Source: Thermoplasmata archaeon
GTDB lineage: Archaea; Thermoplasmatota; Thermoplasmata; GCA-020350865
DNA length: 64,000 nt
NCBI GenBank assembly: GCA_020348445.1
Contig: CP070751.1
Location: 64,001 to 128,000, forward strand
Direction of reading: 5' to 3'
Shown here: positions 1 to 64,000 of the stretch, one piece after another
Numbering within the stretch: the stretch's first letter is position 1
Layout of the letters: every line of letters begins with the position of its first letter
Notes under the pieces: model-generated
Databases searched by the model: none
The model's input: only the letters and a program-made list of their open reading frames with translations
What the model was told of the DNA's origin: nothing
Made by a program: the position numbers and the translations under genes

Positions 1-1596
1 GTCAAGATCGCTTTTCGATTCAGTAAGTTGGCTCTGGCTAGTCCCATAATCGATTATGCTGTTGGCCTTTTTGTGAGTGAGCCAGTTGATGGTGGCTGTT
101 ATGCCGCTCACCTGAACAGAGATGTCAGTGATAATTGGCGGTCTATCATCGTACTCCTGTGTCATTAAGGTTGCCATGTACGCATCGACAATCCCCCAAC
201 CAAAATCTTCGTTGTATTTATCGCTTTGTTCGGGATCGTATGGATCACCTCTTGCCTCGGCTGTTTCATGAAGAATCCATATCACTTCATCAGGTGTCAG
301 GTTGGGTGCAACCTCGAGCATCATGGCCACCACACCAGCCACATGCGGTGCAGCAAAGGACGTGCCGCTTGCCTCGATTCCAGTTGGAAGCCCGTACCGT
401 TTATAGCTGTTGCGCGTGGGTGCTGTTATGAACTGTCCAGGTGCTGAGATGTCGGGTTTTAGGGCACCGTCCACCCTGGGACCCCTGCTGGAAGAAACGG
501 CTAGTGTATCGTCATCCCGTGATATTGTTTCCTGATCAAAAACCGAAGCAACTACTATTACCTTATCGGGCCAGGCTGTTACACTTGGCGGAGGATTATT
601 TGGCCCGTCGTTACCAGCAGATGTCACAACAATGATTCCAGATTCAGCTGCTGCAGCAGCCGCTTCTCCGGGTGTTCCGTCTATGTCTGAGCTTATGGAA
701 ATCACATCGATCCCATCATATTCATCTGGTTGATCCGGCCAATCAGTGTCCTTGTAATCGATAACCCATTGAATTGATCGCGTCATCTGATCTGATGTGG
801 CTCCAAGATTAATTGAATATTGAACATCTATGATCTTCGCATCTGTTGCCACGCCCATAAAGTCAGGCTCTCCATCCAGGTCCAAATCTGTTGTACCTCC
901 TGTCCCCAAGGCGATGCCGGCACAGTACGTACCATGCCCTACCACATCATTTGGATTGTAGGTCCCGTCCTTTGATGTGGCATCTTCTTCGAATGAGACA
1001 CCGGCCACAAATTTACCCATTAATGACTCGTGATACTCATCCACACCTGTGTCGATGATGGCGATATTGATTCCCTTTCCAGAGTAACCCAATGTCCATG
1101 CCGTGTTGGGGGAATATTCTGTGGAGTTTCGGGCCTTGATTGCCGGGTTACTAACATCCAGATGAGGTTCGATTGGTAATTGAAGTTCTATCATTCCCAC
1201 CCCGGGTAATTGGCGAAGTCTCATGATGTCTTTCAAATGGACATCTCTTGCCGAAATGGTGTTGATGAACTCAAAGACGTACTTCAGTTCTAAATCGAAT
1301 TCTGTGACTATTTCTGAATCTGATTGTTTTAGTTCTCGCTCGTATTTTAAGTAAATCGGCACCCGCTCATTTAAATTGGATGCGATTTTTTCATCTATTA
1401 AATCGTCGATACCGTTGCGATTTTTATCCCTTTCCCAATGCTCCCACCAGAAATCATTGGATGATTCGTCCCCAAAATCGGAGTCGATGGCATCACTTGA
1501 AATTGCCACTGAAAAGCTCGATGACAGGAGCATTATTGAAAATAACCAAAACACTGCAAGAACAGTTTTTTGCATTTTGTACACCTTTTTACCCAT
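1..1596 (-). CDS. Secreted S8 (subtilisin-family) serine peptidase, 3'-partial (runs off the window start)
   Basis: Hand translation of the minus strand gives MGKKVYKMQKTVLAVFWLFSIMLLSSSFSVAIS (signal peptide) and a propeptide. The catalytic motifs follow: IIDTG (Asp codon 1051-1053), GHGTYCAGIA (His 934-936), SAGN and GTSFAAPHVAG (Ser 358-360), then a beta-rich C-terminal domain. There is no stop codon before position 1, so the ORF track omitted it. An alternative start is ATG 1575. Confidence 0.92.
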   Translation of the reverse strand, partial: MGKKVYKMQKTVLAVFWLFSIMLLSSSFSVAISSDAIDSDFGDESSNDFWWEHWERDKNRNGIDDLIDEKIASNLNERVPIYLKYERELKQSDSEIVTEFDLELKYVFEFINTISARDVHLKDIMRLRQLPGVGMIELQLPIEPHLDVSNPAIKARNSTEYSPNTAWTLGYSGKGINIAIIDTGVDEYHESLMGKFVAGVSFEEDATSKDGTYNPNDVVGHGTYCAGIALGTGGTTDLDLDGEPDFMGVATDAKIIDVQYSINLGATSDQMTRSIQWVIDYKDTDWPDQPDEYDGIDVISISSDIDGTPGEAAAAAAESGIIVVTSAGNDGPNNPPPSVTAWPDKVIVVASVFDQETISRDDDTLAVSSSRGPRVDGALKPDISAPGQFITAPTRNSYKRYGLPTGIEASGTSFAAPHVAGVVAMMLEVAPNLTPDEVIWILHETAEARGDPYDPEQSDKYNEDFGWGIVDAYMATLMTQEYDDRPPIITDISVQVSGITATINWLTHKKANSIIDYGTSQSQLTESKSDLD

Positions 1597-1725
1597 CTTT
1601 TTGCGTTTTTTTCGGATAAGGGATATTGTCTCCTCAGTAAACCACTATTGATTATTATTATATAAATATTATATGGTAATTACCCATCTTAACCACATAA
1701 CCAAGGCCTATTTGGGCTTTTTGGT

Positions 1726-2643
1726 CTAATATGGATATACCTTTCCTAGAACCTCCATGGAGGTCAATGCCGCAACCGCGCCCTCTGCACACGCCGTGAC
1801 CACCTGTCTCAGCCCACCTGTGACATCACCTGCCGCATAAACCCTCTTGATGTTGGTTCTCATGTTTCTATCGGTTTTAATGTATCCCTTTACGTCCAAT
1901 TCCACTCCTATTTGCGCAGCCAGCTGACTTTGGGGCTCTTCGCCTATTGAAACGAAGACAGCAGCCACCTTCATCTCGGACTTGCTCGCGTCTTTTACAT
2001 TGTGTAATACAACCTTTTCTACCTTATCTTCACCTTTTATTTCTTCCATGTGGGTTTCATAGAGTATTTTCACGCCCACCTCCTGGGCTTTGTCCTTGTA
2101 GGCATCCTCGGCTCGAAGCATGTCCCTTCGGTGAACCACGGTGGCATCAAGACCCATCTGTTTCAGTGCAATGGCCTCTATCAGGGCGCTGTTGCCTCCG
2201 CCCACAACCAGTGCCGATTTACCCTTGAAAAAGGGACCATCGCAGGTTGCGCAGTAGGAAACACCCCTTCCAGTGAGCTTCTCTTCGCCCTCTATGCCCA
2301 GTTTCCTGTGTTTAGTGCCTGTAGCGATTATGACAGCACCGACATCGTAGGTGGCTTTGGAGGTGGTTATCTTGACCTCGCCTTCTGAGACCTCCAATTT
2401 GGTAACATCTTCTACCAAGTTGATCTTCATGTATTTTTCCAGATGCTCCCTCATCTTGTCTGAAAGCTCCATTCCCGAGATGCTTTTAAAACCTGGATAG
2501 TTCTCTATTTCAGGGGATAAGGCCATGAGACCCCCGCCTGCACCCGAGTCGAACAATACGGCCTTGATGCCCGCTCTTGTTGCATATATTCCTGCCGTGA
2601 ATCCAGCGGGGCCGCCGCCTATGATGGCAAGTTCATAATCCAT
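1726..2643 (-). CDS. trxB: Thioredoxin-disulfide reductase
   Basis: GGGPAG FAD motif, GVSYCATCDG redox CxxC, VVGGGNSA NADPH motif, VYAAGDV and RQVVTA; 305 aa. Confidence 0.95.
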   Translation of the reverse strand: MDYELAIIGGGPAGFTAGIYATRAGIKAVLFDSGAGGGLMALSPEIENYPGFKSISGMELSDKMREHLEKYMKINLVEDVTKLEVSEGEVKITTSKATYDVGAVIIATGTKHRKLGIEGEEKLTGRGVSYCATCDGPFFKGKSALVVGGGNSALIEAIALKQMGLDATVVHRRDMLRAEDAYKDKAQEVGVKILYETHMEEIKGEDKVEKVVLHNVKDASKSEMKVAAVFVSIGEEPQSQLAAQIGVELDVKGYIKTDRNMRTNIKRVYAAGDVTGGLRQVVTACAEGAVAALTSMEVLGKVYPY

Positions 2644-2834
2644 GATACCGCCGTAATTATGTCTAGATTGAAAATAATGTTAAAACTGTATATTATGTTT
2701 TTGGTTGACATGTTGACCTATCCAATTTAATTTTGCTTTTTCCTCTGCTATATCGTTTTCCCTTTATGTTTATTTACCCAAATCAACCCAATCTCTTATA
2801 TATAAAACCGTTCATTTCCGTTTTCTGTGAGAAA

Positions 2835-4733
2835 TTGAAGAACAACATCTACAGTGTAATTGGCATGGGCCTTCTGTTTGTGATCGTTCAGATCATTGCA
2901 ATTGCCATTGCACCCATATACAGCCATACCCAATCCGAGGCCATGGGCGGCAGGGAGACCATCGAAAATCCCAGCTTCGCCTTCTTCTATCTTGGTATCA
3001 TACTTCTGTTCACGTTCGTTATATTGTGGATAGCAAAGCGCAAGAAGGAGAAGTTCATCAAAGTCCTTATTCTGGCGGCTATCTTCATGACAATGGTTTA
3101 CCTTTTCATACCACTTAATATCGCTATTATGTATCCGTCCTCTGGGGATGGATGGAAATTCACGGAAGTGGACGCTGATGTAGTTGCCCTTGAGGCCGAG
3201 GATATTGATGGCGATGGTGTAATCGAGATAATTGCAGGCTGCGCTGACAATAGGATCAGGGTCTATGAGAGTGAGAACCACACTCTTGAGTGGGAGAGCG
3301 GAGATTTAGGTTCCAACATAACACAAATATTGGCCGATAATTTGGATAATGATGAATTTTTTGAAATTGCAGTTGTTTGCGATACCATTAATGTATTTTC
3401 TGGGGAGAACTTATCAAACAATTGGACTCTTGGCCCCGCAAATCTCAGCATCGTCGCAGCTTATGATTTGAATGCAAATGGAACATCTGAACTCATAGTG
3501 GGAACAGAGAATGCGAGCATAATGATATTCGAGTCTGGGTTGCTTGTAAGGGAGATCAACGTCTCGTCAAATCTGCACAATATTTCGCATCTTGACACAA
3601 CTGATGACGGGCAGATAGTTGCCGCCGATAATACGACAATTATATTACTTGATCCCGCAACTGAAGAAATCTTGCTTAAAATAACTGAAAGGGAGGAGAT
3701 AAATGCACTTTTGGTGGTTCATGATCCCTCAGGCGAGGATAACTTAATTGTTGCCGATGCCAACAGGGTTTACTTTTATAACCTGGCCAGTTCGGAATTT
3801 GTCAGGCGTGGTCCCAAGTTCCGCGATGTCGAGGCTATGTACCTTGAGTATTACTCCATTCCAGATTATAAGGATGATATCCCGGATGTCATCGCATTCG
3901 GTGATGATACCGTTTACTTCTCTCCTGATTTGCTGAAAGAACGTGATTCTTATTATTACCTGAGGTTCAGATACGATGTTCACTCGATACTTAGCAAGGA
4001 CCTGGACGCAGACGGTGACAATGAGATGATTATGGGTGTGGATGAAGGTTACAGGCACACGTCCATCGTATTTGGCGAGGGGGCGAACATGGCGCTGCCC
4101 ATAATCATCGCCATCGTCATCGCCTTTTTGCTCACACTAATAGTTCACAAGTATCCTGAATGGTATGTAGTGGACGCTGTTGGTCTTGTCATGGCTATAG
4201 GAGCAACTGTTATACTGGGGGTCACATTTGCGATTCTTCCTGCCATTGTTCTTCTTCTGGTCCTTGCCATATATGACGCCATATCAGTTTACAAGACAAA
4301 GCACATGATAAGCCTGGCTGATAGTGTAATAGATTTAAATCTTCCTGTTTTGTTGGTTATTCCAAAGAAGCTGGGTTACTCATTTAGAAAGGAAAAGCCA
4401 CGTCTAAAGGAGCAGCTTGAATCAGGGGAAGAGAGGGAGGCAATGTTCATGGGACTTGGAGACATAGTCATACCGAGCCTTTTGATCGTGTCCGCCCTTT
4501 CCTTTTTGCCCGATACAAGCAGCGGGATTGGGGTACCAGGCAATCTTCTGGTTTGTATAGGAACCATGATAGGAATCTTGATTGGATTCTCGGTTTTGAT
4601 GAGATATGTCATGAAAGGCAATCCCCAGGCAGGCCTTCCCCTCCTGAACTCGGGAGCAATTACAGGCTATATAATCACCTACATCATCGTTTTTGGTAAT
4701 TTCGGATTCGGCTTCAACCTGAACTTCATATGA
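2835..4733 (+). CDS. Presenilin-family (A22, GxGD) intramembrane aspartyl protease with an inserted FG-GAP-like ectodomain
   Basis: YPEWYVVD, LAIYDAISV (Asp 4275-4277), MGLGD (Asp 4461-4463) and PQAGLP motifs match archaeal presenilin homologues; about 9 hydrophobic helices. The probable start is TTG 2835 (MKNNIYSVIG); the ORF track extends to 2733. Insertion at about 3132-4088. Confidence 0.92.
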   Translation: MKNNIYSVIGMGLLFVIVQIIAIAIAPIYSHTQSEAMGGRETIENPSFAFFYLGIILLFTFVILWIAKRKKEKFIKVLILAAIFMTMVYLFIPLNIAIMYPSSGDGWKFTEVDADVVALEAEDIDGDGVIEIIAGCADNRIRVYESENHTLEWESGDLGSNITQILADNLDNDEFFEIAVVCDTINVFSGENLSNNWTLGPANLSIVAAYDLNANGTSELIVGTENASIMIFESGLLVREINVSSNLHNISHLDTTDDGQIVAADNTTIILLDPATEEILLKITEREEINALLVVHDPSGEDNLIVADANRVYFYNLASSEFVRRGPKFRDVEAMYLEYYSIPDYKDDIPDVIAFGDDTVYFSPDLLKERDSYYYLRFRYDVHSILSKDLDADGDNEMIMGVDEGYRHTSIVFGEGANMALPIIIAIVIAFLLTLIVHKYPEWYVVDAVGLVMAIGATVILGVTFAILPAIVLLLVLAIYDAISVYKTKHMISLADSVIDLNLPVLLVIPKKLGYSFRKEKPRLKEQLESGEEREAMFMGLGDIVIPSLLIVSALSFLPDTSSGIGVPGNLLVCIGTMIGILIGFSVLMRYVMKGNPQAGLPLLNSGAITGYIITYIIVFGNFGFGFNLNFI

Positions 4734-4742
4734 GGTGGGAAA

Positions 4743-5378
4743 ATGAGGATATTGGCTATTGCAGATGTCCATGGCTCAAAAGAGGCAAGAAAGAAAGTTG
4801 ATGCCCAGATAAGGGATTATATTCCAAACATCGTGATCGTGGATGGCGATATTACACAGTTCGGCCCCCCTGCATGGGCAGAGGAATTTCTAAACAGTAT
4901 TATGCTGAAGACATTGGCTTTACCAGGTAACTGCGATCCAAGGGGAGTTCTGGAGGCAATTGAGAACAGCCAGGCAATTCCCCTGCATGCCAAAAAAGTG
5001 GATGTCGGAGATTATGCTGTGGTTGGCCTGGGCGGCTCAAATGCCACACCTTTTGGCACACCCTTTGAGCTTTCAGAGGATGAGATATACAGTGCCTTGG
5101 ATGATCTCATGGTTGAGGGAGCTCTGCTGGTTGTCCATGCCCCACCGAAGGGGCATGTAGATAAAACCTCAAGCCAGACACACTCGGGAAGCCAGGCAAT
5201 CGCAGACATCATTTCCAAATACTCACCACCTCTTGTTATCTCTGCACATATACACGAGGCAAGAGGTGTGGAAAGAGAAGGGGCAACCACTTATGTGAAC
5301 CCCGGACCTGCTTCAAGGGGCTACGCAGCTGTTATAGATTTAAATGGTGAGGTAAAGGTCGAGCTGATCCAAAGCTAA
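4743..5378 (+). CDS. Calcineurin-like metallophosphoesterase (Icc-related)
   Basis: ADVHG, DGD, GNCD, VHAPP and AHIHE motifs; GGTGG RBS; starts 10 bp after the presenilin gene, so probably co-transcribed. Confidence 0.9.
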   Translation: MRILAIADVHGSKEARKKVDAQIRDYIPNIVIVDGDITQFGPPAWAEEFLNSIMLKTLALPGNCDPRGVLEAIENSQAIPLHAKKVDVGDYAVVGLGGSNATPFGTPFELSEDEIYSALDDLMVEGALLVVHAPPKGHVDKTSSQTHSGSQAIADIISKYSPPLVISAHIHEARGVEREGATTYVNPGPASRGYAAVIDLNGEVKVELIQS

Positions 5379-5564
5379 GGCTCCCCTATGTCCATATCTG
5401 GTAATTCAATGAGAATTTTGAGGGAGGATTGACTTGATACAAAGCTAAGGCTCCCCTATGTCCATATCTGGTAATTCAATGAGAATTATGAGGGGGGGTT
5501 GACTTGATACAAAGCTAAGGCTCCCCTATGACCCTATCTGGTAATTTAATTAGAATTTCGAGGG
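5365..5564. repeat. 70-bp tandem repeat, about 2.8 copies, overlapping the metallophosphoesterase stop codon
   Basis: aaagctaaggctcccctatg starts at 5371, 5441 and 5511 (period 70). Copies 1 and 2 differ at 3 of 70 positions; copy 3 differs from copy 1 at 5 of 54 positions. Confidence 0.95.
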
Positions 5565-5660
5565 TATAATCATCTATATTCTCTGCCTAGAATTTTTAGG
5601 TATTATTAAATACAAGATATTTACTTAATGTTAATAATATTATCATGAGGAAGGACCCTT

Positions 5661-6047
5661 ATGAAAAGGCCAACATCAATTTATAAAAAGGGGCAACTCT
5701 TTGTTTCGGCAGTTTTCGCACTGGATATTCTGTTGTGTTTCACTTTATTGATTTTGGTTACCCTTTTACTAGTTTCCGAAAATCTTCAACCCAGGATAAT
5801 AAAGGATGAAATTGTTGAGCAGTTTTCTTTACCTGCGTCTATTATCGGATTCTGTTTGGCTGCGATTCTGATGTTGAATATGAGATATTTTGTTTCCTCT
5901 TTTAGAGGGACTTTATTATTTCTCAGAATCAGTTTTCTTGCGGGTATGGCCCACTTGATCTGTGCACTTGCCCTTATCTTCTACTGTGCCACCCATTTGG
6001 GTCAGCTTACCGTATATCTGGGTCATATATACAGGGATTATGGTTAA
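5661..6047 (+). CDS. Hypothetical integral membrane protein (about 3 TM helices)
   Basis: 128-aa ORF with a GAGG-type RBS and three long hydrophobic stretches; no family recognised. Confidence 0.6.
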   Translation: MKRPTSIYKKGQLFVSAVFALDILLCFTLLILVTLLLVSENLQPRIIKDEIVEQFSLPASIIGFCLAAILMLNMRYFVSSFRGTLLFLRISFLAGMAHLICALALIFYCATHLGQLTVYLGHIYRDYG

Positions 6048-6255
6048 ATACATCTAGCAAATGCAGTTTTTTTATTTGGTCTGTTTATCTTCTTTATCCT
6101 GTATCTTAGGCCCTCGACTTCCAAGGCTTAACTCCAAAACATCTTCTGAAAGTCTAATCCTTTCACCCGCATCAGGCACACCCAAAAATATATAATACCT
6201 ATTTAACATCATATGGCCAGAATAAATGCAGAAAATTTGAATTTCGGTGGTTACA

Positions 6256-6483
6256 ATGCGAGAAAAAATCGAGAAGATAATTGATGAGCAAATCAGGCCC
6301 GGACTGCAGATGGACGGCGGGGACATAGAGCTTGTTGATGTTGATTCGGACGGTACAGTCAAGGTGCGTCTTATGGGAGCCTGCGGCGGATGCCCAATGT
6401 CCCAGATAACGCTCACCATGGGGGTTGAGAGAAAGCTAAAAGAGGAGATCCCCGAGGTAAAGGCCGTGGTTGCAGTTCCGTGA
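6256..6483 (+). CDS. nfuA: NifU C-terminal (Nfu) domain Fe-S cluster carrier
   Basis: IRPGLQMDGGDIELV...VRLMGACGGCPMSQITL with the Nfu CxxC; GGTGG RBS ahead of ATG 6256. Confidence 0.9.
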   Translation: MREKIEKIIDEQIRPGLQMDGGDIELVDVDSDGTVKVRLMGACGGCPMSQITLTMGVERKLKEEIPEVKAVVAVP

Positions 6484-6494
6484 TCCTTTAATTT

Positions 6495-6519
6495 GGTTTT
6501 CTTTTTTTAAAAAAAAAAA
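6495..6519 (+). terminator. Oligo-T / oligo-A tract after nfu, probable intrinsic terminator
   Basis: ggttttc, then T7 (6502-6508), then A11 (6509-6519), just after the stop at 6483. Confidence 0.5.
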
Positions 6520-6665
6520 CACTAAGGATGGGAAAATAGCGGGTTAAATTATCGGCCAATACCCCGATTTAACCCAAAATTTAAATGATATTAACACCTT
6601 TTCAGTAATAGAGCAAGGCAATTCACACAAGCAATTGCAATCGAGCGAAGTCGAGGATGAGTAAC

Positions 6666-6791
6666 ATGACAACCATATTTCCATCGTGTCCACAGTGCAG
6701 TGAGGGAGTGCTTCTGCCCTTTTCAAGGGGCCAAGACCTGTTCGAACTCTGGAAATGCAGCAAATGTGGGCATACAATCTATAAGAAGTAA
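6666..6791 (+). CDS. Small 41-aa zinc-ribbon protein (CPxC...CxxC)
   Basis: MTTIFPSCPQCSEGVLLPFSRGQDLFELWKCSKCGHTIYKK*; GAGG RBS upstream and TTTAAA near 6580. Below the length cutoff of the ORF track. Confidence 0.8.
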   Translation: MTTIFPSCPQCSEGVLLPFSRGQDLFELWKCSKCGHTIYKK

Positions 6792-7348
6792 CGATGTTCC
6801 TGCAATACCTGTTCGCAATTCTATGCCCTTGTAGTGATTGGGTTGGTGGTGGCAGTAACTTCAACTTACTTTATAGCTCCAAAGCTGGTAATAAATAGCC
6901 CGTGATTCTGAATGCCAATTTATTAGATTTTGATCTTGATTAGCTATTTTTATTTCTGGGTGGGAGTCCTGAGGCTTAAGATATAATTATTTCATAGCAT
7001 AACCGAAGGACAAAGTGGTCTATAAATAAATCGTTTAATAGATGGAATAGACCACGACGGTGGGGGCTAGGAGGAGGGGTGAGATGGAGAAGGTAAGTAA
7101 AAGAGGATTAGATGGATAGAGGGAAGAAGAGGAGAGGTAACGCGGAGGAGATAAGGTTAAGGAGGGCAATCTAAAGGACCTTAATCACACTGTTTTTTTA
7201 TTGTGGGTGGGAGGCGGGGGAAAGGTGGTGGGGCAAAGAGGAAGAGATAAGGTGGAGGATTTAAGGTGGAGAGCCTAATTTGACATCCAAATAAAATCTT
7301 CAAAAAAATCGATAGGCTGATAAAGAAAGGAAACAATATACGATTCAC

Positions 7349-8383
7349 ATGTTCCTGAAACTCCATCTTGCTGATCTAGAAGGTGCCAAGAAGGTCATGC
7401 CCAGGTATTTTAGAATACTGGATGGCGAGGAGGTGGCCTCCTTTCTCAAATCCAAAAGATACCCTATCGCCATTGACTTTGGTTCTCCCGAGGATGTCCT
7501 TTGGGAGGAGCACGATAAGATAATAAAGAGCCAGGGGAGGGCCTCCGAATTAACTGAAAATCCACAATCATCCTTACTTGATCTCAAACTAAAACTCTCA
7601 AGACATATGCTGGCATCCTGTGATTTATGCGAGAGAAGATGCGAAGCAAACAGGTTGAAGGGAAAGAAAGGGCACTGCGGTGTTCTTCAATCGAAAATCT
7701 CCTCTGAATTCGTACATTGGGGAGAGGAGCCCGAGCTTGTCCCCTCCCATACAATATTCTTCTCAGGCTGCACTTTCAACTGCGTGTTCTGCCAGAACTG
7801 GGACATAAGCCAGAATCCAAAGGGCGGTAATGTGATGTCACCCCGCAGGGTTGCCGAGATAATTGAAAGGCGCAGCGAGACAACAAAAAACACGAACTGG
7901 GTGGGAGGCGATCCCACATCCAACTTGCCCTTTATTCTCGAATGTCTCACCTACAGCAATGTCAACACACCCCAGGTCTGGAACTCCAATATGTACGTCA
8001 CAGAAAAGACCATGAGATTGCTTGACGGCATAATAGATGTATATCTTACCGACTTCAAATACGGCAATGATGAATGCGCCAAGAGGCTCTCCAATGCAAC
8101 CAATTACTGGGAGATAGTCACAAGAAACCATAAGATGGCTAGGGCACAGTGCGAGATGATAATAAGGCATCTTGTTCTTCCCGGTCATTTTAAATGCTGC
8201 ACAAAACCTATTCTTACCTGGATTTCCGAGAACCTCAAAAATGTCAGGGTAAATGTAATGGACCAGTACCGACCCGAATATAATGCTTATGAACACGAGG
8301 AACTGACAAGGAAGCTGCATAAGAACGAGTTCGCAGCGGCGTTTGACCTGGCCCAGGATCTTGGACTCAGCATCACAGATTGA
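7349..8383 (+). CDS. pflX: Radical SAM protein, PflX-like (PFL-activating enzyme family)
   Basis: GCTFNCVFCQN radical SAM CxxxCxxC, N-terminal CDLCERRC...CG motif, WVGGDPT, WNSNMY, YLTDFKYG, RHLVLPG, VMDQYRP. Confidence 0.85.
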   Translation: MFLKLHLADLEGAKKVMPRYFRILDGEEVASFLKSKRYPIAIDFGSPEDVLWEEHDKIIKSQGRASELTENPQSSLLDLKLKLSRHMLASCDLCERRCEANRLKGKKGHCGVLQSKISSEFVHWGEEPELVPSHTIFFSGCTFNCVFCQNWDISQNPKGGNVMSPRRVAEIIERRSETTKNTNWVGGDPTSNLPFILECLTYSNVNTPQVWNSNMYVTEKTMRLLDGIIDVYLTDFKYGNDECAKRLSNATNYWEIVTRNHKMARAQCEMIIRHLVLPGHFKCCTKPILTWISENLKNVRVNVMDQYRPEYNAYEHEELTRKLHKNEFAAAFDLAQDLGLSITD

Positions 8384-8434
8384 TTTTTTTCTGTTTTATT
8401 AAAATTAGACATATATGATATTAAAAACAACATA

Positions 8435-8442
8435 TTTAAATA
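8435..8442 (+). promoter_or_regulatory. TATA box of a probable leaderless transcript
   Basis: TTTAAATA ends 27 bp before ATG 8469, the spacing typical of archaeal leaderless mRNAs. Confidence 0.5.
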
Positions 8443-8468
8443 CCAATAAAAATCTTCAAAATTCGAAG

Positions 8469-8966
8469 ATGAACATGGCAAAGATATCTGGTTTTTCAGT
8501 TGAAGAGGGCAAGATACCCAAGCTGTCTTTGAGAGACTGGGTCCTGGCGATAATCCAGGATAAAGAGAAAAGAAAGAACAAGGATGCCATCTTCATAATG
8601 AACGAGGTTTTTATTTTTGTAAACGAAGTTGTACCGTCATTAAAATCTGAATTTGATTTCAAGAGCGCGTGGTGCGGTCCGTACAGCGAAAAGGTGGTAA
8701 AGAGTTTAGAGCATTTTATTGATGCAAAGGTCCTTGAGGTAAAGGAGAGCAAATCCACGGCAATAGGTTTTACCTATGAATTGACAGAGAGCGGTGCCAA
8801 GAAGGCATCCGAGATTACGTCAAAGCTTCCTGCTTCACTGAGGGACAAGATAGAGTTTTTAAAGACAGCGGTATCGCATATGGGCCCCACTGGAATGTTC
8901 CAGTACATATACTCGATATATCCTGAGTATGTGTTTCTGAGGGAGGGAGGAGAGAACATTGTATGA
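8469..8966 (+). CDS. Winged-helix protein resembling the DUF4065/SocA (Panacea)/YwgA-like family
   Basis: FDFKSAWCGPYSEKV...YELTESG...YIYSIYPEY pattern recalled from this family. The start is probably ATG 8469 or 8475 rather than 8415. Confidence 0.6.
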   Translation: MNMAKISGFSVEEGKIPKLSLRDWVLAIIQDKEKRKNKDAIFIMNEVFIFVNEVVPSLKSEFDFKSAWCGPYSEKVVKSLEHFIDAKVLEVKESKSTAIGFTYELTESGAKKASEITSKLPASLRDKIEFLKTAVSHMGPTGMFQYIYSIYPEYVFLREGGENIV

Positions 8967-9540
8967 CAGCATAATATGGATAGGGGTTATTATCTTCATA
9001 GCCTTGATTATCGCCTCCGTACTTTTTTATTTCCAGAATGAAAAATTCGATACAAAGTACAAGAAGAACATCGAGATCATAAGGGCTATCAAGGCCCAGA
9101 AGTTAAAGGATTTTGGTATGAAGTACTTTGAGGAGGAGGCTCTTGAGGTTAAAGCCAAATCAAAAAAGGAAGTTCCAAGTGGTGAGGACTTCAAGGACCT
9201 GGGAAAGAAGGCGCTTCGCTCTGGAAAGAACCTCAACAGGCTAACCAAGAAGGCAGCTGATCTGAAGATGTGGTATGATTACCAGCCCAGGGCAAAGGAT
9301 TTTTTGGTGAGTGCGGCCTTGTGGACTTTTCTTCTCGGTCTGATCTCCCTGGTGATCTGCCTCTCTATCTGGGCCGAGTTGAACAACGCGGGGGAGATAC
9401 GCTACTCAGGCTACCTGAGTTTTATCTGGATAATCATGGCAATTAATTTATTCAAGAATATTCTGAGGTATAACATAGTGACTACGAACATCAATAAACA
9501 CATGGATATGATAAGAGAGGGGGATGTGGAGAAGTTCTAA
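8959..9540 (+). CDS. Hypothetical membrane protein (about 3 TM), translationally coupled to the upstream gene
   Basis: TTG start with GGAGG RBS; 8-bp overlap with the upstream gene; one N-terminal TM, a basic soluble segment and two C-terminal TMs. Confidence 0.75.
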   Translation: MYDSIIWIGVIIFIALIIASVLFYFQNEKFDTKYKKNIEIIRAIKAQKLKDFGMKYFEEEALEVKAKSKKEVPSGEDFKDLGKKALRSGKNLNRLTKKAADLKMWYDYQPRAKDFLVSAALWTFLLGLISLVICLSIWAELNNAGEIRYSGYLSFIWIIMAINLFKNILRYNIVTTNINKHMDMIREGDVEKF

Positions 9541-9593
9541 GAAATGGATTAAGGGGATTAGGCTAATTCTCTTTTTGTGGTCTTGTTCTTTTT

Positions 9594-12500
9594 TTATAAT
9601 AACTCAGTATCTTCCTCGGAAACATCTTCTTTTACTTCACCTACATCTTGTTCCTCAGATATTGGCTCAGTGATGTCCCCCTCTGTTGTGATCTCCTCTT
9701 TACCTTCCAATGTTTTCAATTCCATTAAGTAGTCGTCTATCCTTTTATCTAAAATCAGAAAATGGTTTTCCTCGATCTTGCCCCTGTGAACGTCCTTTTT
9801 GATGTCATTTCTCAGGATGATTAATTCTTCCTCACAGGTCTTGGGATCATCCTTGTATTCATCGAAGGTGTCTTCTACCCTTTCCATATACCGCCTGAGC
9901 TTACCCCGCTTTCTTCTTATAGTCAGGAACCCAATAAGAAATACTATAATTGAAGCTAGGACCGTTAGGCCAGTAACTATTGGTTCCATGGTCTCCCAGC
10001 TAAATAATCCCTTCTCTTCGGGGGCTTTCTCGGTGATAAATTCAATATTATAATTCTTATCGAGTTTTCTTCCGCCGATTTCTGAAGTGGCATTTGAGTA
10101 AATTGTAATTACATATTTCGTACCGTATTGCAAGTTTGAGTCGGGAATAAATATAATAGATTTACCTTCCTTAGCAAACATCCCATCAATGGAAGGGGAA
10201 ATTGAAAATGCCTTATCGACACTTGTCTTATCCATGGCTTCGGTGAAATAAATAGTAATTCTTGTTTCAACATCCACATTTGTAGAAGCATCTTCTGGAA
10301 CGGTACTTAAGATTTGAACATTTACCGTACTCGGATCTGAAACAGTGGTAAATTCCCAAGATATTGCTGATTCAAGAGGATTACCAGTAATGTCCGTTGC
10401 ACCAGTGCCAATAGTGACATTATATGTGGTACTATAATCCAAATCAGAATTTGGTCTGAATACGAGTTGATTGCCTATCCAACTAGAAGAACCACCAACG
10501 TCAGGAAGAATTGAAAATGCACTTTGAACCGAAGCTTGATTCATTGGCCCATCAAATGATATCGTTATGGTTGTGTTTACGGCCACATTGTTGCCCATTG
10601 GGGACTTATCGATTACCGTTGGCGATGTTATATCCTGTGTAACTGTGATATCGATATCATTTAATCCGCTGGGCTCCGTACTGATCTGGCCACTTACTCC
10701 GTAATATTTAATGTTGGAAGGATCAACTCCATCTTCTGCTTTGATGTAATATTCAAGTCCATCTGTCGTAACTGCAGTCCCTGGAATTTCCGAATAGTAA
10801 GTATCTCCAATTGGATTCATTTGCTGCATAGTGTAGGTTGATTGGGAAGGTTTTTTGTAATACAAAAATACATTTTTCACACCACTTTCATCTGTCACAT
10901 CGACAGTGATATTGATAGGGATGCCAGATGAGCCGCTTGTTACGGGAGAATGGGTAATAGAAGGTGGAGTGGTATCAGGATCTTGTATAGTGATATCTAT
11001 GTCAGTGAGAGGGGTGGGCTCAGTACCAGTTTGGCCACTGTTGCCGTAATATAAAATATTGTTAGCTTTGTCTGATGCCTTTAAATAATATTCAAGTCCT
11101 GCCGAAGTTGCTGCACTCCCAGGAATTTCTGCGGAATAGGTATTTCCATCGGCAGTCATTTGCTGCTCAGTATAAAGTGATTCACCCGGTTTTTTATAGT
11201 ATAAAAACACATTTTTTACACCACTTACATCATCTGTCACACCCGCGGTGACAGCAATCGGTGTTCCTGATGTTCCACTGGTAACAACATTATGAGTGAT
11301 GGAGGGTGGAGTCGTATCATCTGTTATTGTTATATCGATATCATCTGTCGAGGTGGGCTCTATCTCAACTCCGCCAAACGAACCAAAGTATATGGTAATG
11401 GCTGGGTCGGTTTTATCAGTTGCCTTTATGTAATATTCAAGTCCTTCTGTGGTAACCGCGGTTCCAGGTAATTCTACATAGTAGGTATTTCCGATGGCGT
11501 ACATTTGTCGTTCGGTATAAGTTGATTCAGTGGGTTTTTTACAATAGAGATATGCCTTATCTATACCACTATGGGCATCCGTAATAACTGCAGTGAAATT
11601 GATTGGAATACCGGTAGCACCGGTTGTAATAGGTGTATGTGAGATGATTGGAGCGGACGTGTCAATATACACATCGACATATCCTTCAATAAGATTTCCA
11701 GCCGTATCAAAAGCTCTTACTGTTATGTTATGAATTCCATCTTCTTGGGAAGGCAATGTATAGGGGCTTGCTTGGGTATAAAAGGAACCATGGTCTATAC
11801 TTACTTTGTAATATTCAACACTGCTTGTCTCATCCGTGGTTGAGAATGAGATCACAGGTTGGGTATCTGTAGTCCAATTACTTGGAGCTGCTATGGGAAT
11901 GAAAGCATTAGGAGGAGTTATATCAATGTACACCTCCACATATTCATCTCGATAATTTCCAGCTTGATCATAGGCCCTGACCGTTATGTTGTGCGTCCCT
12001 TCGGCCTGGGAAGGTAATGTATAAGGACTCATTCGGGTAGTGAAATCACCAGAGTCTATGCTGATATTGTAATAGTCAATACCGCTGAGATCGTCCGTGG
12101 TGAGAAACTCAATTACAGGTTGGGTATTGGATGTCCAGTTACTTGGATCTGCTGTGGGTGTAAAGGAATTTGGGGGTGTGGAATCAAAGATGTAATAGGA
12201 TGCTTCAGGAGGGGTTGATGGATCGGGTGGCTCCTCGTTCTCGGATATGGCTAACCAGCTGTAATAACCGTCCGCGGGTACGGTCCAGGGGTAGATCCCA
12301 TCGGGTGTATTATCGGTATCCATTAAAGTCCATGAATATGGCGCACTTGTATTGAGTGTGTAGTAAATAGTTACATTCGGTGGGGTTCCACTCATATTGT
12401 ATGATATGTTAATGTCCGCCTCATTCACAGGGCCGCCCACTGGACCCGTGGCCATGGTGTATGGAGCTACAGTGAGGCCTGTGTTCCTGAAGTACTCAAC

Positions 12501-13445
12501 AATAGTTACAGCTCTATCATCCCTGGTATATGAGATGTTGAGCTCAGGCCTATAATAATCTGGGGGGACGTCCATGGATACATCAAAATTCCAATTCAAT
12601 TCCAAGTTTCCATCTGCTGAAATGGGCCCTGGATTCGTTGACAGATTGATACCGTCCGAAAAAGTTATGTCTTGAGGTATTCCGCCTAAATTGAGATCGG
12701 CTTCAATATCAGAAATCGAGTAAGGGGCGTGATTTGTCAGTTGAATCTCGCCATCCTGCCAAGTCTCGCCTGCCTCGAAATCCGGGTGAAAATCTGTCTC
12801 ATCGATATCAGGAAGGTCCTCATGCATATCGGTTTCACCAGGGCTATTATCAGGATCGAATATGGAACTCACATAGATATCGAAATAAAAAGACTCGTCT
12901 GCGATAGAGGTGCCTATCGGCTGTTCCATGTTCTCTAGTAATATCCCAAGAGCATCCTCATACAAGAAATTGACATCTCCGCTGTTACCTATGTCAATTG
13001 TAAACTGGAATGTCTCGGATCCAAATGGGAATATTGTATGACCATCATCCTCATCCATATTAGGAGTGAATAGGGGATGGTATGAAACAAGCGTCGCGTC
13101 GCCAACAAAGATATTATCAGTAGAATCAGTATTTTCAAGTGTTAGCCACACATTTACATCCATGTCTCCAAGATGGTAGGCATTACCGTTCATGCTGTCA
13201 AAGTTGATTTGTATCAATTCATCCCAAGGGGGAATTGCTGGGTCATCCTCCATCCAATTATCTTCCCAACGGGCTAATATATCCCCACCTACATTCTCAT
13301 CAGCCATAGCCCTTAAACCTACCATGGCCACAAACGAGCTCACTGACAAGAAAGCTGCCACGCAAATAACAAATAGTATCCTTTTCACACCCGTCATTCC
13401 TATTCCCCCTATCCATTGTGTAGTCACAACTCCAGTTCCATGCAA
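9594..13445 (-). CDS. Array gene 1: large type I surface protein with an acidic non-propeller head, 2 short Ig-like repeats, 3 ITHTPV domains, 2 Big_5-like domains, TM and conserved cytoplasmic domain
   Basis: 1283-aa ORF with a signal peptide (alternative start ATG 13397). C-terminus FSWETMEPIVTGLTVLASIIVFLIGFLTIRRKRGKL...[19 protein letters not shown] is shared with genes 2-9. Confidence 0.9.
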   Translation of the reverse strand: MHGTGVVTTQWIGGIGMTGVKRILFVICVAAFLSVSSFVAMVGLRAMADENVGGDILARWEDNWMEDDPAIPPWDELIQINFDSMNGNAYHLGDMDVNVWLTLENTDSTDNIFVGDATLVSYHPLFTPNMDEDDGHTIFPFGSETFQFTIDIGNSGDVNFLYEDALGILLENMEQPIGTSIADESFYFDIYVSSIFDPDNSPGETDMHEDLPDIDETDFHPDFEAGETWQDGEIQLTNHAPYSISDIEADLNLGGIPQDITFSDGINLSTNPGPISADGNLELNWNFDVSMDVPPDYYRPELNISYTRDDRAVTIVEYFRNTGLTVAPYTMATGPVGGPVNEADINISYNMSGTPPNVTIYYTLNTSAPYSWTLMDTDNTPDGIYPWTVPADGYYSWLAISENEEPPDPSTPPEASYYIFDSTPPNSFTPTADPSNWTSNTQPVIEFLTTDDLSGIDYYNISIDSGDFTTRMSPYTLPSQAEGTHNITVRAYDQAGNYRDEYVEVYIDITPPNAFIPIAAPSNWTTDTQPVISFSTTDETSSVEYYKVSIDHGSFYTQASPYTLPSQEDGIHNITVRAFDTAGNLIEGYVDVYIDTSAPIISHTPITTGATGIPINFTAVITDAHSGIDKAYLYCKKPTESTYTERQMYAIGNTYYVELPGTAVTTEGLEYYIKATDKTDPAITIYFGSFGGVEIEPTSTDDIDITITDDTTPPSITHNVVTSGTSGTPIAVTAGVTDDVSGVKNVFLYYKKPGESLYTEQQMTADGNTYSAEIPGSAATSAGLEYYLKASDKANNILYYGNSGQTGTEPTPLTDIDITIQDPDTTPPSITHSPVTSGSSGIPINITVDVTDESGVKNVFLYYKKPSQSTYTMQQMNPIGDTYYSEIPGTAVTTDGLEYYIKAEDGVDPSNIKYYGVSGQISTEPSGLNDIDITVTQDITSPTVIDKSPMGNNVAVNTTITISFDGPMNQASVQSAFSILPDVGGSSSWIGNQLVFRPNSDLDYSTTYNVTIGTGATDITGNPLESAISWEFTTVSDPSTVNVQILSTVPEDASTNVDVETRITIYFTEAMDKTSVDKAFSISPSIDGMFAKEGKSIIFIPDSNLQYGTKYVITIYSNATSEIGGRKLDKNYNIEFITEKAPEEKGLFSWETMEPIVTGLTVLASIIVFLIGFLTIRRKRGKLRRYMERVEDTFDEYKDDPKTCEEELIILRNDIKKDVHRGKIEENHFLILDKRIDDYLMELKTLEGKEEITTEGDITEPISEEQDVGEVKEDVSEEDTELL

Positions 13446-13482
13446 TAGGCCACCTCCTGGAATTGGACCAGGTATTTGAATA

Positions 13483-13510
13483 ATATATGGATATATAAGT
13501 TTATCTTTTT
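13483..13510 (-). promoter_or_regulatory. Array promoter copy 1 (BRE/TATA-like, most divergent copy)
   Basis: Minus strand AAAAAGATAAACTTATATATCCATATAT, upstream of a GGAGGTG RBS. Confidence 0.65.
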
Positions 13511-13534
13511 ATCTGGTCTTGGTCTCCCTCAATC

Positions 13535-16500
13535 CTATTCAAATCCCCCACCAAGATCTTCTTCCTCTGAAATTGACTCCTCGGAAACTGGCTCTGTAAT
13601 GTCCTCCTCCAACACCTCCCCTGCCTCCTCTTTTTCCATGGTTTTCAAATCCAATAAGTAGTCGTCTATCCTTTTATCCAATATCAGGAAGTGATTTTCC
13701 TCGATCTTTCCCTTCCTAACATCGACTTTAATGTCTTCCCTAAGAGCAATTAGCTCCTGCTCACAAGCTTGTGGGTCCTTTTTGTATTCGTTGAATGTAT
13801 CTTCTATTCTATCTATATGCTTCTTGAGCTTACCACGCTTTCTTCTTATGGAAAGAAATCCAATCAAGAATACGATAATAGAGGCTAGAACTGTTGCTCC
13901 GGTGATTATGGGTTCCCAAACATCCCAAAAGGATTCCTTATCCTGAACCGCGTCAGCTTCTTTTTCTGTTTGGAATGCTTGATTAAATTCAGTCTCAAGG
14001 TCAATGTTAGCCAAATCTTTCGCACTTGTAGAAATTGTTACAGTATACTCGGTATCATAACTCAAGGGAATATCAGGCTTGAATTTTAAAGTGATCCCAG
14101 CCATTTCAACCCATTCGAATTTACCCTCTACATGCGGGGTGATTGAAAAAGCACTCTGTGTAACATTCATAATCATAGTTTCACTAAATGTAATTGTGAT
14201 AATCGAATCAATAGGCACATCAGAACCATCTGGTGACATATCTAATACCTTGGGAGGTATTGTATCTCTTTCCTGGATTAATATATCGATATCATCTAAA
14301 GTTGATGGTGCTGTTAGAACTCGTCCATTTTTACCGAAGTATATAGTGTTAGATGGTAACGAATTATCTACCGCTTTTATATAGTATTCAATAAAATCTG
14401 TGTCAACTGTTGCAGCAGATATTTCAGCGGAATAGATATTTTCTTGAAGGGTCATTTGAATTGGTGTATATACGACTTCGTTTTGTTTTTTAAAGAAGAG
14501 AGTTACACTTGCAACCCCACTATTTTCGTCAGTAACTGTTGCAGCAATTATTATTGATGTTCCTTTGAGTCCGCTTGTAACAGGTGTATGAGTAATCACA
14601 GGTGGAGTTGTATCAATATATACAACAATGTCTTCTTCGATAAAATTACCAACATTATCGAATGCCCGTATGGTTATATTATGAATGCCATTATCTTGAT
14701 GGGGTAATGTGTACGGACTTGTTTGGATCGAAAAACTTTCACCATCAATACTAATTTCATAATGAGCAATATCGCTAAGATCATCTGTTGTCGAAAATGA
14801 TATTTGTGGTTGGGTATTGGAAGTCCAACCCTCAGAACTAGTGGTAGGAGTAAAACTCTCCGGGCCTGTAGTGTCAATATAGACGAATACATATCCTTCA
14901 ATGTAATTTCCAGCTTTGTCAAATGCCCGGACGGTTATGTTATGGATGCCATCATCTTGTGAAGGTAATATATATGGACTTGTTTGGATTGAAAAACTCT
15001 CACCGTCAATGCTTATCTCATAATGATCTATACCGCTAACAACATCCGTTGTTTCGAATGTAATTGTAGGTTGTGTATTATCGGTCCAGCTACTAGGATT
15101 TGCTATAACAGTTAATGGAGAATCAGGAGGCGAGCTGTCATAATATAAATATGTGGTGTTGTAGCTAGTATAATCTTTATTGTTTATGTCGTCTACCAAC
15201 CATATAAATATTTCATTCGAGCTTTCCAAAGGAACTGGAATACCCATGAGGGAATTTATCCCAGGGTTAGTAATCAATGTTCCATCGGTATTGGATGTAG
15301 GTGGAGAGTTGAACCTATAGTAAGCTCCTGCAATACCCGTTAAATCACTTGGATTCGTCCAGGATATATCGAATGAATTTGTGTTAATCCAATTGCTTGG
15401 TGTTACAGAAACTCCAATAGGGGAATCTGGGGCTGTTGCATCGTAGTAAAGATATGTTGTTGTGTAATTCAAATAATTGACATTACCCGCCTCATCGATT
15501 AACCAGACATAAATTGTATGATTGCCATCACCTGTAACTGTGATACCATTTAAGGAAGTAACGTTTGAACCGGCAACGTATGTCCCATCGGTGTCTGAGG
15601 TCGGAGCAGAATCTAACTTGTAATACGCGCCAGTAATACCTGCCGTATCACTTGGATTGGTCCATGAAATATCGAATGAATTTGTATTATTCCAAGTTGC
15701 AGGATTCGCTGTAAGACCTATGGGTGGATCAGGGTCTGAATTATCATACAATAGATAAATTATCGAGTGATTATTATAATCTTTATTGTCTAAGTTATCG
15801 TTTAACCAGACATAGATAGTATGATTGCCTTCACCACTGACAATGATATTATCAATATATGTGATATCCACACCAGCGACATAAGTGCCATCCGTATCGG
15901 AGGTGGGTGCCGATTTCAATTTATAAAATGCCCCAGCTATTCCCGAGAATTCGCTAGGATTAGTCCATGATACCGTAAATGAATTCGTAGATGTCCAATC
16001 ACCAGGTGTAGCTTTCAAATTTATTGGCGAAGAAGGTGCAAGACCATCATAGAATAGAATTGTTGAACTGTAAGTAGTAAAATTCACATTATTTGCATTA
16101 TCTTTTAACCAGATATAAATCGTATGCACACCTGAATCCAAAACAGATATACCGCTTATGTTGTTTATTTCCTGACCCTGGACGTATATACCATCATCAT
16201 TGGATGTTGGCGCAGAATACAATTTGTAATAAACTCCCGCAATACCCGCGTCATCGACTGGGTTAGTCCAAGATACATTGAACGAATTCATATTAGTCCA
16301 ACTGCTGGGAATTGCAGAAACACCAATCGGGGAATCCGGGTCCGTTGTGTCATAATGAAGATATGTTGTTGTGTAATTCAAATAATTGACATTGCCGGCT
16401 TCATCTTTTAACCAGACGTAAATTGTATGATTGCCATCACCTATAACAGAGATATTACCTAAGAAAGTAATGTCCGAACCTACCACAAATATCCCGTCAG

Positions 16501-19500
16501 TATCTGAAGTCGGAGGAGAGTCTAGCCTGTAATATACACCAGCTATCCCTGAGGCATCGATTGGATTGGTCCATGAAATATTAAACGAATTCCTTGAATT
16601 CCAGGTGCTCGGTTCTGCAGAAATTCCACCAGGTGGATCCGGTGCGGTTATATCTATTCCTAGAGTTTGGTAGGAGCTGTACGCACTCCAATTTCCATCA
16701 GAGTCCTTTGTGCGGACTTTCCAGAACCAAAAACCCTCAGCCATTGTAGTGTATCCTGTACCTGAAGGGAACTGCCAAAATTCGTTTGATGAACTTTGTT
16801 CACCGCTGTTATAATCTAGGCTTGTAAAACTGCTGTCATTATCGATCACAACTTGAAATTCTGTCTGGGTGCTGTCGGAATCGTTAAAACTCCAGCTGAA
16901 ATATGGGGTAGTATCGTTTGTCATAAAATTATCGGTAGGATTTAATGAACCGGGCGGGCCAGGTATTAAATTAAAATGTATGGTCAAATTATGTAAAACT
17001 GGTGTAATACTTGTGTTGCTCGTGTTTAGATAGGCTTCATATTGGAACCATTGTTCTCCGTGATGCCCCGACCAGATATTTGTTCCGGATGTTGTGTAAA
17101 AAGTGGAAGGTGTTCCATCGGGCCCTACAAAGTTCTTAACCGATAAACCGCCTTGTGTAGTCGCAGATCTTAATTGGAATTTAATTTCTGTATTTGCGGG
17201 TACGGTCGCATTCCAGTTAATTGTCCGCCACGAAACCTCTCCTCCAGTATTATATGGCTCTGACACCAATGTACCTAATGAAAAATACTGTTGATACGAT
17301 AAATTTATGTTCCTTAGAATAGGCGTGTCTATTCCATCAGAATAGAAATTGACATGGTAGTAAAATCTAGAACCATTCCATCCTAAAGTAGTGAGGTCAA
17401 TGAGATTTGTACCTCCGGATATAGTATCCCAACCATTTATAGAACCGGAAGAATTATACCAGTTAAAAGAGTCTTTTGAAAATTGCACTTTAATACCTGT
17501 TCCAAAGGGCTTGACTACTTCACATGTAAAATTATTAATCGAATATATCTTACTATCGGTAAGTATATTATTAGAAATTATCTCACCCCAAGATGAATCG
17601 TCTTTAACCAGCCAGATATTGGGTTTACCTGGAACACCGATCCCATAAGAGTACGTATCACCAACGATGATATATCCTCCATTAGGGGTCTGCTGAACTT
17701 CTTTACCCCATCCACCCCAGAAGAATTTAAACCATTTCTCATTCCCTAAAGAATCGGTTTTGATAGAATCAATAGTGCCTGTAATTATAAAACCTCCATC
17801 GAATGTCTGCTGGACAGAATACCCCCTATCATTACCACTCCCGCCGAAGGTTTTATTCCATTGCTCATTACCGAAAGAATCTGTCTTAATCAGCCATACA
17901 TCCCAACCTCCAGCACCATAAGTGTTTGTTTCTCCAGCTATGATATATCCTTCATCGGTAGTCTGTTGTACTGAATAACTGTAATCAGGGTCAGATGCAC
18001 CGCCGAAAGTCTTATTCCATATCTCATCTCCATTATTATCAGTTTTAATCAACCATACATCTCCGCCTATATATCCCGCTATTATAAAGCCGCCATCAGT
18101 GGTCTGTTGAACTGAATATCCCCTATCAGCAAAATTAACACCGAAGGTTTTGTTCCACTGTTCATTGCCTGACGAATCAGTCTTGATCAACCAGACATTA
18201 TAATTACTTGCACCAAAAGACATTGTACCACCAGCAAGGATAAAGCCATCATCAGAAGTCTGCTGTACTGAATACCCATAATCATGTTGGGGTCCACCGA
18301 AAGTTTTTTCCCAATGCTTATTACCTGAGGAGTCGGTCCTAATCAGCCAGACATCATAATTACTCCCACCAAAAGGCCATCTATACCCAACAATAATATA
18401 ACCGCCATCAGAGGTTTGTTGAACCGATTGACCACTACCACCCACTAATGAACCGAGGGTTTTGTTCCATTGCTCATTTCCTAACGAATCGGTCTTTATC
18501 AGCCATGCATCAGAAGTACCTACACTAAAAGAAGACGTGTCCCCAGTGATAATAAAGCCGCCATCAAAGGTCTGTTGGACTGAATAACCATATTCATAAC
18601 TAGCCCCACCGAAGGATTTACTCCATGACTCGACATCGGACGAATCTGTCTTAATCAGATATGCATCAGTTCCTCCCGCACCGTAAGAATATGTATACCC
18701 GGCAATAATATATCCTCCGTCAAAGGTTTGTTGGACTGAATAGGTATATTCACCTGAACTCCCACCGAAGATTTTATTCCATACCTCATTGCCTAATGAA
18801 TCGGTTTTGATCAGCCAAGCATCATAACCATCACCAAAGGAGCTTGTATAACCTGCAATGACATACCCCCCATCAGAAGTTTCTTGGACTGAATAACCTT
18901 GGTCCCAACCATTTCCGCCAATTGAATTATTCCATTGCTCGTTACCTGACGAATCTGTTTTAATTAACATTACATCCCTATGGCCGAGACTAAATAAATA
19001 AGTATAACCAGCTATGATAAATCCACCATCGGAGGTCTGCTGGAGGGATTCACCATAACTATAATCACCTACATTGAAGGTCTTATTCCATATCTCAGTT
19101 CCTAAAGAATCGGTCTTGATTAACCAGGCGGTCCAATTACCAACAGAACCATAAGATCGTGTAGTTCCAGCGATGATAAAGCCACCATCAGGGGTTTCCA
19201 GTACTGCTCGACCATGATCCCGGTCATCCCCACCAAAGGTTCTATTCCATTGCTCTATGCCGGTTTCGTTCGTTTTAATCAGCCAGGCATCCCAACTGCC
19301 TGCACCCCAAGAGCCGATATCTCCTGTAATGATATACCCACCATCGGAAGTTTCCTGAACTGCCTCACCATAATCAATGGAACTCCCGCCGAAGGTTTTA
19401 TTCCAAAGCTCATTACCTGATGAATCGGTCTTGATTAGCCATGCATCCCAATTGCTACCAACACCATAAGATTGTGTACTCCCAGCGATGATAAATCCGC

Positions 19501-21124
19501 CGTCAGACGTTTCATGAACTACTTCACCCCGATCACGATAACTTCCACCGAAGGTATTATTCCATTGTTCATTACCTGATGAATCGGTCTTGATCAACCA
19601 GGTATTATAATCGACAGCACCATAAGATCGTGTAGTTCCAGTGATGATAAAGCCACCATCGGAGGTCTGTTTGGCTGAGTAAGCATAATCATAGTTACTG
19701 GTCCCGAAGGTTTTTTCCCAGCCTTTTTTATTCGATGAATGAGTCTTGATAAGCCATAAATCATAACCGCCAGCGCCATAAGATGCAGAATACCCACATA
19801 CGATATAACCGTCATCTGAGGTCTGCTGAACTGAACAACCATAATCATTATCATTCCCTCCGAAGATTTTTATCCACTGCTCATTACCTGATGAATCGGT
19901 CTTGATAAGCCACACATCGCTATTACCAGCACCATAAGATGTTGTATTACCCGTGAGAATATACCCCCCATTGGAGGTCTGATGGGCCGAAATACCATAA
20001 TCATCTGAAAAACCACCGAAGGTCTTGTCCCATTGCTTTATGCCCGTTGCGTTCGTCTTGATAAGCCAAGCGTCCTTATCGCCAGAACCATAAGAATTGG
20101 TATTTCCAGCCATAATATAGCCCTTATCCCAACTCAACTGGACTGAGAAAACAGAATCACTTAAACTACCGCCAAAGGTTTTATTCCATTGCTCTATACC
20201 CGTCTCGTTCGTCTTAACTAGCCACGCATCAATATCACCTGCACCAAAAGATTGAGTATATCCTGTAATAAGATAACCATTATCGGAGGTCTCTAGAACC
20301 GCTCGACCAATATCATCTAAAGTACCACCAAATGTTTTATTCCATTGCTCTTTACCTGATGAGTCGGTCTTGATAAGCCAGAAATCATAACCACCAGCCC
20401 CATATGACGATGTTTGTCCAGCGATGATAAAACCGCCATCGGTGGTTTGCTTAACTGCTCTACCATAATCATGTACATTCCCACCATAGGTTTTATTCCA
20501 TTGCTCTTTACCTGATGAATCCGCCTTGATCAGCCAGGTATCCCAGCCACCAACGGAGAAAGAATATGTGAAACCTGTGAGAATATACTCTCCATCAGAG
20601 GTCTGCTGGACTGAATAACCTCGATCATCATTACTTCCACCAAAAGTGCTATTCCATTGCTCATTACCATATGTATCTGTTTTGATCAGCCAAGCATCAG
20701 AACTACCTGCACCATAGGAAGCTGTCTGCCCAGCGATAATACAACCCCCATCTGAGGTGGGATAGACCGAATACCCACGGTCTATTGAACCCCCACCAAA
20801 AGTCTTATTTATTTTATTGAGTTTTACTTCGCCTTCTGCAGTATCCACGATTACATTTCTTTTATAATTGATATTTGATTCACTAATGAAATCGTCTTCG
20901 ATGTATTTTGTCTGCAGATCTAGTGTCACATTATCATCAAGTGTAGCCAGCACATTGTTCAATTCTCCACCGTTAAAATCCGCTTCACTCGTCTGCACCC
21001 AACTCGAACCTGCAGATGCATTCTCAACAAAAGGCTCATCAAAAGGCATTACCTGAATTACAGACAAAATCAACAATATCCCTAGACACCCTCGAAATAC
21101 TCGTCTTACCTTACACCCACACAT
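13535..21124 (-). CDS. Array gene 2: 2529-aa surface protein; 21-blade propeller head, 5 long and 2 short Ig-like repeats, TM, conserved tail
   Basis: ORF track plus hand count of NKTFGG...WLIKT units; MCG signal peptide. Confidence 0.92.
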   Translation of the reverse strand: MCGCKVRRVFRGCLGILLILSVIQVMPFDEPFVENASAGSSWVQTSEADFNGGELNNVLATLDDNVTLDLQTKYIEDDFISESNINYKRNVIVDTAEGEVKLNKINKTFGGGSIDRGYSVYPTSDGGCIIAGQTASYGAGSSDAWLIKTDTYGNEQWNSTFGGSNDDRGYSVQQTSDGEYILTGFTYSFSVGGWDTWLIKADSSGKEQWNKTYGGNVHDYGRAVKQTTDGGFIIAGQTSSYGAGGYDFWLIKTDSSGKEQWNKTFGGTLDDIGRAVLETSDNGYLITGYTQSFGAGDIDAWLVKTNETGIEQWNKTFGGSLSDSVFSVQLSWDKGYIMAGNTNSYGSGDKDAWLIKTNATGIKQWDKTFGGFSDDYGISAHQTSNGGYILTGNTTSYGAGNSDVWLIKTDSSGNEQWIKIFGGNDNDYGCSVQQTSDDGYIVCGYSASYGAGGYDLWLIKTHSSNKKGWEKTFGTSNYDYAYSAKQTSDGGFIITGTTRSYGAVDYNTWLIKTDSSGNEQWNNTFGGSYRDRGEVVHETSDGGFIIAGSTQSYGVGSNWDAWLIKTDSSGNELWNKTFGGSSIDYGEAVQETSDGGYIITGDIGSWGAGSWDAWLIKTNETGIEQWNRTFGGDDRDHGRAVLETPDGGFIIAGTTRSYGSVGNWTAWLIKTDSLGTEIWNKTFNVGDYSYGESLQQTSDGGFIIAGYTYLFSLGHRDVMLIKTDSSGNEQWNNSIGGNGWDQGYSVQETSDGGYVIAGYTSSFGDGYDAWLIKTDSLGNEVWNKIFGGSSGEYTYSVQQTFDGGYIIAGYTYSYGAGGTDAYLIKTDSSDVESWSKSFGGASYEYGYSVQQTFDGGFIITGDTSSFSVGTSDAWLIKTDSLGNEQWNKTLGSLVGGSGQSVQQTSDGGYIIVGYRWPFGGSNYDVWLIRTDSSGNKHWEKTFGGPQHDYGYSVQQTSDDGFILAGGTMSFGASNYNVWLIKTDSSGNEQWNKTFGVNFADRGYSVQQTTDGGFIIAGYIGGDVWLIKTDNNGDEIWNKTFGGASDPDYSYSVQQTTDEGYIIAGETNTYGAGGWDVWLIKTDSFGNEQWNKTFGGSGNDRGYSVQQTFDGGFIITGTIDSIKTDSLGNEKWFKFFWGGWGKEVQQTPNGGYIIVGDTYSYGIGVPGKPNIWLVKDDSSWGEIISNNILTDSKIYSINNFTCEVVKPFGTGIKVQFSKDSFNWYNSSGSINGWDTISGGTNLIDLTTLGWNGSRFYYHVNFYSDGIDTPILRNINLSYQQYFSLGTLVSEPYNTGGEVSWRTINWNATVPANTEIKFQLRSATTQGGLSVKNFVGPDGTPSTFYTTSGTNIWSGHHGEQWFQYEAYLNTSNTSITPVLHNLTIHFNLIPGPPGSLNPTDNFMTNDTTPYFSWSFNDSDSTQTEFQVVIDNDSSFTSLDYNSGEQSSSNEFWQFPSGTGYTTMAEGFWFWKVRTKDSDGNWSAYSSYQTLGIDITAPDPPGGISAEPSTWNSRNSFNISWTNPIDASGIAGVYYRLDSPPTSDTDGIFVVGSDITFLGNISVIGDGNHTIYVWLKDEAGNVNYLNYTTTYLHYDTTDPDSPIGVSAIPSSWTNMNSFNVSWTNPVDDAGIAGVYYKLYSAPTSNDDGIYVQGQEINNISGISVLDSGVHTIYIWLKDNANNVNFTTYSSTILFYDGLAPSSPINLKATPGDWTSTNSFTVSWTNPSEFSGIAGAFYKLKSAPTSDTDGTYVAGVDITYIDNIIVSGEGNHTIYVWLNDNLDNKDYNNHSIIYLLYDNSDPDPPIGLTANPATWNNTNSFDISWTNPSDTAGITGAYYKLDSAPTSDTDGTYVAGSNVTSLNGITVTGDGNHTIYVWLIDEAGNVNYLNYTTTYLYYDATAPDSPIGVSVTPSNWINTNSFDISWTNPSDLTGIAGAYYRFNSPPTSNTDGTLITNPGINSLMGIPVPLESSNEIFIWLVDDINNKDYTSYNTTYLYYDSSPPDSPLTVIANPSSWTDNTQPTITFETTDVVSGIDHYEISIDGESFSIQTSPYILPSQDDGIHNITVRAFDKAGNYIEGYVFVYIDTTGPESFTPTTSSEGWTSNTQPQISFSTTDDLSDIAHYEISIDGESFSIQTSPYTLPHQDNGIHNITIRAFDNVGNFIEEDIVVYIDTTPPVITHTPVTSGLKGTSIIIAATVTDENSGVASVTLFFKKQNEVVYTPIQMTLQENIYSAEISAATVDTDFIEYYIKAVDNSLPSNTIYFGKNGRVLTAPSTLDDIDILIQERDTIPPKVLDMSPDGSDVPIDSIITITFSETMIMNVTQSAFSITPHVEGKFEWVEMAGITLKFKPDIPLSYDTEYTVTISTSAKDLANIDLETEFNQAFQTEKEADAVQDKESFWDVWEPIITGATVLASIIVFLIGFLSIRRKRGKLKKHIDRIEDTFNEYKKDPQACEQELIALREDIKVDVRKGKIEENHFLILDKRIDDYLLDLKTMEKEEAGEVLEEDITEPVSEESISEEEDLGGGFE
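15140..16654 (-). repeat. 5 x ~101-aa Ig/FN3-like stalk repeats (gene 2)
   Basis: Unit WxxxNSFxxSWTNPxDxxGIAGxYYxLxSxPTSxTDG. Confidence 0.85.
17590..20809 (-). repeat. 21 x ~52-aa beta-propeller blade repeats (gene 2)
   Basis: Consensus [51 protein letters not shown], counted by hand. Confidence 0.9.
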
Positions 21125-21160
21125 ATATACCCCCCCGTTTTGTATAATTCCTGAAATTAA

Positions 21161-21191
21161 GATAGAATATGGATATTTAAGTTTATCTTTT
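21161..21191 (-). promoter_or_regulatory. Array promoter copy 2
   Basis: Plus strand gatagaatatggatatttaagtttatctttt. Confidence 0.75.
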
Positions 21192-21216
21192 TATCTGACC
21201 CTGGCCTCCCTCAATC

Positions 21217-24200
21217 CTATTCAAATCCACCGCTGATATCTTCTTCCTCTTCAGATATTGGCTCAGTCATATCCTCCTCCAACACCTCTCCTGCTTCCTC
21301 TTTTTCCATGGTTTTCAAATCCAATAAGTAGTCGTCTATCCTTTTATCCAATATCAGAAAATGATTTTCCTCGATCTTTCCCTTCCTAACATCGGCTTTA
21401 ATATCCTCCCTTAATTCAATCAGCTCCTTCTCGCATTCCTGAGGGTTCTGTTTGTATTCGTTGAATGTACTTTCTATTCTATCCATATATTGTCGAAGCT
21501 TGCTGCGTTTCTTTCTTACGGTAAGGAATCCAATAAGAAATACTATAATTGAAGCTAGAACTGTTGCACCAGTGATTATAGGCTCCCAGGTCTCCCAAAA
21601 TGACTCTTCGCCTTTCTCAGGATCTTCTTCTGTAGTAAAAGACCAACTATATTCATTCTCCAAATTATTACCCACAAAATCCTTTGCATCTGTTGAAATT
21701 GTGATAGTATATGTAGTTTCATACGATAAGGAAGAGTCCGGGGTAAAAACAAGCTTATTATATTCCCAAGTAAATTTTCCATCCACATAAGGTTCAATTG
21801 AAAATGCTTTTTTTGTATTGTCTTCTTGCATACGTTCACTAAATTGTAATGAGATAGTTGTGTCTATGGATATATCGACGCCTCTGGGTGTTTCTTCACC
21901 TATCGTTGGCGGGGAAACATCCTGAATTGAAGTGGTGATAAATTGCCAAGTAAACGCATTTTCTAAGTTATTACCAGCTATATCCTTTACCACGGTACCA
22001 ACAGTTACAGAATATGGTGTACCATACTCCATAGCATACTCCGAATTAAATATCAGTTTGTTTCCTTCCCAGTGGGCTGTTCCCGTAAGTTCAGGTGTGA
22101 TTGTAAATATATTATCTGTAATGGTTTTGTCCATTGCCTCACTAAACGTTACCGAGATTAAAGAACTTACAGGGACATTGTTGCCTTCTGGGAATTTCTC
22201 AATAATCGTTGGTGGTGTAATGTCTACATCCGATATCGTGATTACAATATCATTCTGGGAATTCGGCTCTTCAGAAACTTGACCGCCAGCACCATAATAT
22301 ACAATTGAGGGTTCAGAAGATTTATCTGCCGCCTTGAGGTAATAATCCACCCCGTCGACAGTGACTGTATCTGCAGGGATGTTGGCAGAATAAATATTAC
22401 CATTTCTCATCATTGTAATATTTGAAAATTTAGTGTCAATAATCTTCTTATAAAACAGCTCTACATAATCAACGCCGCTATGATCATCTGTAACGGTGGC
22501 TGATATAGTTATTGCAGAACCTTCATTACCGGCAGTAATAGGTGTATGTATTATAAGAGGGGATGTTGTGTCAATATGCACGTCGACATATCTGTCAATA
22601 TAATTTCCAGCCCTATCGTAAGCCCTGACAGTAATATTATATGTTCCATCTGACTGTGCAGGCAAAGTATAAGGACTTGTTTGGGTAGCAAAAGTGCCGT
22701 CGTTAATTCTGACTTCATAATGGTCAATACCGCTGGTTACATCGGTTGTAGAAAACGATATCTCGGGTTGATTGTCAGCTATCCAACCAGAAGGTGCAGT
22801 GGGATTGAAATCAACAGGATCGGTGGTATCGATATAAACTTCAACATAACCTTCAACGTAATTCCCAGCCAAATCAATAGCTCGCACTGTTATGTTATGT
22901 ACTCCATCAGACTGTGCTGGCAAAGTGTACGGGCTTGTCTGGATAGAATAACCTCCACCATCAATACTTACCTCATAATGGTCGATTCCGCTGAGTGTAT
23001 CGGTTGTAGAAAATGAAATAGTTGGCTGAGAATTATAGGTCCAACCACTTGGATCTGCTGTGGGAATAAAGTCATTTGGTAAAGTGGCATCTATGTATAC
23101 ATCAACAAAACCATCTCGATAATTACCCGCTTTGTCGTAGGCCCTTACTGTTATGTTATGTGTTCCATCAGACTGCTCAGGCAATGTATACGGGCTCATT
23201 TGGGTTGTGAAACTTCCACTGTCGATTTTCACTTGATAATAATCAATACCACTTGTTGCATCGATAGTGAAAAACGATATTTGAGGTTGGTTGTTGTTGG
23301 TCCAGCCATCAGGAGTGGCGAGGGGTGTGAAACTGTTTGGAGGAGTTATATCTATTGTTATATTCCAATAATTACTATACGGCGACCAATCGCCATCATT
23401 ATCCTTAACACGAACCTTCCAATAGTATATACCATCAGCTATTGTTGTATAACCTGTACCTGATGGGAACTGCCAGTATGGATTTGTGGAGCTCTGCTCT
23501 CCGCTGTCGTAATTCACACTATCGAACGCGCTGTCATCATCGATTAAAACCTCAAAGTCAGTTTGATAACCATCTAAATCGAAAAATGTCCAATCAAAGC
23601 TTGGTGTATTATTTATTGTTATCAGATTATTGGGTGGTGCTGTTAGAGTAGGTTCATTCGGAATAAGATTAAAGTGTATAGTTATATTATGCAAGATAGG
23701 CGAAACACTTGTGTTGGTCGTATAAAGATAGACTTTATATTGTATCCATTGATCACCATCATGGCCAGGCCATATATTTGATCCCGGTATGGTATAATTG
23801 GTCGACGAAGTACCGTCTGACCCTACAAAGTTCTTGGCCAATAAACCTCCTTGTGTTGAAGCGGTTCTCAATTGAAGTTTGATTTCCGTTCCAGGTGGTT
23901 TTGTGGCGCTCCAATTTAGAGTCCACCATGAAACTGATCCGCCGGTATCATACGATTCAGATTCAAATATACCTGATGGTTTATATTGTTGGTATGAAAA
24001 AATAATATTTTTAAGAATTGGCGTATCTATTCCATCAGAAGCGAAATTGACACGATAGTAAAACTGCGACCCGTTCCAACCTAACTGTTTAAAATTTATC
24101 ACATTGGTACTGCTGAATAAATTATCCCAGCCGTTCAAAGAACCTGTAGAATTATACCAACTGAGGGCATTTCTTGAAAATTGCACTTTTATACTGGTCC

Positions 24201-27200
24201 CTAGGGGTTTGACAACTTCAATTGTAAAGTTGTTGATTGCATACGCCACATCTCCCATGAACAGGTTCGTGGATATGATCTCGCCCCATGATGAATCGTC
24301 CTTCACAAGCCAGATATTGGGCAGGCTTGGAACACCTATACCATAAGAATTGGTATACCCCGCAATAATATAACCGCTGTCTGAAGTCTGATGGACTGAT
24401 CTTCCAGTGTCACTTTCACTTCCACCTAATATTTTAAACCATTTCTCACTACCAAACGAGTCGGTCTTGATTAGCCAGGCATTGTAACCACCTGTACCAT
24501 AAGAAATAGTAGAACCTGTGATAATAAATCCGCCGTCCGAGGTCTGCAGAACCGATTCACAATAATCTTGGGAACTCCCTCCGAAGGTTTTATTCCACTG
24601 CTCATTACCTGATGAATCGGTCTTGATAAGCCAGGCATCATATTTGCCTGCGCCATAAGATTGGGTATTTCCACCGATAATATAACCACCGTCGGAGATC
24701 TGATGGACAGAATAACCAGAATCAATATCACTCCCGCCGAAGGTCTTGTTCCAACTTTCGGTACCAGACGAATCAGTTTTGATAAGCCAGGCATCTGCAA
24801 TGCCGGCACCATAAGAATAGGTAATCCCTGCAATGATATAACCGCCGTCAGAGGTCTGCCAGACGGAATTGCCCCAATCATCTGAACTCCCGCCAAAGGT
24901 TTTGTTCCATGTTTCGTTACCTGACGAATCGGTCTTGATTAGCCAGGTATTATAACCCCCCGCACCATAAGATTCAGTGTAGCCTGCAATAATATAACCT
25001 CCATCTGAGGTCTGCTGGACGAAATTTCCAAAATCATGGATATTCCCCCCGAAGGTTTTGTTCCAACTTTCGGTTCCAGACGAATCGATCTTGATTAGCC
25101 ATGCATCTCTGAGGCCGACACCATAAGATTGGGTATTTCCAGCGATAATATACCCACCGTCGGCGGTCTGCTCGATGGAAGCTCCAAAATCATGATTACT
25201 CCCACCGAAGGTTTTATTCCATGTTTCGCTACCCGAAGAATCGGTCTTGATTAGCCAGGCATCATAACCACCGGCCCCATAAGATTCAGTGTAGCCTGCG
25301 ATAATATAACCTCCATCTGAGGTCTGCAGGACGGAAACCCCTTCATCACTTGAACTCCCACCGAAGGGCCGGCTCCAGCTCGCCACATCCTCTGAATTGG
25401 TCTTGATCAACCAGATATTAGGGTTGGACGGAGTACCGACACCGTAAGAATATGTACGTCCAACTAGGATATATCCACCATCTAAGGTCTGCTGGACATA
25501 ATAACCAAAATCATTTTCATTCCCACCGAAGATCTTATTCCATTGTTCTGCACCCGTGGAATCGGTTCGGATAAGCAATATATTTGATTTTGAAGGTGTA
25601 TTAATACCATAAGATCGGGTGGAGCCGATAATAATATACCCATCGTTTGCTGTCTGCTGGACACAGCGACCTACATCATTTTGGCTCCCACCGAAGGTAT
25701 TGTTCCAACTTTCAGCACCCGACGAATCGGTCTTGATAAGCCAGACATCATCGTTGCCTGTACCAAAAGACCCGGTATAACCAGCGGTAATATACCCACC
25801 GTCCGAGGTCTGCTGGACGGAATAACTAGTTTCATAATCACTTCCACCGAAGGTTTTGTTCCAAGTCTCAATTCCTGAGGAATCGGTCTTGATAAGCCAG
25901 GCATCTTCATTACCCGCACCATAAGAATAAGTGTGGCCGGCAATAATATAACCTCTGTCGGAGGTCTGCTGGACAGAATAACCACGATCATATTCAATCC
26001 CACCGAAAGTGTTGTTCCAAGTCTCAATTCCCAAGGAATCGGTTTTGATAAGCCAGGTATTTGATTTGAAAGGTGTATTAATGCCAAAAGATAAGGTATG
26101 GCCGGCAATAATATACCCCCCATCGAATGTTTGCAGAACCGATTCACCATAATCTGCGCTATCCCCTCCAAAAGTTTTGTTCCACTGCTCACTACCTGAA
26201 GAATTGGTCTTGATAAGCCATACGTCAATGTCGCTACCGCCATAGGATTTGGTATAACCTGTAATTATATATCCTCCGTCGACGGTCTGTTGGATGGAAT
26301 AGCTGGAATCACCATCACTCCCTCCAAAGGTCTTATTCCACTGTTCCTTTCCTGACGAATCGGTCTTGATGAGCCAAACATTTGATTGTGAAGGTGTATT
26401 AATACCATAAGAATAGGTGGTTGCCGCTATAATATACCCACCGTCCGAGGTCTGCTGGACGCAACGACTTCCATCATATTGACTTCCTTCAAAGATATTA
26501 TTCCAGTTCTCAACATCAGGCGAATCGGTCTTGATTAGCCAGACATCATAACCGCCGGCACTAAAAGATTCGGTATAGCCAGAGATAATATACCCTCCGT
26601 CAGAGGTCTGCCGAACGGACTTACAATAATCATATGTACTCCCACCGAAAAACTTAAACCATTTCTCACCACCAGACGAATCGGTCTTGATTAGCCACGC
26701 ATCATCTTTGCCTGCGCCCCAAGACTTTGTATTGCCACCGATAATATACCCACCGTCCGAGGTCTGTTGGACAGAATAACTTTCATCAAGAAAACTTCCA
26801 CCGAAGGTTTTGTTCCATGTTTCGCTGCCTGAAGAATTGGCCTTAATTAGCCAGGCATCAACACTACCAATACCATATGAATTGGTAGATCCAGCGATAA
26901 TATACCCTCCGTCGGAGGTCGGCTGGACGGAATTACCATGATCATATCCAATCCCGCCAAAGGTGTTGTTCCAACTTTCAGCACCTGATGAATCGGTCTT
27001 GATAAGCCAGACATCAGCACTGCCAGTGCCATAAGAATGAGTATATCCCGCAATAATATAACCCCCCCCAGAGATCTGATGGACTGAATAACCTTTATCA
27101 GTAGAACTCCCGCCGAAGGTTTTGTTCCATTGTTCATTACCTGACGAATCGGTCTTGATAAGCCAGACATCAGAGCCGCCAGCACCATAAGAACTGGTAT

Positions 27201-27909
27201 AGCCAGCGATAATATATCCACCATCGGAGGTCTGCTGGACATAATGACCTTCATCCTCAGAACTCCCGCCAAAGCTCTTGTTCCAACTTTCAGCACCTAA
27301 TGAATCGGTCTTGATAAGCCAGAAATCAGAGGCGCCAGCACTATAAGATATTGTATACCCAACGATAATATACTCCCCCTCTGAGGTCTGCTGAACACAA
27401 TAACCAATTTCAGATAAACTCCCACCGTAGGTTTTGTTCCAACTTTCAACACCAAACGAATCAGTCTTAATCAACCAGATATCATATCCGCCTGCACCAT
27501 AAGAACTGGTATAGCCAGCGATAATATACCCGCCGTCCGAGGTCTGCCGGACAGAATTACCCCCATCAGAAGAACTCCCGCCAAAGGTCTTGTTTATTTT
27601 ATTCAGTCTCACCTCGCCTTTGGAGGTATCCATAACGACGTTCCTTGAGTAATCGATCATTGATTCGTCGGTAAAATCGTCTTCGATGTATTTTGTCTGG
27701 AGCTCCAGTGTCACGTTGCCGTCAGGAGTGATTGTGATATTTTCTGGAGTTCCTGACAGGAAATCCGCCTCAGTCGTCTGCATCCAGCTCGAACCTCCAG
27801 AAGCGTTCTCAACAAAAGGCCCATCAAATGGCATTACCTGAATCACAGACAAAATCAGCAATATCCCTAGAGACACTCGAAATACTCGTCTTTCCTTACG
27901 CCCACACAT
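21217..27909 (-). CDS. Array gene 3: 2230-aa surface protein; 21-blade head, 3 short Ig-like repeats, 2 Big_5-like domains, TM, conserved tail
   Basis: ORF track plus hand count of repeats. Confidence 0.92.
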   Translation of the reverse strand: MCGRKERRVFRVSLGILLILSVIQVMPFDGPFVENASGGSSWMQTTEADFLSGTPENITITPDGNVTLELQTKYIEDDFTDESMIDYSRNVVMDTSKGEVRLNKINKTFGGSSSDGGNSVRQTSDGGYIIAGYTSSYGAGGYDIWLIKTDSFGVESWNKTYGGSLSEIGYCVQQTSEGEYIIVGYTISYSAGASDFWLIKTDSLGAESWNKSFGGSSEDEGHYVQQTSDGGYIIAGYTSSYGAGGSDVWLIKTDSSGNEQWNKTFGGSSTDKGYSVHQISGGGYIIAGYTHSYGTGSADVWLIKTDSSGAESWNNTFGGIGYDHGNSVQPTSDGGYIIAGSTNSYGIGSVDAWLIKANSSGSETWNKTFGGSFLDESYSVQQTSDGGYIIGGNTKSWGAGKDDAWLIKTDSSGGEKWFKFFGGSTYDYCKSVRQTSDGGYIISGYTESFSAGGYDVWLIKTDSPDVENWNNIFEGSQYDGSRCVQQTSDGGYIIAATTYSYGINTPSQSNVWLIKTDSSGKEQWNKTFGGSDGDSSYSIQQTVDGGYIITGYTKSYGGSDIDVWLIKTNSSGSEQWNKTFGGDSADYGESVLQTFDGGYIIAGHTLSFGINTPFKSNTWLIKTDSLGIETWNNTFGGIEYDRGYSVQQTSDRGYIIAGHTYSYGAGNEDAWLIKTDSSGIETWNKTFGGSDYETSYSVQQTSDGGYITAGYTGSFGTGNDDVWLIKTDSSGAESWNNTFGGSQNDVGRCVQQTANDGYIIIGSTRSYGINTPSKSNILLIRTDSTGAEQWNKIFGGNENDFGYYVQQTLDGGYILVGRTYSYGVGTPSNPNIWLIKTNSEDVASWSRPFGGSSSDEGVSVLQTSDGGYIIAGYTESYGAGGYDAWLIKTDSSGSETWNKTFGGSNHDFGASIEQTADGGYIIAGNTQSYGVGLRDAWLIKIDSSGTESWNKTFGGNIHDFGNFVQQTSDGGYIIAGYTESYGAGGYNTWLIKTDSSGNETWNKTFGGSSDDWGNSVWQTSDGGYIIAGITYSYGAGIADAWLIKTDSSGTESWNKTFGGSDIDSGYSVHQISDGGYIIGGNTQSYGAGKYDAWLIKTDSSGNEQWNKTFGGSSQDYCESVLQTSDGGFIITGSTISYGTGGYNAWLIKTDSFGSEKWFKILGGSESDTGRSVHQTSDSGYIIAGYTNSYGIGVPSLPNIWLVKDDSSWGEIISTNLFMGDVAYAINNFTIEVVKPLGTSIKVQFSRNALSWYNSTGSLNGWDNLFSSTNVINFKQLGWNGSQFYYRVNFASDGIDTPILKNIIFSYQQYKPSGIFESESYDTGGSVSWWTLNWSATKPPGTEIKLQLRTASTQGGLLAKNFVGSDGTSSTNYTIPGSNIWPGHDGDQWIQYKVYLYTTNTSVSPILHNITIHFNLIPNEPTLTAPPNNLITINNTPSFDWTFFDLDGYQTDFEVLIDDDSAFDSVNYDSGEQSSTNPYWQFPSGTGYTTIADGIYYWKVRVKDNDGDWSPYSNYWNITIDITPPNSFTPLATPDGWTNNNQPQISFFTIDATSGIDYYQVKIDSGSFTTQMSPYTLPEQSDGTHNITVRAYDKAGNYRDGFVDVYIDATLPNDFIPTADPSGWTYNSQPTISFSTTDTLSGIDHYEVSIDGGGYSIQTSPYTLPAQSDGVHNITVRAIDLAGNYVEGYVEVYIDTTDPVDFNPTAPSGWIADNQPEISFSTTDVTSGIDHYEVRINDGTFATQTSPYTLPAQSDGTYNITVRAYDRAGNYIDRYVDVHIDTTSPLIIHTPITAGNEGSAITISATVTDDHSGVDYVELFYKKIIDTKFSNITMMRNGNIYSANIPADTVTVDGVDYYLKAADKSSEPSIVYYGAGGQVSEEPNSQNDIVITISDVDITPPTIIEKFPEGNNVPVSSLISVTFSEAMDKTITDNIFTITPELTGTAHWEGNKLIFNSEYAMEYGTPYSVTVGTVVKDIAGNNLENAFTWQFITTSIQDVSPPTIGEETPRGVDISIDTTISLQFSERMQEDNTKKAFSIEPYVDGKFTWEYNKLVFTPDSSLSYETTYTITISTDAKDFVGNNLENEYSWSFTTEEDPEKGEESFWETWEPIITGATVLASIIVFLIGFLTVRKKRSKLRQYMDRIESTFNEYKQNPQECEKELIELREDIKADVRKGKIEENHFLILDKRIDDYLLDLKTMEKEEAGEVLEEDMTEPISEEEEDISGGFE
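24288..27594 (-). repeat. 21 x blade repeats (gene 3)
   Basis: Same consensus, counted by hand. Confidence 0.9.
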
Positions 27910-27946
27910 GTTTGCCCCCTCCGGTTTGTATAAATCCTGAAATTAA

Positions 27947-27976
27947 AATAAAATATGGATATTTAAGTTTATCTTT
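27947..27976 (-). promoter_or_regulatory. Array promoter copy 3
   Basis: Plus strand aataaaatatggatatttaagtttatcttt. Confidence 0.75.
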
Positions 27977-27985
27977 CTATTTGAA

Positions 27986-30900
27986 TTATTCAGCTTCCTC
28001 GCCAACATCTTCTTCTCCAGACATAGGCTCAGTAATATCCTCCTCCAACTCTTCCCTTGCTTCCTCTTTTTCCATGGTTTTCAATTCCATTAAATAATCG
28101 TCTATCCTCTTATCCAGAATCAGAAAATGGTTTTCTTCGATTTTACCTTCCTTGACCTCGGCTTTAATGTCTTCCCTGAGAGCGATCAACTCCTGCTCAC
28201 ATTCCCGATGGTCCTTTTTATATTTATTGAATGTATCATCTATTCTTTCTATATACTGCCTAAGTTTACTGCGCTTCTTTCTTACGGTGAGAAATCCAAC
28301 AAGGAATACAATAATTGAAGCTAGAACCGTTGCACCTGTGATTATCGGCTCCCAGGTTTCCCAAAAGGATTCCTTTTCCTCCCCTTCAGCTTCTCTTGTG
28401 GTGATAAACTCCCATTGGTAGTCTTCTTTAAGGGTATTACCACTTAAACTTATTGCACTTTTAGAAATGGTAATATTATATTTCTCTCCGAGAGCAAGGG
28501 GTTCAGTGGGTGTAAATGTTAAAGTTGCTCCCTTCAAATCAAATGCGCCATCCACATTTGGAGTTATCGAAAATGCAGCTTTCGTGGGTACCTCATCCAT
28601 TGCCTCACTAAATACAATTACTATTGGTTGGTCTACTGGGACCTCACTACCTGTTGGTGATTTGGTCTCTATTTTCAAGAACCCAGTAATTGTGATATCG
28701 ATGTCAGTATTAGAATCTGGTTCATCCGTGACTTGGCCACCTGTGCCAAAGTATGCAATATTGGCAGGTGATGCTTTATCGATGGCTTTAATATAATATT
28801 CAAGCCCATCAGAAGTGACCACGGCAGGATTTATTTCTAAATAGTATGTATTTCCATTTACATTCATTATTTCTGAAGCGTACGATGTCTCAATGGGTTT
28901 TTTATAATACAGCATTATATTATCGATTCCACTTCCATCATCGACAACAACAGCCGTAATATTTATGGAAACACCGTCTGTTCCACTGGTAACTGGTGTA
29001 TGTGTAATTGTGGGTGTATTCGTGTCGATATAAATATCTACATAACAATCAATATAATTTCCAACTATATCAAACGCTCTTACTGTAATGTTATGGATCC
29101 CATCGATCTGCGGTGGGATTTTATAAGGACTTGTTTGTTGTGAGAAACTTCCTGTATCTATTTTTACCTCGTAATGATCAACACTGCTGGTTGCATCTGT
29201 CGTTGAGAAGGTAATATTAAATTGGTTATTTGAAGTCCACAAATGGTATTTTGGAGTGATTAAAAAACCGGTTGGTGGAGTGGTATCCACTGTAAAATTG
29301 TTGGATTCGCTATATGGCCCCCAAACTCCGTCATTATCCCTAGTCCTCACTTTCCAGTACCATGAACCATCGGCTATCGCATTATAGCTAGTTCCCTCTG
29401 GAAATTGCCAGTATTGATTTGAGGTGCTTTGTTCACCGCTATCATATTCAACGTTATTGAAGCGGCTATCCTCATCAATTATAACCTGAAATCCATTTAA
29501 AGATCCATCTAAATCATCAGAGCTCCAACTAAACAAGGGTGTGCTATCATTTAATATTATATTATTCACAGGACTGCTTATCTGCGGTTGTGTTGGAATA
29601 TTATTATAAGAGATTGTCACATCCTGCAAAATAGGTGTTGTATTACCCAAGCTTGAGCTTAAATAGACCTTATATTGGATCCACCATTTATCAGAAGTAT
29701 GGCCGGACCAGATATTTGTACCTGAGGAAGTATAATAAGTTGAGGATGTTCCCTCAGGACCCACAAAATCCTTGCTTGACAAACCAGATTGGGTGTCTGC
29801 AGTTCTCAATTGAAATTTAATTGTATCATTTATTTTAGTCCAACTTATTGTGTACCAATTTACATCAGCACCGGCATTATATGGTTGTGATACAAGATCG
29901 CCTGACGTAAATTGATTATATAAAAAACTAATATTTTGAACACTTGGAGCTTTTTCATTATTTGATGTAAAATTCATTTGGTAGTAAAAACCAGGTCCCT
30001 GCCAACCCAAAGATGATAAATCAATAGAATTAAAACCATCAGACAAAGTATCCCAGCCATCCAATGTTCCACCTGAATTGTACCAATAAGTTGAATTTTG
30101 TGAAAATTGCACTTTGATTCCAGTTTCCGGAAATACTGAGGTATTGCAATCAAAAGTATTGATTGAATATACTACCTGACCTGCAAGCAGATCAACTGAG
30201 GTCATTACACCATATGTAAAATCTAGGTAACCAGTTTGATTGGTTTTAATCAGCCACACATCACCATCACCGCTACCATAAGAATAAGTACAACCTGTTA
30301 TTATGTAACCACCATCTGAAGTCTGCCGGGCTGAAAAACCGTAGTCACTGGATTTTCCGCCAAAGATTTTAGTCCACTCTTCATTACCTAAATAATTGGT
30401 TTTGATCAACCAAAGATTATTTGGACCAGAACCATAAGACCATGTTTCACCTACGATAATATATCCGTCATCCGAAGTCTGCTTGACTGAAGAACCGAAA
30501 TCCCATGCACTCCCGCCAAAAGTATTATTCCAATCCTCACTTCCAGACCCATCGGTTTTAATCAACCAGACATCATAAGTACCAGGCCCATAAGAGGTAC
30601 TATAACCGGTGATAATATAACCACCATCTGTGGTTTGATTGACTGATTTACCTTCATCAGAATCACTCCCGCCAAAAGTAATATTCCAATCCTCACTTCC
30701 AGATCCATCGGTTTTAATCAACCATGCATCAGAGCTTCCACCACCCCAAGATGACACATATCCTGTAATGATAAAGCCACCATCAGGTGTTTGCTCACAG
30801 CATTCACCCCCTTCATCTTCACTCCCACCAAAGGTTTTATCCCATTGTTTGTTTCCAAAAGAATCTGTTTTAATCAGCCAGACATCTTCTCCACCTGCGC

Positions 30901-31624
30901 CATAAGAGGATGTTTCCCCAGTGATGATATAGCCACCGTCAGAAGTCTGCTGGACTGACTCACCTAATTCTGATGAACTTCCACCATAAGTTCTATTCCA
31001 TTCCTCATTACCTGAAGAATCAGTTTTTATCAGCAAGACATCATACAAACCTGCACCATAAGATGTTGTATAACCAGCGATAATATAGCCACCGTCGGAA
31101 GTTTGCTGAACTGATGAACCGCCTTCATCATCCAATCCCCCAATTATCTTATTCCATTGTTCATCACCGTAAGAATCCGTTTTAATTAGCCATACATCTG
31201 TTGAAAGTCCACCATGAGTGTTTATACCTCCTGTTATTATATAGCCACCATCAGAAGTTTGTTCTATAGAAACACCCGCTTCGTGTAAAAATCCACCAAA
31301 CGTGTTATTGATTTTTACTAGCTTTGATTCACCTACAATCGTATCTACCTTTATGTGATTCTTATAGCTAATTTTGGATTCATCATAAAAATTATCTTCT
31401 ACATTTTTTGTTAGTAATGGAAGTTTCACCTCACCCGAAGGTGTAACCTCCACATCGGTCAATGTTCCACCATTAAAGTCTGCCTCAGTAGTCTGCACCC
31501 AGCTCGAACCTGCTGAGGCGTTTTCTACAAGCGGCCCATTAAAGTGCATTACTTGAACCAAAGACAATATCAATAATATCCCTAGACACAGTCGAAATAC
31601 TCGCCTTACCTTTCGCCCACGCAT
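27986..31624 (-). CDS. Array gene 4: 1212-aa surface protein; 7-blade head, minimal stalk, TM, conserved tail
   Basis: ORF track plus hand count of repeats. Confidence 0.92.
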   Translation of the reverse strand: MRGRKVRRVFRLCLGILLILSLVQVMHFNGPLVENASAGSSWVQTTEADFNGGTLTDVEVTPSGEVKLPLLTKNVEDNFYDESKISYKNHIKVDTIVGESKLVKINNTFGGFLHEAGVSIEQTSDGGYIITGGINTHGGLSTDVWLIKTDSYGDEQWNKIIGGLDDEGGSSVQQTSDGGYIIAGYTTSYGAGLYDVLLIKTDSSGNEEWNRTYGGSSSELGESVQQTSDGGYIITGETSSYGAGGEDVWLIKTDSFGNKQWDKTFGGSEDEGGECCEQTPDGGFIITGYVSSWGGGSSDAWLIKTDGSGSEDWNITFGGSDSDEGKSVNQTTDGGYIITGYSTSYGPGTYDVWLIKTDGSGSEDWNNTFGGSAWDFGSSVKQTSDDGYIIVGETWSYGSGPNNLWLIKTNYLGNEEWTKIFGGKSSDYGFSARQTSDGGYIITGCTYSYGSGDGDVWLIKTNQTGYLDFTYGVMTSVDLLAGQVVYSINTFDCNTSVFPETGIKVQFSQNSTYWYNSGGTLDGWDTLSDGFNSIDLSSLGWQGPGFYYQMNFTSNNEKAPSVQNISFLYNQFTSGDLVSQPYNAGADVNWYTISWTKINDTIKFQLRTADTQSGLSSKDFVGPEGTSSTYYTSSGTNIWSGHTSDKWWIQYKVYLSSSLGNTTPILQDVTISYNNIPTQPQISSPVNNIILNDSTPLFSWSSDDLDGSLNGFQVIIDEDSRFNNVEYDSGEQSTSNQYWQFPEGTSYNAIADGSWYWKVRTRDNDGVWGPYSESNNFTVDTTPPTGFLITPKYHLWTSNNQFNITFSTTDATSSVDHYEVKIDTGSFSQQTSPYKIPPQIDGIHNITVRAFDIVGNYIDCYVDIYIDTNTPTITHTPVTSGTDGVSINITAVVVDDGSGIDNIMLYYKKPIETSYASEIMNVNGNTYYLEINPAVVTSDGLEYYIKAIDKASPANIAYFGTGGQVTDEPDSNTDIDITITGFLKIETKSPTGSEVPVDQPIVIVFSEAMDEVPTKAAFSITPNVDGAFDLKGATLTFTPTEPLALGEKYNITISKSAISLSGNTLKEDYQWEFITTREAEGEEKESFWETWEPIITGATVLASIIVFLVGFLTVRKKRSKLRQYIERIDDTFNKYKKDHRECEQELIALREDIKAEVKEGKIEENHFLILDKRIDDYLMELKTMEKEEAREELEEDITEPMSGEEDVGEEAE
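30230..31309 (-). repeat. 7 x blade repeats (gene 4)
   Basis: Same consensus, counted by hand. Confidence 0.9.
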
Positions 31625-31662
31625 ATTGGTCCCCTCCGTGTCTGTATAAATTCTGAAATTAA

Positions 31663-31695
31663 GATATAATATGGATATTTAAATTTATCTTTTTT
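31663..31695 (-). promoter_or_regulatory. Array promoter copy 4
   Basis: Plus strand gatataatatggatatttaaatttatctttttt; TTTAAATA on the minus strand. Confidence 0.8.
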
Positions 31696-31758
31696 CTGAA
31701 ATAAATTGGGGATCTTTTATGGAATTCTTAATTGGAGAAATTATGAGCCTTTCTGTAA

Positions 31759-34700
31759 TTATTCTTCTCCTTGTTCCTCTCCCACATCTCCTGTTTCCCC
31801 ACCAACATCTTCTTCCTCAGAAATTGGCTCTGTAATGCCCTCTTCCGACACTTCCCCTGCCTCCCCTGCTTCTCCTATCGCCCCTTTTTCCATGACCGCC
31901 AATTTCATTATATAATCATCTATCTTTTTATCCAGAATCAGGAAATGGTTTTCCTCGATCTTGCCTCTATGAACGTCTTTTTTGATGCCTTCTCTAAGGG
32001 CAATTAGCTCCTGCTCGCATTCCTGAGGGTTCTTTTTGTATTCATTGTAGGTATCGTCTATCCTTTCCATGTACAGTTTGAGTTTACCGCGCTTTCTTTT
32101 TATGGACAAGAATCCAATCAAGAACACAAGAATAGATGCTAGGACCGTTGCCCCGGTGATTATGGGTTCCCAGGTCTCCCAAAAGGATTCTTTAGCCTGT
32201 GCCTCTTCAACTTCTTCTTCTGTTTTGAATGTTTGATTAAATTCTTTTTCAAGGTTATTGTTTGCCAAATCTTTCGCATTTGTAGAAATTATCACAGTAT
32301 ACTCGGTACCATAATCCAAAGGAAGATCAGGCTTGTATTGCACAGTCTCCCCTACCCATTTGAATTTACCCTGTACATGTGGAGTGATTGAAAAGGCACT
32401 TTCAGTAACATCCTCGATCATTTCTTCACTAAATGTAATTATAATAATCGAATCAATGGGTACATCAGATCCTTCTGGTAACATGGTTGAAACGTCAGGA
32501 GGTGTTGTATCCAATCCCTGGATTGCTATATCGATATCATCAAGAGTTGTTGGGGTATTCTGAACTCTTCCATTTTTACCAAAGTATGCGGTGTTTGATG
32601 GTAACGAATTATCTACTGCTTTAACATAATATTCAATGAAATCTGTATCAACTGTTGCAGCAGATATTTCGGCAGAATAGATATTTTCTTCAAGGGTCAT
32701 TTGAATTGATGAGTATACAACTTCATCTTGTTTTTTAAAGTATAGAGCCACACTTGCAACCCCACTATTTTCATCGGATACTGTTGCTGCAATAATTATT
32801 GACGTTCCTCTATAACCGATGATAACAGGTGTATGGGTAATCACAGGTGAAGTTGAGTCGATATATACAACAATATCCTCGTCTATGTAATTTCCAACAT
32901 TGTCGAATGCTCGAACAGTTATGTTATAGATGCCATCATCTTGGGGGGGTAATGTGTACGGACTTGTTTGGGTTGTAAAAGCCTCGTCATCAATACTGAT
33001 TTCATAATGATCGATATCACTTAAGCCATCAGTTGTTAAAAATGTAATCTGCGGTTGGGTATTGGAAGTCCAATCATCAGAACTAGCAGTGGGTGTAAAA
33101 CTCTCAGGACCAGTGGTATCGATATAGACGTAAACATATCCTTCAATGTAATTTCCGGCGTTATCAAATGTTCGGATAGTTATGTTATGGATGCCGTCAA
33201 CTTGGGAGGGTAATATATAGGGACTTGTTTGGGTCGAAAAAATCCCATCGTCTATCTTTACTTCGTAATGATCTATGCCACTGTCATCATCTGTTGTATA
33301 GAACGTTATTGTGGGTTGTGTGTTGTCAGTCCAGGTACTGGGATTTGCTACAGGCGTAAAGGTATTTGGTAGCGCAGCATCAATATATACATCCACAAAG
33401 CCCTCTATAAAATTCCCAGCCATATCGTAAGCTCTTACTGTTATGTTATGCATCCCATCTGACTGGGAAGGCAAAGTAAATGGGCTAGTTTGAGTGAAGA
33501 AACTTCCTTGGTCTATGCTGATATTGTAATAATCAATACCGCTGATATCGTCGGTGGTTGAAAATGAGATTACGGGCTGAGTGTTTGTGGTCCAATCATT
33601 TGGGTCTGCTGTTGGTGTGAATATATTTGGGGGAGTGGTATCAATGTACACATCCACATAACCCTCTATATAATTCCCAGCCATATCATAAGCCCTTACA
33701 GTTATGTTATGTGTCCCATCAGTTAGGGAAGGCAAGGTGAAGGGGCTAGTTTGTGTGGAGAAAACACCAAAATCTATGCTGATATTGTAATAGGCAATAT
33801 CACTAACATCATCTGTGGTTGAAAATGAGATTACAGGCTGAGTGTTTGCAGTCCAACCACTTGGATCTGCTGTTGGTATAAAAGCATTTGGTGGCGTGGT
33901 ATCAATGTACACATCCACATAGCCCTCTATATAATTCCCTACCATATCGTAAGCCCTTACAGTTATGTTATGTGTTCCATCAGTTAGGGAAGGCAATTGA
34001 TATGGGCTTGTTTGAGTGAAGAAATTTCCATGGTCTATGCTGATATTGTAATGGTCAATATCGCTAATATCATCTGTGGTTGAAAATGAAATTATAGGTT
34101 GAGTGTTTATGGTCCAATCACTTGGATCTGCGAAAGGAGTAAAAGCATTTGGAGGTGTGCCATCAATATATACATCCACATAACCTTCTACATAATTTCC
34201 AGCCATATCATAAGCCCTTACAGTTATGTTATGTATCCCATCTGTTTGAGAAGGCAATTGATATGGACTCATTTGAGAAGAGAAAACACCATAATCTATA
34301 CTTATATTGTAATAATCAATACCGCTCATATCATCTGTGGTTGAAAATGAAATTACTGGTTGAGCATTGTTAGTCCAATTACTTGGATCTGCTGTTGGTG
34401 TAAATTCATTTGGGGGCGTGGTATCGATGTACACATCAACAAAGCTGTCTATGTAATTCCCAACAACATCATAAGCCCTTACAGTTATATTATGTATTCC
34501 ATCTATTTGGGAGGGCAATTGATATGGACTCGTTCTTATTGAAAAAGGTTCACTATCAACTTTTACTTCAAAATGATCCATACCGCTATTATCATCTGTT
34601 GTATCGAATGTAATGATGGGTTGGTTATCGTTAGTCCATGTGCCAGGATTCGCCGTTGGTGTAAAGCTATTTGGAGGTGTTGTATCAATAAACACTTCCA

Positions 34701-37700
34701 CTGTTCCGTCCCTGAAATTCCCTGCAGAATCGTAGGCTCTGACTGTAATATTATGCACACCATCATCCTGTGAAGGAATAACATAAGGGCTAGATTGATT
34801 TGAAAAGCTATCACCATCAATACTTATCTCATAATGATCTATACCGCTCAAATCATCAGTGGTTGAGAAATTAATTTCCGGCGTTGTGATGTTGGTCCAA
34901 GTATTGGGGTCTGCTATTGGTGTAAAACTGTTAGGAGGTGTGATATCAATATAAACGTCAACATATCCATCTACAAAATTCCCGGCTGCATCGTAGGCTC
35001 TTACTGTAATGTTATGAATGCCATCAATTTGTGGAGGTAAGGTATAGGGGCTATCTTGCGTAGAAAATGGACCGCTGTTGATGGATACCTCATAATGGTC
35101 TATACCACTTGTATCATCTGTAGTTATGAATGTAATTATGGGTCGTGTATTATTGGTCCAATTTGCAGGATCTGCAATGGGTGTAAATGAATTTGGAGGC
35201 GTTGTATCCACTGTAAAGTTCCAGGCAATGCTGTACTGTGACCAGTCACCATCACTATCATTGGTACGCACTTTCCAGTACCAGGTACCGTCGGCAATTG
35301 TCGTGTATCCTGTGCCTGACGGGAATGGCCAAGTTGGGTTTGCAGAGCTCTGCTGCCCGCTGTCGTAGTCTATGCTGCCAAATCCGATATCATCATCTAT
35401 TACAACCTGGAAATCGGCCTGGGTGCTGTCTGAATCCATGAACATCCAATTGAAACTCAGTGTGTTAATTGTGGTTACAAGATCATTTGTAGGATCAATT
35501 AAACTGGGCGGGCCGGGAATCAAATTATATTGTATGGTCACATTATGCAAAATCGGTAAAAAGTCTGTGTCGCTTGTGCTTAAATAAGCCTTATATTGGA
35601 ACCATTGCTCTCCGTTGTGCCCCGTCCAGATATTTGTTCCTGATAATGTATAAAAGCTTAAGGAGGTCCCATCAGGCCCTACAAAGTTCTTGGTAGATAA
35701 GCCGCCTTGCGTTGCCGCGGACCTTAATTGAAATTTAATTTTCGTATTTACTGGGGTTGTCGCAATCCAGTTAATTGTCCGCCATGATGCTTCACCACCA
35801 GAATCGTACGGCTCTGATTCCAATGTACCTGATGAGAAGTTTTGTTGGTATGAGAGATTTATATTCCTGAGAACTGCTGTATCTATTCCATCAGAGGAAA
35901 AATTGACACGATAGTAAAAATTAGAACCGGACCAACCTAATGAGGTGAGATCAATGATATTAGTACCTCCTGACAAAGTATCCCACATGTTTATAGAACC
36001 TGTTGAATTGCACCAATTAATACTATCTTGTGAAAATTGCATCTTAATATCAGTTCCAGAGGGCTTAACAGCTTTGTATGTAAAATTATTGATTGATAAT
36101 GCTTTATTCCCCATAAGTAGGTTATTGGATATTATCTCACCCCATGATGAATCAATTTTAACTAGCCAGACATCATGACTACCAGCACCATAAGAACCTG
36201 TTTCACCAGTGAATATATACCCATTGTCAGTGGTTTGCTGGACTGAATAACACATTTCATGTTTACTTCCCCCGAAAAATTTAAACCATCTCTCATTACC
36301 CAAAGAATCGGTTTTAATAAGCCATGCATTAGAATAAGGTGTACCGATACCATATGAGGATGTACTACCAGCGATAATATATCCACCATCTGAGGTCAGC
36401 TGGACTGAGTGACAATAATCATTAGCACTCCCGCCAAAGGACTTGTTCCATAGTTCTTTACCCAATGAATCAACCCGAACTAGCCAACCATTAAAATAAT
36501 TTGGAGTACCGATACCATAAGATGTAGTGGTACCAGCGATAATGTAGCCGCCATCTGAGGTCTGCTGAATGGATTCACCCCGTTCACCCGCACTTCCACC
36601 TAAGGTTTCGTTCCATTCCTCTTTACCTGACGAATCTGTCTTGATTAGCCAAACATCAGGCCAGCCTGGACTAAAAGAGTCTGTCTCCCCAGCAATAATA
36701 TAACCGCCGTCAGTGGTCTGTAAGACCGAATAACCACGATCAGTCATACTGCCTCCAAAAGTTCTATTCCATTGCTCATTTCCTGACGAATCTGTTTTAA
36801 TAAGCCAAAGATTCTCCCAAGGTGGACCAAAAAATGTTCTAACGCCAGCAATAATATAACCGCCATCGGACGTTTGCTTGACTTCAAATCCTTGATCATC
36901 TCTGGTTCCTCCGAAAGTTTTATACCATTGTTCATTTCCTGATGAATCGGTTTTAATCAAATAGACATCCCATCTGCCAGCACCGTAAGAATCTGTATAA
37001 CCAACGATAATGTAACCCCCGTCAGAGGTCTGATGGACATCGAATCCTTCGTCTTCACCATTTTCTCCGAAAGTTTTATGCCATTGTTCATTACCTAACG
37101 AATCTGTCTTGACTAAAAAGACATCATTGGATACACCACGGTAAGAGCCAGTAACAATATATCCACCATCTGAAGTTTGATCCACTGCTTTACCATAATC
37201 ATAACCGCTTTCACCAAAAGGTTTACTCCAGCTCTCAACACTTCCCGAATCAACCTTTATGAGCAACACATCGTAATCACCGGCACCATACGAGTTTGTA
37301 TAACCAGTAATGATAAAACAATTATCAGAGGTTTGTTGAACTGATTGACCAAAATCACTCATAGCACCACCAAAAGTCTTATCCCAAATCTTAGCACCTG
37401 AAGAATTGGTTTTAATCAACCAGACATCAAAATCGCCAGCACCATAAGATAATGTATAACCAGCGATGATATAATCACCATCGATAGTTTGTTGAACTGA
37501 AAAACCTGCATCGCTTGAGCTGCCGCCGAAAGTCTGATTCCATTGCTCATTACCTGATGAATCGGTTTTAACAAGCCAGACATCCCAACTACCAGCACCG
37601 TAAGAGTTTGTAAGACCTGTCATAATATAGCCATCATCGGAAGTCTGCATAACTGATTTACCATATTCTGTACCAGTTCCACCGAAGGTTCTATTCCATT

Positions 37701-39720
37701 GCTCAATACATAATGAATCTGTCTTGATTAGCCAGAAATCAAAGCTACCACCCTTAACAGTTTCCCCCGCAATAATATAACCACCATCAGAAGTCTGCTG
37801 GACAGAATAGCCTGCATCACTTGAAATCCCGCCGAAGGTCTTGTTCCATTGCTCATTACCCGATGAGTCTGTCTTGATAAGCCATACATCATAGCCACCA
37901 GCACCGTAAGATGAAGTTTCGCCTCCAATTATATAACCACCGTCAGAGGTTTGCTGAATTGATCTGCCAAAATCCCAATTACTCCCTCCAAAGGTTTTGT
38001 TCCATGCCTCATTACCTGACGAATCTGTCTTGATAAGCCAGGCATCACGATTACCAGCGCCATAAGATTCTGTATACCCAGCGATGATGTAGCCACCATC
38101 AAATGTTTCCTGGGTTGAGTGGCCCTGATCGGCATTCACTCCACCGAAGGTTTTGTTCCATTGCTCGTTGCCTGAAGAATCGGTCTTAATCAGCCAGACA
38201 TCATAATCACCGGCACCATAAGACCGGGTAGAACCAATGACAATAAGGCCATTATCGGAAGTCTCCTTAACTGAAAAGCCTTGATCGCTAAGACTCCCAC
38301 CGAAGGTTTTATTCCATGTCTCAGTCTCTGGCGGATCAATCTTTATCAACCAAACATCTTTGCTGCCAGCACCATAAGAATAGGTATACCCTGCAATGGT
38401 ATATCCACCATCTGAGGTCTGCTGGACGGAAAAACCTTCATCACCTGAACTCCCTCCAAAAAACTTAAACCAATTCTCATTACCGGACGAGTCGGTCTTA
38501 ATTAGCCAGACATCATAATTTCCAGCACCATAAGATTGAGTATAGCCAACGATAATATACCCACCGTCCGAGGTCTGCTGGATGAAATTACCACCATCAG
38601 ATGAACTCCCACCGAACGTCTTATTCCAACTTTCAACACCTGACGAATTGGTTTTGATAAGCAAGGCATCTCTGAAGCTGTCCCCAGAAGAAAAAATTAC
38701 TCCAGCGATAACATACCCACCATCCGAGGTCTGCTTGACAGAACGACCATGATCACCCGAACCCCCGCCAAAGGTTTTGTTCCAACTTTCGGAACCAAAC
38801 GAATCGGTCTTGATTAACCAGATATCATAATCGCCAGCGCCATAAGATTCAGTATCTCCAGTGATAATATACCCACCGTCCGAGGTCTGCTGGACAGAAC
38901 GACCATGATCACGTGAAGTCCCGCCAAAGGTTTTGTTCCAACTTTCTGCACCAGACGAGTCGGTCTTGATTAACCAGACATCAACTGAACCGGTGCCATA
39001 AGAAGAAGTTTGTCCAACGATAATATACCCACCGTCCGAGGTCTGCTGGACAGAATAACCATAATCGCCTGAACTCCCGCCGAAGGTTTTGTTCCAACTT
39101 TCTGCACCTGACGAGTCGGTCTTAATAAGCCAGGCATCATAACTGCCAGCGCCATAAGAAGAGGTTTGTCCAACGATAATATATCCACTATCCGGGGTCT
39201 GCTGGACAGAATGACCAAAATCACCCGAACTCCCACCGAAGGTTTTGTTCCAACTTTCAGCACCTGAAGAGTCGGTCTTGATTAACCAGACATCATAACT
39301 GCCAGCGCCATAAGAATCGGTGTCTCCAGCGATAATATAACCGCCATCAGATGTCTGCTTGGCTGACTGGCTTCCATCATCTGAGCTCCCCCCAAATGTC
39401 TTATTTATCTTATTAAGTTTCACCTCACCCCCTGCAGTGTCCACAATAACATTCCGTTTATAATCGATCTTTGACTCGTCAAGAAAATCGTCTTCGATAT
39501 ATTTTGTCTGTAGAGCAAGGGTAACATTACCATCAGGTGTTACTATCACATTTGTTAGTGTTCCATTATTAAAATCTTGCTCTGTGGTCTGCATCCAGCT
39601 AGAACCTGCAGAAGCGTTCTCCATCAAAGGTTCTTTAAAAGGTATTGACTGAATGATAAACAGTATCAGCAATATCCCTATGTACCATCGAAATACTCGC
39701 TTTGCCTTTCGCCCACACAT
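31759..39720 (-). CDS. Array gene 5: 2653-aa surface protein; 21-blade head, 9 short Ig-like repeats, TM, conserved tail
   Basis: ORF track plus hand count of repeats. Confidence 0.92.
32860..35208 (-). repeat. 9 x 87-aa Ig-like stalk repeats (gene 5)
   Basis: Unit DTTPPNxFTPxADPxxWTxNxQPxIxFSTTD...HNITVRAYD; 2349 nt = 9 x 261. Confidence 0.9.
36144..39405 (-). repeat. 21 x blade repeats (gene 5)
   Basis: Same consensus; 156-bp DNA periodicity is visible at 38773, 38929, 39085 and 39241. Confidence 0.9.
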
Positions 39721-39758
39721 ATTAGTCCCCTCCGTGACTGTATAAATCTTGTAATTAA

Positions 39759-39788
39759 GATATAATATGGCTATTTAAATTTATCTTT
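39759..39788 (-). promoter_or_regulatory. Array promoter copy 5
   Basis: Plus strand gatataatatggctatttaaatttatcttt. Confidence 0.8.
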
Positions 39789-39855
39789 ATTTTTGAAATA
39801 TCTAGAGAGGATTTTAGGGAAGGCTTAATTAATGAAATTACGAGCCTCACTGCAT

Positions 39856-42800
39856 TTATTCTTCTTTACGTTCCTCTACAATATCTTCTACTTCCCCGCC
39901 AACTTCTTCCTCACCAGAAACAGGCTCAGTAATTTCCTCTTCCGACACTTCCCCTGCCTTCCCTACTTCCCCTATCTCCTCTTTTTCCATGACCGCCAAT
40001 TTCACTATATAGTCATCTATCTTTTTATCCAGAATCAGGAAATGATTTTCCTCGATCTTGCCTCTATGAACGTCTTTTTTAATATCATCTCTCAAGAGGA
40101 TTAACTCCTCCTCACAGGTCTTTGGATCTTCCTTATATTCATTGAATGTGTCTTCTATCCTTTCCATATACCGCCTGAGCTTACTCCGCTTTTTTCTTAT
40201 GGAAAGAAATCCAATCAAAAACACGATGATAGAGGCTAAAACCGTTCCACCAGTGATTATCGGCTCCCAGGTCTCCCAGAACGATCCTTCGCCCTCTTTT
40301 TCAGGTGCTTCTTCAGATTCTTTTTCGGTGGTAAACGACCAATTATGTTCTTTTTCTAAATTATTACCCACAAAATCCTTTGCATCTGTTGAAATTGTGA
40401 TAGTATAAATTGTTTTATATGATAAGGGAGAATCAGGATCAAAAATAAGATCATTACCATCCCAAGATAATTGTCCACCTACAGAAGGTTCAATTGAAAA
40501 TGCATCTTTTGTTGCGCTTTCCTTCATCCTCTCATTAAAAGTTACTGTGATTGTTGTGTCAATGGGTACTTCGATGCCCCTTGGTGAATAGTCAGTTATT
40601 GTTGGGGGAGATACATCCTGAATTGAGGTCGTGATAAATTGCCAGGTATATTCAACTTCTAAGTTATTACCAGCTAAATCCTTTACCACAGTACCAATAG
40701 TTACAGTATATGGTGTACCATACTCCAATGCATACTCCGAATTGAATATCAGTTTGTTTCCTTCCCAGTTGGTTATTCCCGTGAGTGCAGGTGTGATTGA
40801 AAATATGTTATCTGTTATAGTGGTGTCCATCTCCTCATTAAATGTTACCGAGATTATAGTGCTTACAGGAACATTGTTGCCTTCTGGGAATTTTTCGATA
40901 ACAGTTGGTGGTGTTATATCTACATCCGTTATCGTGATGATAATATCATTCTGGTCATTTGGCATCTCAGATACCTGACCACCGGCACCATAATAAGCTA
41001 TAGATTGAACTGAGGATTTATCTGCAGCTTTGATGTAATAATCCACACCATCAGTAGTGACCACATCTGCAGGGATGTCAGCAGAATAAACATAACCACT
41101 TCTAGTCATCGTTATGTTTGTATATTTTGTGTCGATAATCCTCTTATAAAACAACTCTACATAATCAACATCGCTATGATCATCTGTAACTGTGGCTGAT
41201 ATCGTTATTGCAGAACCTTCACTACCTGCTGTTACAGGCGTGTGAGAAATGGAAGGGGGTGTTGTATCAATATATACATCAACATATCTATCAATATAAT
41301 TTCCTGCCTCGTCGTAGGCTCTTACTATAATGTTGTGTATTCCATCGGCTTGTATCGGTAAAGTAAAAGGACTTGCTTGTGTCGTAAAAGATCCACTATC
41401 GATCCTAATCTCATAGTGATCAATACCGCTTGTTGCATCTGTTGTAAAGAAAGTTATCTGAGGTTGATTGTCAATTATCCAACCAATAGGTGCGCTGGGA
41501 CTGAAATCAACTGGGTCAGTGGTATCGATAAAAACATCGACATCGCTGTCTTTGTAATTCCCAGCTAAATCGAAAGCTCGCACCGTTATGGTATGTATCC
41601 CATCAGACTGTGGCGATAAAGTGTACGGGCTTGTCCGAGAGAAAAATCCTCCATAATCAATACTAACCTCATAATGGTCGATTCCACTGGTTGCATCTGT
41701 TGTAGAAAATGAAATAGTGGGCTGGGAATTATAGGTCCAGTCACTGGGATCTGCAATAGGTGTAAAACTATTTGGTGAAGTGGCATCTATGTATACATCC
41801 ACGAAGCCATCTCGATAATTACCGGCCTTGTCATAGGCTCTTACAGTTATATTGTGTATTCCATCAGACTGTGGAGGTAACATATATGGACTAGTTTGGG
41901 TAGAAAAGCCCCCAGCGTCTATTTTCACTTGATAATAATCAACGCCACTTGTTGCATCATTTGTTGAGAATGATATTTCTGGTTGGATGGTATCAGTCCA
42001 ACTGGAAGGAGTGGCAATTGGTGTAAAACTATCAGGTGGAATTGTATCAATTGTTATATTCCAGTAATTGCTGTATGGTGACCAGTCCCTGCCATCATCC
42101 ATGGTTCGGACTTTCCAATACCAGGAGCCATCAGCAATAGCAGTATAACCTGTTCCATCAGGAAATTGCCAATATGTATTTGATGAGCTTTGTTCTCCGC
42201 TATCGTAATCAACATCACCAAAGCTATTGTTATCATCGATTAAAACATGTAATCCACCTTGGATTCCATCCAAATCCAAGAAGTTCCAACTGAACAAGGG
42301 AGTACTATCATTTGTGATGATATTATTTAATGGACCAACTGGATTTGGCGCAGCTGGAATTTGATTGAAAAATATTGTTACATCCTGTAAAATAGGCGTT
42401 TGATTTCCCATACTGGTGTTAAAATATATTTTATATTGAATTATTGCGTCCAAATCATGGCCAGACCAGATATCGGTATCTGATATTTCATAATAGGTAG
42501 AGGGGGTTCCGTCAGGGCCTATAAAATCTGGTCCTGAGCTTTCGGTTTTCAATTGAAATCTGATGTCTGTATTGAGAGTTTCGAAAGAGTTCCAGCTTAT
42601 TGTAGTCCAATTAACACCAAAACCTGCATTAAAAGGTTGTGATTCCAATGTCCCGATATAGAGAAATCTATTATATGAGACATTAATATTTTGTACACTT
42701 GGTGCGCTTACATTACTGGATGTTAAATTCACTCGGTAGTAAAAGTTATCCCCCTGCCAACGCAAGTTAGATAAATCTATGGAATTGAATCCACCCGTTA

Positions 42801-44319
42801 ATAAATCCCAGCCGCCTAGAACGCCGTTTTTATCATTCCATTCAGTCATATTTTGTGAAAACTGAACTTTGATTCCAGTTTCGGGTGGTGTTTGGGTGGT
42901 GCAGTTAAAATAATCAATAGAATAAACACTCTGCCCTTCAAGCAAGTTTGTCGAGGTAAAGTCGCCATAAAAGAATTCAACAATACCAGTGTCATTTGTT
43001 TTTATCAAACTATTTTGACCGGCAACAATAAAGCCACCGTCGGAAGTCACCTTAACTGAATTACCACTTTCATAAGTATAATATCTTTGCCAAACAAGAT
43101 TGCCATTTGAATCCAATTTTATAAGTGTATTACCTTCCTCATCACCACGTGTAATAATAACATACCCGCCATCAGCAGTTCTATGCACTTCATTTCCATA
43201 GTCCTCAGAGCCGACATAGCCCCAAGTAGTATCCCATTGTACGGCACCCACGGAATCGGTTTTGATTACCCACACATCTCCGTTGCCAGGACCAAAAGAC
43301 ATTGTTAACCCAGAGATGATATAACCTCCATCGTAAGTTTGATTTACTGAGAGGCCATAATCTTCTTGCGGTCCGCCGTAAGTTTTATTCCATTCTTCAT
43401 TACCTGAAGAATCGGTTTTTATTAAATATATATCTTCTGGATCTATACCAAATGAATATGTATTCCCAACGACAATAAAACCACCGTCGGATGTCTCCTG
43501 GGCTGAGTTGCCAACATCACCCCCATCCCCTCCAAAGGTTTTACTCCATATCTCGCTGCCTGCACTATCGGTTTTAATCAGCCATATATTACTACCAGCA
43601 GGACCAAAAGAGCGTGTGAATCCTGTAATTATATAGCCACCATCAGAGGTTTGCTTGATTGAATGACCCCTATCGAGACCACCTCCCCCAAATGTTTTAT
43701 TCCATACCTCATTACCGGATGAATCGGTTTTAATTAGCCAGACATCATCAAAAGCAGCACCGTAGGAATCAGTGGTACCTGTAATCATATAACCATCATC
43801 AGAAGCCAGGCAGACAGAATTACCAATATCGTAACCACTCCCGCCGATGGACTTATTCCATTCTTCATCACCAGTAGAATTGGTTTTAAAAAGCAATACA
43901 TCAGTGTTGCCATCATAATATCGACCAGTGGCTATGTAACCACCATCTTTGGTCTGTTGAACTGAATGAAATTCGAACACCGCACCGATGTCGTACGTAT
44001 AATTAAATTTGATTAATTTGGCTTCCCCGGCAAAAGGATCAACATTTACTTTATTTTTCAAGCTAATTTTTGATTCGTTAAAAAAGTTATCTTCTACATA
44101 TTCTATTTGTAATGCAAGCGTAACATTGCCCTCAAATGTTACGGTTACATTTACTCCTGTGCCTGCTTGAAAATCCGCCTGTGTTGTCTGCGTCCAGCTC
44201 GAACCTGCTGAGGCGTTCTTTACAAATGGCCCATTAAAAGGTATTACCTGAATTACAGACATTATCAGCAATACTCCCATGAACCATCGAAGCGCTCGTC
44301 TTACCTTTTGCCCACACAT
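39856..44319 (-). CDS. Array gene 6: 1487-aa surface protein; 7-blade head, 3 short Ig-like repeats, 2 Big_5-like domains, TM, conserved tail
   Basis: ORF track plus hand count of repeats. Confidence 0.92.
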   Translation of the reverse strand: MCGQKVRRALRWFMGVLLIMSVIQVIPFNGPFVKNASAGSSWTQTTQADFQAGTGVNVTVTFEGNVTLALQIEYVEDNFFNESKISLKNKVNVDPFAGEAKLIKFNYTYDIGAVFEFHSVQQTKDGGYIATGRYYDGNTDVLLFKTNSTGDEEWNKSIGGSGYDIGNSVCLASDDGYMITGTTDSYGAAFDDVWLIKTDSSGNEVWNKTFGGGGLDRGHSIKQTSDGGYIITGFTRSFGPAGSNIWLIKTDSAGSEIWSKTFGGDGGDVGNSAQETSDGGFIVVGNTYSFGIDPEDIYLIKTDSSGNEEWNKTYGGPQEDYGLSVNQTYDGGYIISGLTMSFGPGNGDVWVIKTDSVGAVQWDTTWGYVGSEDYGNEVHRTADGGYVIITRGDEEGNTLIKLDSNGNLVWQRYYTYESGNSVKVTSDGGFIVAGQNSLIKTNDTGIVEFFYGDFTSTNLLEGQSVYSIDYFNCTTQTPPETGIKVQFSQNMTEWNDKNGVLGGWDLLTGGFNSIDLSNLRWQGDNFYYRVNLTSSNVSAPSVQNINVSYNRFLYIGTLESQPFNAGFGVNWTTISWNSFETLNTDIRFQLKTESSGPDFIGPDGTPSTYYEISDTDIWSGHDLDAIIQYKIYFNTSMGNQTPILQDVTIFFNQIPAAPNPVGPLNNIITNDSTPLFSWNFLDLDGIQGGLHVLIDDNNSFGDVDYDSGEQSSSNTYWQFPDGTGYTAIADGSWYWKVRTMDDGRDWSPYSNYWNITIDTIPPDSFTPIATPSSWTDTIQPEISFSTNDATSGVDYYQVKIDAGGFSTQTSPYMLPPQSDGIHNITVRAYDKAGNYRDGFVDVYIDATSPNSFTPIADPSDWTYNSQPTISFSTTDATSGIDHYEVSIDYGGFFSRTSPYTLSPQSDGIHTITVRAFDLAGNYKDSDVDVFIDTTDPVDFSPSAPIGWIIDNQPQITFFTTDATSGIDHYEIRIDSGSFTTQASPFTLPIQADGIHNIIVRAYDEAGNYIDRYVDVYIDTTPPSISHTPVTAGSEGSAITISATVTDDHSDVDYVELFYKRIIDTKYTNITMTRSGYVYSADIPADVVTTDGVDYYIKAADKSSVQSIAYYGAGGQVSEMPNDQNDIIITITDVDITPPTVIEKFPEGNNVPVSTIISVTFNEEMDTTITDNIFSITPALTGITNWEGNKLIFNSEYALEYGTPYTVTIGTVVKDLAGNNLEVEYTWQFITTSIQDVSPPTITDYSPRGIEVPIDTTITVTFNERMKESATKDAFSIEPSVGGQLSWDGNDLIFDPDSPLSYKTIYTITISTDAKDFVGNNLEKEHNWSFTTEKESEEAPEKEGEGSFWETWEPIITGGTVLASIIVFLIGFLSIRKKRSKLRRYMERIEDTFNEYKEDPKTCEEELILLRDDIKKDVHRGKIEENHFLILDKKIDDYIVKLAVMEKEEIGEVGKAGEVSEEEITEPVSGEEEVGGEVEDIVEERKEE
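42985..44004 (-). repeat. 7 x blade repeats, degenerate (gene 6)
   Basis: Same consensus; blades 1, 6 and 7 are shortened. Confidence 0.85.
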
Positions 44320-44358
44320 AAGAAGCCCCCTCCGTGTTATTGTAAATCTTATGGATAA

Positions 44359-44389
44359 GATATAATATGGCTATTTAAAATTATCTTTT
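44359..44389 (-). promoter_or_regulatory. Array promoter copy 6
   Basis: Plus strand gatataatatggctatttaaaattatctttt. Confidence 0.8.
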
Positions 44390-44413
44390 GTCTGGCCCCG
44401 GTCCCATTAAATC

Positions 44414-47400
44414 CTATTCAAAACCCCCGCCAATATCTTCTTCCTCTGAAACAGATTCGGAAACCGGTTCGGTAATATCCTCTTCCAACCCAATCCCTGC
44501 TTCCTCTTTTTCCAGGGATTTCATTTCCATTATATAATCGTCGATCTTCTTATCAAGAATCAGAAAGTGGTTTTCCTCGAGCTTGCCTTCCTTGACCTCG
44601 GCTTTAATATCTTCCCTAAGGGCGATTAGCTCCTGCTCGCACTCCTGGTAATTCTCTTTATATTTGTTGTATGTATCGTCCACCCTCTCCAAATACTGGC
44701 GAAGTTTGCTGCGCTTCTTTCTTAAGGATAGAAATCCAACAAGGAACAATAAAAGTGAAAATAGAATCGTAACACCAGTAATTATGGGTTCCCAAGTCTC
44801 CCAAAATGATGTCTCTTTTTCAGCTTCGCCTCCCGTGATAAAGGACCAATTGTGGTATTTCTGAAGAGCCCTTCCCTCTAAATCTTTTGCCTGTATCGAA
44901 ATGGTCACATTATATTGTGTCACCGCCTTTAAAGGAGAGCTGGGTGTAAAGGTAAGGGTAGCACCTATCCATTCATATACACCACCAACAGTTGGGGATA
45001 TTGTAAATGCACTTTCCACTGAATCTTGATCCATTGGTTTACTAAATGCTACAGAGATAGTGGTATCTAATGGAACATTTGAACCTTCCGGAGAATAATC
45101 AACTACGCTTGGGTAAATTGAGTCGGCTCCTGTGATCGTTATATCGATGTCATTTGACGAATCAGGTTCTGTATTTGTACTCCCAGGCGTACTAAAATAT
45201 AAAATGTTTGGAGGATTTGCCTTATCTTTTACTTCAATATAATACTCGATCCCTTCAGAGGTAACCACAGTCCCTGGTATATCTGCCGAGTAAACATTAC
45301 CATTTGCTGTCATATGGATCTGGGCGTAGGATGTCTCAGTGGGTTTCTTATAATACAATATAACATTTTCCACACCGCTTCCATCGTCTGTTACAGTTGC
45401 TGTGATGTTTATTGGATCTCCTATTGTTCCGCTTGTAACAGGTGTATGAGTAATGGTGGGCGGATCTGTATCGATATATATGTCCACATAACCATCAATG
45501 TAATTACCAGCCTCATCGAAGGCCCTTACTGTGATGTTATGGATTCCATCGATTTGGGGTGGAAACAAATATGGACTCGATTGTGTTGAAAAACCTCCTG
45601 TGCCTATTTTTACCTCATAATGATCAATACCGCTGGTTGCATCTGTTGTTGAGAAAGTGATATTAAAATTAGAATTTGAAGTCCAGCTAGCATAATCAGC
45701 AACAGGAGTAAAACTGCTTGGGGAATTCGTATCCAATTGCATGATTCCTATTCCGTAATTCAAATAATTTTTATTACCCACATTGTCTTCGAGCCACAGA
45801 TATATGTTCGTCGCACCTTCGGGGGCATTGGTAATGGTAAAGGGTTTCTCTGATGTCCATGTACCATCTGACTGGGATGAGGGAGGTGAGTTCCCTATAT
45901 AATAATATACACCTGTCTTTATTCCAGAATCATCAAAGGGTTCTGTCCAATCGATGGTAAATGAATTTGTATAAGTCCAGGTACTTGGGTTAATAGTCAT
46001 GCCTGTAGGCTCAGTTGGAGCAGAACCATCATAATATACAATTACAGAATTGTGATTGTTATAATCCACATTACCTCCGTCATCTTTTAGCCAGACATAT
46101 ATCGTATGTTGGCCGTCACCAGAAACTGTGATATCACTAATAGAACTGATGCCTGGATTTAAAACATAAGTACCATCGGTATTTGATGTCGGTGGGGAAT
46201 CTAGCTTATAATATGCACCCATGATTCCCGAGTCGTCGACGGGGTTTGTCCATGTGACTGTAAATGAATTTGTGGGTGTCCATGTGGAAGGATCAGCTGC
46301 AATACCTATTGGCAAAGATGGTGCAGTGCTATCATAATACAAGAATGTGGAATTATAGGTGGTATGATTTGTATTGCCTGCAAGATCAACTAACCAAATA
46401 TAGATCGTGTGTTGACCCTCACCAGTAACTGTAATGTCCTCGATGGAGGAAACTCCTGAACCGGGAACATAAGTTCCATCAGTATCAGATGTAGGAGGAC
46501 TGTCCAACTTATAGTAAGTCCCTGCTATTCCCGAGAGTTCGCTTGGATCTGTCCATGTAACATCGAACGAGTTCGTGGGTGCCCAGGTATCGGGAGCGCC
46601 CATCACATCTGTGGGTGTTGAAGGTGCAGTGCTATCATAATACAAAACAGTAGTGGAATACGTTGTATAATCAGTATTACTTGCGTTGTCTTTTAACCAG
46701 ATATAAATTGTATGTGCACCGTCTCCAGAAACAGTGATATCGTTTAATGAAGTTATTCCCCCTCCAGCCACATAAGTTCCGTCAGTATCAGATGTAGGGG
46801 GATTGTCCAATTTGTAAAAAGCTCCGGCTATTCCCGATAAATCGGCTGGATTTGTCCACAAAACATCAAACAAATTTGTCGACGTCCAGGAACTTGGATT
46901 TGCAGTTACATCTAATGGTGAAGATGGTGCGGTGGCATCGTAGTACAGGGTTGTCTCGTTATAAGTGGAATAATCTGTGTTACTTGCATTGTCTTCCAAC
47001 CAGATATAGATTTGATGTGCACCCTCAGTATTTACACTAATAGCGCCAATTGAATTGATCCCTGGGTCTGAGTGAGATAAATCAAAGTCAGTATTTGATG
47101 TGGGGGGTGAATCCAATTTCATATATGCGCCTGCAATACCTGAGGTGTCAAAAGGATTTGTCCAGTAAATATCAAAGTTATCGTCATTGGTCCAACTGCT
47201 TGGGACGGCAGTAATATCAATGGGAGAGGACGGGGGGATAGAATCATAATACAGAATCGTTGTGTTATAATTGGTATAATCCACATTATTTACTACATCT
47301 TTTAACCAGATGTAAATTGTATGTTCACCGTCTCCGGAAACTGTAATGCTGCTAATAGAATTCACTGCACCTGGTACGTAAGTTCCATCTGTATTTGATG

Positions 47401-49855
47401 TTGGTGGGGAATCCAGTTTATAATAGGCTCCTGCTATTCCCGATAGATCTGTAGGATCAGCCCATGTTACTTCAAAGAAATTGGTAGATGTCCAAGTTAA
47501 AGGATCTGCCCTAATTTCATCCGGTGACAAGACAGTAGTATCTATTGTAAAAGACCAATTGAGGCTGTACGGGCTCCAATCCCCATCATCATCCCTTGTG
47601 CGGACTTTCCAGAACCAGATTCCATCGGTTATTTCAGTGTAACCAGTATTTATTGGAAACTGCCAGAATTCATCTGTGGAGCTCTGCTGACCGCTGTCGT
47701 AGTCCACACTACCAAAGTTATAGTCATCATCAATTAAAACCTGAAATCCATCTTGAAATCCATCCGAATCGGAAAATTGCCACCTGAACATGGGCGTACT
47801 ATCGTTTGTGATTAAGTCGGCTGGGGGAGTATTTAAATTTGGTGCATCTGGAATAAAATTGTAAAATATTGTTACATCCTCTAAAATGGGTGAAACACTT
47901 GCATCTATGGTATCTAAATATACCTTGTATTGAATCCATGAGTCAAAATCATGACCAGACCATATATCGGTTCCCGAGAACTCATAATAAGTTGATGCGC
48001 TTCCGCCGGGGCCCACAAAATCAATTGTGCTGTCACTATTCAATTGAAATTTGATATTTGTATTAAGAGGTTCAAAAGCGGTCCAAGTTATAGTTTTCCA
48101 TTTAACATCCGAGGCAAGATTTAATTGTTGTGATTCCAACGATCCAGAATATAAATATTGACTGTATGAGAGAGCAATATTTTGAACAACTGGAGAGCTA
48201 ATATTATCTGAAGAAAAATTCATTTGGTAGTAGAATTCACCTCCTTGCCAAGCCAAATATGCTAGATCAATGAAATTAAAACCATCAGATAAAATATCCC
48301 AACCATTCAATGTCCCGCTGGAATTATACCAATTTATTGAATCCTGGGAAAATTGCATTTTGATTTCTGTTTCGGGTAATACCGAGGCAGTACATGTAAA
48401 GTTATTGATTGAGTGAGCTCTTTGGCCTGAAAGCAAATTTACTGAGGTTATTTCACCATAAAAGAAGGGCACACAACCAGTTTCATTGGTTTTAATCAAC
48501 CATACATCAGAATCGGGATCACCAAAAGAATATGTGCTTCCAGTGAGGATAAAGCCCTTATCAGAAGTTACTTGGATTGAATAACAAGTATCTGTGCTAC
48601 CCCCGCCAAAGGTCTTGTTCCATTTCTCATTTCCAGAAGAATCTGTTTTAATTAGCCAAACATCATCGCCTCCCATACCATAAGATTGTGTATGCCCAGC
48701 GATGATAAAGCCACCATCTGGTGTCTCCCGGACTGAATAACCCCTATCTGATCTATCCCCGCCAAAGGTCTTGCTCCATTCCTCAATTCCAGAAGAGTCT
48801 GTTTTAATTAGCCGAACATCATAGTGTCCAGTAAACCATGAATATCCGGTGATGATAAAGCCACCGTCGGATGTTTCCTGGACTGATCGACCAAAATCAC
48901 TATTACTCCCACCAAAAGTTCTATTCCATTGCTCATTACCTATAGAATCTGTTTTAATCAGCCATACATCATCGTTTCCAGCACCAAAGGATTCTGTATC
49001 TCCTGCGATAATAAAACCACTGTCGGATGTCTCCTGAACTGATATACCATAATCCCCTTGACTTCCGCCAAACGTTTTATTCCATTCCTCAGAACCAGAG
49101 CTATCGGTCTTTATCAGCCATGCATCAGTGCCTCCAGCTCCCCAAGAATACGTATGTCCCGCAATGATAAAGCCGCCGTCGGATGTCTCCTGGACTGATG
49201 TACCTAAATCAGTATTAATCCCGCCGAAGCGCTTTTTCCATTTCTCAACACCAGAGCTGTCGGCATTTATTAAAATTCCTTGAACATCACCTGCTTCCAT
49301 ATTCCCAGTGATGATATAGCCGCCAGTAGATATCTCCTGGACTGATGAATCCCCATATGCAAATACAACTCCGGTGAAAGTGTTATTCCACTCCTCAAAG
49401 CCAGAGCTGTCGGTTTTTATTAACCATCCCGCTGATCCAGTTTCATACGTCGACCCAGCGATTATAAAGCCGCCATCAGAAGTTTCCTGGACTGAATATC
49501 CATGATCATCCCAACCAGCAAGCCTATCAAAGGTTTTGTTAAATTTTAAAAGCCTTGCATCCCCTGAAACATTATCGACGAATATATTATTTATATAACT
49601 GATTTTGGATTCGTTTATAAAATTATCTTCGATTATTTTATCCATTAATTTGAGAGTGACATTACCTTCACTTGTAACTGTCACATTGGTCAATATTCCT
49701 GTATTGAAATCAGCCTCCGTCGTCTGCACCCAACTCGAACCTGCAGATGCATTATCCACAAATGGCCCATCAAAAGGCATTACTTGAATTGCAGTCAATA
49801 TCAGCAATATCCCTAGAGACACTCGAAATACTCGTCTTACCTTTCGCCCACACAT
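44414..49855 (-). CDS. Array gene 7: 1813-aa surface protein; 7-blade head, 6 long and 1 short Ig-like repeats, TM, conserved tail
   Basis: ORF track plus hand count of repeats. Confidence 0.92.
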   Translation of the reverse strand: MCGRKVRRVFRVSLGILLILTAIQVMPFDGPFVDNASAGSSWVQTTEADFNTGILTNVTVTSEGNVTLKLMDKIIEDNFINESKISYINNIFVDNVSGDARLLKFNKTFDRLAGWDDHGYSVQETSDGGFIIAGSTYETGSAGWLIKTDSSGFEEWNNTFTGVVFAYGDSSVQEISTGGYIITGNMEAGDVQGILINADSSGVEKWKKRFGGINTDLGTSVQETSDGGFIIAGHTYSWGAGGTDAWLIKTDSSGSEEWNKTFGGSQGDYGISVQETSDSGFIIAGDTESFGAGNDDVWLIKTDSIGNEQWNRTFGGSNSDFGRSVQETSDGGFIITGYSWFTGHYDVRLIKTDSSGIEEWSKTFGGDRSDRGYSVRETPDGGFIIAGHTQSYGMGGDDVWLIKTDSSGNEKWNKTFGGGSTDTCYSIQVTSDKGFILTGSTYSFGDPDSDVWLIKTNETGCVPFFYGEITSVNLLSGQRAHSINNFTCTASVLPETEIKMQFSQDSINWYNSSGTLNGWDILSDGFNFIDLAYLAWQGGEFYYQMNFSSDNISSPVVQNIALSYSQYLYSGSLESQQLNLASDVKWKTITWTAFEPLNTNIKFQLNSDSTIDFVGPGGSASTYYEFSGTDIWSGHDFDSWIQYKVYLDTIDASVSPILEDVTIFYNFIPDAPNLNTPPADLITNDSTPMFRWQFSDSDGFQDGFQVLIDDDYNFGSVDYDSGQQSSTDEFWQFPINTGYTEITDGIWFWKVRTRDDDGDWSPYSLNWSFTIDTTVLSPDEIRADPLTWTSTNFFEVTWADPTDLSGIAGAYYKLDSPPTSNTDGTYVPGAVNSISSITVSGDGEHTIYIWLKDVVNNVDYTNYNTTILYYDSIPPSSPIDITAVPSSWTNDDNFDIYWTNPFDTSGIAGAYMKLDSPPTSNTDFDLSHSDPGINSIGAISVNTEGAHQIYIWLEDNASNTDYSTYNETTLYYDATAPSSPLDVTANPSSWTSTNLFDVLWTNPADLSGIAGAFYKLDNPPTSDTDGTYVAGGGITSLNDITVSGDGAHTIYIWLKDNASNTDYTTYSTTVLYYDSTAPSTPTDVMGAPDTWAPTNSFDVTWTDPSELSGIAGTYYKLDSPPTSDTDGTYVPGSGVSSIEDITVTGEGQHTIYIWLVDLAGNTNHTTYNSTFLYYDSTAPSLPIGIAADPSTWTPTNSFTVTWTNPVDDSGIMGAYYKLDSPPTSNTDGTYVLNPGISSISDITVSGDGQHTIYVWLKDDGGNVDYNNHNSVIVYYDGSAPTEPTGMTINPSTWTYTNSFTIDWTEPFDDSGIKTGVYYYIGNSPPSSQSDGTWTSEKPFTITNAPEGATNIYLWLEDNVGNKNYLNYGIGIMQLDTNSPSSFTPVADYASWTSNSNFNITFSTTDATSGIDHYEVKIGTGGFSTQSSPYLFPPQIDGIHNITVRAFDEAGNYIDGYVDIYIDTDPPTITHTPVTSGTIGDPINITATVTDDGSGVENVILYYKKPTETSYAQIHMTANGNVYSADIPGTVVTSEGIEYYIEVKDKANPPNILYFSTPGSTNTEPDSSNDIDITITGADSIYPSVVDYSPEGSNVPLDTTISVAFSKPMDQDSVESAFTISPTVGGVYEWIGATLTFTPSSPLKAVTQYNVTISIQAKDLEGRALQKYHNWSFITGGEAEKETSFWETWEPIITGVTILFSLLLFLVGFLSLRKKRSKLRQYLERVDDTYNKYKENYQECEQELIALREDIKAEVKEGKLEENHFLILDKKIDDYIMEMKSLEKEEAGIGLEEDITEPVSESVSEEEDIGGGFE
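45734..47542 (-). repeat. 6 x ~100-aa Ig/FN3-like stalk repeats (gene 7)
   Basis: Same unit as gene 2 (GIAGAYYKLDSPPTSxTDG). Confidence 0.85.
48476..49540 (-). repeat. 7 x blade repeats (gene 7)
   Basis: Same consensus, counted by hand. Confidence 0.88.
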
Positions 49856-49893
49856 GTTGGCCCCCTCCGAGTTACTGTAAATTTAATTGATTA

Positions 49894-49922
49894 GATATAA
49901 TATGGATATTTAAAATTATCTT
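49894..49922 (-). promoter_or_regulatory. Array promoter copy 7
   Basis: Plus strand gatataatatggatatttaaaattatctt. Confidence 0.8.
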
Positions 49923-49948
49923 CCTTTAAGACTAACTCCTCTTCTTCC

Positions 49949-52900
49949 CTATTCAAATCCCCCGCCAATATCTTCATCCTCGGAAACAGGCTCTGTAATG
50001 TCCGCTTCCAACACTGCCCCTGCTTCCTCTTTTTCCAGGGCTTTCATTTCCATTAGATAATCATCGATCTTCTTATCCAGAATTAGGAAGTGGTTTTCCT
50101 CGAGCTTGCCTTCCTTTACCTCGGCTTTAATGTCCTCCCTAAGAGCGATCAGTTCTTGCTCGCATTCTTGAGGATCCTTTTTATATTTATTGAATGTATC
50201 ATCTATTCTTTCAATATACTGTCGGAGTTTGCTGCGTTTCTTTCTTATAGTTAGGAACCCAATAAGAAATATAATAATTGAAGCTAGGACCGTTAGACCA
50301 GTGACTATTGGTTCCAAGTTTTCCCAGCTAAATAATCCTTTCTCTTCGGGCGCTTTTTCGGTAATAAACGACCAAGTGTGGTTACGCTCAAGACCAATAC
50401 CATCTAAATTCTTCGCTCGTGTGGAGATACTCACATTATATAAGGTTTCATATGCTAATGGAGAGCTAGGAGTAAACTCGAGAGTATGCCCACGCCAAGT
50501 GAATACCCCCTTTACACTTGGAGTTATTGAAAACGCCTGTTCAGTTTCACCCTTTATCATTTCCTCACTAAATGAAACTTCTATGGTCGTACTGACCTTA
50601 ACATCAGTACCTATTGGCGACCAAGACAAATCTACAACATTTGGGTGAGTTATACCGTTAGCTTGGGTTGTTGTAATAAATTGCCAATTGTATTCACGGG
50701 TCATATTATTACCAGCTAAATCCGTCGCATTTCTTGAAATACTCAACTCGTAGATAGTACCAACTGATAAGGGTGAACTAGGTGTAAAAGTTAGAACTGA
50801 TATCCCTTGCCATGAAAATACTCCAGATGTAGTTGGAGAAATCGAAAATGAATCTTCCACTGAGGTTCTATTCATTTCTTCACTAAATACGATGGTAATT
50901 GTTGTATCTATAGGGACATCAGAGCCTTCTGGGGAATAATCAAGTATTGTTGGCGGCCATGTATCATCTTCTGTTATGGTAATACCGATATCAGTTGAAG
51001 GAACAGGCTGTGTATCAGTTTGTCCACTTCCGCCATAATAAGCGATATTGTTCGCTTTATCCACTGCTTTTATGTAGTAATCGATACCATCCAAAGTAAC
51101 TGCACTTCCTGGTATTTCACCAGAGTATGTATTTCCATTGGCAGTCATTTGCTGTTCTGTGTATGACGGATCACTGGATTTTTTATAATACAAAAATGCA
51201 TATTCTACACCACTACCATCATCTGTCACACCTGCAGAAATAATAATTGGGGTGCCTGATGTACCACTGGTAACTGGTGTATGGGTAATTACGGGTAAGC
51301 TCGTGTCATCTGCTACTGTAATATCGATGTCATTTGATGAGATAGGCTCAATATCAATTGGGCCAAAAGCACCATAATATATGATATTGGGTGAATCGGC
51401 ATTGTCAACTGCTTTGATATAATATTCAAGTCCGTCTGTGGTAATGGCAGTTCCAGGTATTTCTACAAAGTAAGTATTTCCATCGGCGCTCATTTGCTGC
51501 TGGGTGTAGGTCGTTTCAATGGGTTTTTTAATGTACAGAAATACATCTTGGATACCGCTATCATCATCCACAACCTCTGCTGTGATATTAATTGGCACAC
51601 CTATAATACCACTGATAACAGGTGTATGGGTGATAGAAGAGGGAGTGGTATCAATATAAACATCTACATAACTTTCATAATAATTTGCAGCTTCATCGTA
51701 AGCTCTTACTGTGATGTTATGGACCCCGTCAGTCTGAGAAGGTATTGTATATGGGCTAGTCTGGGTAGAAAAACCACCACTATCGATCTTTACCTCATAG
51801 CGATTAACACCTGTGGTTACATCTGTAGTAGAGAATGTAATTACTGGTTGGGTATTGCTCGTCCAGCCGCTTGGATCAGCTGTGGGTGTAAAACTGACTG
51901 GAGGCGTGGCATCTATTGTGATGTTCCAGTAGATACTATAAGGTCCCCAGTCACCATCACTGTCTTTTGTCCTTACTTTCCAATACCAGTTACCGTCAGC
52001 AATTGGGAGGATTGGTGTGTACGATGGAGTTCCTGAAGTCCTCTCCCCGCTATTATAATTAACACTACCAAATCCGCTATCATCGTCTATTAGAACCTGA
52101 AAGCCACCGTGAGTGCTGTCTGTATCAAAAAAATTCCAAGTAAACACAGGTTTACTATTGTTTGTGAGAGTATCGTCTGCGGGACTTAACAATTGAGGTT
52201 CTAATGGAATATAATTATAAAATATTGTTATCTCTTCTAAAACAGGTGTATAACTTGTATCTGTGGTTTCTAGATATACCTTGTATTGAATCCACTGGTC
52301 AGAATCATGGACAAACAAGATATCGGTCCCAGGGATTTCATAATAACTTGCGGGAGTTCCGTCAGGACCTAAAAAATCGCCTCCTGAGCTTTGGCTTTTC
52401 AATTGAAATTTGATACTTGTGTTAGTAGGTTCTGCGCCGGTCCAACTTATAGTTGTCCAGTTTACACCATTACCTGCATCAAAAACCTGTGATATTAAAT
52501 TGCCTTCAGATAAGTATTTTGTGAATGAAACATTAATACCATGAACACTTGGAGCGTCTATAGTATCAGATGTAAAGTTCAATTTGTAATAAAAGTGAGA
52601 ACCTAGCCAACTCAAGGATGATAAGTTTATTAAATTCATACCATCATTTAGTAAATCCCATTCATTTTCCGATCCACTAGAATTATACCAATTAATATTA
52701 TTTTGGGAAAATTGTACCTTTATTTTGGTCTTGGATGGTATCGATGTATTACAAGTGAAATTGTTTATCAAATTAGCTTCTTCATCTACAATTAAATTTC
52801 TTGAGGTCAATTCACCGTAATAAAAGGGCACATAACCAGTATCATTGGTTTTAATAAGCCAGACATCAGAGCCTCCGGCACCGTAAGAGGATGTGCCCCC

Positions 52901-54223
52901 GGTGATAATAAAACCGCCATCAGAGGTCTCCCGAACCTCTTGACCATTATCACCTAAACTCCCACCAAATGTTCTATTCCACTGTTCAATTCCCGAAGAA
53001 TTGATTTTAATGAGCCATAAATCTGAGCTTCCAACACTGTAAGAGTTTGTTTTTCCAGTAACGATAAAACCACCATCAGATGTTTCTTGGACTGAATATC
53101 CCCGGTCATCATCGCTTCCACCGAAGCTCTCATTCCACAGTTCATTTCCGGAAGAATCGGTTTTAATTAGCCAGGCATTATAATTATTAGCACCAAAAGA
53201 GTTCGTATATCCTGTCATAATATAGCCGCCATCCGAAGTCTCTTGAACTGAATAACCATAGTCCGATCCTTCCCCACCGAGGGTCTTGTTCCACACCTCA
53301 GAACCTAATCCACTGACTTTTATCACCCATGCATCAGCTTTTCCTGCACCCCAAGATGATGTAGATCCAGTTATAATATAGCCTTTATCCGATGTTACCT
53401 GAACCTCCTGACCGACATCTCCAAAACTCCCGCCGAAGGTCCTATTCCACTTTAAATCACCTCCAGAATCTGTTTTAATCAACCACGCATCATTATTTCC
53501 TGCACCCCAAGATGCTGTTTGCCCGGCGATGATATAACCGCCATCGGGAGTCTGTTGGACTGAGTTTCCAACATCTCCTAAACTCCCGCCGTAGTTATTG
53601 CTCCATTCTTCAACACCAGTGTCATTGGTCTTTATCAGCCATACATCACCATCAGGACTAATAGAGTATGTAACTCCAGTAATGATAAAGCCGCCATCAG
53701 AGGTTTCTTGAACTGATCTGCCTTCATCCTCATCCCACCCTCCACCGAAGGTCGTATTCCACTCCTCATCACCCGTGCTATTGGTTTTTATCAGCCATAC
53801 ATCATAGCCACCGTAAGATAGTGTATACCCCGTGATGATATAACCTCCGTCTGATGTCTGGTTGATAGAATATCCCACATCCTCATCAACCCCACCGAAG
53901 GTCTGATTAATTTTTTTAAGTTTTATTTCACCTAATATGGTATTTATATCTAAGTTCAATTTTTCCTCGATATAATAACAATCGAAGAAATCGTCTTTTA
54001 TATAATTTGCTTGTAAATTAAGTTTCAACTCACCCGTTGATGTAACATTCAAGTCAGTCAATGTCCCGTTATTAAAATCCTGGGCAGTCGTCTGCATCCA
54101 GCTCGAACTAGCAGAAGCGTTCTTGACAAGCGGCTCATCAAAAGGTATCACCTGAAATAAGGACAATATTAGCAATACACCTATGAACCATCGAAATACT
54201 CGTCTTACCTTACGCCCACACAT
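49949..54223 (-). CDS. Array gene 8: 1424-aa surface protein; 7-blade head, 1 short Ig-like repeat, 2 ITHTPV and 2 Big_5-like domains, TM, conserved tail
   Basis: ORF track plus hand count of repeats. Confidence 0.92.
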   Translation of the reverse strand: MCGRKVRRVFRWFIGVLLILSLFQVIPFDEPLVKNASASSSWMQTTAQDFNNGTLTDLNVTSTGELKLNLQANYIKDDFFDCYYIEEKLNLDINTILGEIKLKKINQTFGGVDEDVGYSINQTSDGGYIITGYTLSYGGYDVWLIKTNSTGDEEWNTTFGGGWDEDEGRSVQETSDGGFIITGVTYSISPDGDVWLIKTNDTGVEEWSNNYGGSLGDVGNSVQQTPDGGYIIAGQTASWGAGNNDAWLIKTDSGGDLKWNRTFGGSFGDVGQEVQVTSDKGYIITGSTSSWGAGKADAWVIKVSGLGSEVWNKTLGGEGSDYGYSVQETSDGGYIMTGYTNSFGANNYNAWLIKTDSSGNELWNESFGGSDDDRGYSVQETSDGGFIVTGKTNSYSVGSSDLWLIKINSSGIEQWNRTFGGSLGDNGQEVRETSDGGFIITGGTSSYGAGGSDVWLIKTNDTGYVPFYYGELTSRNLIVDEEANLINNFTCNTSIPSKTKIKVQFSQNNINWYNSSGSENEWDLLNDGMNLINLSSLSWLGSHFYYKLNFTSDTIDAPSVHGINVSFTKYLSEGNLISQVFDAGNGVNWTTISWTGAEPTNTSIKFQLKSQSSGGDFLGPDGTPASYYEIPGTDILFVHDSDQWIQYKVYLETTDTSYTPVLEEITIFYNYIPLEPQLLSPADDTLTNNSKPVFTWNFFDTDSTHGGFQVLIDDDSGFGSVNYNSGERTSGTPSYTPILPIADGNWYWKVRTKDSDGDWGPYSIYWNITIDATPPVSFTPTADPSGWTSNTQPVITFSTTDVTTGVNRYEVKIDSGGFSTQTSPYTIPSQTDGVHNITVRAYDEAANYYESYVDVYIDTTPSSITHTPVISGIIGVPINITAEVVDDDSGIQDVFLYIKKPIETTYTQQQMSADGNTYFVEIPGTAITTDGLEYYIKAVDNADSPNIIYYGAFGPIDIEPISSNDIDITVADDTSLPVITHTPVTSGTSGTPIIISAGVTDDGSGVEYAFLYYKKSSDPSYTEQQMTANGNTYSGEIPGSAVTLDGIDYYIKAVDKANNIAYYGGSGQTDTQPVPSTDIGITITEDDTWPPTILDYSPEGSDVPIDTTITIVFSEEMNRTSVEDSFSISPTTSGVFSWQGISVLTFTPSSPLSVGTIYELSISRNATDLAGNNMTREYNWQFITTTQANGITHPNVVDLSWSPIGTDVKVSTTIEVSFSEEMIKGETEQAFSITPSVKGVFTWRGHTLEFTPSSPLAYETLYNVSISTRAKNLDGIGLERNHTWSFITEKAPEEKGLFSWENLEPIVTGLTVLASIIIFLIGFLTIRKKRSKLRQYIERIDDTFNKYKKDPQECEQELIALREDIKAEVKEGKLEENHFLILDKKIDDYLMEMKALEKEEAGAVLEADITEPVSEDEDIGGGFE
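52835..53908 (-). repeat. 7 x blade repeats (gene 8)
   Basis: Same consensus, counted by hand. Confidence 0.9.
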
Positions 54224-54262
54224 TAGAAGCCCCCTCCGTGTTATTGTAAATCTTATGGATAA

Positions 54263-54291
54263 GATATAATATGGCTATTTAAAATTATCTT
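54263..54291 (-). promoter_or_regulatory. Array promoter copy 8
   Basis: Plus strand gatataatatggctatttaaaattatctt. Confidence 0.8.
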
Positions 54292-54317
54292 CCTTTAAGG
54301 ATGGCTACTCTTCTACC

Positions 54318-57300
54318 TTATTCAAATCCCCCGCTAACCTCTTCTTCCTCAGAAACCGGTTCAGTGATATCCTCCTCTGGAACAGCCTCTGCCTCTCCTT
54401 TTTCCATGACCTTTATTTCTAGTAAAAAGTCGTCAATCTTTTTATCCAAAATCAGAAAGTGGTTTTCCTCGATTTTACCCCTGTGAACGTCCTTTTTAAT
54501 GTCCTCTCTCAGGAGGATTAACTCCTCCTTACAGGTCTTGGGATCTTCCTTGTACTCGTCGAAGGTGTCTTCTATCCTTTCCATATACTGTTTGAGCTTG
54601 CCCCGCTTTTTTCTTACGGCAAGGAATCCAATCAAGAACACAATAATAGATGCTAAAACTGTTACGCCAGTAATAATTGGCTCCCACGTCTCCCAAAACG
54701 GTTTTGCTGCCTCTTCGGGTCGTTTCTCAGTATAGAAACTACTCACATATTCCTCTTCCATATGTTGTCCATTCTCATTTGTGGCATCTATAGATATTGT
54801 AAGGGTATACTTTGTATCGTAATCAAGAGGTTCGCGGGGTTTAAGAACAAGATAGTCTTCTGAACCCCATTGGGGAATAAGTTCAATATATGGCTCGATG
54901 GTGATAGCACCCTCAGTTGTATCTGGATCCATATCTTGAGTGAACTTGATTTCGATTTGGATTCCAACACCAACATCCAACTCATTCTTTTCTGGATCTA
55001 TTGTCTCTACTTCCGGCCCTGTTCCAGGTTCCGGGATAGTGGTAAACTCCCATGATGTCACTGTCCCCAGGGGATTACCAAATAAGTCCTTAGCACCCGT
55101 TCCAATGGTTACATTGTAGGTAGTAAAATAAGCAAGGTCTGAATCAGGATCGAATTTTAAAGTGTTTCCATTCCAACTAAAGGCGCCAAAAACAGATGGT
55201 AAAATCGTAAATGCACTTTGCGTTAATAATTGATTCATTGGTTCACTGAATGTGACTGTTATGTTTGTGGTTACAGCCACATTTGTACCTGTCGGGGTCT
55301 TGCCCGTAATCGATGGAGGAATTATATCCTGGGTTATTTCGATATCGATGTCATTTGATCCAGTGGGTTCTGTGGTAGTCTGGCCACTGGTGCCGTAGTA
55401 GATAATATTAGGGATTTGATCAGAGGCACTGATATAATATTCAAGTCCATCTGAAGTAACTGCTGCTCCAGGGATTTCCACTGAATATGTATCTCCGGTG
55501 TCGGCATTCATTTGCAGCGCAATATAGCTTGAATCGCTCGGTTTTTTATAATAAAGTATTACCTCATCTAAGCCACTTCCAACATCTTCAACAATTGCCT
55601 CGATTTCAATAGGCTCCCCAACTTCACCACTGGTTACAGGAGTGTGGGTTATGGAAGGCAATCCAGTATCGATATAGATGTCTCTATAACCTTCAACATA
55701 ATTTCCAGCTTTGTCGTATGCTCTTACTGTGATGTTATGAATCCCATCGGTCTGAGCCGGTATTGTGTACGGGCTTGTTTGAGTTGAAAAAGCTCCTGAG
55801 TCTATCTTTACCTCATAACGATCAATTGAACTGGTCTTATCTGTTGTAGAGAAATAAATATTAAACTGAGTTTCTGAGGTCCAGGTATCATAATCGGCAG
55901 TGGGAGTAAAACTGTAAGGGGGTGTCGAATCTATCACAAATGTCCAATAGGTGCTGTAGTCTCCCCAATCAAGAACATCATTTTGAGTGCGAACTCTCCA
56001 GTACCAGGTTCCATCATCTATATCGCCTGTGATTTGCCAATGTTCATTACTAGAGGTCTGAAGATCACTATCATAGATTATATCTGAGAAAGTGTCGGCA
56101 TCACTGATTTGAACCTGAAAACCGATTTGGGAACCGATTATATCGTTAAATCTCCAACTGAACTCAGGTGTTGTATCACTTAACAAAGAACCATCGGAAG
56201 GACTGATCAAGTCAGGTGGATATGCGAGAGTGAAGTTATAAAAAATTGTTACATCCTCCAATAAGGGTGTTAAGCTTCTGTCTGCTGTTCTTAAAAATAC
56301 TCTGAACTGCATCCATTGGTCACCATTATGGCCCGGATATATCTCCTCTCCAGGTGATGTATAATACGTATCAGAGGTTCCTCCCCTACCTATATAATTT
56401 ACTAAATCTAATCCCGATTCATCAGAGGCTGTTCGAAGTTGAAATTGAAAATCCAAACCAGAAACTGTTGTTCCGTTCCACTTAATAGCTACCCATCTAA
56501 CAGGTGCAGTGGCATCAAATGATTGCGATTCAAATACGCCTAAATAGTAATATTGACTGAAAGAGAAGTTAATGTTTTGAACACTTGGGGCAGTATCACC
56601 GTACCATTGGAATATCATCCTGTAGTAGAAGTTACCTTGTGTAAAATCCAAGGATGATAGATCAATGGAATTAAAGCCATCGTTTAACAATTGCCCACCA
56701 TCCCAATTATTTAAATCTTCAGAAAATTCAATATATATGCTTCCACTGCCAGAGGTGGGGATTGATACAGTACACTCAAAGGTAGTTAATGAAACCACTT
56801 CTTGACCTTCAAGTAAATTACTTGATATCAATTCACCGTATGTAAATTCAAGATTACCTAAAGAATCGGTTTTTAACAGCCAGACATCTTCAGCACCTGC
56901 GCCATATGAATCTGTAGTACCTGTAATTATATAACCGAAATCAGACGTCTCTGATACTGAGTAACCGTAATCATCCCTGCCTCCACCAAAAGTCTTATTC
57001 CATATCTCACTGCCTGTAGAGTCAGTTTTGATCAACCATAAATCCTCCAAGCCAGAGCCGAAAGATTTGGTCAAACCAGCAATCACAAAATCTCCATCAT
57101 TTGTTATAACAACTGATTGACCTCTATCATCATCAATGCCTCCAAAGGTCTTTTTCCATTCTTCAGATCCGTTGATATCTGTTTTAATCAACCATACATC
57201 GTAATTACCAGCACCATAGGATTTTGTACGGCCAGTGATTATAAAACCACGATCCGAAGTTTCACGAACAGAAGTACCCGCATCAGAATCGGATGAAAAT

Positions 57301-58265
57301 GCACCAAAGGTCCAATTCCAATACTCATTGCCTGAGGAATCGGTTTTAAGAAGCCATAAATCCTCCCATCCAGGTCCAAAAGACCATGTGTATCCTGTTG
57401 CAATATATCCTCCGTCTGAAGTCTGTTGTACAGAATGAAATGCATCACGCATATCTTTATGATCACCGTAAGTTCTATTCCAAAGCTCGTTTCCTGATGA
57501 GGTGGTTTTTATTAACCAAGCATCCCCCTCAGTACCTCCATAGGACTCTGTCATGCCAGCAATTATATATCCGCCGTCTGAGGTCTGATGGAATGAAGTG
57601 CACCAATCAAGTCCATTCCCGCCAAAGGTCATATTCCATTCTTCATGTCCATTTTCATCAGTTTTGATCAGCCAGGCATCAGAACCACCATTACCAAATG
57701 AATTTGTATTTGCAGCAATAATATACCCAAGATCAGAGGTCTGATGAACTGATCTTCCATAATCCCAAAAACCACCACCAAAAGTTCTGTTCCACTGCTC
57801 TATTCCATTTGAATCAGTTTTTATTAACCATACATCGCCCCATACTCCATCCCCATAACTTACTGTTTCTCCCACAAGTATATACCCATCCTCAGATGTC
57901 TGCTGAACTAAAATACCATTATCATGATCATTCCCGCCAAAAGTTCTGTTGAATTTAATTAGCCGAGCTTCACCTAAAGCAGTATCCACGGTAATATTAT
58001 CTTTGTAGCTAATTTTAGATTCATCAATAAAATCATCTTCCACATAATTGCTCTGCAAAGCAAGTTTCACCTCACCAGTAGGTGTAACTGTTACATTTGT
58101 TAAGGTTCCGCTATTGAAATCTCCCGCAGTCGTCTGCACCCAGCTCTCATCTGCAGATACATTCCCAATAAACGGCTCGTCAAAAGGTATTACCTGAACT
58201 ACAGACAATATCAGCAGTACACATATACATACTCGAAATGTTCGCCTCGCCTTGTGCCCACACAT
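54318..58265 (-). CDS. Array gene 9: 1315-aa surface protein; 7-blade head, 1 short Ig-like repeat, 2 Big_5-like domains, TM, conserved tail
   Basis: ORF track plus hand count of repeats. Confidence 0.92.
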   Translation of the reverse strand: MCGHKARRTFRVCICVLLILSVVQVIPFDEPFIGNVSADESWVQTTAGDFNSGTLTNVTVTPTGEVKLALQSNYVEDDFIDESKISYKDNITVDTALGEARLIKFNRTFGGNDHDNGILVQQTSEDGYILVGETVSYGDGVWGDVWLIKTDSNGIEQWNRTFGGGFWDYGRSVHQTSDLGYIIAANTNSFGNGGSDAWLIKTDENGHEEWNMTFGGNGLDWCTSFHQTSDGGYIIAGMTESYGGTEGDAWLIKTTSSGNELWNRTYGDHKDMRDAFHSVQQTSDGGYIATGYTWSFGPGWEDLWLLKTDSSGNEYWNWTFGAFSSDSDAGTSVRETSDRGFIITGRTKSYGAGNYDVWLIKTDINGSEEWKKTFGGIDDDRGQSVVITNDGDFVIAGLTKSFGSGLEDLWLIKTDSTGSEIWNKTFGGGRDDYGYSVSETSDFGYIITGTTDSYGAGAEDVWLLKTDSLGNLEFTYGELISSNLLEGQEVVSLTTFECTVSIPTSGSGSIYIEFSEDLNNWDGGQLLNDGFNSIDLSSLDFTQGNFYYRMIFQWYGDTAPSVQNINFSFSQYYYLGVFESQSFDATAPVRWVAIKWNGTTVSGLDFQFQLRTASDESGLDLVNYIGRGGTSDTYYTSPGEEIYPGHNGDQWMQFRVFLRTADRSLTPLLEDVTIFYNFTLAYPPDLISPSDGSLLSDTTPEFSWRFNDIIGSQIGFQVQISDADTFSDIIYDSDLQTSSNEHWQITGDIDDGTWYWRVRTQNDVLDWGDYSTYWTFVIDSTPPYSFTPTADYDTWTSETQFNIYFSTTDKTSSIDRYEVKIDSGAFSTQTSPYTIPAQTDGIHNITVRAYDKAGNYVEGYRDIYIDTGLPSITHTPVTSGEVGEPIEIEAIVEDVGSGLDEVILYYKKPSDSSYIALQMNADTGDTYSVEIPGAAVTSDGLEYYISASDQIPNIIYYGTSGQTTTEPTGSNDIDIEITQDIIPPSITGKTPTGTNVAVTTNITVTFSEPMNQLLTQSAFTILPSVFGAFSWNGNTLKFDPDSDLAYFTTYNVTIGTGAKDLFGNPLGTVTSWEFTTIPEPGTGPEVETIDPEKNELDVGVGIQIEIKFTQDMDPDTTEGAITIEPYIELIPQWGSEDYLVLKPREPLDYDTKYTLTISIDATNENGQHMEEEYVSSFYTEKRPEEAAKPFWETWEPIITGVTVLASIIVFLIGFLAVRKKRGKLKQYMERIEDTFDEYKEDPKTCKEELILLREDIKKDVHRGKIEENHFLILDKKIDDFLLEIKVMEKGEAEAVPEEDITEPVSEEEEVSGGFE
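56856..57950 (-). repeat. 7 x blade repeats (gene 9)
   Basis: Same consensus, counted by hand. Confidence 0.9.
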
Positions 58266-58303
58266 ATTAGCCCCCTCCGTGGTTGTTTATATCCTCTAGA
58301 TAA

Positions 58304-58330
58304 GATATAATATGAATATTTAAAATTATC
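58304..58330 (-). promoter_or_regulatory. Array promoter copy 9
   Basis: Plus strand gatataatatgaatatttaaaattatc. Confidence 0.75.
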
Positions 58331-58373
58331 CACAAACCTACAAATAAGCCCAAAACAAGCAAAACAAATGACC

Positions 58374-59000
58374 TTAGTCTTTCCCCTCTTCCTCTTCTTC
58401 TTCTTTGACTTCCTCCTTAGTCAATTTCTCACTTCCTCCCTTCTCAATTACTTCTTCCTCCTTCTCACCTTCCTTGAATTCCTTTATAGACCCCTCGTCT
58501 TCTTTACTTTTACCTTTCGGCTCTATGTCCCCTTCACCTTCCTCTTTAGGTTCTTCATCACTTTTGCCTTCTCCTTCAACACCTTCCTTAGCCTCCTCCT
58601 CTTCCTCTTCATCTTCCTCCTCCTTCTTCCCGAACAAGGCCTCATTCAAACGCTTAAAAGACTCCACTGTTAAGGCCAATGCAAATAAATTCACCACTGC
58701 GAAAAGGAGAAAAATCTCTGCTGCAAAGAACAAATCAGTCTCAGGTAATACCTTATCCAGGCTGTAGTGTAAGAAGAATATGTTACTCCATGAGGCATTA
58801 TGGAATATTCCATCTTCCAGGAAATAATCAAAGTCAGGTATCTCAGCCCAAATCCCCCCGACAATCCCCACAATCGCTCTTTTTTTAAGAAATTCCATAG
58901 AATTTGATACCTTGATATTCTTTGTGGCAAGCCAAAAGATAAGAAGGAATATGGGTATTGTTATTGAATAGCCCCAAAAAAAATGTGCGAAAGGCCAGAT
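58374..59000 (-). CDS. YdjM-like (metal-dependent hydrolase-type) membrane protein with an acidic tail; probable non-canonical ATC start
   Basis: The frame is open upstream of the ORF-track Met (58898) and reads IWPFAHFFWGY...GGIWAEIPDFD...H...H. A GGTGAT SD precedes ATC at 59000. Confidence 0.6.
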   Translation of the reverse strand: MWPFAHFFWGYSITIPIFLLIFWLATKNIKVSNSMEFLKKRAIVGIVGGIWAEIPDFDYFLEDGIFHNASWSNIFFLHYSLDKVLPETDLFFAAEIFLLFAVVNLFALALTVESFKRLNEALFGKKEEEDEEEEEEAKEGVEGEGKSDEEPKEEGEGDIEPKGKSKEDEGSIKEFKEGEKEEEVIEKGGSEKLTKEEVKEEEEEEGKD

Positions 59001-59031
59001 ATGATCACCATACCATTTTCATCTTTCTAAT

Positions 59032-62000
59032 CTAAGCTTCATCAGGAGGGGGCGGTGGCGCCCGTTTCTTAACTTCTTTTTTAGGTTCGGGCGGTGGTAA
59101 CTCTTCAGGTGGAATAGGCGGTGGTGCAGGTGGCGGTGTCTCATCTTCAATTATTTCAAATGTTTCAGAAGGAGCCTCTGGTTCAGCCTCTTGCAATGGA
59201 GGAGGAGATGGTGGTTTAGAAGGAGCTTTCTTGGCTGGAGCCTTCTTTTTCTTGGGTGGTTTGGCTCGAGGTTGAACAGGTTTTGCAGCAGCGGGGGGGG
59301 CTTCTTCTTTTGCTATGACCTGGGGTTCTTCTTGAGGTACTGTTGCCTGCATCGCAGATTGTGCCTCAAGGGCAAGCTGAAGTTGACCCCGGGCCTGATC
59401 CAAATCATTGATCCTTGTCAACAATTTCTGGTTCCTGCTTCTCTCCTTGGCAAATAGGGCACCCAAAATCACTGCCACAATTATTCCAATCAAGGCCAAA
59501 AAGAGCCATAAAACATAGGATTCATCAGAGGTTTCTTTCCATTTTGAGCTGTCCAACGGATAATCATCATTGGCATCGGACTTACCGTCGTTGTCGTCAT
59601 CCTCGTCGGTCTTGTCCCCGATACCGTCCCCGTCAGTATCCAAAGTTTCCTCAGGATCGTAGGGAAAGTCATCTTCGGAATCGATTACACCATCATCGTC
59701 ATCGTCATCATCTATGTTGTCTCCAAGACCATCTGAATCGGTATCTACCCATTCTGTGGGATTATTAGGGAATTCATCGATATCATCCGGTACGTTGTCC
59801 TGATCATCGTCAGGATCCTCGGAATCGAATAAACCATCACCATCAGAATCTATTTCTGGTTTCGCAGAGATAATATTGGACACTGATGAGCTTAAACCAG
59901 CATCGTCAACTGCCACGATAAAGTAGCTGTAGTTCTGCCCATTAATCAATCCCGAGTGATAATAGTAGGTTACGTCATGTGAAAATGTTTCTATCTTGTC
60001 ATAAACCTGCCCATCATCGCTGAAGTACAATTCGTAATGGCTAAAGTCCTCCTCAATATTTGGATTCCAGGTGATGTTCAAGGCTCCCCCTGTCTGGATT
60101 TTTGTATAGGTAAGTCCAGAAGTAGGCAAGGGAGGTGTTGTGTCCAAAACTGTGACGAACCATGAACTTGTGTTCCAATTTCCTGCAGAATCTGTTATGT
60201 TTACGGTCATGGTATATACTCCTGGATCATCATATGTATGAGTAACAACATCATCAGAGCCAAATAACTGGTTGCCATCGCCAAAGGTAAAGTGGTACGA
60301 TACAATTCCAACATTATCATCTGATTTTGATGCATTGAACTCGTACTCCACTTCCTCATGCATAGTATCCTCAAATTCAACATTCAAAGCGGGTCTCTCC
60401 TCATCCACCAACTTCACTTCTATGGCCACGGGATCGATGTTGGAGTTTCCTTGAGCGTCGTAGACTATCAGGGTTACTATGTAATTTCCAGGCTCTGTAA
60501 AAACATGTGTCGGGGAAATCCCTGTATAATCTGGATTGTTCCAATCAATGCCGTCGCTGTTATCAATGTCCCATAGGTAAGTTACGATACCAACGTTATC
60601 GTATGAGGCCGAGGCGTCGAATGTGTATGGCGTGTCCTCGTCTATAGTGTCATCTTCCCCAGCGTCTGCAAAGGGAGGCGTTATATCCAAAACCTCGATG
60701 GTAAGGGTGTTATGGTTCCAGTTGCCTGATGTATCAGTGACGTTCAAGGTGACAAGATATACCCCAGGTTCGGAATAGGTATGCAATGGCGAGCTCCCGC
60801 TGTGATCGGGATCGTCCCAATTCAAACCGTCGTTTATATCCATATCCCATGCATAGCTAAATATATCCACATTGTCGCTGGAAGCCGAAGCGTCGAAGGT
60901 ATAGGGTGACTCCTCATTCACTATGCCATCTGGTCCTGCATCGGCATTTGGAAGGGTTATATCCAAGACCGTTATTGTCACGGTGTCCAGGTTCCAATTT
61001 CCAGAGGTGTCGGTGACATTCAAGGTTACGCTGTAAGTCCCTGGCTCGGTGTATATATGATCAGGATCCCATTTGCTTGGGCCGCTTTCATCAGGATTGC
61101 TCCAATCGATGCCGTCACTCTCGTCAAAGTCCCAGGCATAACTTGCGATATCCACGTTATCACTTGAACCAGAGGCATCGAAGGTGTACGGTGATTCCTC
61201 ATCTATGGTGGTATCAGAGCCGGCATCTGCAGTGGGTTCTGTGACATCCAACACTGTAATATGAATTTCCGCCGTGTTCCAGTTTCCTTGTTCATCAGTG
61301 ACATTGAGTGTAACTGTGTATGTACCTGGTTCAGAATATTCATGACTTGGATTGGAGCCAGTGTAATCTGGTGTCACCCAATCAAGACCGTCGCTTGCAT
61401 TAATATCCCATTTGTATTCCACGACATCCACGTTATCAAATGAGGATAAGCCGTCAAAAATGTACGGTGTATCCTCGTCTACAGTGTCATCGGAGCCTGC
61501 ATCAGCAGTAGGTGATGTGACATCCAGAACTGTAATTTGGACAGTATCTGTGTTCCAGTTTCCTTCCTCGTCTGTGACATTCAATGTTATCACATATATT
61601 CCCGGCTCGTTGTATGTATGCATGGGATTCCATAAACTTGGACCTGAGTAATCGGGACTGACCCAGTCTACTCCATCGTTTTTATCTATATCCCAGGCAT
61701 AATTTACTATACCGACATCATCAGAGGATTTTGAAGCATCGAACTGATGAGGCAAATCCTCATCAATTGTTACATCATCACCTGCATCTGCAAATGGATT
61801 GCGCGCATCTATCACAGTTATGGTCAATGAATCGGTACCGCTGTTTCCTGCCTCATCAGTAACAGTCAAAACCACAATATACACACTAGGTGTGGTATAG
61901 GTATGAGACGGATTGGGTCCTGCATCGTATGCGAAGTTACCATCTCCAAATGTCCAATTGTAGAATTCGATTACGCCCGAGTTGTCTGAAGAAAGAGAGC

Positions 62001-63999
62001 CGTCAAAAAGATAGGCTGTATCGTTGTTAACAGAATCATCGGGCCCGGCATTTGCCAAAGGATCTGTTACGTCCAAAACTCTGATTGTCACGGTATCAGT
62101 TGTCCAATAGTCTGATACATCGGTGACTTTCAATGTCGCGATGTAAACACCTGGTTCCGAATATACATGAGATGGACTCACACCCAGATAGTCGGGAGTT
62201 ACCCAATCCACTCCGTCGCTTGCATCTATGTCCCATGCATAGGTGGCGATGCCCACATTGTCATCCGAGCCAGAGCCATCGAAGGTGTGAGATGTATCCT
62301 CATCTACAGTTGCATCGTCCCCTGCATGTGCAGTTGGAGGAGTCACGTCAAGGACAGTTATGGACAATGTGTCTGTGTCCGAGTTCCCTTCAGCATCTGT
62401 TACGTTCAAGGTTACAATGTATGTGTTGGGTGTCATGTATGTGTAAATCGGATTCGGTCCTGTCCGATCAGGTGTCGCCCAATCCAATCCATCACTTGCA
62501 TTCATATCCCACGCATAGTTGAAGATTCCAACATTATCTGAGGAAGCAGAGCCGTCAAAGACAACAGGTGAACCCTCATCTGTAACATTATCAGGGCCTG
62601 CATCTGCAGATGGAAATGTGATATCAATAACAGTTATCCACACGGTATCTATACCCGAATTTCCTGATAAATCCGTTACATTCAATGTAACTATATACAC
62701 ATCAGGCTGAGCATATTCATGGGAAGGTGAAGGATCGGTTCCATTGGAATAATTTCCATCTCCAAAGTCCCAGTTGTAGAATGCAATAGAACCCGAGTTG
62801 TCGTAAGAAAGAGTACCATCGAAAGTATAAGATGTATCTTCATCTACTGAATCATTTGGTCCTGCATCTGCCATAGGGGAGGTGACGTCAAATACAGTCA
62901 CATTGAGAATGTCCATACCCCATCCTCCATCTGCGTCAATCACCCTCAGTGTGACCACATAATCCCCAGGTGTATCATAAGTCCAATTTACTTCCATGCC
63001 CATTTTATCTGGAGAGCCCCAGTCCAAGCCATCTGAATCATCAATATCCCACAAATAATCGGTAATCCCAAAATCGTCCCAAGAGAGGGAGCCGTTGAAT
63101 ACTATGGGCAAATCCTCGTCTGTAGAATCGTCAAGCCCAGCATTAGCAATTGGGGGAAGGGAATCTGTCACCGTTATATTTACTATATCGGTGGCCCAGT
63201 TTCCATTGGCATCTGTGCATTTAAGTGTGGCAGTATAAAGACCAGAAAATGTGTATATATGGGTAGGGGTGATATTTGTACCGTTGTCATAGAATCCGTC
63301 GCCAAAACTCCAGTTGTACCATACTATACCCACATTGTCCCATGAGCCTGAACCGTCGAACATGTAAAGTGTGTTCTTCATTATGGAGCCGTCTAAACCT
63401 GCATCTACATGGGGTGGCTCGTTGTCCTTTACAGTGATTTGGACTACATCCGTATCTGTTATAGTGTCAGTATCAGTGATTCTCAAAGTCACATTATAGA
63501 CACCAGGTATTGTATATGTATATGAAGGTGATATTCCAGTCAAATCAGGGGGGCTGAAGTTCACACCATCACTATCGTCTATGTCCCATTCATAGATTGT
63601 TATGCCCTCAAAATCCCAAGAACCTGATCCATTGAAGTTGTAGGGTGTTCCTGCTGAGGCTGTATCATCAGGCCCGGCATCAGCTATGGGTAGATTGTTC
63701 TGGACACTGACAAGGACTGCAGAAAGCCAATTGCTGAAACCGCCGTTTGTATCCTCAAATCTCACCCTGAATTCATAAGGTCCTTCTGGTGCGCTGGCAT
63801 CGGGTGTGAAATTCACCTGCCAGAATCCAGATGGAGCTGTGCCTATATATGTCTGAGTTCCGAGATAAGTTGTATTCCATACTGAGGTACCAGGCTCTTT
63901 GTACTGGAAGTATGGGATCAAATCCTCTTCACTGTCCTCAGGATCTGAGCCGTTGGCTGTTATGTTCACCACCTGGCCACGGTAGATATCCAAGGCAGT
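59032..63999 (-). CDS. Large PKD-repeat surface protein with FN3, thrombospondin type-3-like repeats, TM and Pro-rich cytoplasmic tail; 5'-partial
   Basis: The frame is open to the window end. It contains 13 PKD-type units (ADAG...FDGSxSxDN..I..Y.W; about 60145-63699), an FN3-like unit, DxDGDG/DDDxDG repeats (59539-59850), the TM YVLWLFLALIGIIVAVILGALFA and a PPPAPPPIPP tail. Confidence 0.9.
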   Translation of the reverse strand, partial: TALDIYRGQVVNITANGSDPEDSEEDLIPYFQYKEPGTSVWNTTYLGTQTYIGTAPSGFWQVNFTPDASAPEGPYEFRVRFEDTNGGFSNWLSAVLVSVQNNLPIADAGPDDTASAGTPYNFNGSGSWDFEGITIYEWDIDDSDGVNFSPPDLTGISPSYTYTIPGVYNVTLRITDTDTITDTDVVQITVKDNEPPHVDAGLDGSIMKNTLYMFDGSGSWDNVGIVWYNWSFGDGFYDNGTNITPTHIYTFSGLYTATLKCTDANGNWATDIVNITVTDSLPPIANAGLDDSTDEDLPIVFNGSLSWDDFGITDYLWDIDDSDGLDWGSPDKMGMEVNWTYDTPGDYVVTLRVIDADGGWGMDILNVTVFDVTSPMADAGPNDSVDEDTSYTFDGTLSYDNSGSIAFYNWDFGDGNYSNGTDPSPSHEYAQPDVYIVTLNVTDLSGNSGIDTVWITVIDITFPSADAGPDNVTDEGSPVVFDGSASSDNVGIFNYAWDMNASDGLDWATPDRTGPNPIYTYMTPNTYIVTLNVTDAEGNSDTDTLSITVLDVTPPTAHAGDDATVDEDTSHTFDGSGSDDNVGIATYAWDIDASDGVDWVTPDYLGVSPSHVYSEPGVYIATLKVTDVSDYWTTDTVTIRVLDVTDPLANAGPDDSVNNDTAYLFDGSLSSDNSGVIEFYNWTFGDGNFAYDAGPNPSHTYTTPSVYIVVLTVTDEAGNSGTDSLTITVIDARNPFADAGDDVTIDEDLPHQFDASKSSDDVGIVNYAWDIDKNDGVDWVSPDYSGPSLWNPMHTYNEPGIYVITLNVTDEEGNWNTDTVQITVLDVTSPTADAGSDDTVDEDTPYIFDGLSSFDNVDVVEYKWDINASDGLDWVTPDYTGSNPSHEYSEPGTYTVTLNVTDEQGNWNTAEIHITVLDVTEPTADAGSDTTIDEESPYTFDASGSSDNVDIASYAWDFDESDGIDWSNPDESGPSKWDPDHIYTEPGTYSVTLNVTDTSGNWNLDTVTITVLDITLPNADAGPDGIVNEESPYTFDASASSDNVDIFSYAWDMDINDGLNWDDPDHSGSSPLHTYSEPGVYLVTLNVTDTSGNWNHNTLTIEVLDITPPFADAGEDDTIDEDTPYTFDASASYDNVGIVTYLWDIDNSDGIDWNNPDYTGISPTHVFTEPGNYIVTLIVYDAQGNSNIDPVAIEVKLVDEERPALNVEFEDTMHEEVEYEFNASKSDDNVGIVSYHFTFGDGNQLFGSDDVVTHTYDDPGVYTMTVNITDSAGNWNTSSWFVTVLDTTPPLPTSGLTYTKIQTGGALNITWNPNIEEDFSHYELYFSDDGQVYDKIETFSHDVTYYYHSGLINGQNYSYFIVAVDDAGLSSSVSNIISAKPEIDSDGDGLFDSEDPDDDQDNVPDDIDEFPNNPTEWVDTDSDGLGDNIDDDDDDDGVIDSEDDFPYDPEETLDTDGDGIGDKTDEDDDNDGKSDANDDYPLDSSKWKETSDESYVLWLFLALIGIIVAVILGALFAKERSRNQKLLTRINDLDQARGQLQLALEAQSAMQATVPQEEPQVIAKEEAPPAAAKPVQPRAKPPKKKKAPAKKAPSKPPSPPPLQEAEPEAPSETFEIIEDETPPPAPPPIPPEELPPPEPKKEVKKRAPPPPPDEA

Positions 64000-64000
64000 G

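What the first reader, a model, noticed from the sequence alone, without database searches (positions are those of the whole stretch)
3132..4088. Presenilin homologue with a ~320-aa FG-GAP-like propeller ectodomain inserted between TM3 and TM4
Seen: the protein aligns by eye to the archaeal presenilin homologue pattern on both sides of a ~319-aa hydrophilic insert. The insert has about seven DxDxDG-type loops (DIDGDG, NLDNDE, DLNANG, DTTDDG, DPSGED, DYKDDIPD, DLDADGD) and many NxS/T sequons. The TM2-3 loop (AKRKKEK) and TM6-7 loop are basic, so the positive-inside rule puts the insert outside the cell with presenilin-like orientation. Established: the studied archaeal enzyme (Methanoculleus PSH/MCMJR1) has only a short loop here, and eukaryotic gamma-secretase uses the separate nicastrin ectodomain as a steric substrate gate. 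Inference: this may be a single-chain protease with a built-in substrate-selection or gating domain.
Basis: partly seen in the sequence, partly recalled or inferred. Interest (0 to 1): 0.8.

Follow-up and report, generated by a model that had tools for sequence, protein, structure and literature searches.

The report
Archaeal presenilin with built-in propeller ectodomain
An archaeal relative of presenilin, the membrane-embedded protease of Alzheimer's research, carries a seven-bladed propeller domain in one of its outward-facing loops; this subfamily does not seem to have been described, and the propeller may choose or gate the proteins the enzyme cuts.

Summary
The gene (window 2835/2865-4733, + strand) is a PF06550/PSH intramembrane aspartyl protease. 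Its YD, GLGD and PxAGLP motifs are invariant across 55 relatives. It aligns to the solved Methanoculleus PSH on both sides of a 313-residue insert (window 3141-4079) in the TM3-TM4 loop.

Three things put it outside the cell: homology to the presenilin topology, the positive-inside charge pattern, and 10 N-glycosylation sequons where 2.5 are expected (none in the core).

It is the only PSH gene in this roughly 5.2-Mb Thermoplasmatota genome. It is not a one-off. About 60 protein clusters carry a 260-400-residue insert at the same site, and 58 of 61 form one clade in a tree of the protease core. The form is still rare: 10 of 401 sampled genomes of the phylum, against 336 of 401 with any PSH. 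I found no paper describing it.

The proposed gating role, like nicastrin or the RseP PDZ domains, is plausible from the geometry but untested. Verdict: a real, apparently undescribed domain-insertion variant of a known protease family. Two earlier first-stage notes of this scan flagged this same stretch of the same genome.

The parts
2796..2807 (+). TATA-box-like element 27 nt upstream of the TTG start
   Evidence: Single match in the window; sequence context. Its role as a promoter is inferred from position only.
2835..4733 (+). Propeller-bearing PSH gene, 632 aa from TTG 2835 (622 aa from ATG 2865), stop codon included
   Evidence: ORF. The peptide KNNIYSV upstream of the ATG is conserved in at least 10 homologues, two of which have Leu at the ATG position, so the TTG at 2835 is the likelier start. 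The database holds a 632-aa form, P0002.
2865..3140 (+). Protease core, N part: TM1, outside loop HL1, TM2, basic inside loop RKKEK, TM3
   Evidence: PF06550 profile positions 3-84; aligns to PSH residues 13-101; hydropathy; helices 2-26, 36-59 and 62-89 in the model.
3141..4079 (+). 313-residue seven-bladed FG-GAP-type beta-propeller inserted in the TM3-TM4 outside loop
3156..3269 (+). Four-strand unit 1, the most conserved part of the insert together with the start of unit 2
   Evidence: Strand map. D21, D23, D25, G26 and E29 of the insert are invariant in clade A; conservation profile.
3285..3398 (+). Four-strand unit 2
3417..3533 (+). Four-strand unit 3
3540..3653 (+). Four-strand unit 4
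3666..3782 (+). Four-strand unit 5
3798..3923 (+). Four-strand unit 6
3954..4064 (+). Four-strand unit 7, whose DLDxDG loop is also kept in the distant insert clades
3201..3227 (+). Canonical calcium-type loop DIDGDGVIE (unit 1)
   Evidence: Regex match; present in all 14 clade A sequences checked.
3339..3365 (+). Near-canonical loop NLDNDEFFE (unit 2)
3465..3491 (+). Canonical loop DLNANGTSE (unit 3)
3999..4025 (+). Canonical loop DLDADGDNE (unit 7)
4080..4730 (+). Protease core, C part: TM4 to TM9
   Evidence: PF06550 profile positions 90-280; aligns to PSH residues 109-296; helices.
4272..4277 (+). YD motif with the first catalytic Asp (TM6)
   Evidence: Y470 and D471 are invariant in 55 sequences; aligned to YD of PSH.
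4452..4463 (+). GLGD (GxGD) motif with the second catalytic Asp (TM7)
   Evidence: G530, L531, G532 and D533 are invariant; aligned to GMGD of PSH.
4623..4640 (+). PQAGLP, the PAL-equivalent motif before TM9
   Evidence: P587, A589, G590, L591 and P592 are invariant; identical in PSH.
4743..5378 (+). Metallophosphoesterase gene 10 nt downstream, a linked neighbour within clade A only
   Evidence: Pfam Metallophos families. The same 211-aa gene sits 10 nt after the clade A homologue P0008. It is absent next to clade B and C genes. Any functional link is not shown.

Best explanation
The gene encodes a catalytically competent presenilin-homologue (PSH, MEROPS A22) intramembrane aspartyl protease with nine transmembrane helices. 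A seven-bladed, probably calcium-binding and N-glycosylated FG-GAP-type propeller has been spliced into its extracellular TM3-TM4 loop. Linkers of only about 6-9 residues hold the propeller directly on the outer face of the core, beside TM2/TM3. In gamma-secretase that is the region where the substrate helix docks and its ectodomain stub emerges. The most likely role is therefore a built-in extracellular substrate-selection module. It would either exclude membrane proteins with bulky ectodomains, or bind the stub or ectodomain of particular type-I substrates, before they are cut in the membrane. Shown here: the family, the intact active-site motifs, the insert position, the fold, the conservation and the distribution. 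Inferred: the outside location (strongly supported) and the selection or gating role (untested).
For: Family and active site: PF06550 scores 234 bits against a cut-off of 23.9. The match to PSH 4hyc is 1.9e-51 on both sides of the insert. YD, GLGD and PxAGLP are invariant in 55 sequences. It is the only PF06550 gene found in its genome, so it must supply whatever PSH does there.

Outside location: the insert sits in the loop homologous to the presenilin TM3-TM4 loop. K/R residues cluster in the TM2-3 and TM6-7 loops, while the insert has 64 D/E against 18 K/R. It holds 10 sequons against 2.5 expected, with none in the core; in clade A the range is 5-10 in the insert against 0-1 in the core.

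Selection on the insert: its length is kept at 312-325 residues and its identity at 40-56% within clade A. The first-blade stretch is nearly invariant. 58 of 61 insert-bearing proteins form one clade on the core tree.

Linkers: the TM3 helix ends at residue 89 and the first strand starts at 98. The last strand ends at 400 and the TM4 helix starts at 410.

Precedents: nicastrin acts as a steric gatekeeper, and substrate is proposed to enter through the TMD2/3/5 cavity (PMC6551803). The RseP PDZ tandem, a domain on the outer (periplasmic) side of the membrane, acts as a size-exclusion filter and gate (bioRxiv 10.1101/2022.01.31.478169).
Against: There is no functional data of any kind. Natural substrates of archaeal PSH are unknown (listed as 'Unknown' in PMC9263693). 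I could not read model coordinates or inter-domain error, and the full-length pTM is only 0.64, so the propeller's position over the substrate entry site is inferred from linker lengths, not shown. The propeller is not homologous to nicastrin or to PDZ domains. Only the first-blade calcium-type loop is conserved across clade A. In the distant clades the insert has diverged almost beyond recognition, which is odd for a precise docking surface but acceptable for a steric lid.
Confidence: 0.5

Rival explanations
1. The propeller is an envelope-anchoring, adhesion or scaffold domain, for example one that binds S-layer or surface glycoproteins. It would localise the protease or simply use it as a membrane anchor, with no effect on which substrates are cut.
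For: FG-GAP propellers are generic extracellular interaction modules. The insert's nearest sequence relatives outside the PSH family are blades in large multi-repeat proteins of 400-3200 aa. The genome gave 108 first-look candidates for the insert profile. The insert diverges fast between clades.
Against: The insert has kept the same intra-loop site and very short linkers across a whole clade. An anchor could sit at either terminus. The catalytic motifs remain invariant, and this is the only PSH found in the genome.
Confidence: 0.2
2. The propeller is a sensor of calcium or another extracellular ligand that switches the protease on or off allosterically through TM3 and TM4. This would be regulated intramembrane proteolysis controlled by the enzyme rather than by prior shedding of the substrate.
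For: There are three canonical DxDxDG loops and one near-canonical loop, and the first is invariant in clade A. The domain is wired directly into two helices of the core by short linkers.
Against: In integrin-type propellers such calcium sites are mostly structural (established knowledge, not tested here). The number of canonical loops varies from 1 to 4 among close relatives. No ligand pocket was identified.
Confidence: 0.15
3. The insert lies in the cytoplasm, or the gene is an assembly or annotation artefact or an inactive pseudo-protease.
For: Topology was not predicted with a dedicated program. The genome is a MAG-type assembly that is 81.7% complete with 3.8% contamination.
Against: The same in-frame architecture occurs in about 60 independent clusters from NCBI, JGI, ENA and Logan assemblies. 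The active-site motifs are invariant. Charge distribution and sequon enrichment both point outside.
Confidence: 0.03

Closest known systems
PSH / MCMJR1 of Methanoculleus marisnigri (PDB 4hyc, 4hyd, 4hyg, 4y6k; Pfam PF06550, MEROPS A22)
   Same: Same family. The nine-TM core is alignable end to end, with the same YD, GxGD and PxAGLP motifs. It is expected to act alone, without partner subunits.
   Different: PSH has about 8 residues between TM3 and TM4, whereas this protein has a folded propeller of about 313 residues there. Canonical PSHs of the same phylum are 290-340 aa.
[quoted passage not shown]
   Same: It has a presenilin-type catalytic core topped on the extracellular side by a large glycosylated ectodomain. 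In gamma-secretase that ectodomain keeps out substrates with long ectodomains (PMC6551803).
   Different: Nicastrin is a separate single-pass subunit with an unrelated fold. Here the ectodomain is a propeller within the same chain. No nicastrin family appeared among the Pfam hits for this protein. This is an analogy in architecture, not homology, and the function is untested.
Site-2 protease RseP with its periplasmic PDZ tandem
   Same: [quoted passage not shown]
   Different: It differs in catalytic class (zinc metalloprotease, M50), in membrane fold and in the fold of the inserted domain.
Eukaryotic SPPL2 proteases with an N-terminal lumenal PA domain (recalled from memory, not checked here)
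   Same: They are A22-family GxGD proteases that carry their own glycosylated ectodomain.
   Different: The PA domain is N-terminal rather than inserted in a loop. SPP-type enzymes have the opposite membrane orientation and cut type-II substrates.
FG-GAP / BBS-type seven-bladed propellers (integrin alpha head, BBS1/2/7/9, ITFG2)
   Same: Same fold, repeat type and DxDxDG loops.
   Different: Those are free-standing or N-terminal domains. I found none reported inside a polytopic protease.

Membership tests
PSH / presenilin-homologue intramembrane aspartyl protease (PF06550, MEROPS A22) | Profile match above the curated cut-off | tested here: met
   PF06550 scores 234.4 bits against a cut-off of 23.9, in two stretches. 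Peptidase_A22B scores 39.1 against 23.3.
PSH / presenilin-homologue intramembrane aspartyl protease (PF06550, MEROPS A22) | YD motif in TM6 and GxGD motif in TM7 (the two catalytic aspartates) | tested here: met
   Y470-D471 and G530-L531-G532-D533 are invariant in 55 sequences and align to the PSH motifs.
PSH / presenilin-homologue intramembrane aspartyl protease (PF06550, MEROPS A22) | PAL-type motif before TM9 | tested here: met
   NPQAGLP is identical to the PSH motif and invariant in the alignment.
PSH / presenilin-homologue intramembrane aspartyl protease (PF06550, MEROPS A22) | Nine transmembrane helices with a presenilin-like orientation | tested here: met
   The model has nine long helices. 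Hydropathy peaks are and the positive-inside pattern. Orientation is inferred, not measured.
PSH / presenilin-homologue intramembrane aspartyl protease (PF06550, MEROPS A22) | Intramembrane proteolytic activity | not testable with these tools
   Needs expression and a cleavage assay.
FG-GAP-type seven-bladed beta-propeller | Pfam FG-GAP-class repeat matches | tested here: met
   BBS2_Mid scores 48.7 bits against a cut-off of 27, and FG-GAP scores 22.2 against 22.1. FG-GAP_3 (26.4 against 26.9) and Beta-prop_BBS7 (26.7 against 27) fall just below their cut-offs.
FG-GAP-type seven-bladed beta-propeller | Seven four-stranded blades forming a closed propeller | tested here: met
FG-GAP-type seven-bladed beta-propeller | Calcium binding by the DxDxDG loops | not testable with these tools
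   Three canonical motifs and one relaxed motif are present. Binding was not tested.
Nicastrin-type substrate gate of gamma-secretase | Homology to nicastrin | tested here: not met
   The Pfam scan of the whole protein at E up to 1 lists no nicastrin family. The insert is a propeller by fold.
Nicastrin-type substrate gate of gamma-secretase | Steric exclusion of substrates with long ectodomains | not testable with these tools
   Needs cleavage assays with substrates of graded ectodomain length, with and without the propeller.

The most novel reading that the evidence does not exclude
The propeller-PSH is a natural single-chain counterpart of gamma-secretase working in an archaeal regulated-intramembrane-proteolysis pathway. 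Its substrates would be the type-I giant surface proteins encoded 5 kb away: nine tandem paralogues, each with a signal peptide, a huge ectodomain, one C-terminal TM helix and a conserved cytoplasmic tail of about 95 residues. After the ectodomain is shed, perhaps by the secreted S8 subtilase encoded just upstream, the propeller would recognise or size the remaining stub, and the core would release the conserved tail into the cytoplasm as a signal.
Probability: 0.07. Interest if true: 0.85.

Novelty: new variant of a known kind. Interest (0 to 1): 0.6.

Why it matters
PSH is the main structural and mechanistic stand-in for presenilin. Two things about it remain unknown: its natural substrates, and how a stand-alone presenilin selects them. 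A clade of PSH enzymes with an ectodomain wired into the loop beside the substrate-docking helices offers a one-polypeptide system for asking whether an extracellular lid is enough to impose substrate selection like that of gamma-secretase. It also offers a soluble bait, the propeller, for fishing out native archaeal substrates. Finally, it shows that the solution of placing an ectodomain over an intramembrane protease, seen in nicastrin and in the RseP PDZ domains, has probably arisen a third time, in a third fold.

Tried and rejected
1. Docking the propeller (alignment A3) against the two core pieces (A6, A7) as separate chains with complex prediction gave 'no answer' (score 0.00, controls not run). 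I do not use it either way.

2. The search for related loci with the diverse insert alignment A2 failed because no stretch was conserved enough, so organism names from genome contigs were not obtained. The listing of cluster members returned no names either. The taxonomy therefore rests on the few named hits (Methanomassiliicoccales, Thermoplasmata and Thermoplasmatota MAGs) and on the anonymous phylum sample.

3. BLAST of the insert against the window's giant surface proteins and its subtilase found nothing at E up to 1, so the insert is not a recent copy of a neighbour.

4. I looked for a conserved operon partner. Only clade A keeps the downstream metallophosphoesterase.

5. I compared the outside loops of the core between insert-bearing and canonical PSHs to look for a docking signature. 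Only a clade-A-specific 3-residue addition in HL1 turned up, and nothing was shared by all insert-bearers.

6. Profile comparison of the clade A insert with the P0082-P0090 group was not significant (probability 8%), so the fold of those inserts remains unassigned.

7. Ten text searches found no paper on a PSH with a propeller. The one dedicated survey of archaeal intramembrane aspartyl proteases (Raut, Glass and Lieberman, Proteins 2021; 89:232) is not in the library, so it could not be checked.

8. Model coordinates and inter-domain error are not exposed, so I could not measure where the propeller sits over the core.

Full report
**1. What is there**

The window holds one long ORF at 2733-4733 on the + strand.

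The start is probably the TTG at 2835, which gives 632 aa. The peptide KNNIYSV that precedes the first ATG (2865) is conserved in at least ten homologues. Two of these have Leu where this gene has that Met. A TATA-like element sits 27 nt upstream of the TTG. Residue numbers below count from the ATG at 2865 (the 622-aa form).

**2. Family**

Pfam gives PF06550 (the archaeal presenilin homologue/SPP family) at E 2.5e-69, 234 bits against a cut-off of 23.9. The match is in two stretches separated by the insert.

Against PDB sequences, the only protease match is the Methanoculleus presenilin homologue PSH (4hyc, 4hyd, 4hyg, 4y6k; E 1.9e-51).
- Residues 2-93 align to PSH 13-101 (TM1-TM3).
- Residues 418-613 align to PSH 109-296 (TM4-TM9).
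- PSH therefore has about eight residues where this protein has about 320.

In an alignment of 55 full-length insert-bearing relatives, Y470-D471, G530-L531-G532-D533 and P587/A589-G590-L591-P592 are invariant. The enzyme should therefore be active. A whole-genome search finds no second PF06550 gene in this 5.16-Mb assembly, which is 81.7% complete.

**3. The insert**

I place the insert at residues 93-405 (window 3141-4079).
- An AlphaFold2 model of the whole protein (pLDDT 83.8, pTM 0.64) shows nine long helices and an all-beta block of 28 strands.
- The insert modelled alone reaches pLDDT 89.3 and pTM 0.87, again with 28 strands, which is seven four-stranded units.
- The ESM Atlas returns FG-GAP/BBS2_Mid clusters at TM 0.74-0.85.
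- Pfam hits on the insert point the same way: BBS2_Mid 9e-13, FG-GAP_3, FG-GAP and the BBS7 propeller.

Each of the seven units carries an acidic loop at the equivalent position. Three fit the calcium-type consensus, one nearly fits, and three are degenerate. Only the first loop is invariant in the close clade.

**4. Which side of the membrane**

I had no dedicated topology predictor. Three independent lines agree that the insert is outside.
- The loop is the homologue of the presenilin/PSH TM3-TM4 loop, which is extracellular in the established topology.
- K/R residues cluster in the loops predicted to be inside: RKKEK between TM2 and TM3, and ten K/R between TM6 and TM7. The short outside loops have almost none, and the insert is strongly acidic, with 64 D/E against 18 K/R.
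- The insert has 10 NxS/T sequons against 2.5 +/- 1.4 in composition-matched shuffles (0 of 5000 shuffles reach 10). The 305-residue core has none. The same contrast holds across clade A, with 5-10 in the insert against 0-1 in the core.

The linkers are short. The TM3 helix ends at residue 89 and the first strand starts at 98. The last strand ends at 400 and the TM4 helix starts at 410. The propeller must therefore sit directly on the outer face of the core.

**5. How widespread it is**

A search of 5.8 billion proteins found about 65 clusters of 580-750 aa with the PSH core. The few that carry names are Methanomassiliicoccales, Thermoplasmata or Thermoplasmatota MAGs. I mapped the core pieces onto each hit to measure the TM3-TM4 loop.

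| Group | Loop length (residues) | Similarity of insert to the window's |
|---|---|---|
| Clade A (close relatives) | 312-325 | 40-56% identity |
| Clade B | 330-356 | 20-27% identity, E down to 1e-21 |
| Further proteins (clade C and others) | 261-404 | little or none detectable |
| Canonical PSH | about 0-10 | no insert |

- A profile comparison of clade A and clade C inserts gives E 7e-5 at 63% probability. The first-blade Trp and the last-blade DLDGDG loop align across all of them.
- One more group (P0082-P0090) could not be linked by sequence.
- On a tree of the protease core alone (198 sequences, FastTree), 58 of 61 insert-bearers form one clade. The trait needs only three changes, and a single origin is not excluded. 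The three outliers sit on long branches.
- Canonical 300-320-aa PSHs from Thermoplasmata are 57-62% identical to this core.
- In an even sample of 401 genomes of the phylum, 336 have a PSH. Only 10 have the propeller insert. These belong to six anonymous families with genomes of 2.2-5.2 Mb, and none of the other sampled genomes of the window's own class has it. That search scored only the top five candidates per genome, so a few may have been missed.

**6. Origin of the insert**

Outside the PSH subfamily, the best sequence matches of the insert are blades in large multi-repeat proteins (E 1e-26 and weaker), mostly to its first two to three blades. It is not a copy of any neighbouring gene.

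**7. Function**

Nothing here tests function. The physiological role and targets of the archaeal enzyme are listed as unknown in the 2022 review PMC9263693.

The arrangement has two precedents.
- In gamma-secretase, the nicastrin ectodomain covers the presenilin core and keeps out type-I proteins with long ectodomains. Substrate is proposed to enter through the TMD2/TMD3/TMD5 cavity (PMC6551803).
- In RseP, a PDZ tandem on the periplasmic side of the membrane acts as a size-exclusion filter and gate (bioRxiv 10.1101/2022.01.31.478169).

Here the propeller is tethered to the outer ends of TM3 and TM4 by linkers of about 6-9 residues. That puts it where a substrate's juxtamembrane stub would emerge. 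I therefore rank a substrate-selection module, either a steric lid or a binding exosite, as the most likely role, at about 0.5.

The rivals are an envelope anchor or adhesion module (0.2), a calcium or ligand sensor that switches the enzyme (0.15), and an artefact or cytoplasmic location (0.03). The docking job on separated domains returned no verdict.

**8. Context**

In clade A, a 211-aa metallophosphoesterase gene follows 10 nt downstream, both here and at the P0008 locus. Clades B and C have other neighbours.

Five kilobases away begins a run of nine paralogous giant type-I surface proteins. Each has a shared signal peptide, one C-terminal TM helix and a conserved cytoplasmic tail of about 95 residues. 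Tail-like modules occur in 31 of 401 sampled genomes. That includes 7 of the 10 genomes with a propeller-PSH, and the three strongest hits outside this genome are all in such genomes. This pattern is confounded by shared ancestry and is only a lead. It underlies the low-probability 'archaeal RIP pathway' reading.

**9. Novelty and verdict**

The parts are known, namely PSH and the FG-GAP propeller. The idea of an ectodomain guarding an intramembrane protease is also known. The combination is a propeller inserted inside a presenilin-family core, conserved as a subfamily. It did not turn up in ten full-text searches. The one dedicated survey of archaeal enzymes of this family (Raut et al. 2021) could not be read. 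I rate it a new variant of a known kind, with interest 0.6. The structure-level claims are secure and the mechanism is open.

Two earlier first-stage notes of this scan describe the same stretch of this genome and agree with the observation.

Noticed in passing
window 9594-58265, minus strand: Nine tandem paralogous giant genes (1212-2653 aa). Each has a near-identical signal peptide, a huge ectodomain (Big_5 and other Ig-like domains in the one scanned), one C-terminal TM helix and a conserved cytoplasmic tail of about 95 residues ending in an acidic stretch. Two more tail-bearing genes lie elsewhere in the genome. Tail-like modules occur in 31 of 401 phylum genomes, including 7 of the 10 that have the propeller-PSH.
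   Followed up: partly
window 4743-5378 (+): A calcineurin-like metallophosphoesterase gene starts 10 nt after the PSH stop. The pairing is conserved in clade A (L013). One database protein, P0107 (464 aa), carries both PSH and Metallophos Pfam domains, which may be a fusion or a frameshift.
   Followed up: partly
window 5365-5564: A 70-bp unit is repeated 2.9 times in tandem (92% matches), starting in the last codons of the phosphoesterase gene. An earlier first-stage note had already flagged it.
   Followed up: partly
window 1-1596 (-): A secreted S8 subtilase with a signal peptide runs off the window's start. It lies about 1.2 kb upstream of the PSH gene, on the opposite strand.
   Followed up: no
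window 59032-63993 (-): A further giant ORF (1653 aa, cut by the window end) has a Pro/Lys/Ala/Glu-rich C-terminus unlike the tails of the nine paralogues.
   Followed up: no
phylum sample, anonymous family f2: PSH is nearly universal in the phylum sample (336 of 401 genomes). It was found in only 1 of 48 genomes of family f2, which belongs to the window's own class and consists mostly of nearly complete 1.3-1.9-Mb genomes.
   Followed up: no
P0115 (397 aa): A different PSH variant: the protease core is followed by a right-handed beta-helix/NosD-like domain. It may be truncated. This suggests that ectodomain acquisition by PSH happened more than once.
   Followed up: no
window 8415-9540 (+): Two small overlapping genes. 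The first has a weak hit to an ABC-3C middle-component family (E 5e-4, below the cut-off). The second has no Pfam hit.
   Followed up: no

Follow-up and report, generated by a model that had tools for sequence, protein, structure and literature searches.

A tandem array of nine putative adhesin-like surface proteins on a shared membrane anchor in an uncultured Thermoplasmata archaeon

What do nine giant membrane proteins encoded side by side do for an archaeon: feed many signals to one intracellular output, build a coat, vary to escape attack, or bind from a common anchor? To our knowledge, next to nothing has been learned about the cell surface of the uncultured Thermoplasmata that live in sediments. 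The locus that raises the question belongs to one such archaeon, which has a large genome (5.16 Mb; a single-contig MAG with a marker completeness of 82%). On balance, our analysis favours a lineage-specific tandem expansion of co-regulated, type I membrane-anchored, adhesin-like surface proteins, the label 'adhesin' being drawn from their architecture.

Nine modular proteins

Within the window, that is, the whole stretch of 64,000 nucleotides analysed here, ORF calls filled positions 9594-58265 with nine minus-strand paralogues of 1212-2653 aa, separated in array order by gaps of 89, 92, 76, 134, 135, 94, 93 and 94 bp. All nine proteins follow a common plan. The signal peptide, basic and hydrophobic, leads into an ectodomain; Ig-like repeats and Big_5 come next, then a single TM helix, RKKRSK and a conserved tail of about 95 aa. 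ORF and domain analyses agree here with the sequence-only reading of this DNA, which had described closely spaced, same-strand giant paralogues sharing a plan of signal peptide, Ig-like stalk, TM and tail. The genes, and a small ORF beside them, are as follows:

9594..13445, minus strand: gene 1 (P0001), 1283 aa; signal peptide, head of about 420 aa (unassigned, not a propeller), 2 OmpL47/Big_13-type Ig repeats, 3 'HTPVTSG...YYIKA' (HTP) domains, 2 Big_5, TM, cytoplasmic bundle; tail coding 9594-9998
13535..21124, minus strand: gene 2 (P0002), 2529 aa; 21 propeller blades, double beta-sandwich, Fn3-like, 5-6 'SGIAGAYYKL' 101-aa repeats, 2 OmpL47-type repeats, 1 HTP domain, Big_5, TM, tail; TM and tail coding 13535-13927
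21217..27909, minus strand: gene 3 (P0003), 2230 aa; 21 blades, double beta-sandwich, Fn3-like, 3 OmpL47-type repeats, 1 HTP domain, 2 Big_5; TM and tail coding 21217-21597
27986..31624, minus strand: gene 4 (P0004), 1212 aa, the minimal member; 7 blades (residues 91-456), double beta-sandwich (455-690), Fn3-like, 1 OmpL47-type repeat, 1 HTP domain, 1 Big_5, TM, tail; TM and tail coding 27986-28363
31759..39720, minus strand: gene 5 (P0005), 2653 aa, the longest stalk; 21 blades, double beta-sandwich, Fn3-like, 9 OmpL47-type 87-aa repeats, 1 HTP domain, Big_5; TM and tail coding 31759-32181
39856..44319, minus strand: gene 6 (P0006), 1487 aa; 7 blades, double beta-sandwich, Fn3-like, 3 OmpL47-type repeats, 1 HTP domain, 2 Big_5; TM and tail coding 39856-40278
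44414..49855, minus strand: gene 7 (P0007), 1813 aa; 7 blades, double beta-sandwich, Fn3-like, 6-7 'SGIAGAYYKL' repeats, 1 OmpL47-type repeat, 1 HTP domain, Big_5, TM, tail; TM and tail coding 44414-44803
49949..54223, minus strand: gene 8 (P0008), 1424 aa; 7 blades, double beta-sandwich, Fn3-like, 1 OmpL47-type repeat, 2 HTP domains, 2 Big_5; TM and tail coding 49949-50326
54318..58265, minus strand: gene 9 (P0009), 1315 aa; 7 blades, double beta-sandwich, Fn3-like, 1 OmpL47-type repeat, 1 HTP domain, 2 Big_5; TM and tail coding 54318-54695
58374..58898, minus strand: small membrane ORF with an acidic tail, immediately upstream of the array; candidate member of the system, with a homologue equally placed before a related metagenome array

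The heads, first described as varying widely, largely share one architecture: eight of the nine are homologous (57-62% identical) and are predicted to consist of one or three seven-bladed SBBP-type propellers, and only that of gene 1 differs. With a self-built blade HMM, the blade count was exactly 7 or 21 at a period of 52 aa. The closest solved sequence relative of the head repeats is the seven-bladed C-terminal beta-propeller of CylK (PDB 7RON, 7FH6-8; phmmer E = 2.4e-13); CylK itself is a soluble alkylating enzyme from cyanobacteria whose N-terminal domain binds Ca, and no catalytic relationship is implied for the array heads. Pfam SBBP (PF06739) gave no match at E <= 0.01 in the nine proteins, and the NCBIfam SBBP lipoprotein model, at 24.9 bits, stayed far below its cutoff of 400. 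From the blade count and the CylK match, the head fold is predicted to be a seven-bladed SBBP-type (CylK-like) beta-propeller. The middle module behind it was modelled as two beta-sandwiches (AF2 pLDDT 90.4); in 59 archaeal surface proteins it comes after a propeller of the SBBP, Kelch or NHL type.

Across the array, the stalks comprise 1-9 OmpL47/Big_13-type domains, 0-7 101-aa repeats, 1-3 HTP and 1-2 Big_5 domains. Big_5 (PF13205), whose copies adjoin the TM helix, scored 47-113 bits in all nine proteins, above the Pfam gathering score of 23.6 bits; the OmpL47-type model NF047446 passed its curated threshold (65.3 and 40.6 bits, cutoff 40), and Big_13 exceeded 27 bits in P0001, P0003, P0005 and P0006. 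These parts are standard adhesin building blocks and not a new kind of system; the architecture as a whole was assigned to no described family in Pfam, NCBIfam and PDB comparisons, as the sequence-only reading had supposed. The ectodomains are acidic (pI about 4.1). Sequons are more frequent than in shuffles in all nine proteins (z = 1.1-3.7), and their positions are conserved in the blades (15/19) and in the OmpL47-type repeats (8/8); the nine proteins are probably N-glycosylated.

A shared anchor with a folded cytoplasmic domain

Identity by segment is 42-63% in the ectodomain modules, 73% in the cytoplasmic helices and 78% in the TM helix, and the tails are 60-83% identical in pairs. TM and tail, earlier called near-invariant, are indeed more conserved than the ectodomain, but the gradient is a moderate one. 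AF2 modelling (pLDDT 92.6; helices 3-53, 57-76 and 82-115) gave the tail as a bundle of three helices that runs on from the TM helix without a break, with a helical cytoplasmic part of about 70 aa and acidic residues at the C-terminus. After the TM helix and R/K-rich residues the profile consensus reads ID-TY--YK-----CE-EL--L----I------GKI-E--Y-ILDK-ID-YL, with near-invariant C, G, L and Y positions in an alignment of 56 diverse members, and all nine array proteins match the profile at 230-246 bits. Neither Pfam (even at E <= 10) nor NCBIfam gave a family match to the tail. By its modelled fold and its conservation across distant proteins, the tail is a real domain undescribed in databases, and more than a stop-transfer sequence; domain and tail analyses together support the view of a modular family on a shared anchor and folded cytoplasmic module.

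A survey of tail copy number, proposed by the sequence-only reading, found 16 copies in the host genome (nine in the array and at least seven in other proteins) and the tail in 34 of 301 Thermoplasmatota genomes, about one in nine of those sampled. An exhaustive search yielded 504 cluster representatives at E <= 1e-3, of which 151 remained at E <= 1e-10, from proteins of 84-5694 aa that include tiny ones nearly without an ectodomain; elsewhere the cassette carries PQQ propeller, PKD array, and LamG and beta-helix ectodomains. Because unrelated ectodomains and tiny proteins alike carry the tail, it appears to be part of a portable anchor cassette (Big_5, TM and bundle) and not an array-specific output, and because the cassette serves many unrelated ectodomains across Thermoplasmatota and in the host genome, its role is most likely general.

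These observations bear on the possibility that the array is a receptor repertoire, in which propeller heads sense ligands and the conserved bundle relays to a common intracellular partner. Ectodomains of this kind are able to act as sensors, since homologous cassettes (propeller, beta-sandwich and Fn3) are joined to a cytoplasmic MarR-type wHTH in membrane-tethered proteins of other archaea (P0183, P0194); a folded cytoplasmic module, more conserved than the ectodomain and with near-invariant residues in distant members, would suit such a role, and the array-specific promoter described below is compatible with feedback regulation. However, no signature of catalysis, nucleotide binding or DNA binding was found in the roughly 70 helical tail residues, fold and sequence matches give the bundle no function (best PDB match YlaN, E = 0.08), and no conserved signalling gene was found beside the array or beside two small tail proteins. 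The same tail is found on proteins almost devoid of an ectodomain and on unrelated giant ectodomains, and eight of the nine heads belong to one propeller family, which makes the range of specificities narrow. The earlier proposal of many specificities and one intracellular output loses ground on both counts: a tail shared by hundreds of unrelated, even tiny, proteins is better explained as a general anchor than as the output of a receptor, and we regard a receptor repertoire as unlikely.

A folded cytoplasmic domain with a near-invariant Cys also exceeds the needs of simple anchoring and may have a signalling or tethering role. By analogy with integrin and cadherin tails and their adaptors, the cassette of Big_5, TM and three helices could be an unrecognised archaeal display system, its bundle docking many ectodomains to a single shared partner, either cytoplasmic or membrane-skeletal, for sorting, clustering or mechanical coupling, and the array a co-regulated repertoire of binding heads at graded heights; we offer this as a speculation with a small chance of being right.

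Envelope role, promoter and diversification

Cell-envelope structural proteins, such as alternative or co-assembled S-layer or canopy subunits of a glycoprotein envelope, would look similar in several respects. A C-terminal TM anchor, acidity, sequons and Big_5 (SbsA-type Ig) are typical archaeal envelope traits, many Thermoplasmata lack a conventional wall, and graded stalk lengths could make a layered coat. We nevertheless consider this role improbable, as nine diverged paralogues and at least seven other same-anchor proteins in the genome leave no single dominant subunit, relatives carry single genes and quite different ectodomains on the same anchor, and a propeller on a long flexible stalk is more characteristic of proteins that bind than of those that form lattices.

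Upstream of each gene lies a copy of one 26-bp promoter block:

13480..13505, minus strand: promoter block of gene 1, GATAA..TTA.ATA..CATAT..TAT, including the TATA-like TTTAAATA
21162..21187, minus strand: promoter block upstream of gene 2
27948..27973, minus strand: promoter block upstream of gene 3
31664..31689, minus strand: promoter block upstream of gene 4
39760..39785, minus strand: promoter block upstream of gene 5
44360..44385, minus strand: promoter block upstream of gene 6
49895..49920, minus strand: promoter block upstream of gene 7
54264..54289, minus strand: promoter block upstream of gene 8
58305..58330, minus strand: promoter block upstream of gene 9

The pattern, taken from the conserved element that precedes each gene, has nine matches in the whole 5.16-Mb genome, one per array gene and all upstream, and a reversed-pattern control gave 0 matches genome-wide. 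A GGAGGGG ribosome-binding site is present at each of the nine genes. The earlier observation that every gene has its own copy of one promoter is borne out, and the retention of one array-specific element at all nine suggests common regulation through a private promoter element.

Complete promoters and ribosome-binding sites at every copy also make it very unlikely that the array is a variant-surface system of the var, VSG or Campylobacter sap type, displaying one paralogue at a time and so escaping viruses or grazers. Surface proteins commonly serve as virus receptors, and a tandem array of exposed paralogues with shuffled modules is what such a system might use. No silent cassettes or invertible elements were found at the array, however, the heads share one fold, and pairwise comparison of the nine genes gave DNA identities of at most 82% with no near-identical stretches, which argues against recent gene conversion.

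Diversification within the array can be read from its trees. The middle-domain tree placed genes 2, 3 and 5 together (support 100/100), whereas the stalk tree paired gene 3 with gene 6 (99/97) and gene 2 with gene 5 (100/99), so gene 3 is a mosaic whose stalk is sister to that of gene 6 and whose head groups with genes 2 and 5. The conflict between head and stalk trees gave AU p = 0.011 and 5.2e-5 for clade groups chosen after the trees were seen. An independent JGI metagenome contig carries a syntenic array whose member types include 7-blade and 21-blade with 9 repeats, among others, and in which a Kelch head and a 21-blade head sit on near-identical tails (100/99). The Kelch head and the discordant trees confirm the swapping of heads on a shared chassis, and by these comparisons diversity arises from repeat number and module shuffling, heads having been recombined with stalks among array members.

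Mis-assembly or inflation of a repeat, a concern for repeat-rich DNA in a MAG of 82% marker completeness, is a most unlikely source of the array, given that the copies differ by at least 18% in DNA and also in length and module content, that all nine ORFs are intact at up to 2653 codons, and that the independent contig has a syntenic array of the same member types.

As all nine proteins sit on a widespread undescribed anchor, they most likely form an expanded adhesin-like family and not a new signalling system. Each would be exported via a Sec-type signal peptide. A presumptive binding head, made of an N-terminal cap, one or three propellers and a pair of jelly-roll beta-sandwiches, would be raised on an Ig-like stalk of Fn3-like, OmpL47/Big_13-type, 101-aa, HTP and Big_5 domains, whose number would set the distance from head to membrane. 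Retention would fall to Big_5, the TM helix and the cytoplasmic three-helix bundle, part of which extends the TM helix and which is followed by a disordered acidic end; this cassette probably sets the topology of the protein and serves to anchor or position it, possibly docking to a common membrane-proximal partner. The family would diversify by changes in repeat number and by recombination shuffling heads and stalks.

To attach and to capture substrates, uncultured sediment Thermoplasmata may depend on glycoproteins anchored in the membrane, which may also be their virus receptors. Defined here are a widespread conserved anchor module without a database family (504 sequence clusters), a clear instance of head/stalk shuffling inside a tandem array, and a cis-element private to nine genes. 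They provide a new domain model for annotation and handles for expression studies in enrichments and for testing the coupling of surface proteins to a cytoplasmic partner.

Comparison with known systems

Integrin alpha and other animal type I receptors with a propeller on an Ig stalk share with the array a seven-bladed head, an Ig-like stalk, one TM and a short conserved tail. The integrin propeller, however, is of the FG-GAP type and that of the array SBBP/CylK-type, the array has no beta-subunit partner, and its tail is a folded three-helix bundle where that of integrin is GFFKR-type. Membership was rejected on the lack of FG-GAP or integrin Pfam matches in the nine proteins and on tails that read RKKRSKLR... 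without GFFKR; the resemblance is one of way of working, with no sign of homology.

Clustered protocadherins are likewise arranged in tandem, with one promoter per variable unit and a common C-terminal cytoplasmic part, but they consist of cadherin repeats and their tail is spliced from constant exons, whereas the array tail is coded separately in each gene. With no cadherin domain and with a TM and tail of its own in each gene (60-83% identical), the array is not a member. The protocadherin and var analogies first drawn for it fall short, each gene having its own tail and complete promoter and the locus neither silent cassettes nor invertible elements.

In the VARTIG loci of Thermococcales, the Ig domain at the C-terminus is reported to be hypervariable, with variable genes lying downstream of it as in polymorphic toxin systems (PMC8416519). 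Like the array, they are archaeal loci of large Ig-domain surface proteins that diversify by recombination; measured against that description membership was rejected, because the C-terminus is the most conserved region in the array, which has no downstream cassette genes, the genes downstream being further paralogues.

A PGF-CTERM/archaeosortase-type S-layer glycoprotein was also rejected as a candidate, the C-termini consisting of a TM and a 95-aa cytoplasmic domain with an acidic end and without a PGF motif.

We also compared the array with adhesin-like and giant modular surface proteins (methanogen ALPs, Big/PKD-repeat adhesins, and Leptospira OmpL47 and SBBP lipoproteins). Both have modular Ig-repeat or propeller ectodomains, multi-copy families, variable repeat number and presumed binding, with Big_5, Big_13 and OmpL47-type domains in common. 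Adhesin-like proteins are anchored by PGF-CTERM, lipobox or wall-binding repeats and those of the array by an undescribed TM and cytoplasmic bundle; the array is further set apart by its strict 7 or 21 blades, its nine-gene arrangement and a promoter element limited to those nine genes.

Layout and surroundings of the array

The array consists of nine consecutive minus-strand ORFs at 9594–58265, separated by intergenic gaps of 76–135 bp. All nine translations start with a basic and hydrophobic signal peptide and continue into a large acidic ectodomain with Ig-like repeats. Big_5 occurs once or twice in every protein, scoring over the Pfam threshold, and a single transmembrane (TM) helix is followed in all nine by RKKRSK and then by a conserved tail of about 95 residues. 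The window comes from C1:64001–128000 of a single-contig genome of 5.16 Mb, whose relatives in tail searches were uncultured Thermoplasmata MAGs. The genes flanking the array are unrelated housekeeping genes, and tRNA and Rfam scans of the window gave no matches.

The array and nearby features, in window coordinates
2733–4733, plus strand: presenilin/signal-peptide-peptidase homologue (PF06550, E = 2.5e-69)
8415–9540, plus strand: two small overlapping ORFs adjoining the array 3' end
9594–58265, minus strand: array genes 1–9, of 1283, 2529, 2230, 1212, 2653, 1487, 1813, 1424 and 1315 aa in order
58374–59031, minus strand: small membrane ORF upstream of the array, with an ORF at 58374–58898
59032–63999, continuing to about 65820, minus strand (locus L016, 3–3824): giant PKD-repeat surface protein with 13 PKD_4 stretches

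A tenth large ORF, which runs from 59032 past the window end, was rejected as an array member, because its product, built of PKD repeats, has another kind of TM tail. In this protein TSP3-like acidic repeats are accompanied by a TM helix and by a cytoplasmic tail rich in Pro and Lys, so that a different anchor type lies directly upstream of the array. The small upstream ORF has its N-terminal TM segment in another frame, across a T8 run at about 58976–58983; a frameshift or a sequencing error in this homopolymer accounts for the break. At the other end, the weak match of the first ORF in 8415–9540 to ABC-3C middle component MC4 (E = 5e-4) does not reach the cutoff; the second ORF encodes a TM protein with no family match. 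In the presenilin homologue, a region of about 300 aa resembling an FG-GAP/BBS-like beta-propeller is inserted after the N-terminal TM segments, ahead of the protease core.

Heads, stalks and their shuffling

We counted blades and repeats with HMMs built from the array proteins themselves. Propeller blades numbered exactly 7 in genes 4, 6, 7, 8 and 9, exactly 21 in genes 2, 3 and 5, and zero in gene 1, and they match the seven-bladed propeller of CylK (E = 2.4e-13). Because of these counts and this match, the heads are predicted to be one or three seven-bladed propellers. The sequence-only reading had them varying widely; eight instead belong to one propeller family, and only the head of gene 1 differs. 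That head had no PDB sequence match and no Pfam match, and its atlas leads were CARDB-like and all sub-threshold. Stalk composition ranges from one to nine OmpL47/Big_13-type 87-aa repeats per gene, with zero to seven 101-aa 'SGIAGAYYKL' repeats, one to three 'HTP' domains and one or two Big_5 domains.

Mean pairwise identity of protein parts among the paralogues
Signal peptide and N-terminal domain: 62%
Propeller: 57%
Beta-sandwich pair: 49%
Fn3-like domain: 53%
Last OmpL47-type repeat: 63%
HTP domain: 51%
Last Big_5: 42%
TM helix: 78%
Cytoplasmic helices: 73%
Acidic end: 64%

Within the proteins, conservation is highest in the tail, although the values for its TM helix, cytoplasmic helices and acidic end fall short of the near-invariance first attributed to it. 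In five of the nine genes (2, 3, 7, 8 and 9) it ends, after the acidic stretch, in a GGGFE/SGGFE motif.

The beta-sandwich pair between propeller and Fn3-like domain has a predicted structure with pLDDT 90.4, and in 59 archaeal proteins it comes after a propeller of the SBBP, Kelch or NHL type; Foldseek and VIA-align returned only generic jelly-roll matches for it (Z of at most 7.6, within the tool's stated background). Two metagenome proteins, P0183 and P0194, join the propeller, double beta-sandwich and Fn3 cassette, by way of a TM helix, to a MarR/HTH_24 winged-helix domain in the cytoplasm, which makes them candidate membrane-tethered one-component regulators in other archaea.

In the tree of this middle domain, genes 2, 3 and 5 group together (100/100), whereas the stalk tree joins gene 3 to gene 6 (99/97), apart from genes 2 and 5 (100/99). 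Approximately unbiased (AU) tests, on groups named only after the trees had been seen, rejected each grouping on the other partition (p = 0.011 and 5.2e-5). A syntenic array on an 87-kb JGI metagenome contig opens with a homologue of the 58374–58898 ORF, in the same position as in the window, followed by genes with 7 blades, a Kelch propeller, 7 blades, 21 blades plus nine OmpL47-type repeats, and a further head type. All of its genes share the same signal peptide, Big_5, TM helix and tail, the first has the same promoter block, and the Kelch-headed and 21-blade-headed genes carry nearly identical tails (support 100/99). At the level of these phylogenies, diversification by head/stalk shuffling is documented. 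The C-termini of the related array are E/G-rich and do not carry the GGGFE/SGGFE motif.

Other Thermoplasmatota (loci L018, G088:C30; L019, G088:C6; L020, G125:C2) hold tightly packed arrays of four or five genes encoding PQQ-type propeller (+PKD) proteins of about 730–920 aa with a diverged tail of TM helix and bundle, and tandem arrays on this anchor therefore recur.

The shared promoter element and tail module

When aligned, the nine upstream regions have a mean column identity of 74%. Their common block includes a TATA-like TTTAAATA followed by a conserved CCATATTATATCTTA segment, and a GGAGGGG ribosome-binding site lies at a constant distance from the start codon of every gene. Searching the whole 5.16-Mb genome with a 26-bp pattern of the invariant positions, allowing one mismatch, gave nine matches, all upstream of array genes; the reversed pattern gave zero. 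Coding DNA of the paralogues has drifted to about 65–70% identity, at which synonymous sites are saturated, and the element is therefore under maintenance. Its confinement to the array suggests common regulation of the nine genes.

A profile of the nine tails found 16 copies in this genome: besides the nine in the array, there are two strong and five weaker ones elsewhere. It matched three of four same-genus genomes and nothing in a 36-genome sample of other genera in the class. When 1.84 billion representatives were searched exhaustively with a profile, 504 proteins passed E ≤ 1e-3, of which 151 also passed E ≤ 1e-10, with lengths from 84 to 5694 aa, and a broader profile hit 34 of 301 Thermoplasmatota genomes in 25 of 138 genera, with more distant matches in Hydrothermarchaeales. 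The tail matches no Pfam or NCBIfam model, and sources that name its matches call them hypothetical proteins. In a record titled 'Fidelibacterota bacterium' (L012, CP070787.1:367600–387899), a locus scan aligned the tail of a 1280-aa PKD and Big_5 protein to the Thermoplasmata tail profile at 54% identity, and BLASTP aligns the Big_5 and tail portion of the protein to gene 4 at 40%; a mislabelled bin or a gene transfer may be the cause.

In an AlphaFold2 model of a 130-residue tail segment (56-sequence alignment, pLDDT 92.6), the TM helix runs on into the cytoplasm (residues 3–53) and packs against helices 57–76 and 82–115. Foldseek returned no PDB match at E ≤ 1e-3 (best YlaN, E = 0.08; MIT and BAG three-helix bundles, E > 3), and the atlas neighbours of the fold were unnamed clusters without a significant match. 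A SHOCT-like reading of a 15-residue tail motif was discarded: array tails gave it no Pfam support even at E ≤ 10, and the sole SHOCT_2 match was in one distant protein (P0083, residues 387–407), outside its tail match at 204–293.

Relatives carry the module on PQQ-type propellers with Fn3, on PKD arrays and on Ig arrays; elsewhere in this genome it is found on LamG plus beta-helix and on a 3418-aa rod, and small proteins combine it with Big_5 alone, TPR or almost nothing. Because Big_5 usually precedes the TM helix, the portable unit consists of Big_5, TM helix and bundle. Its confident fold and its portability bear out the proposal that the tail is a conserved cytoplasmic domain and not a stop-transfer sequence alone, and its presence on such different ectodomains argues against an output specific to the array.

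Readings of the array and known building blocks

Judged from sequence and predicted structure, the array probably encodes membrane-anchored adhesin-like glycoproteins. A binding head would sit on an Ig-like stalk of variable length held by the TM anchor, and an acidic ectodomain bearing conserved sequons would fit a glycoprotein layout. This reading is favoured because of the head–stalk–TM architecture, the acidic pI (about 4.1 for the ectodomains), and the sequons, which in each of the nine proteins are more numerous than in shuffled sequences (z = 1.1–3.7) and which recur at conserved positions within blades and OmpL47-type repeats.

That the proteins are receptors is unlikely, yet the idea keeps some weight because the cytoplasmic bundle is folded and conserved and homologous ectodomain cassettes are fused to MarR-type winged-helix domains in other archaea. 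Against it, the array flanks showed no candidate tail partner, and the neighbourhoods of two small tail-only proteins shared no neighbour fit as one. A two-copy complex prediction of TM helix and tail scored 0.00, which counts neither for nor against binding. An envelope-structural role seems similarly doubtful, and a variation system is very improbable. That the array is an assembly artefact is scarcely credible, and assembler collapse or inflation is unlikely, given that DNA identity between paralogues does not exceed 82% (with the best blocks spanning each tail and the next gene's promoter), all nine ORFs are intact and the independent JGI contig has the same organisation.

Our literature searches found no account of the array, the tail, the source genomes, the blade organisation, the promoter element or the shuffling. 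The ectodomains are put together from known building blocks, and archaeal surface-protein families in tandem are known in kind; what is new is the widespread but undescribed TM and bundle anchor module, the strict organisation into 7 or 21 blades, the promoter element confined to the nine array genes and the documented shuffling of heads and stalks.

Follow-up and report, generated by a model that had tools for sequence, protein, structure and literature searches.

The window, that is, the whole 64,000-nt stretch of DNA that was analysed, comes from an uncultured sediment archaeon. We found that the region is filled by nine neighbouring minus-strand ORFs coding for giant surface proteins. Each protein starts with a hydrophobic leader and has a single transmembrane (TM) helix at the C-terminus, and the order is the same in all nine: behind the TM helix come an R/K-K-K-R patch, a ~73-aa core and, last, an acidic end. 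Under the positive-inside rule, we infer a type I single-pass topology. The conserved C-terminal cassettes, together with their parts, are located as follows.

Gene 1: ORF 9594-13445, minus strand; cassette 9597-9998; outer motif (in the form W-x-x-M-E-P-I-V-T) and TM helix 9918-9998; core 9699-9917, subtype KKDVHRG, with the three-helix fold assigned by analogy with the gene 9 model; acidic end 9597-9698, net charge -14.
Gene 2: ORF 13535-21124, minus strand; cassette 13538-13927; outer motif and TM helix 13847-13927; core 13628-13846, subtype VDVRKG; acidic end 13538-13627, C-terminus GGFE.
Gene 3: ORF 21217-27909, minus strand; cassette 21220-21597; outer motif and TM helix 21517-21597; core 21298-21516, subtype ADVRKG; acidic end 21220-21297, C-terminus GGFE.
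Gene 4: ORF 27986-31624, minus strand; cassette 27989-28363; outer motif and TM helix 28283-28363; core 28064-28282, subtype AEVKEG; acidic end 27989-28063.
Gene 5: ORF 31759-39720, minus strand; cassette 31762-32181; outer motif and TM helix 32101-32181; core 31882-32100, subtype KKDVHRG; acidic end 31762-31881.
Gene 6: ORF 39856-44319, minus strand; cassette 39859-40278; outer motif and TM helix 40198-40278; core 39979-40197, subtype KKDVHRG; acidic end 39859-39978.
Gene 7: ORF 44414-49855, minus strand; cassette 44417-44803; outer motif and TM helix 44723-44803; core 44504-44722, subtype AEVKEG; acidic end 44417-44503, C-terminus GGFE.
Gene 8: ORF 49949-54223, minus strand; cassette 49952-50326; outer motif and TM helix 50246-50326; core 50027-50245, subtype AEVKEG; acidic end 49952-50026, C-terminus GGFE.
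Gene 9: ORF 54318-58265, minus strand; cassette 54321-54695; outer motif and TM helix 54615-54695; core 54396-54614, subtype KKDVHRG; acidic end 54321-54395, C-terminus GGFE; modelled with AlphaFold2.

An earlier, sequence-only reading of this DNA had described a consensus shared by all nine tails, in three subtypes and far more conserved than the ectodomains. The consensus agreed with that of the tails aligned by MAFFT, and the subtypes were exact (KKDVHRG in genes 1, 5, 6 and 9; (A/V)DVRKG in genes 2 and 3; AEVKEG in genes 4, 7 and 8). Mean pairwise identity among the nine genes was 73% in the core and 68% in the TM helix block, compared with 46-48% in ectodomain segments and 51% in the N-terminal 120 aa. 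The other sequence features it had pointed out were likewise recovered: the Cys is conserved, five of the nine (genes 2, 3, 7, 8 and 9) end in GGFE, and the acidic tail carries ITEP(V/I/M)S in eight genes and MTEPIS in gene 3. The ITEP/GGFE motif was found in the source genome only, and the ends in other genomes are variable and charged. In the nine window genes the net charge is -2 to +3 for the core and -9 to -16 for the acidic end. The conserved block turned out to be longer than the core, since it begins outside the membrane at W-x-x-W-E-P-I-(I/V)-T and takes in the TM helix. In the 39 representatives that carry it, W(-4), E0, P1 and T4 are conserved in 100%, T7 in 90%, S/T11 in 100% and G18 in 97%, so that the small or polar residues T4, T7, S/T11 and G18 form a stripe on the TM helix. 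This outer motif and stripe are restricted to the subfamily of the window (39 of 150 among the representatives listed), and the charged positions D16 (84%), E30 (80%), E51 (77%) and E67 (74%) are conserved across the family.

We then examined the spread of the domain beyond the window. A profile search of 1.84 billion proteins with the tail gave 565 representative clusters at E<=1e-3 and 241 at E<=1e-10, a family match that, as judged from the profile scores, is far beyond chance. Among the representatives listed, the domain directly followed a TM helix in 124 of 146 testable cases, and a zinc ribbon stood after it in ~10 of 150. A survey of the N-terminal domains fused to the tail in other genomes, which the sequence-only reading had proposed, identified many unrelated ectodomains, both binding domains and enzymes, including Big_5, PKD, Kelch, beta-helix, TSP3, peptidase C11, 3-keto-disaccharide hydrolase and CBM96. 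All source names read for these proteins were 'hypothetical' or concerned another part of the protein. Of 400 genomes sampled from the phylum Thermoplasmatota, 30 carry the domain, in several classes, and it also occurs in MAGs of Hydrothermarchaeales and of the DPANN groups Nanoarchaeota and Woesearchaeota. The own genome has 16 ORFs with the domain, seven of them beyond the window (two close and five distant paralogues). On this profile evidence, the tail belongs to a large domain family without a name, which archaeal surface proteins of many kinds have in common.

The conservation of the tail is due to purifying selection and not to recent gene conversion, because replacement sites have stayed conserved although silent sites have reached saturation. 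The pN of the tail core was 0.146, compared with 0.36-0.37 for the ectodomain, a 2.5-fold difference at equal pS (0.705 and 0.69, saturated in both). The suspicion that the likeness comes only from conversion, raised when the tails were first compared, is thus not borne out. Over TM helix and tail, gene pairs showed a median nucleotide identity of 72%, and the longest identical run of a pair had a median of 15 nt. Identical runs were short throughout, the longest being those between genes 2 and 3 (62 nt at most, in the core and the first part of the acidic end), 4 and 8 (38 nt) and 5 and 6 (35 nt); tail pS was reduced to 0.41-0.49 in pairs 1-9, 2-3 and 5-6, and the tail tree was in conflict with the ectodomain trees.

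AlphaFold2 modelling of the gene 9 segment 54321-54701 (127 aa) gave an ordered three-helix bundle with a mean pLDDT of 84.9 and values of 92-97 over the core helices, in models built on shallow alignments of 66-72 rows. The acidic end was disordered in the model (pLDDT 54-67). The predicted helices span residues 3-49 (the TM helix continuing unbroken into helix 1), 54-73 (helix 2) and 79-105 (helix 3), with helices 2 and 3 forming a helix-Gly-helix hairpin packed on helix 1. A small helical bundle had been proposed from the letters alone, and the model agrees with it; the core is predicted to be ordered, so the objection that the domain might be disordered falls away. Family positions that are at least 70% hydrophobic lie on one face of helix 1, one face of helix 2 and a broader face of helix 3, and this confinement to helix faces is the pattern of a self-contained bundle. 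On the model, the shared segment is a genuine juxtamembrane domain on the cytoplasmic side that folds as an independent unit. The conserved Cys belongs to the hydrophobic stripe on helix 2, and other members have Y, L or G at its position, so a core residue is likelier than a reactive one, and a reactive or metal-binding Cys was dropped as a leading idea. Proteins with three to five copies of the domain occur. In the model of a natural two-copy protein (pLDDT 86), helix 3 of the first copy continues into helix 1 of the second, and the prediction for tandem copies is a rod directed away from the membrane. Foldseek comparison of the model with the PDB gave no match at E < 0.3, and the ESM Atlas search gave no usable match. 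The best VIA-align hits, with Z 9.7 for the single domain (CorA cytosolic domain, BAG, YlaN and designed bundles) and 8.8 for the two-copy model, were rejected as lying inside the range that helical models reach by chance. The top matches of the profile to PDB sequences were de novo designed four-helix proteins (E 9e-4 to 0.07), which we attribute to amphipathic-helix composition and not to homology.

The sequence-only reading had also likened the GKIEENHF segment to SHOCT-like motifs, and this claim stood in part. Like SHOCT and SHOCT_2 (PF09851, PF20612), the tail contains a unit of two helices, ~30 aa long, whose turn holds a near-invariant Gly; G+2 is I/L, G+7 is aromatic, and a hydrophobic and basic pattern comes next. 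In both cases the unit lies near the C-terminus, on the cytoplasmic side, in many unrelated architectures. In 149 family sequences the Gly (G47) is conserved in 91%, and AlphaFold2 places it in the turn between helices 2 and 3. However, SHOCT has a strongly conserved Glu just ahead of the aromatic residue, at G+6 (Eberhardt et al. 2013, PMC3581485), whereas the window-type tail has H, N or S there (H 43%, N 19%, S 15% and T 9% across the 149 sequences) and Glu at G+4 instead (77%). Also unlike the 30-aa SHOCT motif, the tail is a 73-aa three-helix domain, in which a conserved extra helix, continuous with the TM helix in the model, precedes the hairpin. Pfam gave no SHOCT-type match for the window tails, L010 or L011 at E up to 1-10, the only hits on the tails being sub-threshold helical noise such as TM_ErbB1, HAUS1 and DUF1664, and no NCBIfam model matched them. 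Because there is no Pfam match and the signature Glu is not conserved, we place the tail outside SHOCT membership. What stood is the alignment of GKIEENHF, located at the Gly turn and the beginning of helix 3, in register with a SHOCT_2-like unit of distant paralogues. In these, the hairpin of the window-type tail (module 1) is followed by this unit (module 2), which reached 24.5 bits in distant relatives against a PF20612 cut-off of 24, and weakly matched DUF1707 in the distant paralogues (E 0.004-0.018). Comparison of module 1 with module 2 by hhalign, in which the partner was the paralogues' module and not a canonical SHOCT alignment, gave a probability of 63%, P 7e-5 and a score of 24.9 over 27 columns in register, while 150 column shuffles gave a mean of 9.0 and a maximum of 16.1. 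This score supports relatedness or convergence of the two modules. The hairpin is SHOCT-like and probably shares its origin with the SHOCT_2-type module found behind it in many relatives. For a canonical SHOCT domain, oligomerisation was not supported in the only experimental test that has been published (PMC3581485). SHOCT-like bihelical domains have been predicted to assemble membrane-associated complexes and to anchor proteins at the inner leaflet (Ravi et al. 2024, PMC11237479).

We further searched for a cytoplasmic partner. None of the 16 domain ORFs of the own genome is a soluble copy of the tail domain, and no soluble module 1 or module 2 protein was found in the genome, which has one further weak module 2 match, the TM status of that ORF aside. 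Clustering of neighbour genes at BLAST sensitivity with crude ORF calls (449 ORFs, 28 loci, 11 genomes) identified no recurrent family besides the paralogues. Since the tail follows the TM helix on varied ectodomains across archaeal phyla, we read it as a general-purpose anchor, and since neither a soluble copy nor a recurrent neighbour was found, we prefer anchoring and assembly to a dedicated partner. We tentatively propose, with a probability of roughly 0.45, that the tail is a general anchoring and assembly module and not a ligand-specific signalling domain. The cassette of ~115 aa, consisting of the outer W-x-x-W-E-P-I-(I/V)-T motif, the TM helix with its stripe and the three-helix bundle, would fix the type I topology and seat the bundle directly beneath the membrane. 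The stripe and the rigidly attached bundle would then pack surface proteins on each other or on a common membrane component, as the residue pattern of the stripe suggests, and a polyanionic end would be presented to the cytoplasm. The predicted monomer bundle buries its own hydrophobic faces, so self-association of the cytoplasmic domain would not be required.

The 73 conserved residues, including the charged positions, exceed the needs of a plain anchor and could form a surface for a partner encoded elsewhere. In such a docking role, which we consider rather unlikely, the bundle surface and/or the acidic ITEP...GGFE end would recruit a cytoplasmic partner and relay ectodomain events inward. 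The charged positions conserved family-wide, the ITEP(V/I)SEE motif and GGFE end kept among the nine genes and the zinc ribbon added behind the domain in some listed relatives are consistent with it, but the 28 loci hold no recurrent neighbour gene, the genome search found no soluble protein of either module, the ITEP/GGFE end is limited to the source genome, and the same domain stands behind enzymes and binding domains alike. It is improbable that the SHOCT-like hairpin lies on the inner leaflet and stiffens or tilts the anchor. Although inner-leaflet anchoring is predicted for SHOCT-like domains (PMC11237479) and the domain is juxtamembrane with a basic patch at its start, the TM helix already provides anchoring, the charges of the core and the acidic end are ill suited to anionic archaeal lipids, the predicted bundle uses up the conserved hydrophobic faces in its interior, and the predicted tandem rod points away from the membrane.

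Two further genes of the window bear on another alternative, regulated proteolysis.

Subtilase gene: 1-1596.
Propeller-bearing presenilin homologue (PF06550): 2733-4733, ~5 kb from the array; the only PF06550 gene in the genome.

Here the subtilase would shed the ectodomain and the presenilin homologue would then cut the TM helix, freeing the bundle and acidic end. The cassette could in that case correspond, in archaea, to the receptor stub of Notch/APP-type systems, with the bundle and its acidic end as an intracellular signal; we regard both the pathway and this counterpart as very unlikely. The unusually conserved TM helix and the position of the two genes would fit, as would a distance of ~7 kb between the PF06550 gene and a tail gene in one genome of the same genus (G049). 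However, the distance is 127 kb in G029 (same genus) and 100 kb in G425, and the genes are on different contigs in G319 and G346. Conserved linkage was therefore rejected, as the genes are near each other only in the own genome and G049 and not outside the genus, and because each of the five other genomes searched has one gene for the presenilin homologue, co-occurrence is not decisive. Finally, that the tail has no function of its own and its similarity is a by-product of concerted evolution among tandem paralogues can be all but dismissed, since the short identical runs, the three pairs with reduced tail pS and the conflicting trees are outweighed by the 2.5-fold lower pN at equal pS and by conservation of the domain in unlinked genes, other classes and other phyla.

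Where an archaeal surface protein has a C-terminal TM anchor, its cytoplasmic end is usually taken as trivial. The tail, by contrast, is a folded module (as predicted) of ~73 aa, under strong purifying selection, in hundreds of clusters and with no Pfam or NCBIfam model. The present value of the family is mainly descriptive: its definition would improve the annotation of many giant archaeal proteins, and the poorly understood SHOCT-like class would gain a juxtamembrane three-helix form. The TM stripe, bundle and acidic end also offer a concrete handle on the question of how the surface coat of archaea is organised from inside.

Among known systems, the archaeosortase/exosortase signals (PGF-CTERM and similar) have the same three-part layout at the membrane, in which a TM helix stands between a short conserved motif, EPI(I/V)T in the tails, and a basic cluster, here RKKR. 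However, they stop a few residues past the basic cluster, whereas 98-113 residues, including the folded domain, follow it in all nine genes; no NCBIfam sorting-signal model matches, and a C-terminal sorting signal of this type was rejected. Spectrin-type repeats are also three-helix bundles, and in tandem tail units, too, the last helix of one unit is predicted to continue into helix 1 of its neighbour. It is conceivable, but unlikely, that single and tandem copies (up to five) build a skeleton of spectrin type beneath the membrane and so link the surface proteins to one another. The likeness is one of analogy: the unit is 70 aa compared with ~106 aa in spectrin, Pfam gave no spectrin match for the tails, and the two-unit model aligned with spectrin/plectin repeats at VIA Z 8.2-8.7 (145-153 residues, rmsd 5-8 A), where helical noise reaches ~13. 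The SHOCT-like domains of Ravi et al. (DUF1707 type; PMC11237479) are likewise divergent bihelical SHOCT relatives, predicted to act at the inner membrane face; that set consists mostly of soluble bacterial proteins without a TM helix, whereas the tail unit is fused to a putative archaeal type I TM anchor.

Nine large minus-strand ORFs, separated by gaps of 76-135 bp, fill the array; their products have an N-terminal leader, then a long ectodomain with Ig-like Big_5, Big_13 or Big_3 domains (Pfam), then one TM helix. Downstream of this helix, every paralogue carries an R/K-K-K-R patch, about 73 conserved residues (the tail core) and an acidic end. Alignment of the nine showed that mean identity is 73% in the tail core versus 46-48% in the ectodomain segments, confirming the sequence-only reading that the tail is the more conserved part. 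The consensus which that reading gave is correct, the Cys it noted is present, and its three subtypes, KKDVHRG (genes 1, 5, 6 and 9), (A/V)DVRKG (genes 2 and 3) and AEVKEG (genes 4, 7 and 8), hold for all nine genes, five of which (2, 3, 7, 8 and 9) end in GGFE. The conserved block starts on the extracellular side with W-x-x-W-E-P-I-(I/V)-T, and the TM helix (68% identity) is part of it.

Two further minus-strand genes adjoin the array: one (58374-58898) encodes a membrane protein of 174 aa that ends in a long E/K-rich stretch, and the other (59032-63999) a PKD-rich giant protein of more than 1655 aa, in which a different tail, with much Pro, Lys and Ala, comes after the TM helix. Different tail types thus lie side by side. 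A presenilin/SPP-type protease gene (PF06550; 2733-4733, plus strand), the only one in the genome, carries a ~320-aa FG-GAP/BBS2-like propeller inserted between profile positions 84 and 90. The N-terminus of gene 1 (13397-13445) is unlike that of the other eight: it begins with TTG, and its leader is different and lacks the M-C-G-R-K-x-R-R-V-F-R opening; an ATG 16 codons further on may be the true start.

Each gene is preceded by its own copy of an upstream block.

Upstream blocks, one copy per gene (window coordinates)
13446-13540, minus strand, upstream block
21125-21222, minus strand, upstream block
27910-27991, minus strand, upstream block
31625-31764, minus strand, upstream block
39721-39861, minus strand, upstream block
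44320-44419, minus strand, upstream block
49856-49954, minus strand, upstream block
54224-54323, minus strand, upstream block
58266-58379, minus strand, upstream block

The near-invariant sequence of the block, AAAGATAA-(A/T)(C/T)-TTAAATA-(T/G)-CCATATT, looks like a BRE plus TATA element, and a GGAGGGG ribosome-binding site lies between block and start. Since every gene has its own copy, the paralogues look to be transcribed separately but similarly.

AlphaFold2 prediction of the tail fold used gene 9, starting at the outer motif and running to the C-terminal end, with a 72-row alignment (mean pLDDT 84.9).

Predicted elements of the gene 9 tail (model residues)
3-49, helix 1, TM helix continuing directly into the first cytoplasmic helix
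54-73, helix 2
79-105, helix 3
after 105, acidic end, pLDDT 54-67

Ten-residue blocks across the three helices averaged pLDDT 92-97, so the model supports the small helical bundle that had been proposed from sequence. In the family alignment, the positions that stay hydrophobic line up along a single face of every helix, which is what a closed bundle would need, and the best-kept positions are L33 (97%), G47 (91%), L57 (91%), I61 (86%), C29 (84%), D16 (84%) and E30 (80%). The Cys is part of helix 2's hydrophobic stripe, and other members have Y, L or G in its place; we read it as a core residue. In the window's subfamily, small or polar residues occupy TM-helix positions 4, 7, 10/11 and 18, counted from the Glu of the EPI motif (T4 100%, T7 90%, S/T11 100% and G18 97% in 39 representatives), a spacing that is that of a putative helix-packing face. 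The acidic end has a net charge of -9 to -16 in the nine paralogues, and its ITEP...GGFE motif is limited to this genome; elsewhere the domain is followed by charged sequence that varies, by a second module or by a zinc ribbon. The last, of CxxC...CxxC type, was seen in about 10 of the best 150 relatives from the profile search (e.g. P0085, P0103, P0121 and P0051), several of which match Pfam Zn_Ribbon_1 or DZR. PDB searches returned no specific structural relative of the fold, and no curated family for the tail was found in Pfam or NCBIfam.

The sequence-only reading had named recent gene conversion as another possible source of the conservation, in which case silent sites would be equally conserved. 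Nei-Gojobori counts were made on codon alignments of the nine paralogues; dS is unreliable at the saturation found, and the p-values (pN, pS) were used instead.

Nei-Gojobori proportions among the nine paralogues
Tail core: pN 0.146, pS 0.705
Membrane-proximal ectodomain: pN 0.370, pS 0.694
Next ectodomain segment: pN 0.359, pS 0.729

Silent sites were near saturation to an equal degree in all three segments (tail 0.705, ectodomain 0.694-0.729), and replacement changes were 2.5-fold rarer in the tail, indicating that its conservation is due to purifying selection. Some gene conversion among the tails is not absent: identical runs reach 62 nt between genes 2 and 3, 38 nt between 4 and 8 and 35 nt between 5 and 6, and pS is lower in the pairs with the longest runs. 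Across TM helix plus tail, median nucleotide identity is only 72% and the median longest identical run 15 nt. The tail tree groups {1, 9, 5, 6}, {2, 3} and {4, 8, 7}, the membrane-proximal ectodomain pairs (2,5), (3,6) and (1,9), and the outer segment pairs (1,8), (4,9) and gene 7 with an unlinked gene encoding 3418 aa (genome C1:694478-704734). These segment-specific pairings are well supported, so the nine genes are mosaics, which suggests that ectodomain cassettes have repeatedly been exchanged while the anchor stayed constant.

Sixteen ORFs with the domain occur in the source genome, a single contig of 5.16 Mb: the nine of the array, two close copies outside it and five distant paralogues, with distant paralogues lying at 1.19-1.20 Mb. 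Every one encodes a large protein whose C-terminal TM helix leads directly into the domain, and none of the 16 is soluble. Searched against 1.84 billion proteins, a profile of the 16 cores matched 565 representative clusters at E<=1e-3, and a hydrophobic helix lies immediately upstream of the domain in 124/146 testable relatives. Domain-bearing relatives are labelled uncultured Thermoplasmata or 'Methanomassiliicoccales archaeon' MAGs, with further cluster members named as Hydrothermarchaeales, Nanoarchaeota and Woesearchaeota MAGs; every named member is annotated as hypothetical or under an unrelated name. The sequencing runs containing this DNA are sediment metagenomes. The domain was found only in the window's own genus in a class sample of 300 genomes, and in 30 of 400 genomes of a phylum sample (31/401 including the source genome; 24/162 genera), often in tandem gene arrays. 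Ectodomains preceding it include Big_5, PKD, Kelch propeller, beta-helix, TSP3, TPR, peptidase C11, 3-keto-disaccharide hydrolase and CBM96.

The module is thus folded, under selection, always juxtamembrane, cytoplasmic and joined to many kinds of ectodomain, and it presumably acts in the same way behind binding domains and behind enzymes. This common use, the absence of a dedicated gene nearby in 28 loci from 11 genomes and the lack of a soluble counterpart in the source genome lead us to favour a general anchoring and assembly role, in which surface proteins would be positioned or clustered through the TM stripe and the bundle rigidly joined to the membrane helix, the anionic end facing the cytoplasm. 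That the tail instead docks an unlinked partner is possible but rather doubtful, and binding to the inner leaflet is improbable. Regulated intramembrane proteolysis of the tail proteins, a very unlikely reading, was suggested by the position of the genome's sole presenilin homologue, 5 kb away from the array; just one same-genus genome shares this linkage, which is lost in four others and does not extend beyond the genus.

Some relatives carry two to five copies of the domain in a row. In the predicted model of a two-copy Woesearchaeota-type protein (pLDDT 86), helix 3 of the first copy runs into helix 1 of the second, a prediction that does show the domain as a self-contained unit. The continuous helix resembles that of tandem spectrin repeats; structural matches to spectrin and plectin repeats (Z 8.2-8.7) are within helical noise, and the likeness is best taken as analogy, not homology. 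In P0001 (5694 aa), P0002 (2844 aa) and G319:C3:209092-210090, from another genome, three to five units of three-helix domain plus SHOCT_2-like module follow a single TM helix, which predicts a long cytoplasmic rod.

This second module, L-P-x(10)-M-L-x-D-G-x-I-S-x-x-E-Y, follows the domain in the five distant paralogues and in at least 38 of the 150 relatives listed, and gave weak to borderline matches to SHOCT, SHOCT_2 and DUF1707 (best 24.5 bits; PF20612 cut-off 24). When the two modules were compared with hhalign, 27 columns around the Gly aligned in exact register (probability 63%, P 7e-5, score 24.9), while 150 column shuffles averaged 9.0 (SD 2.1, maximum 16.1) and the reversed control scored 8.5; the suggested SHOCT likeness of the GKIEENHF segment was thereby supported at profile level, whether through relatedness or convergence. 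The window tails match no Pfam model, and whereas SHOCT has its signature Glu at G+6 (PMC3581485), the tail domain has H, N or S there, a Glu at G+4 and an additional N-terminal helix. Given the missing match and signature Glu, we call it SHOCT-like with an added N-terminal helix, outside SHOCT proper. The tail represents a widespread juxtamembrane SHOCT-like domain family without annotation. Oligomerisation was unsupported in the sole experimental test of a canonical SHOCT domain (PMC3581485). SHOCT-like units are predicted to assemble membrane-associated complexes (Ravi et al., PMC11237479), and the anchoring and assembly role favoured here agrees with that prediction.
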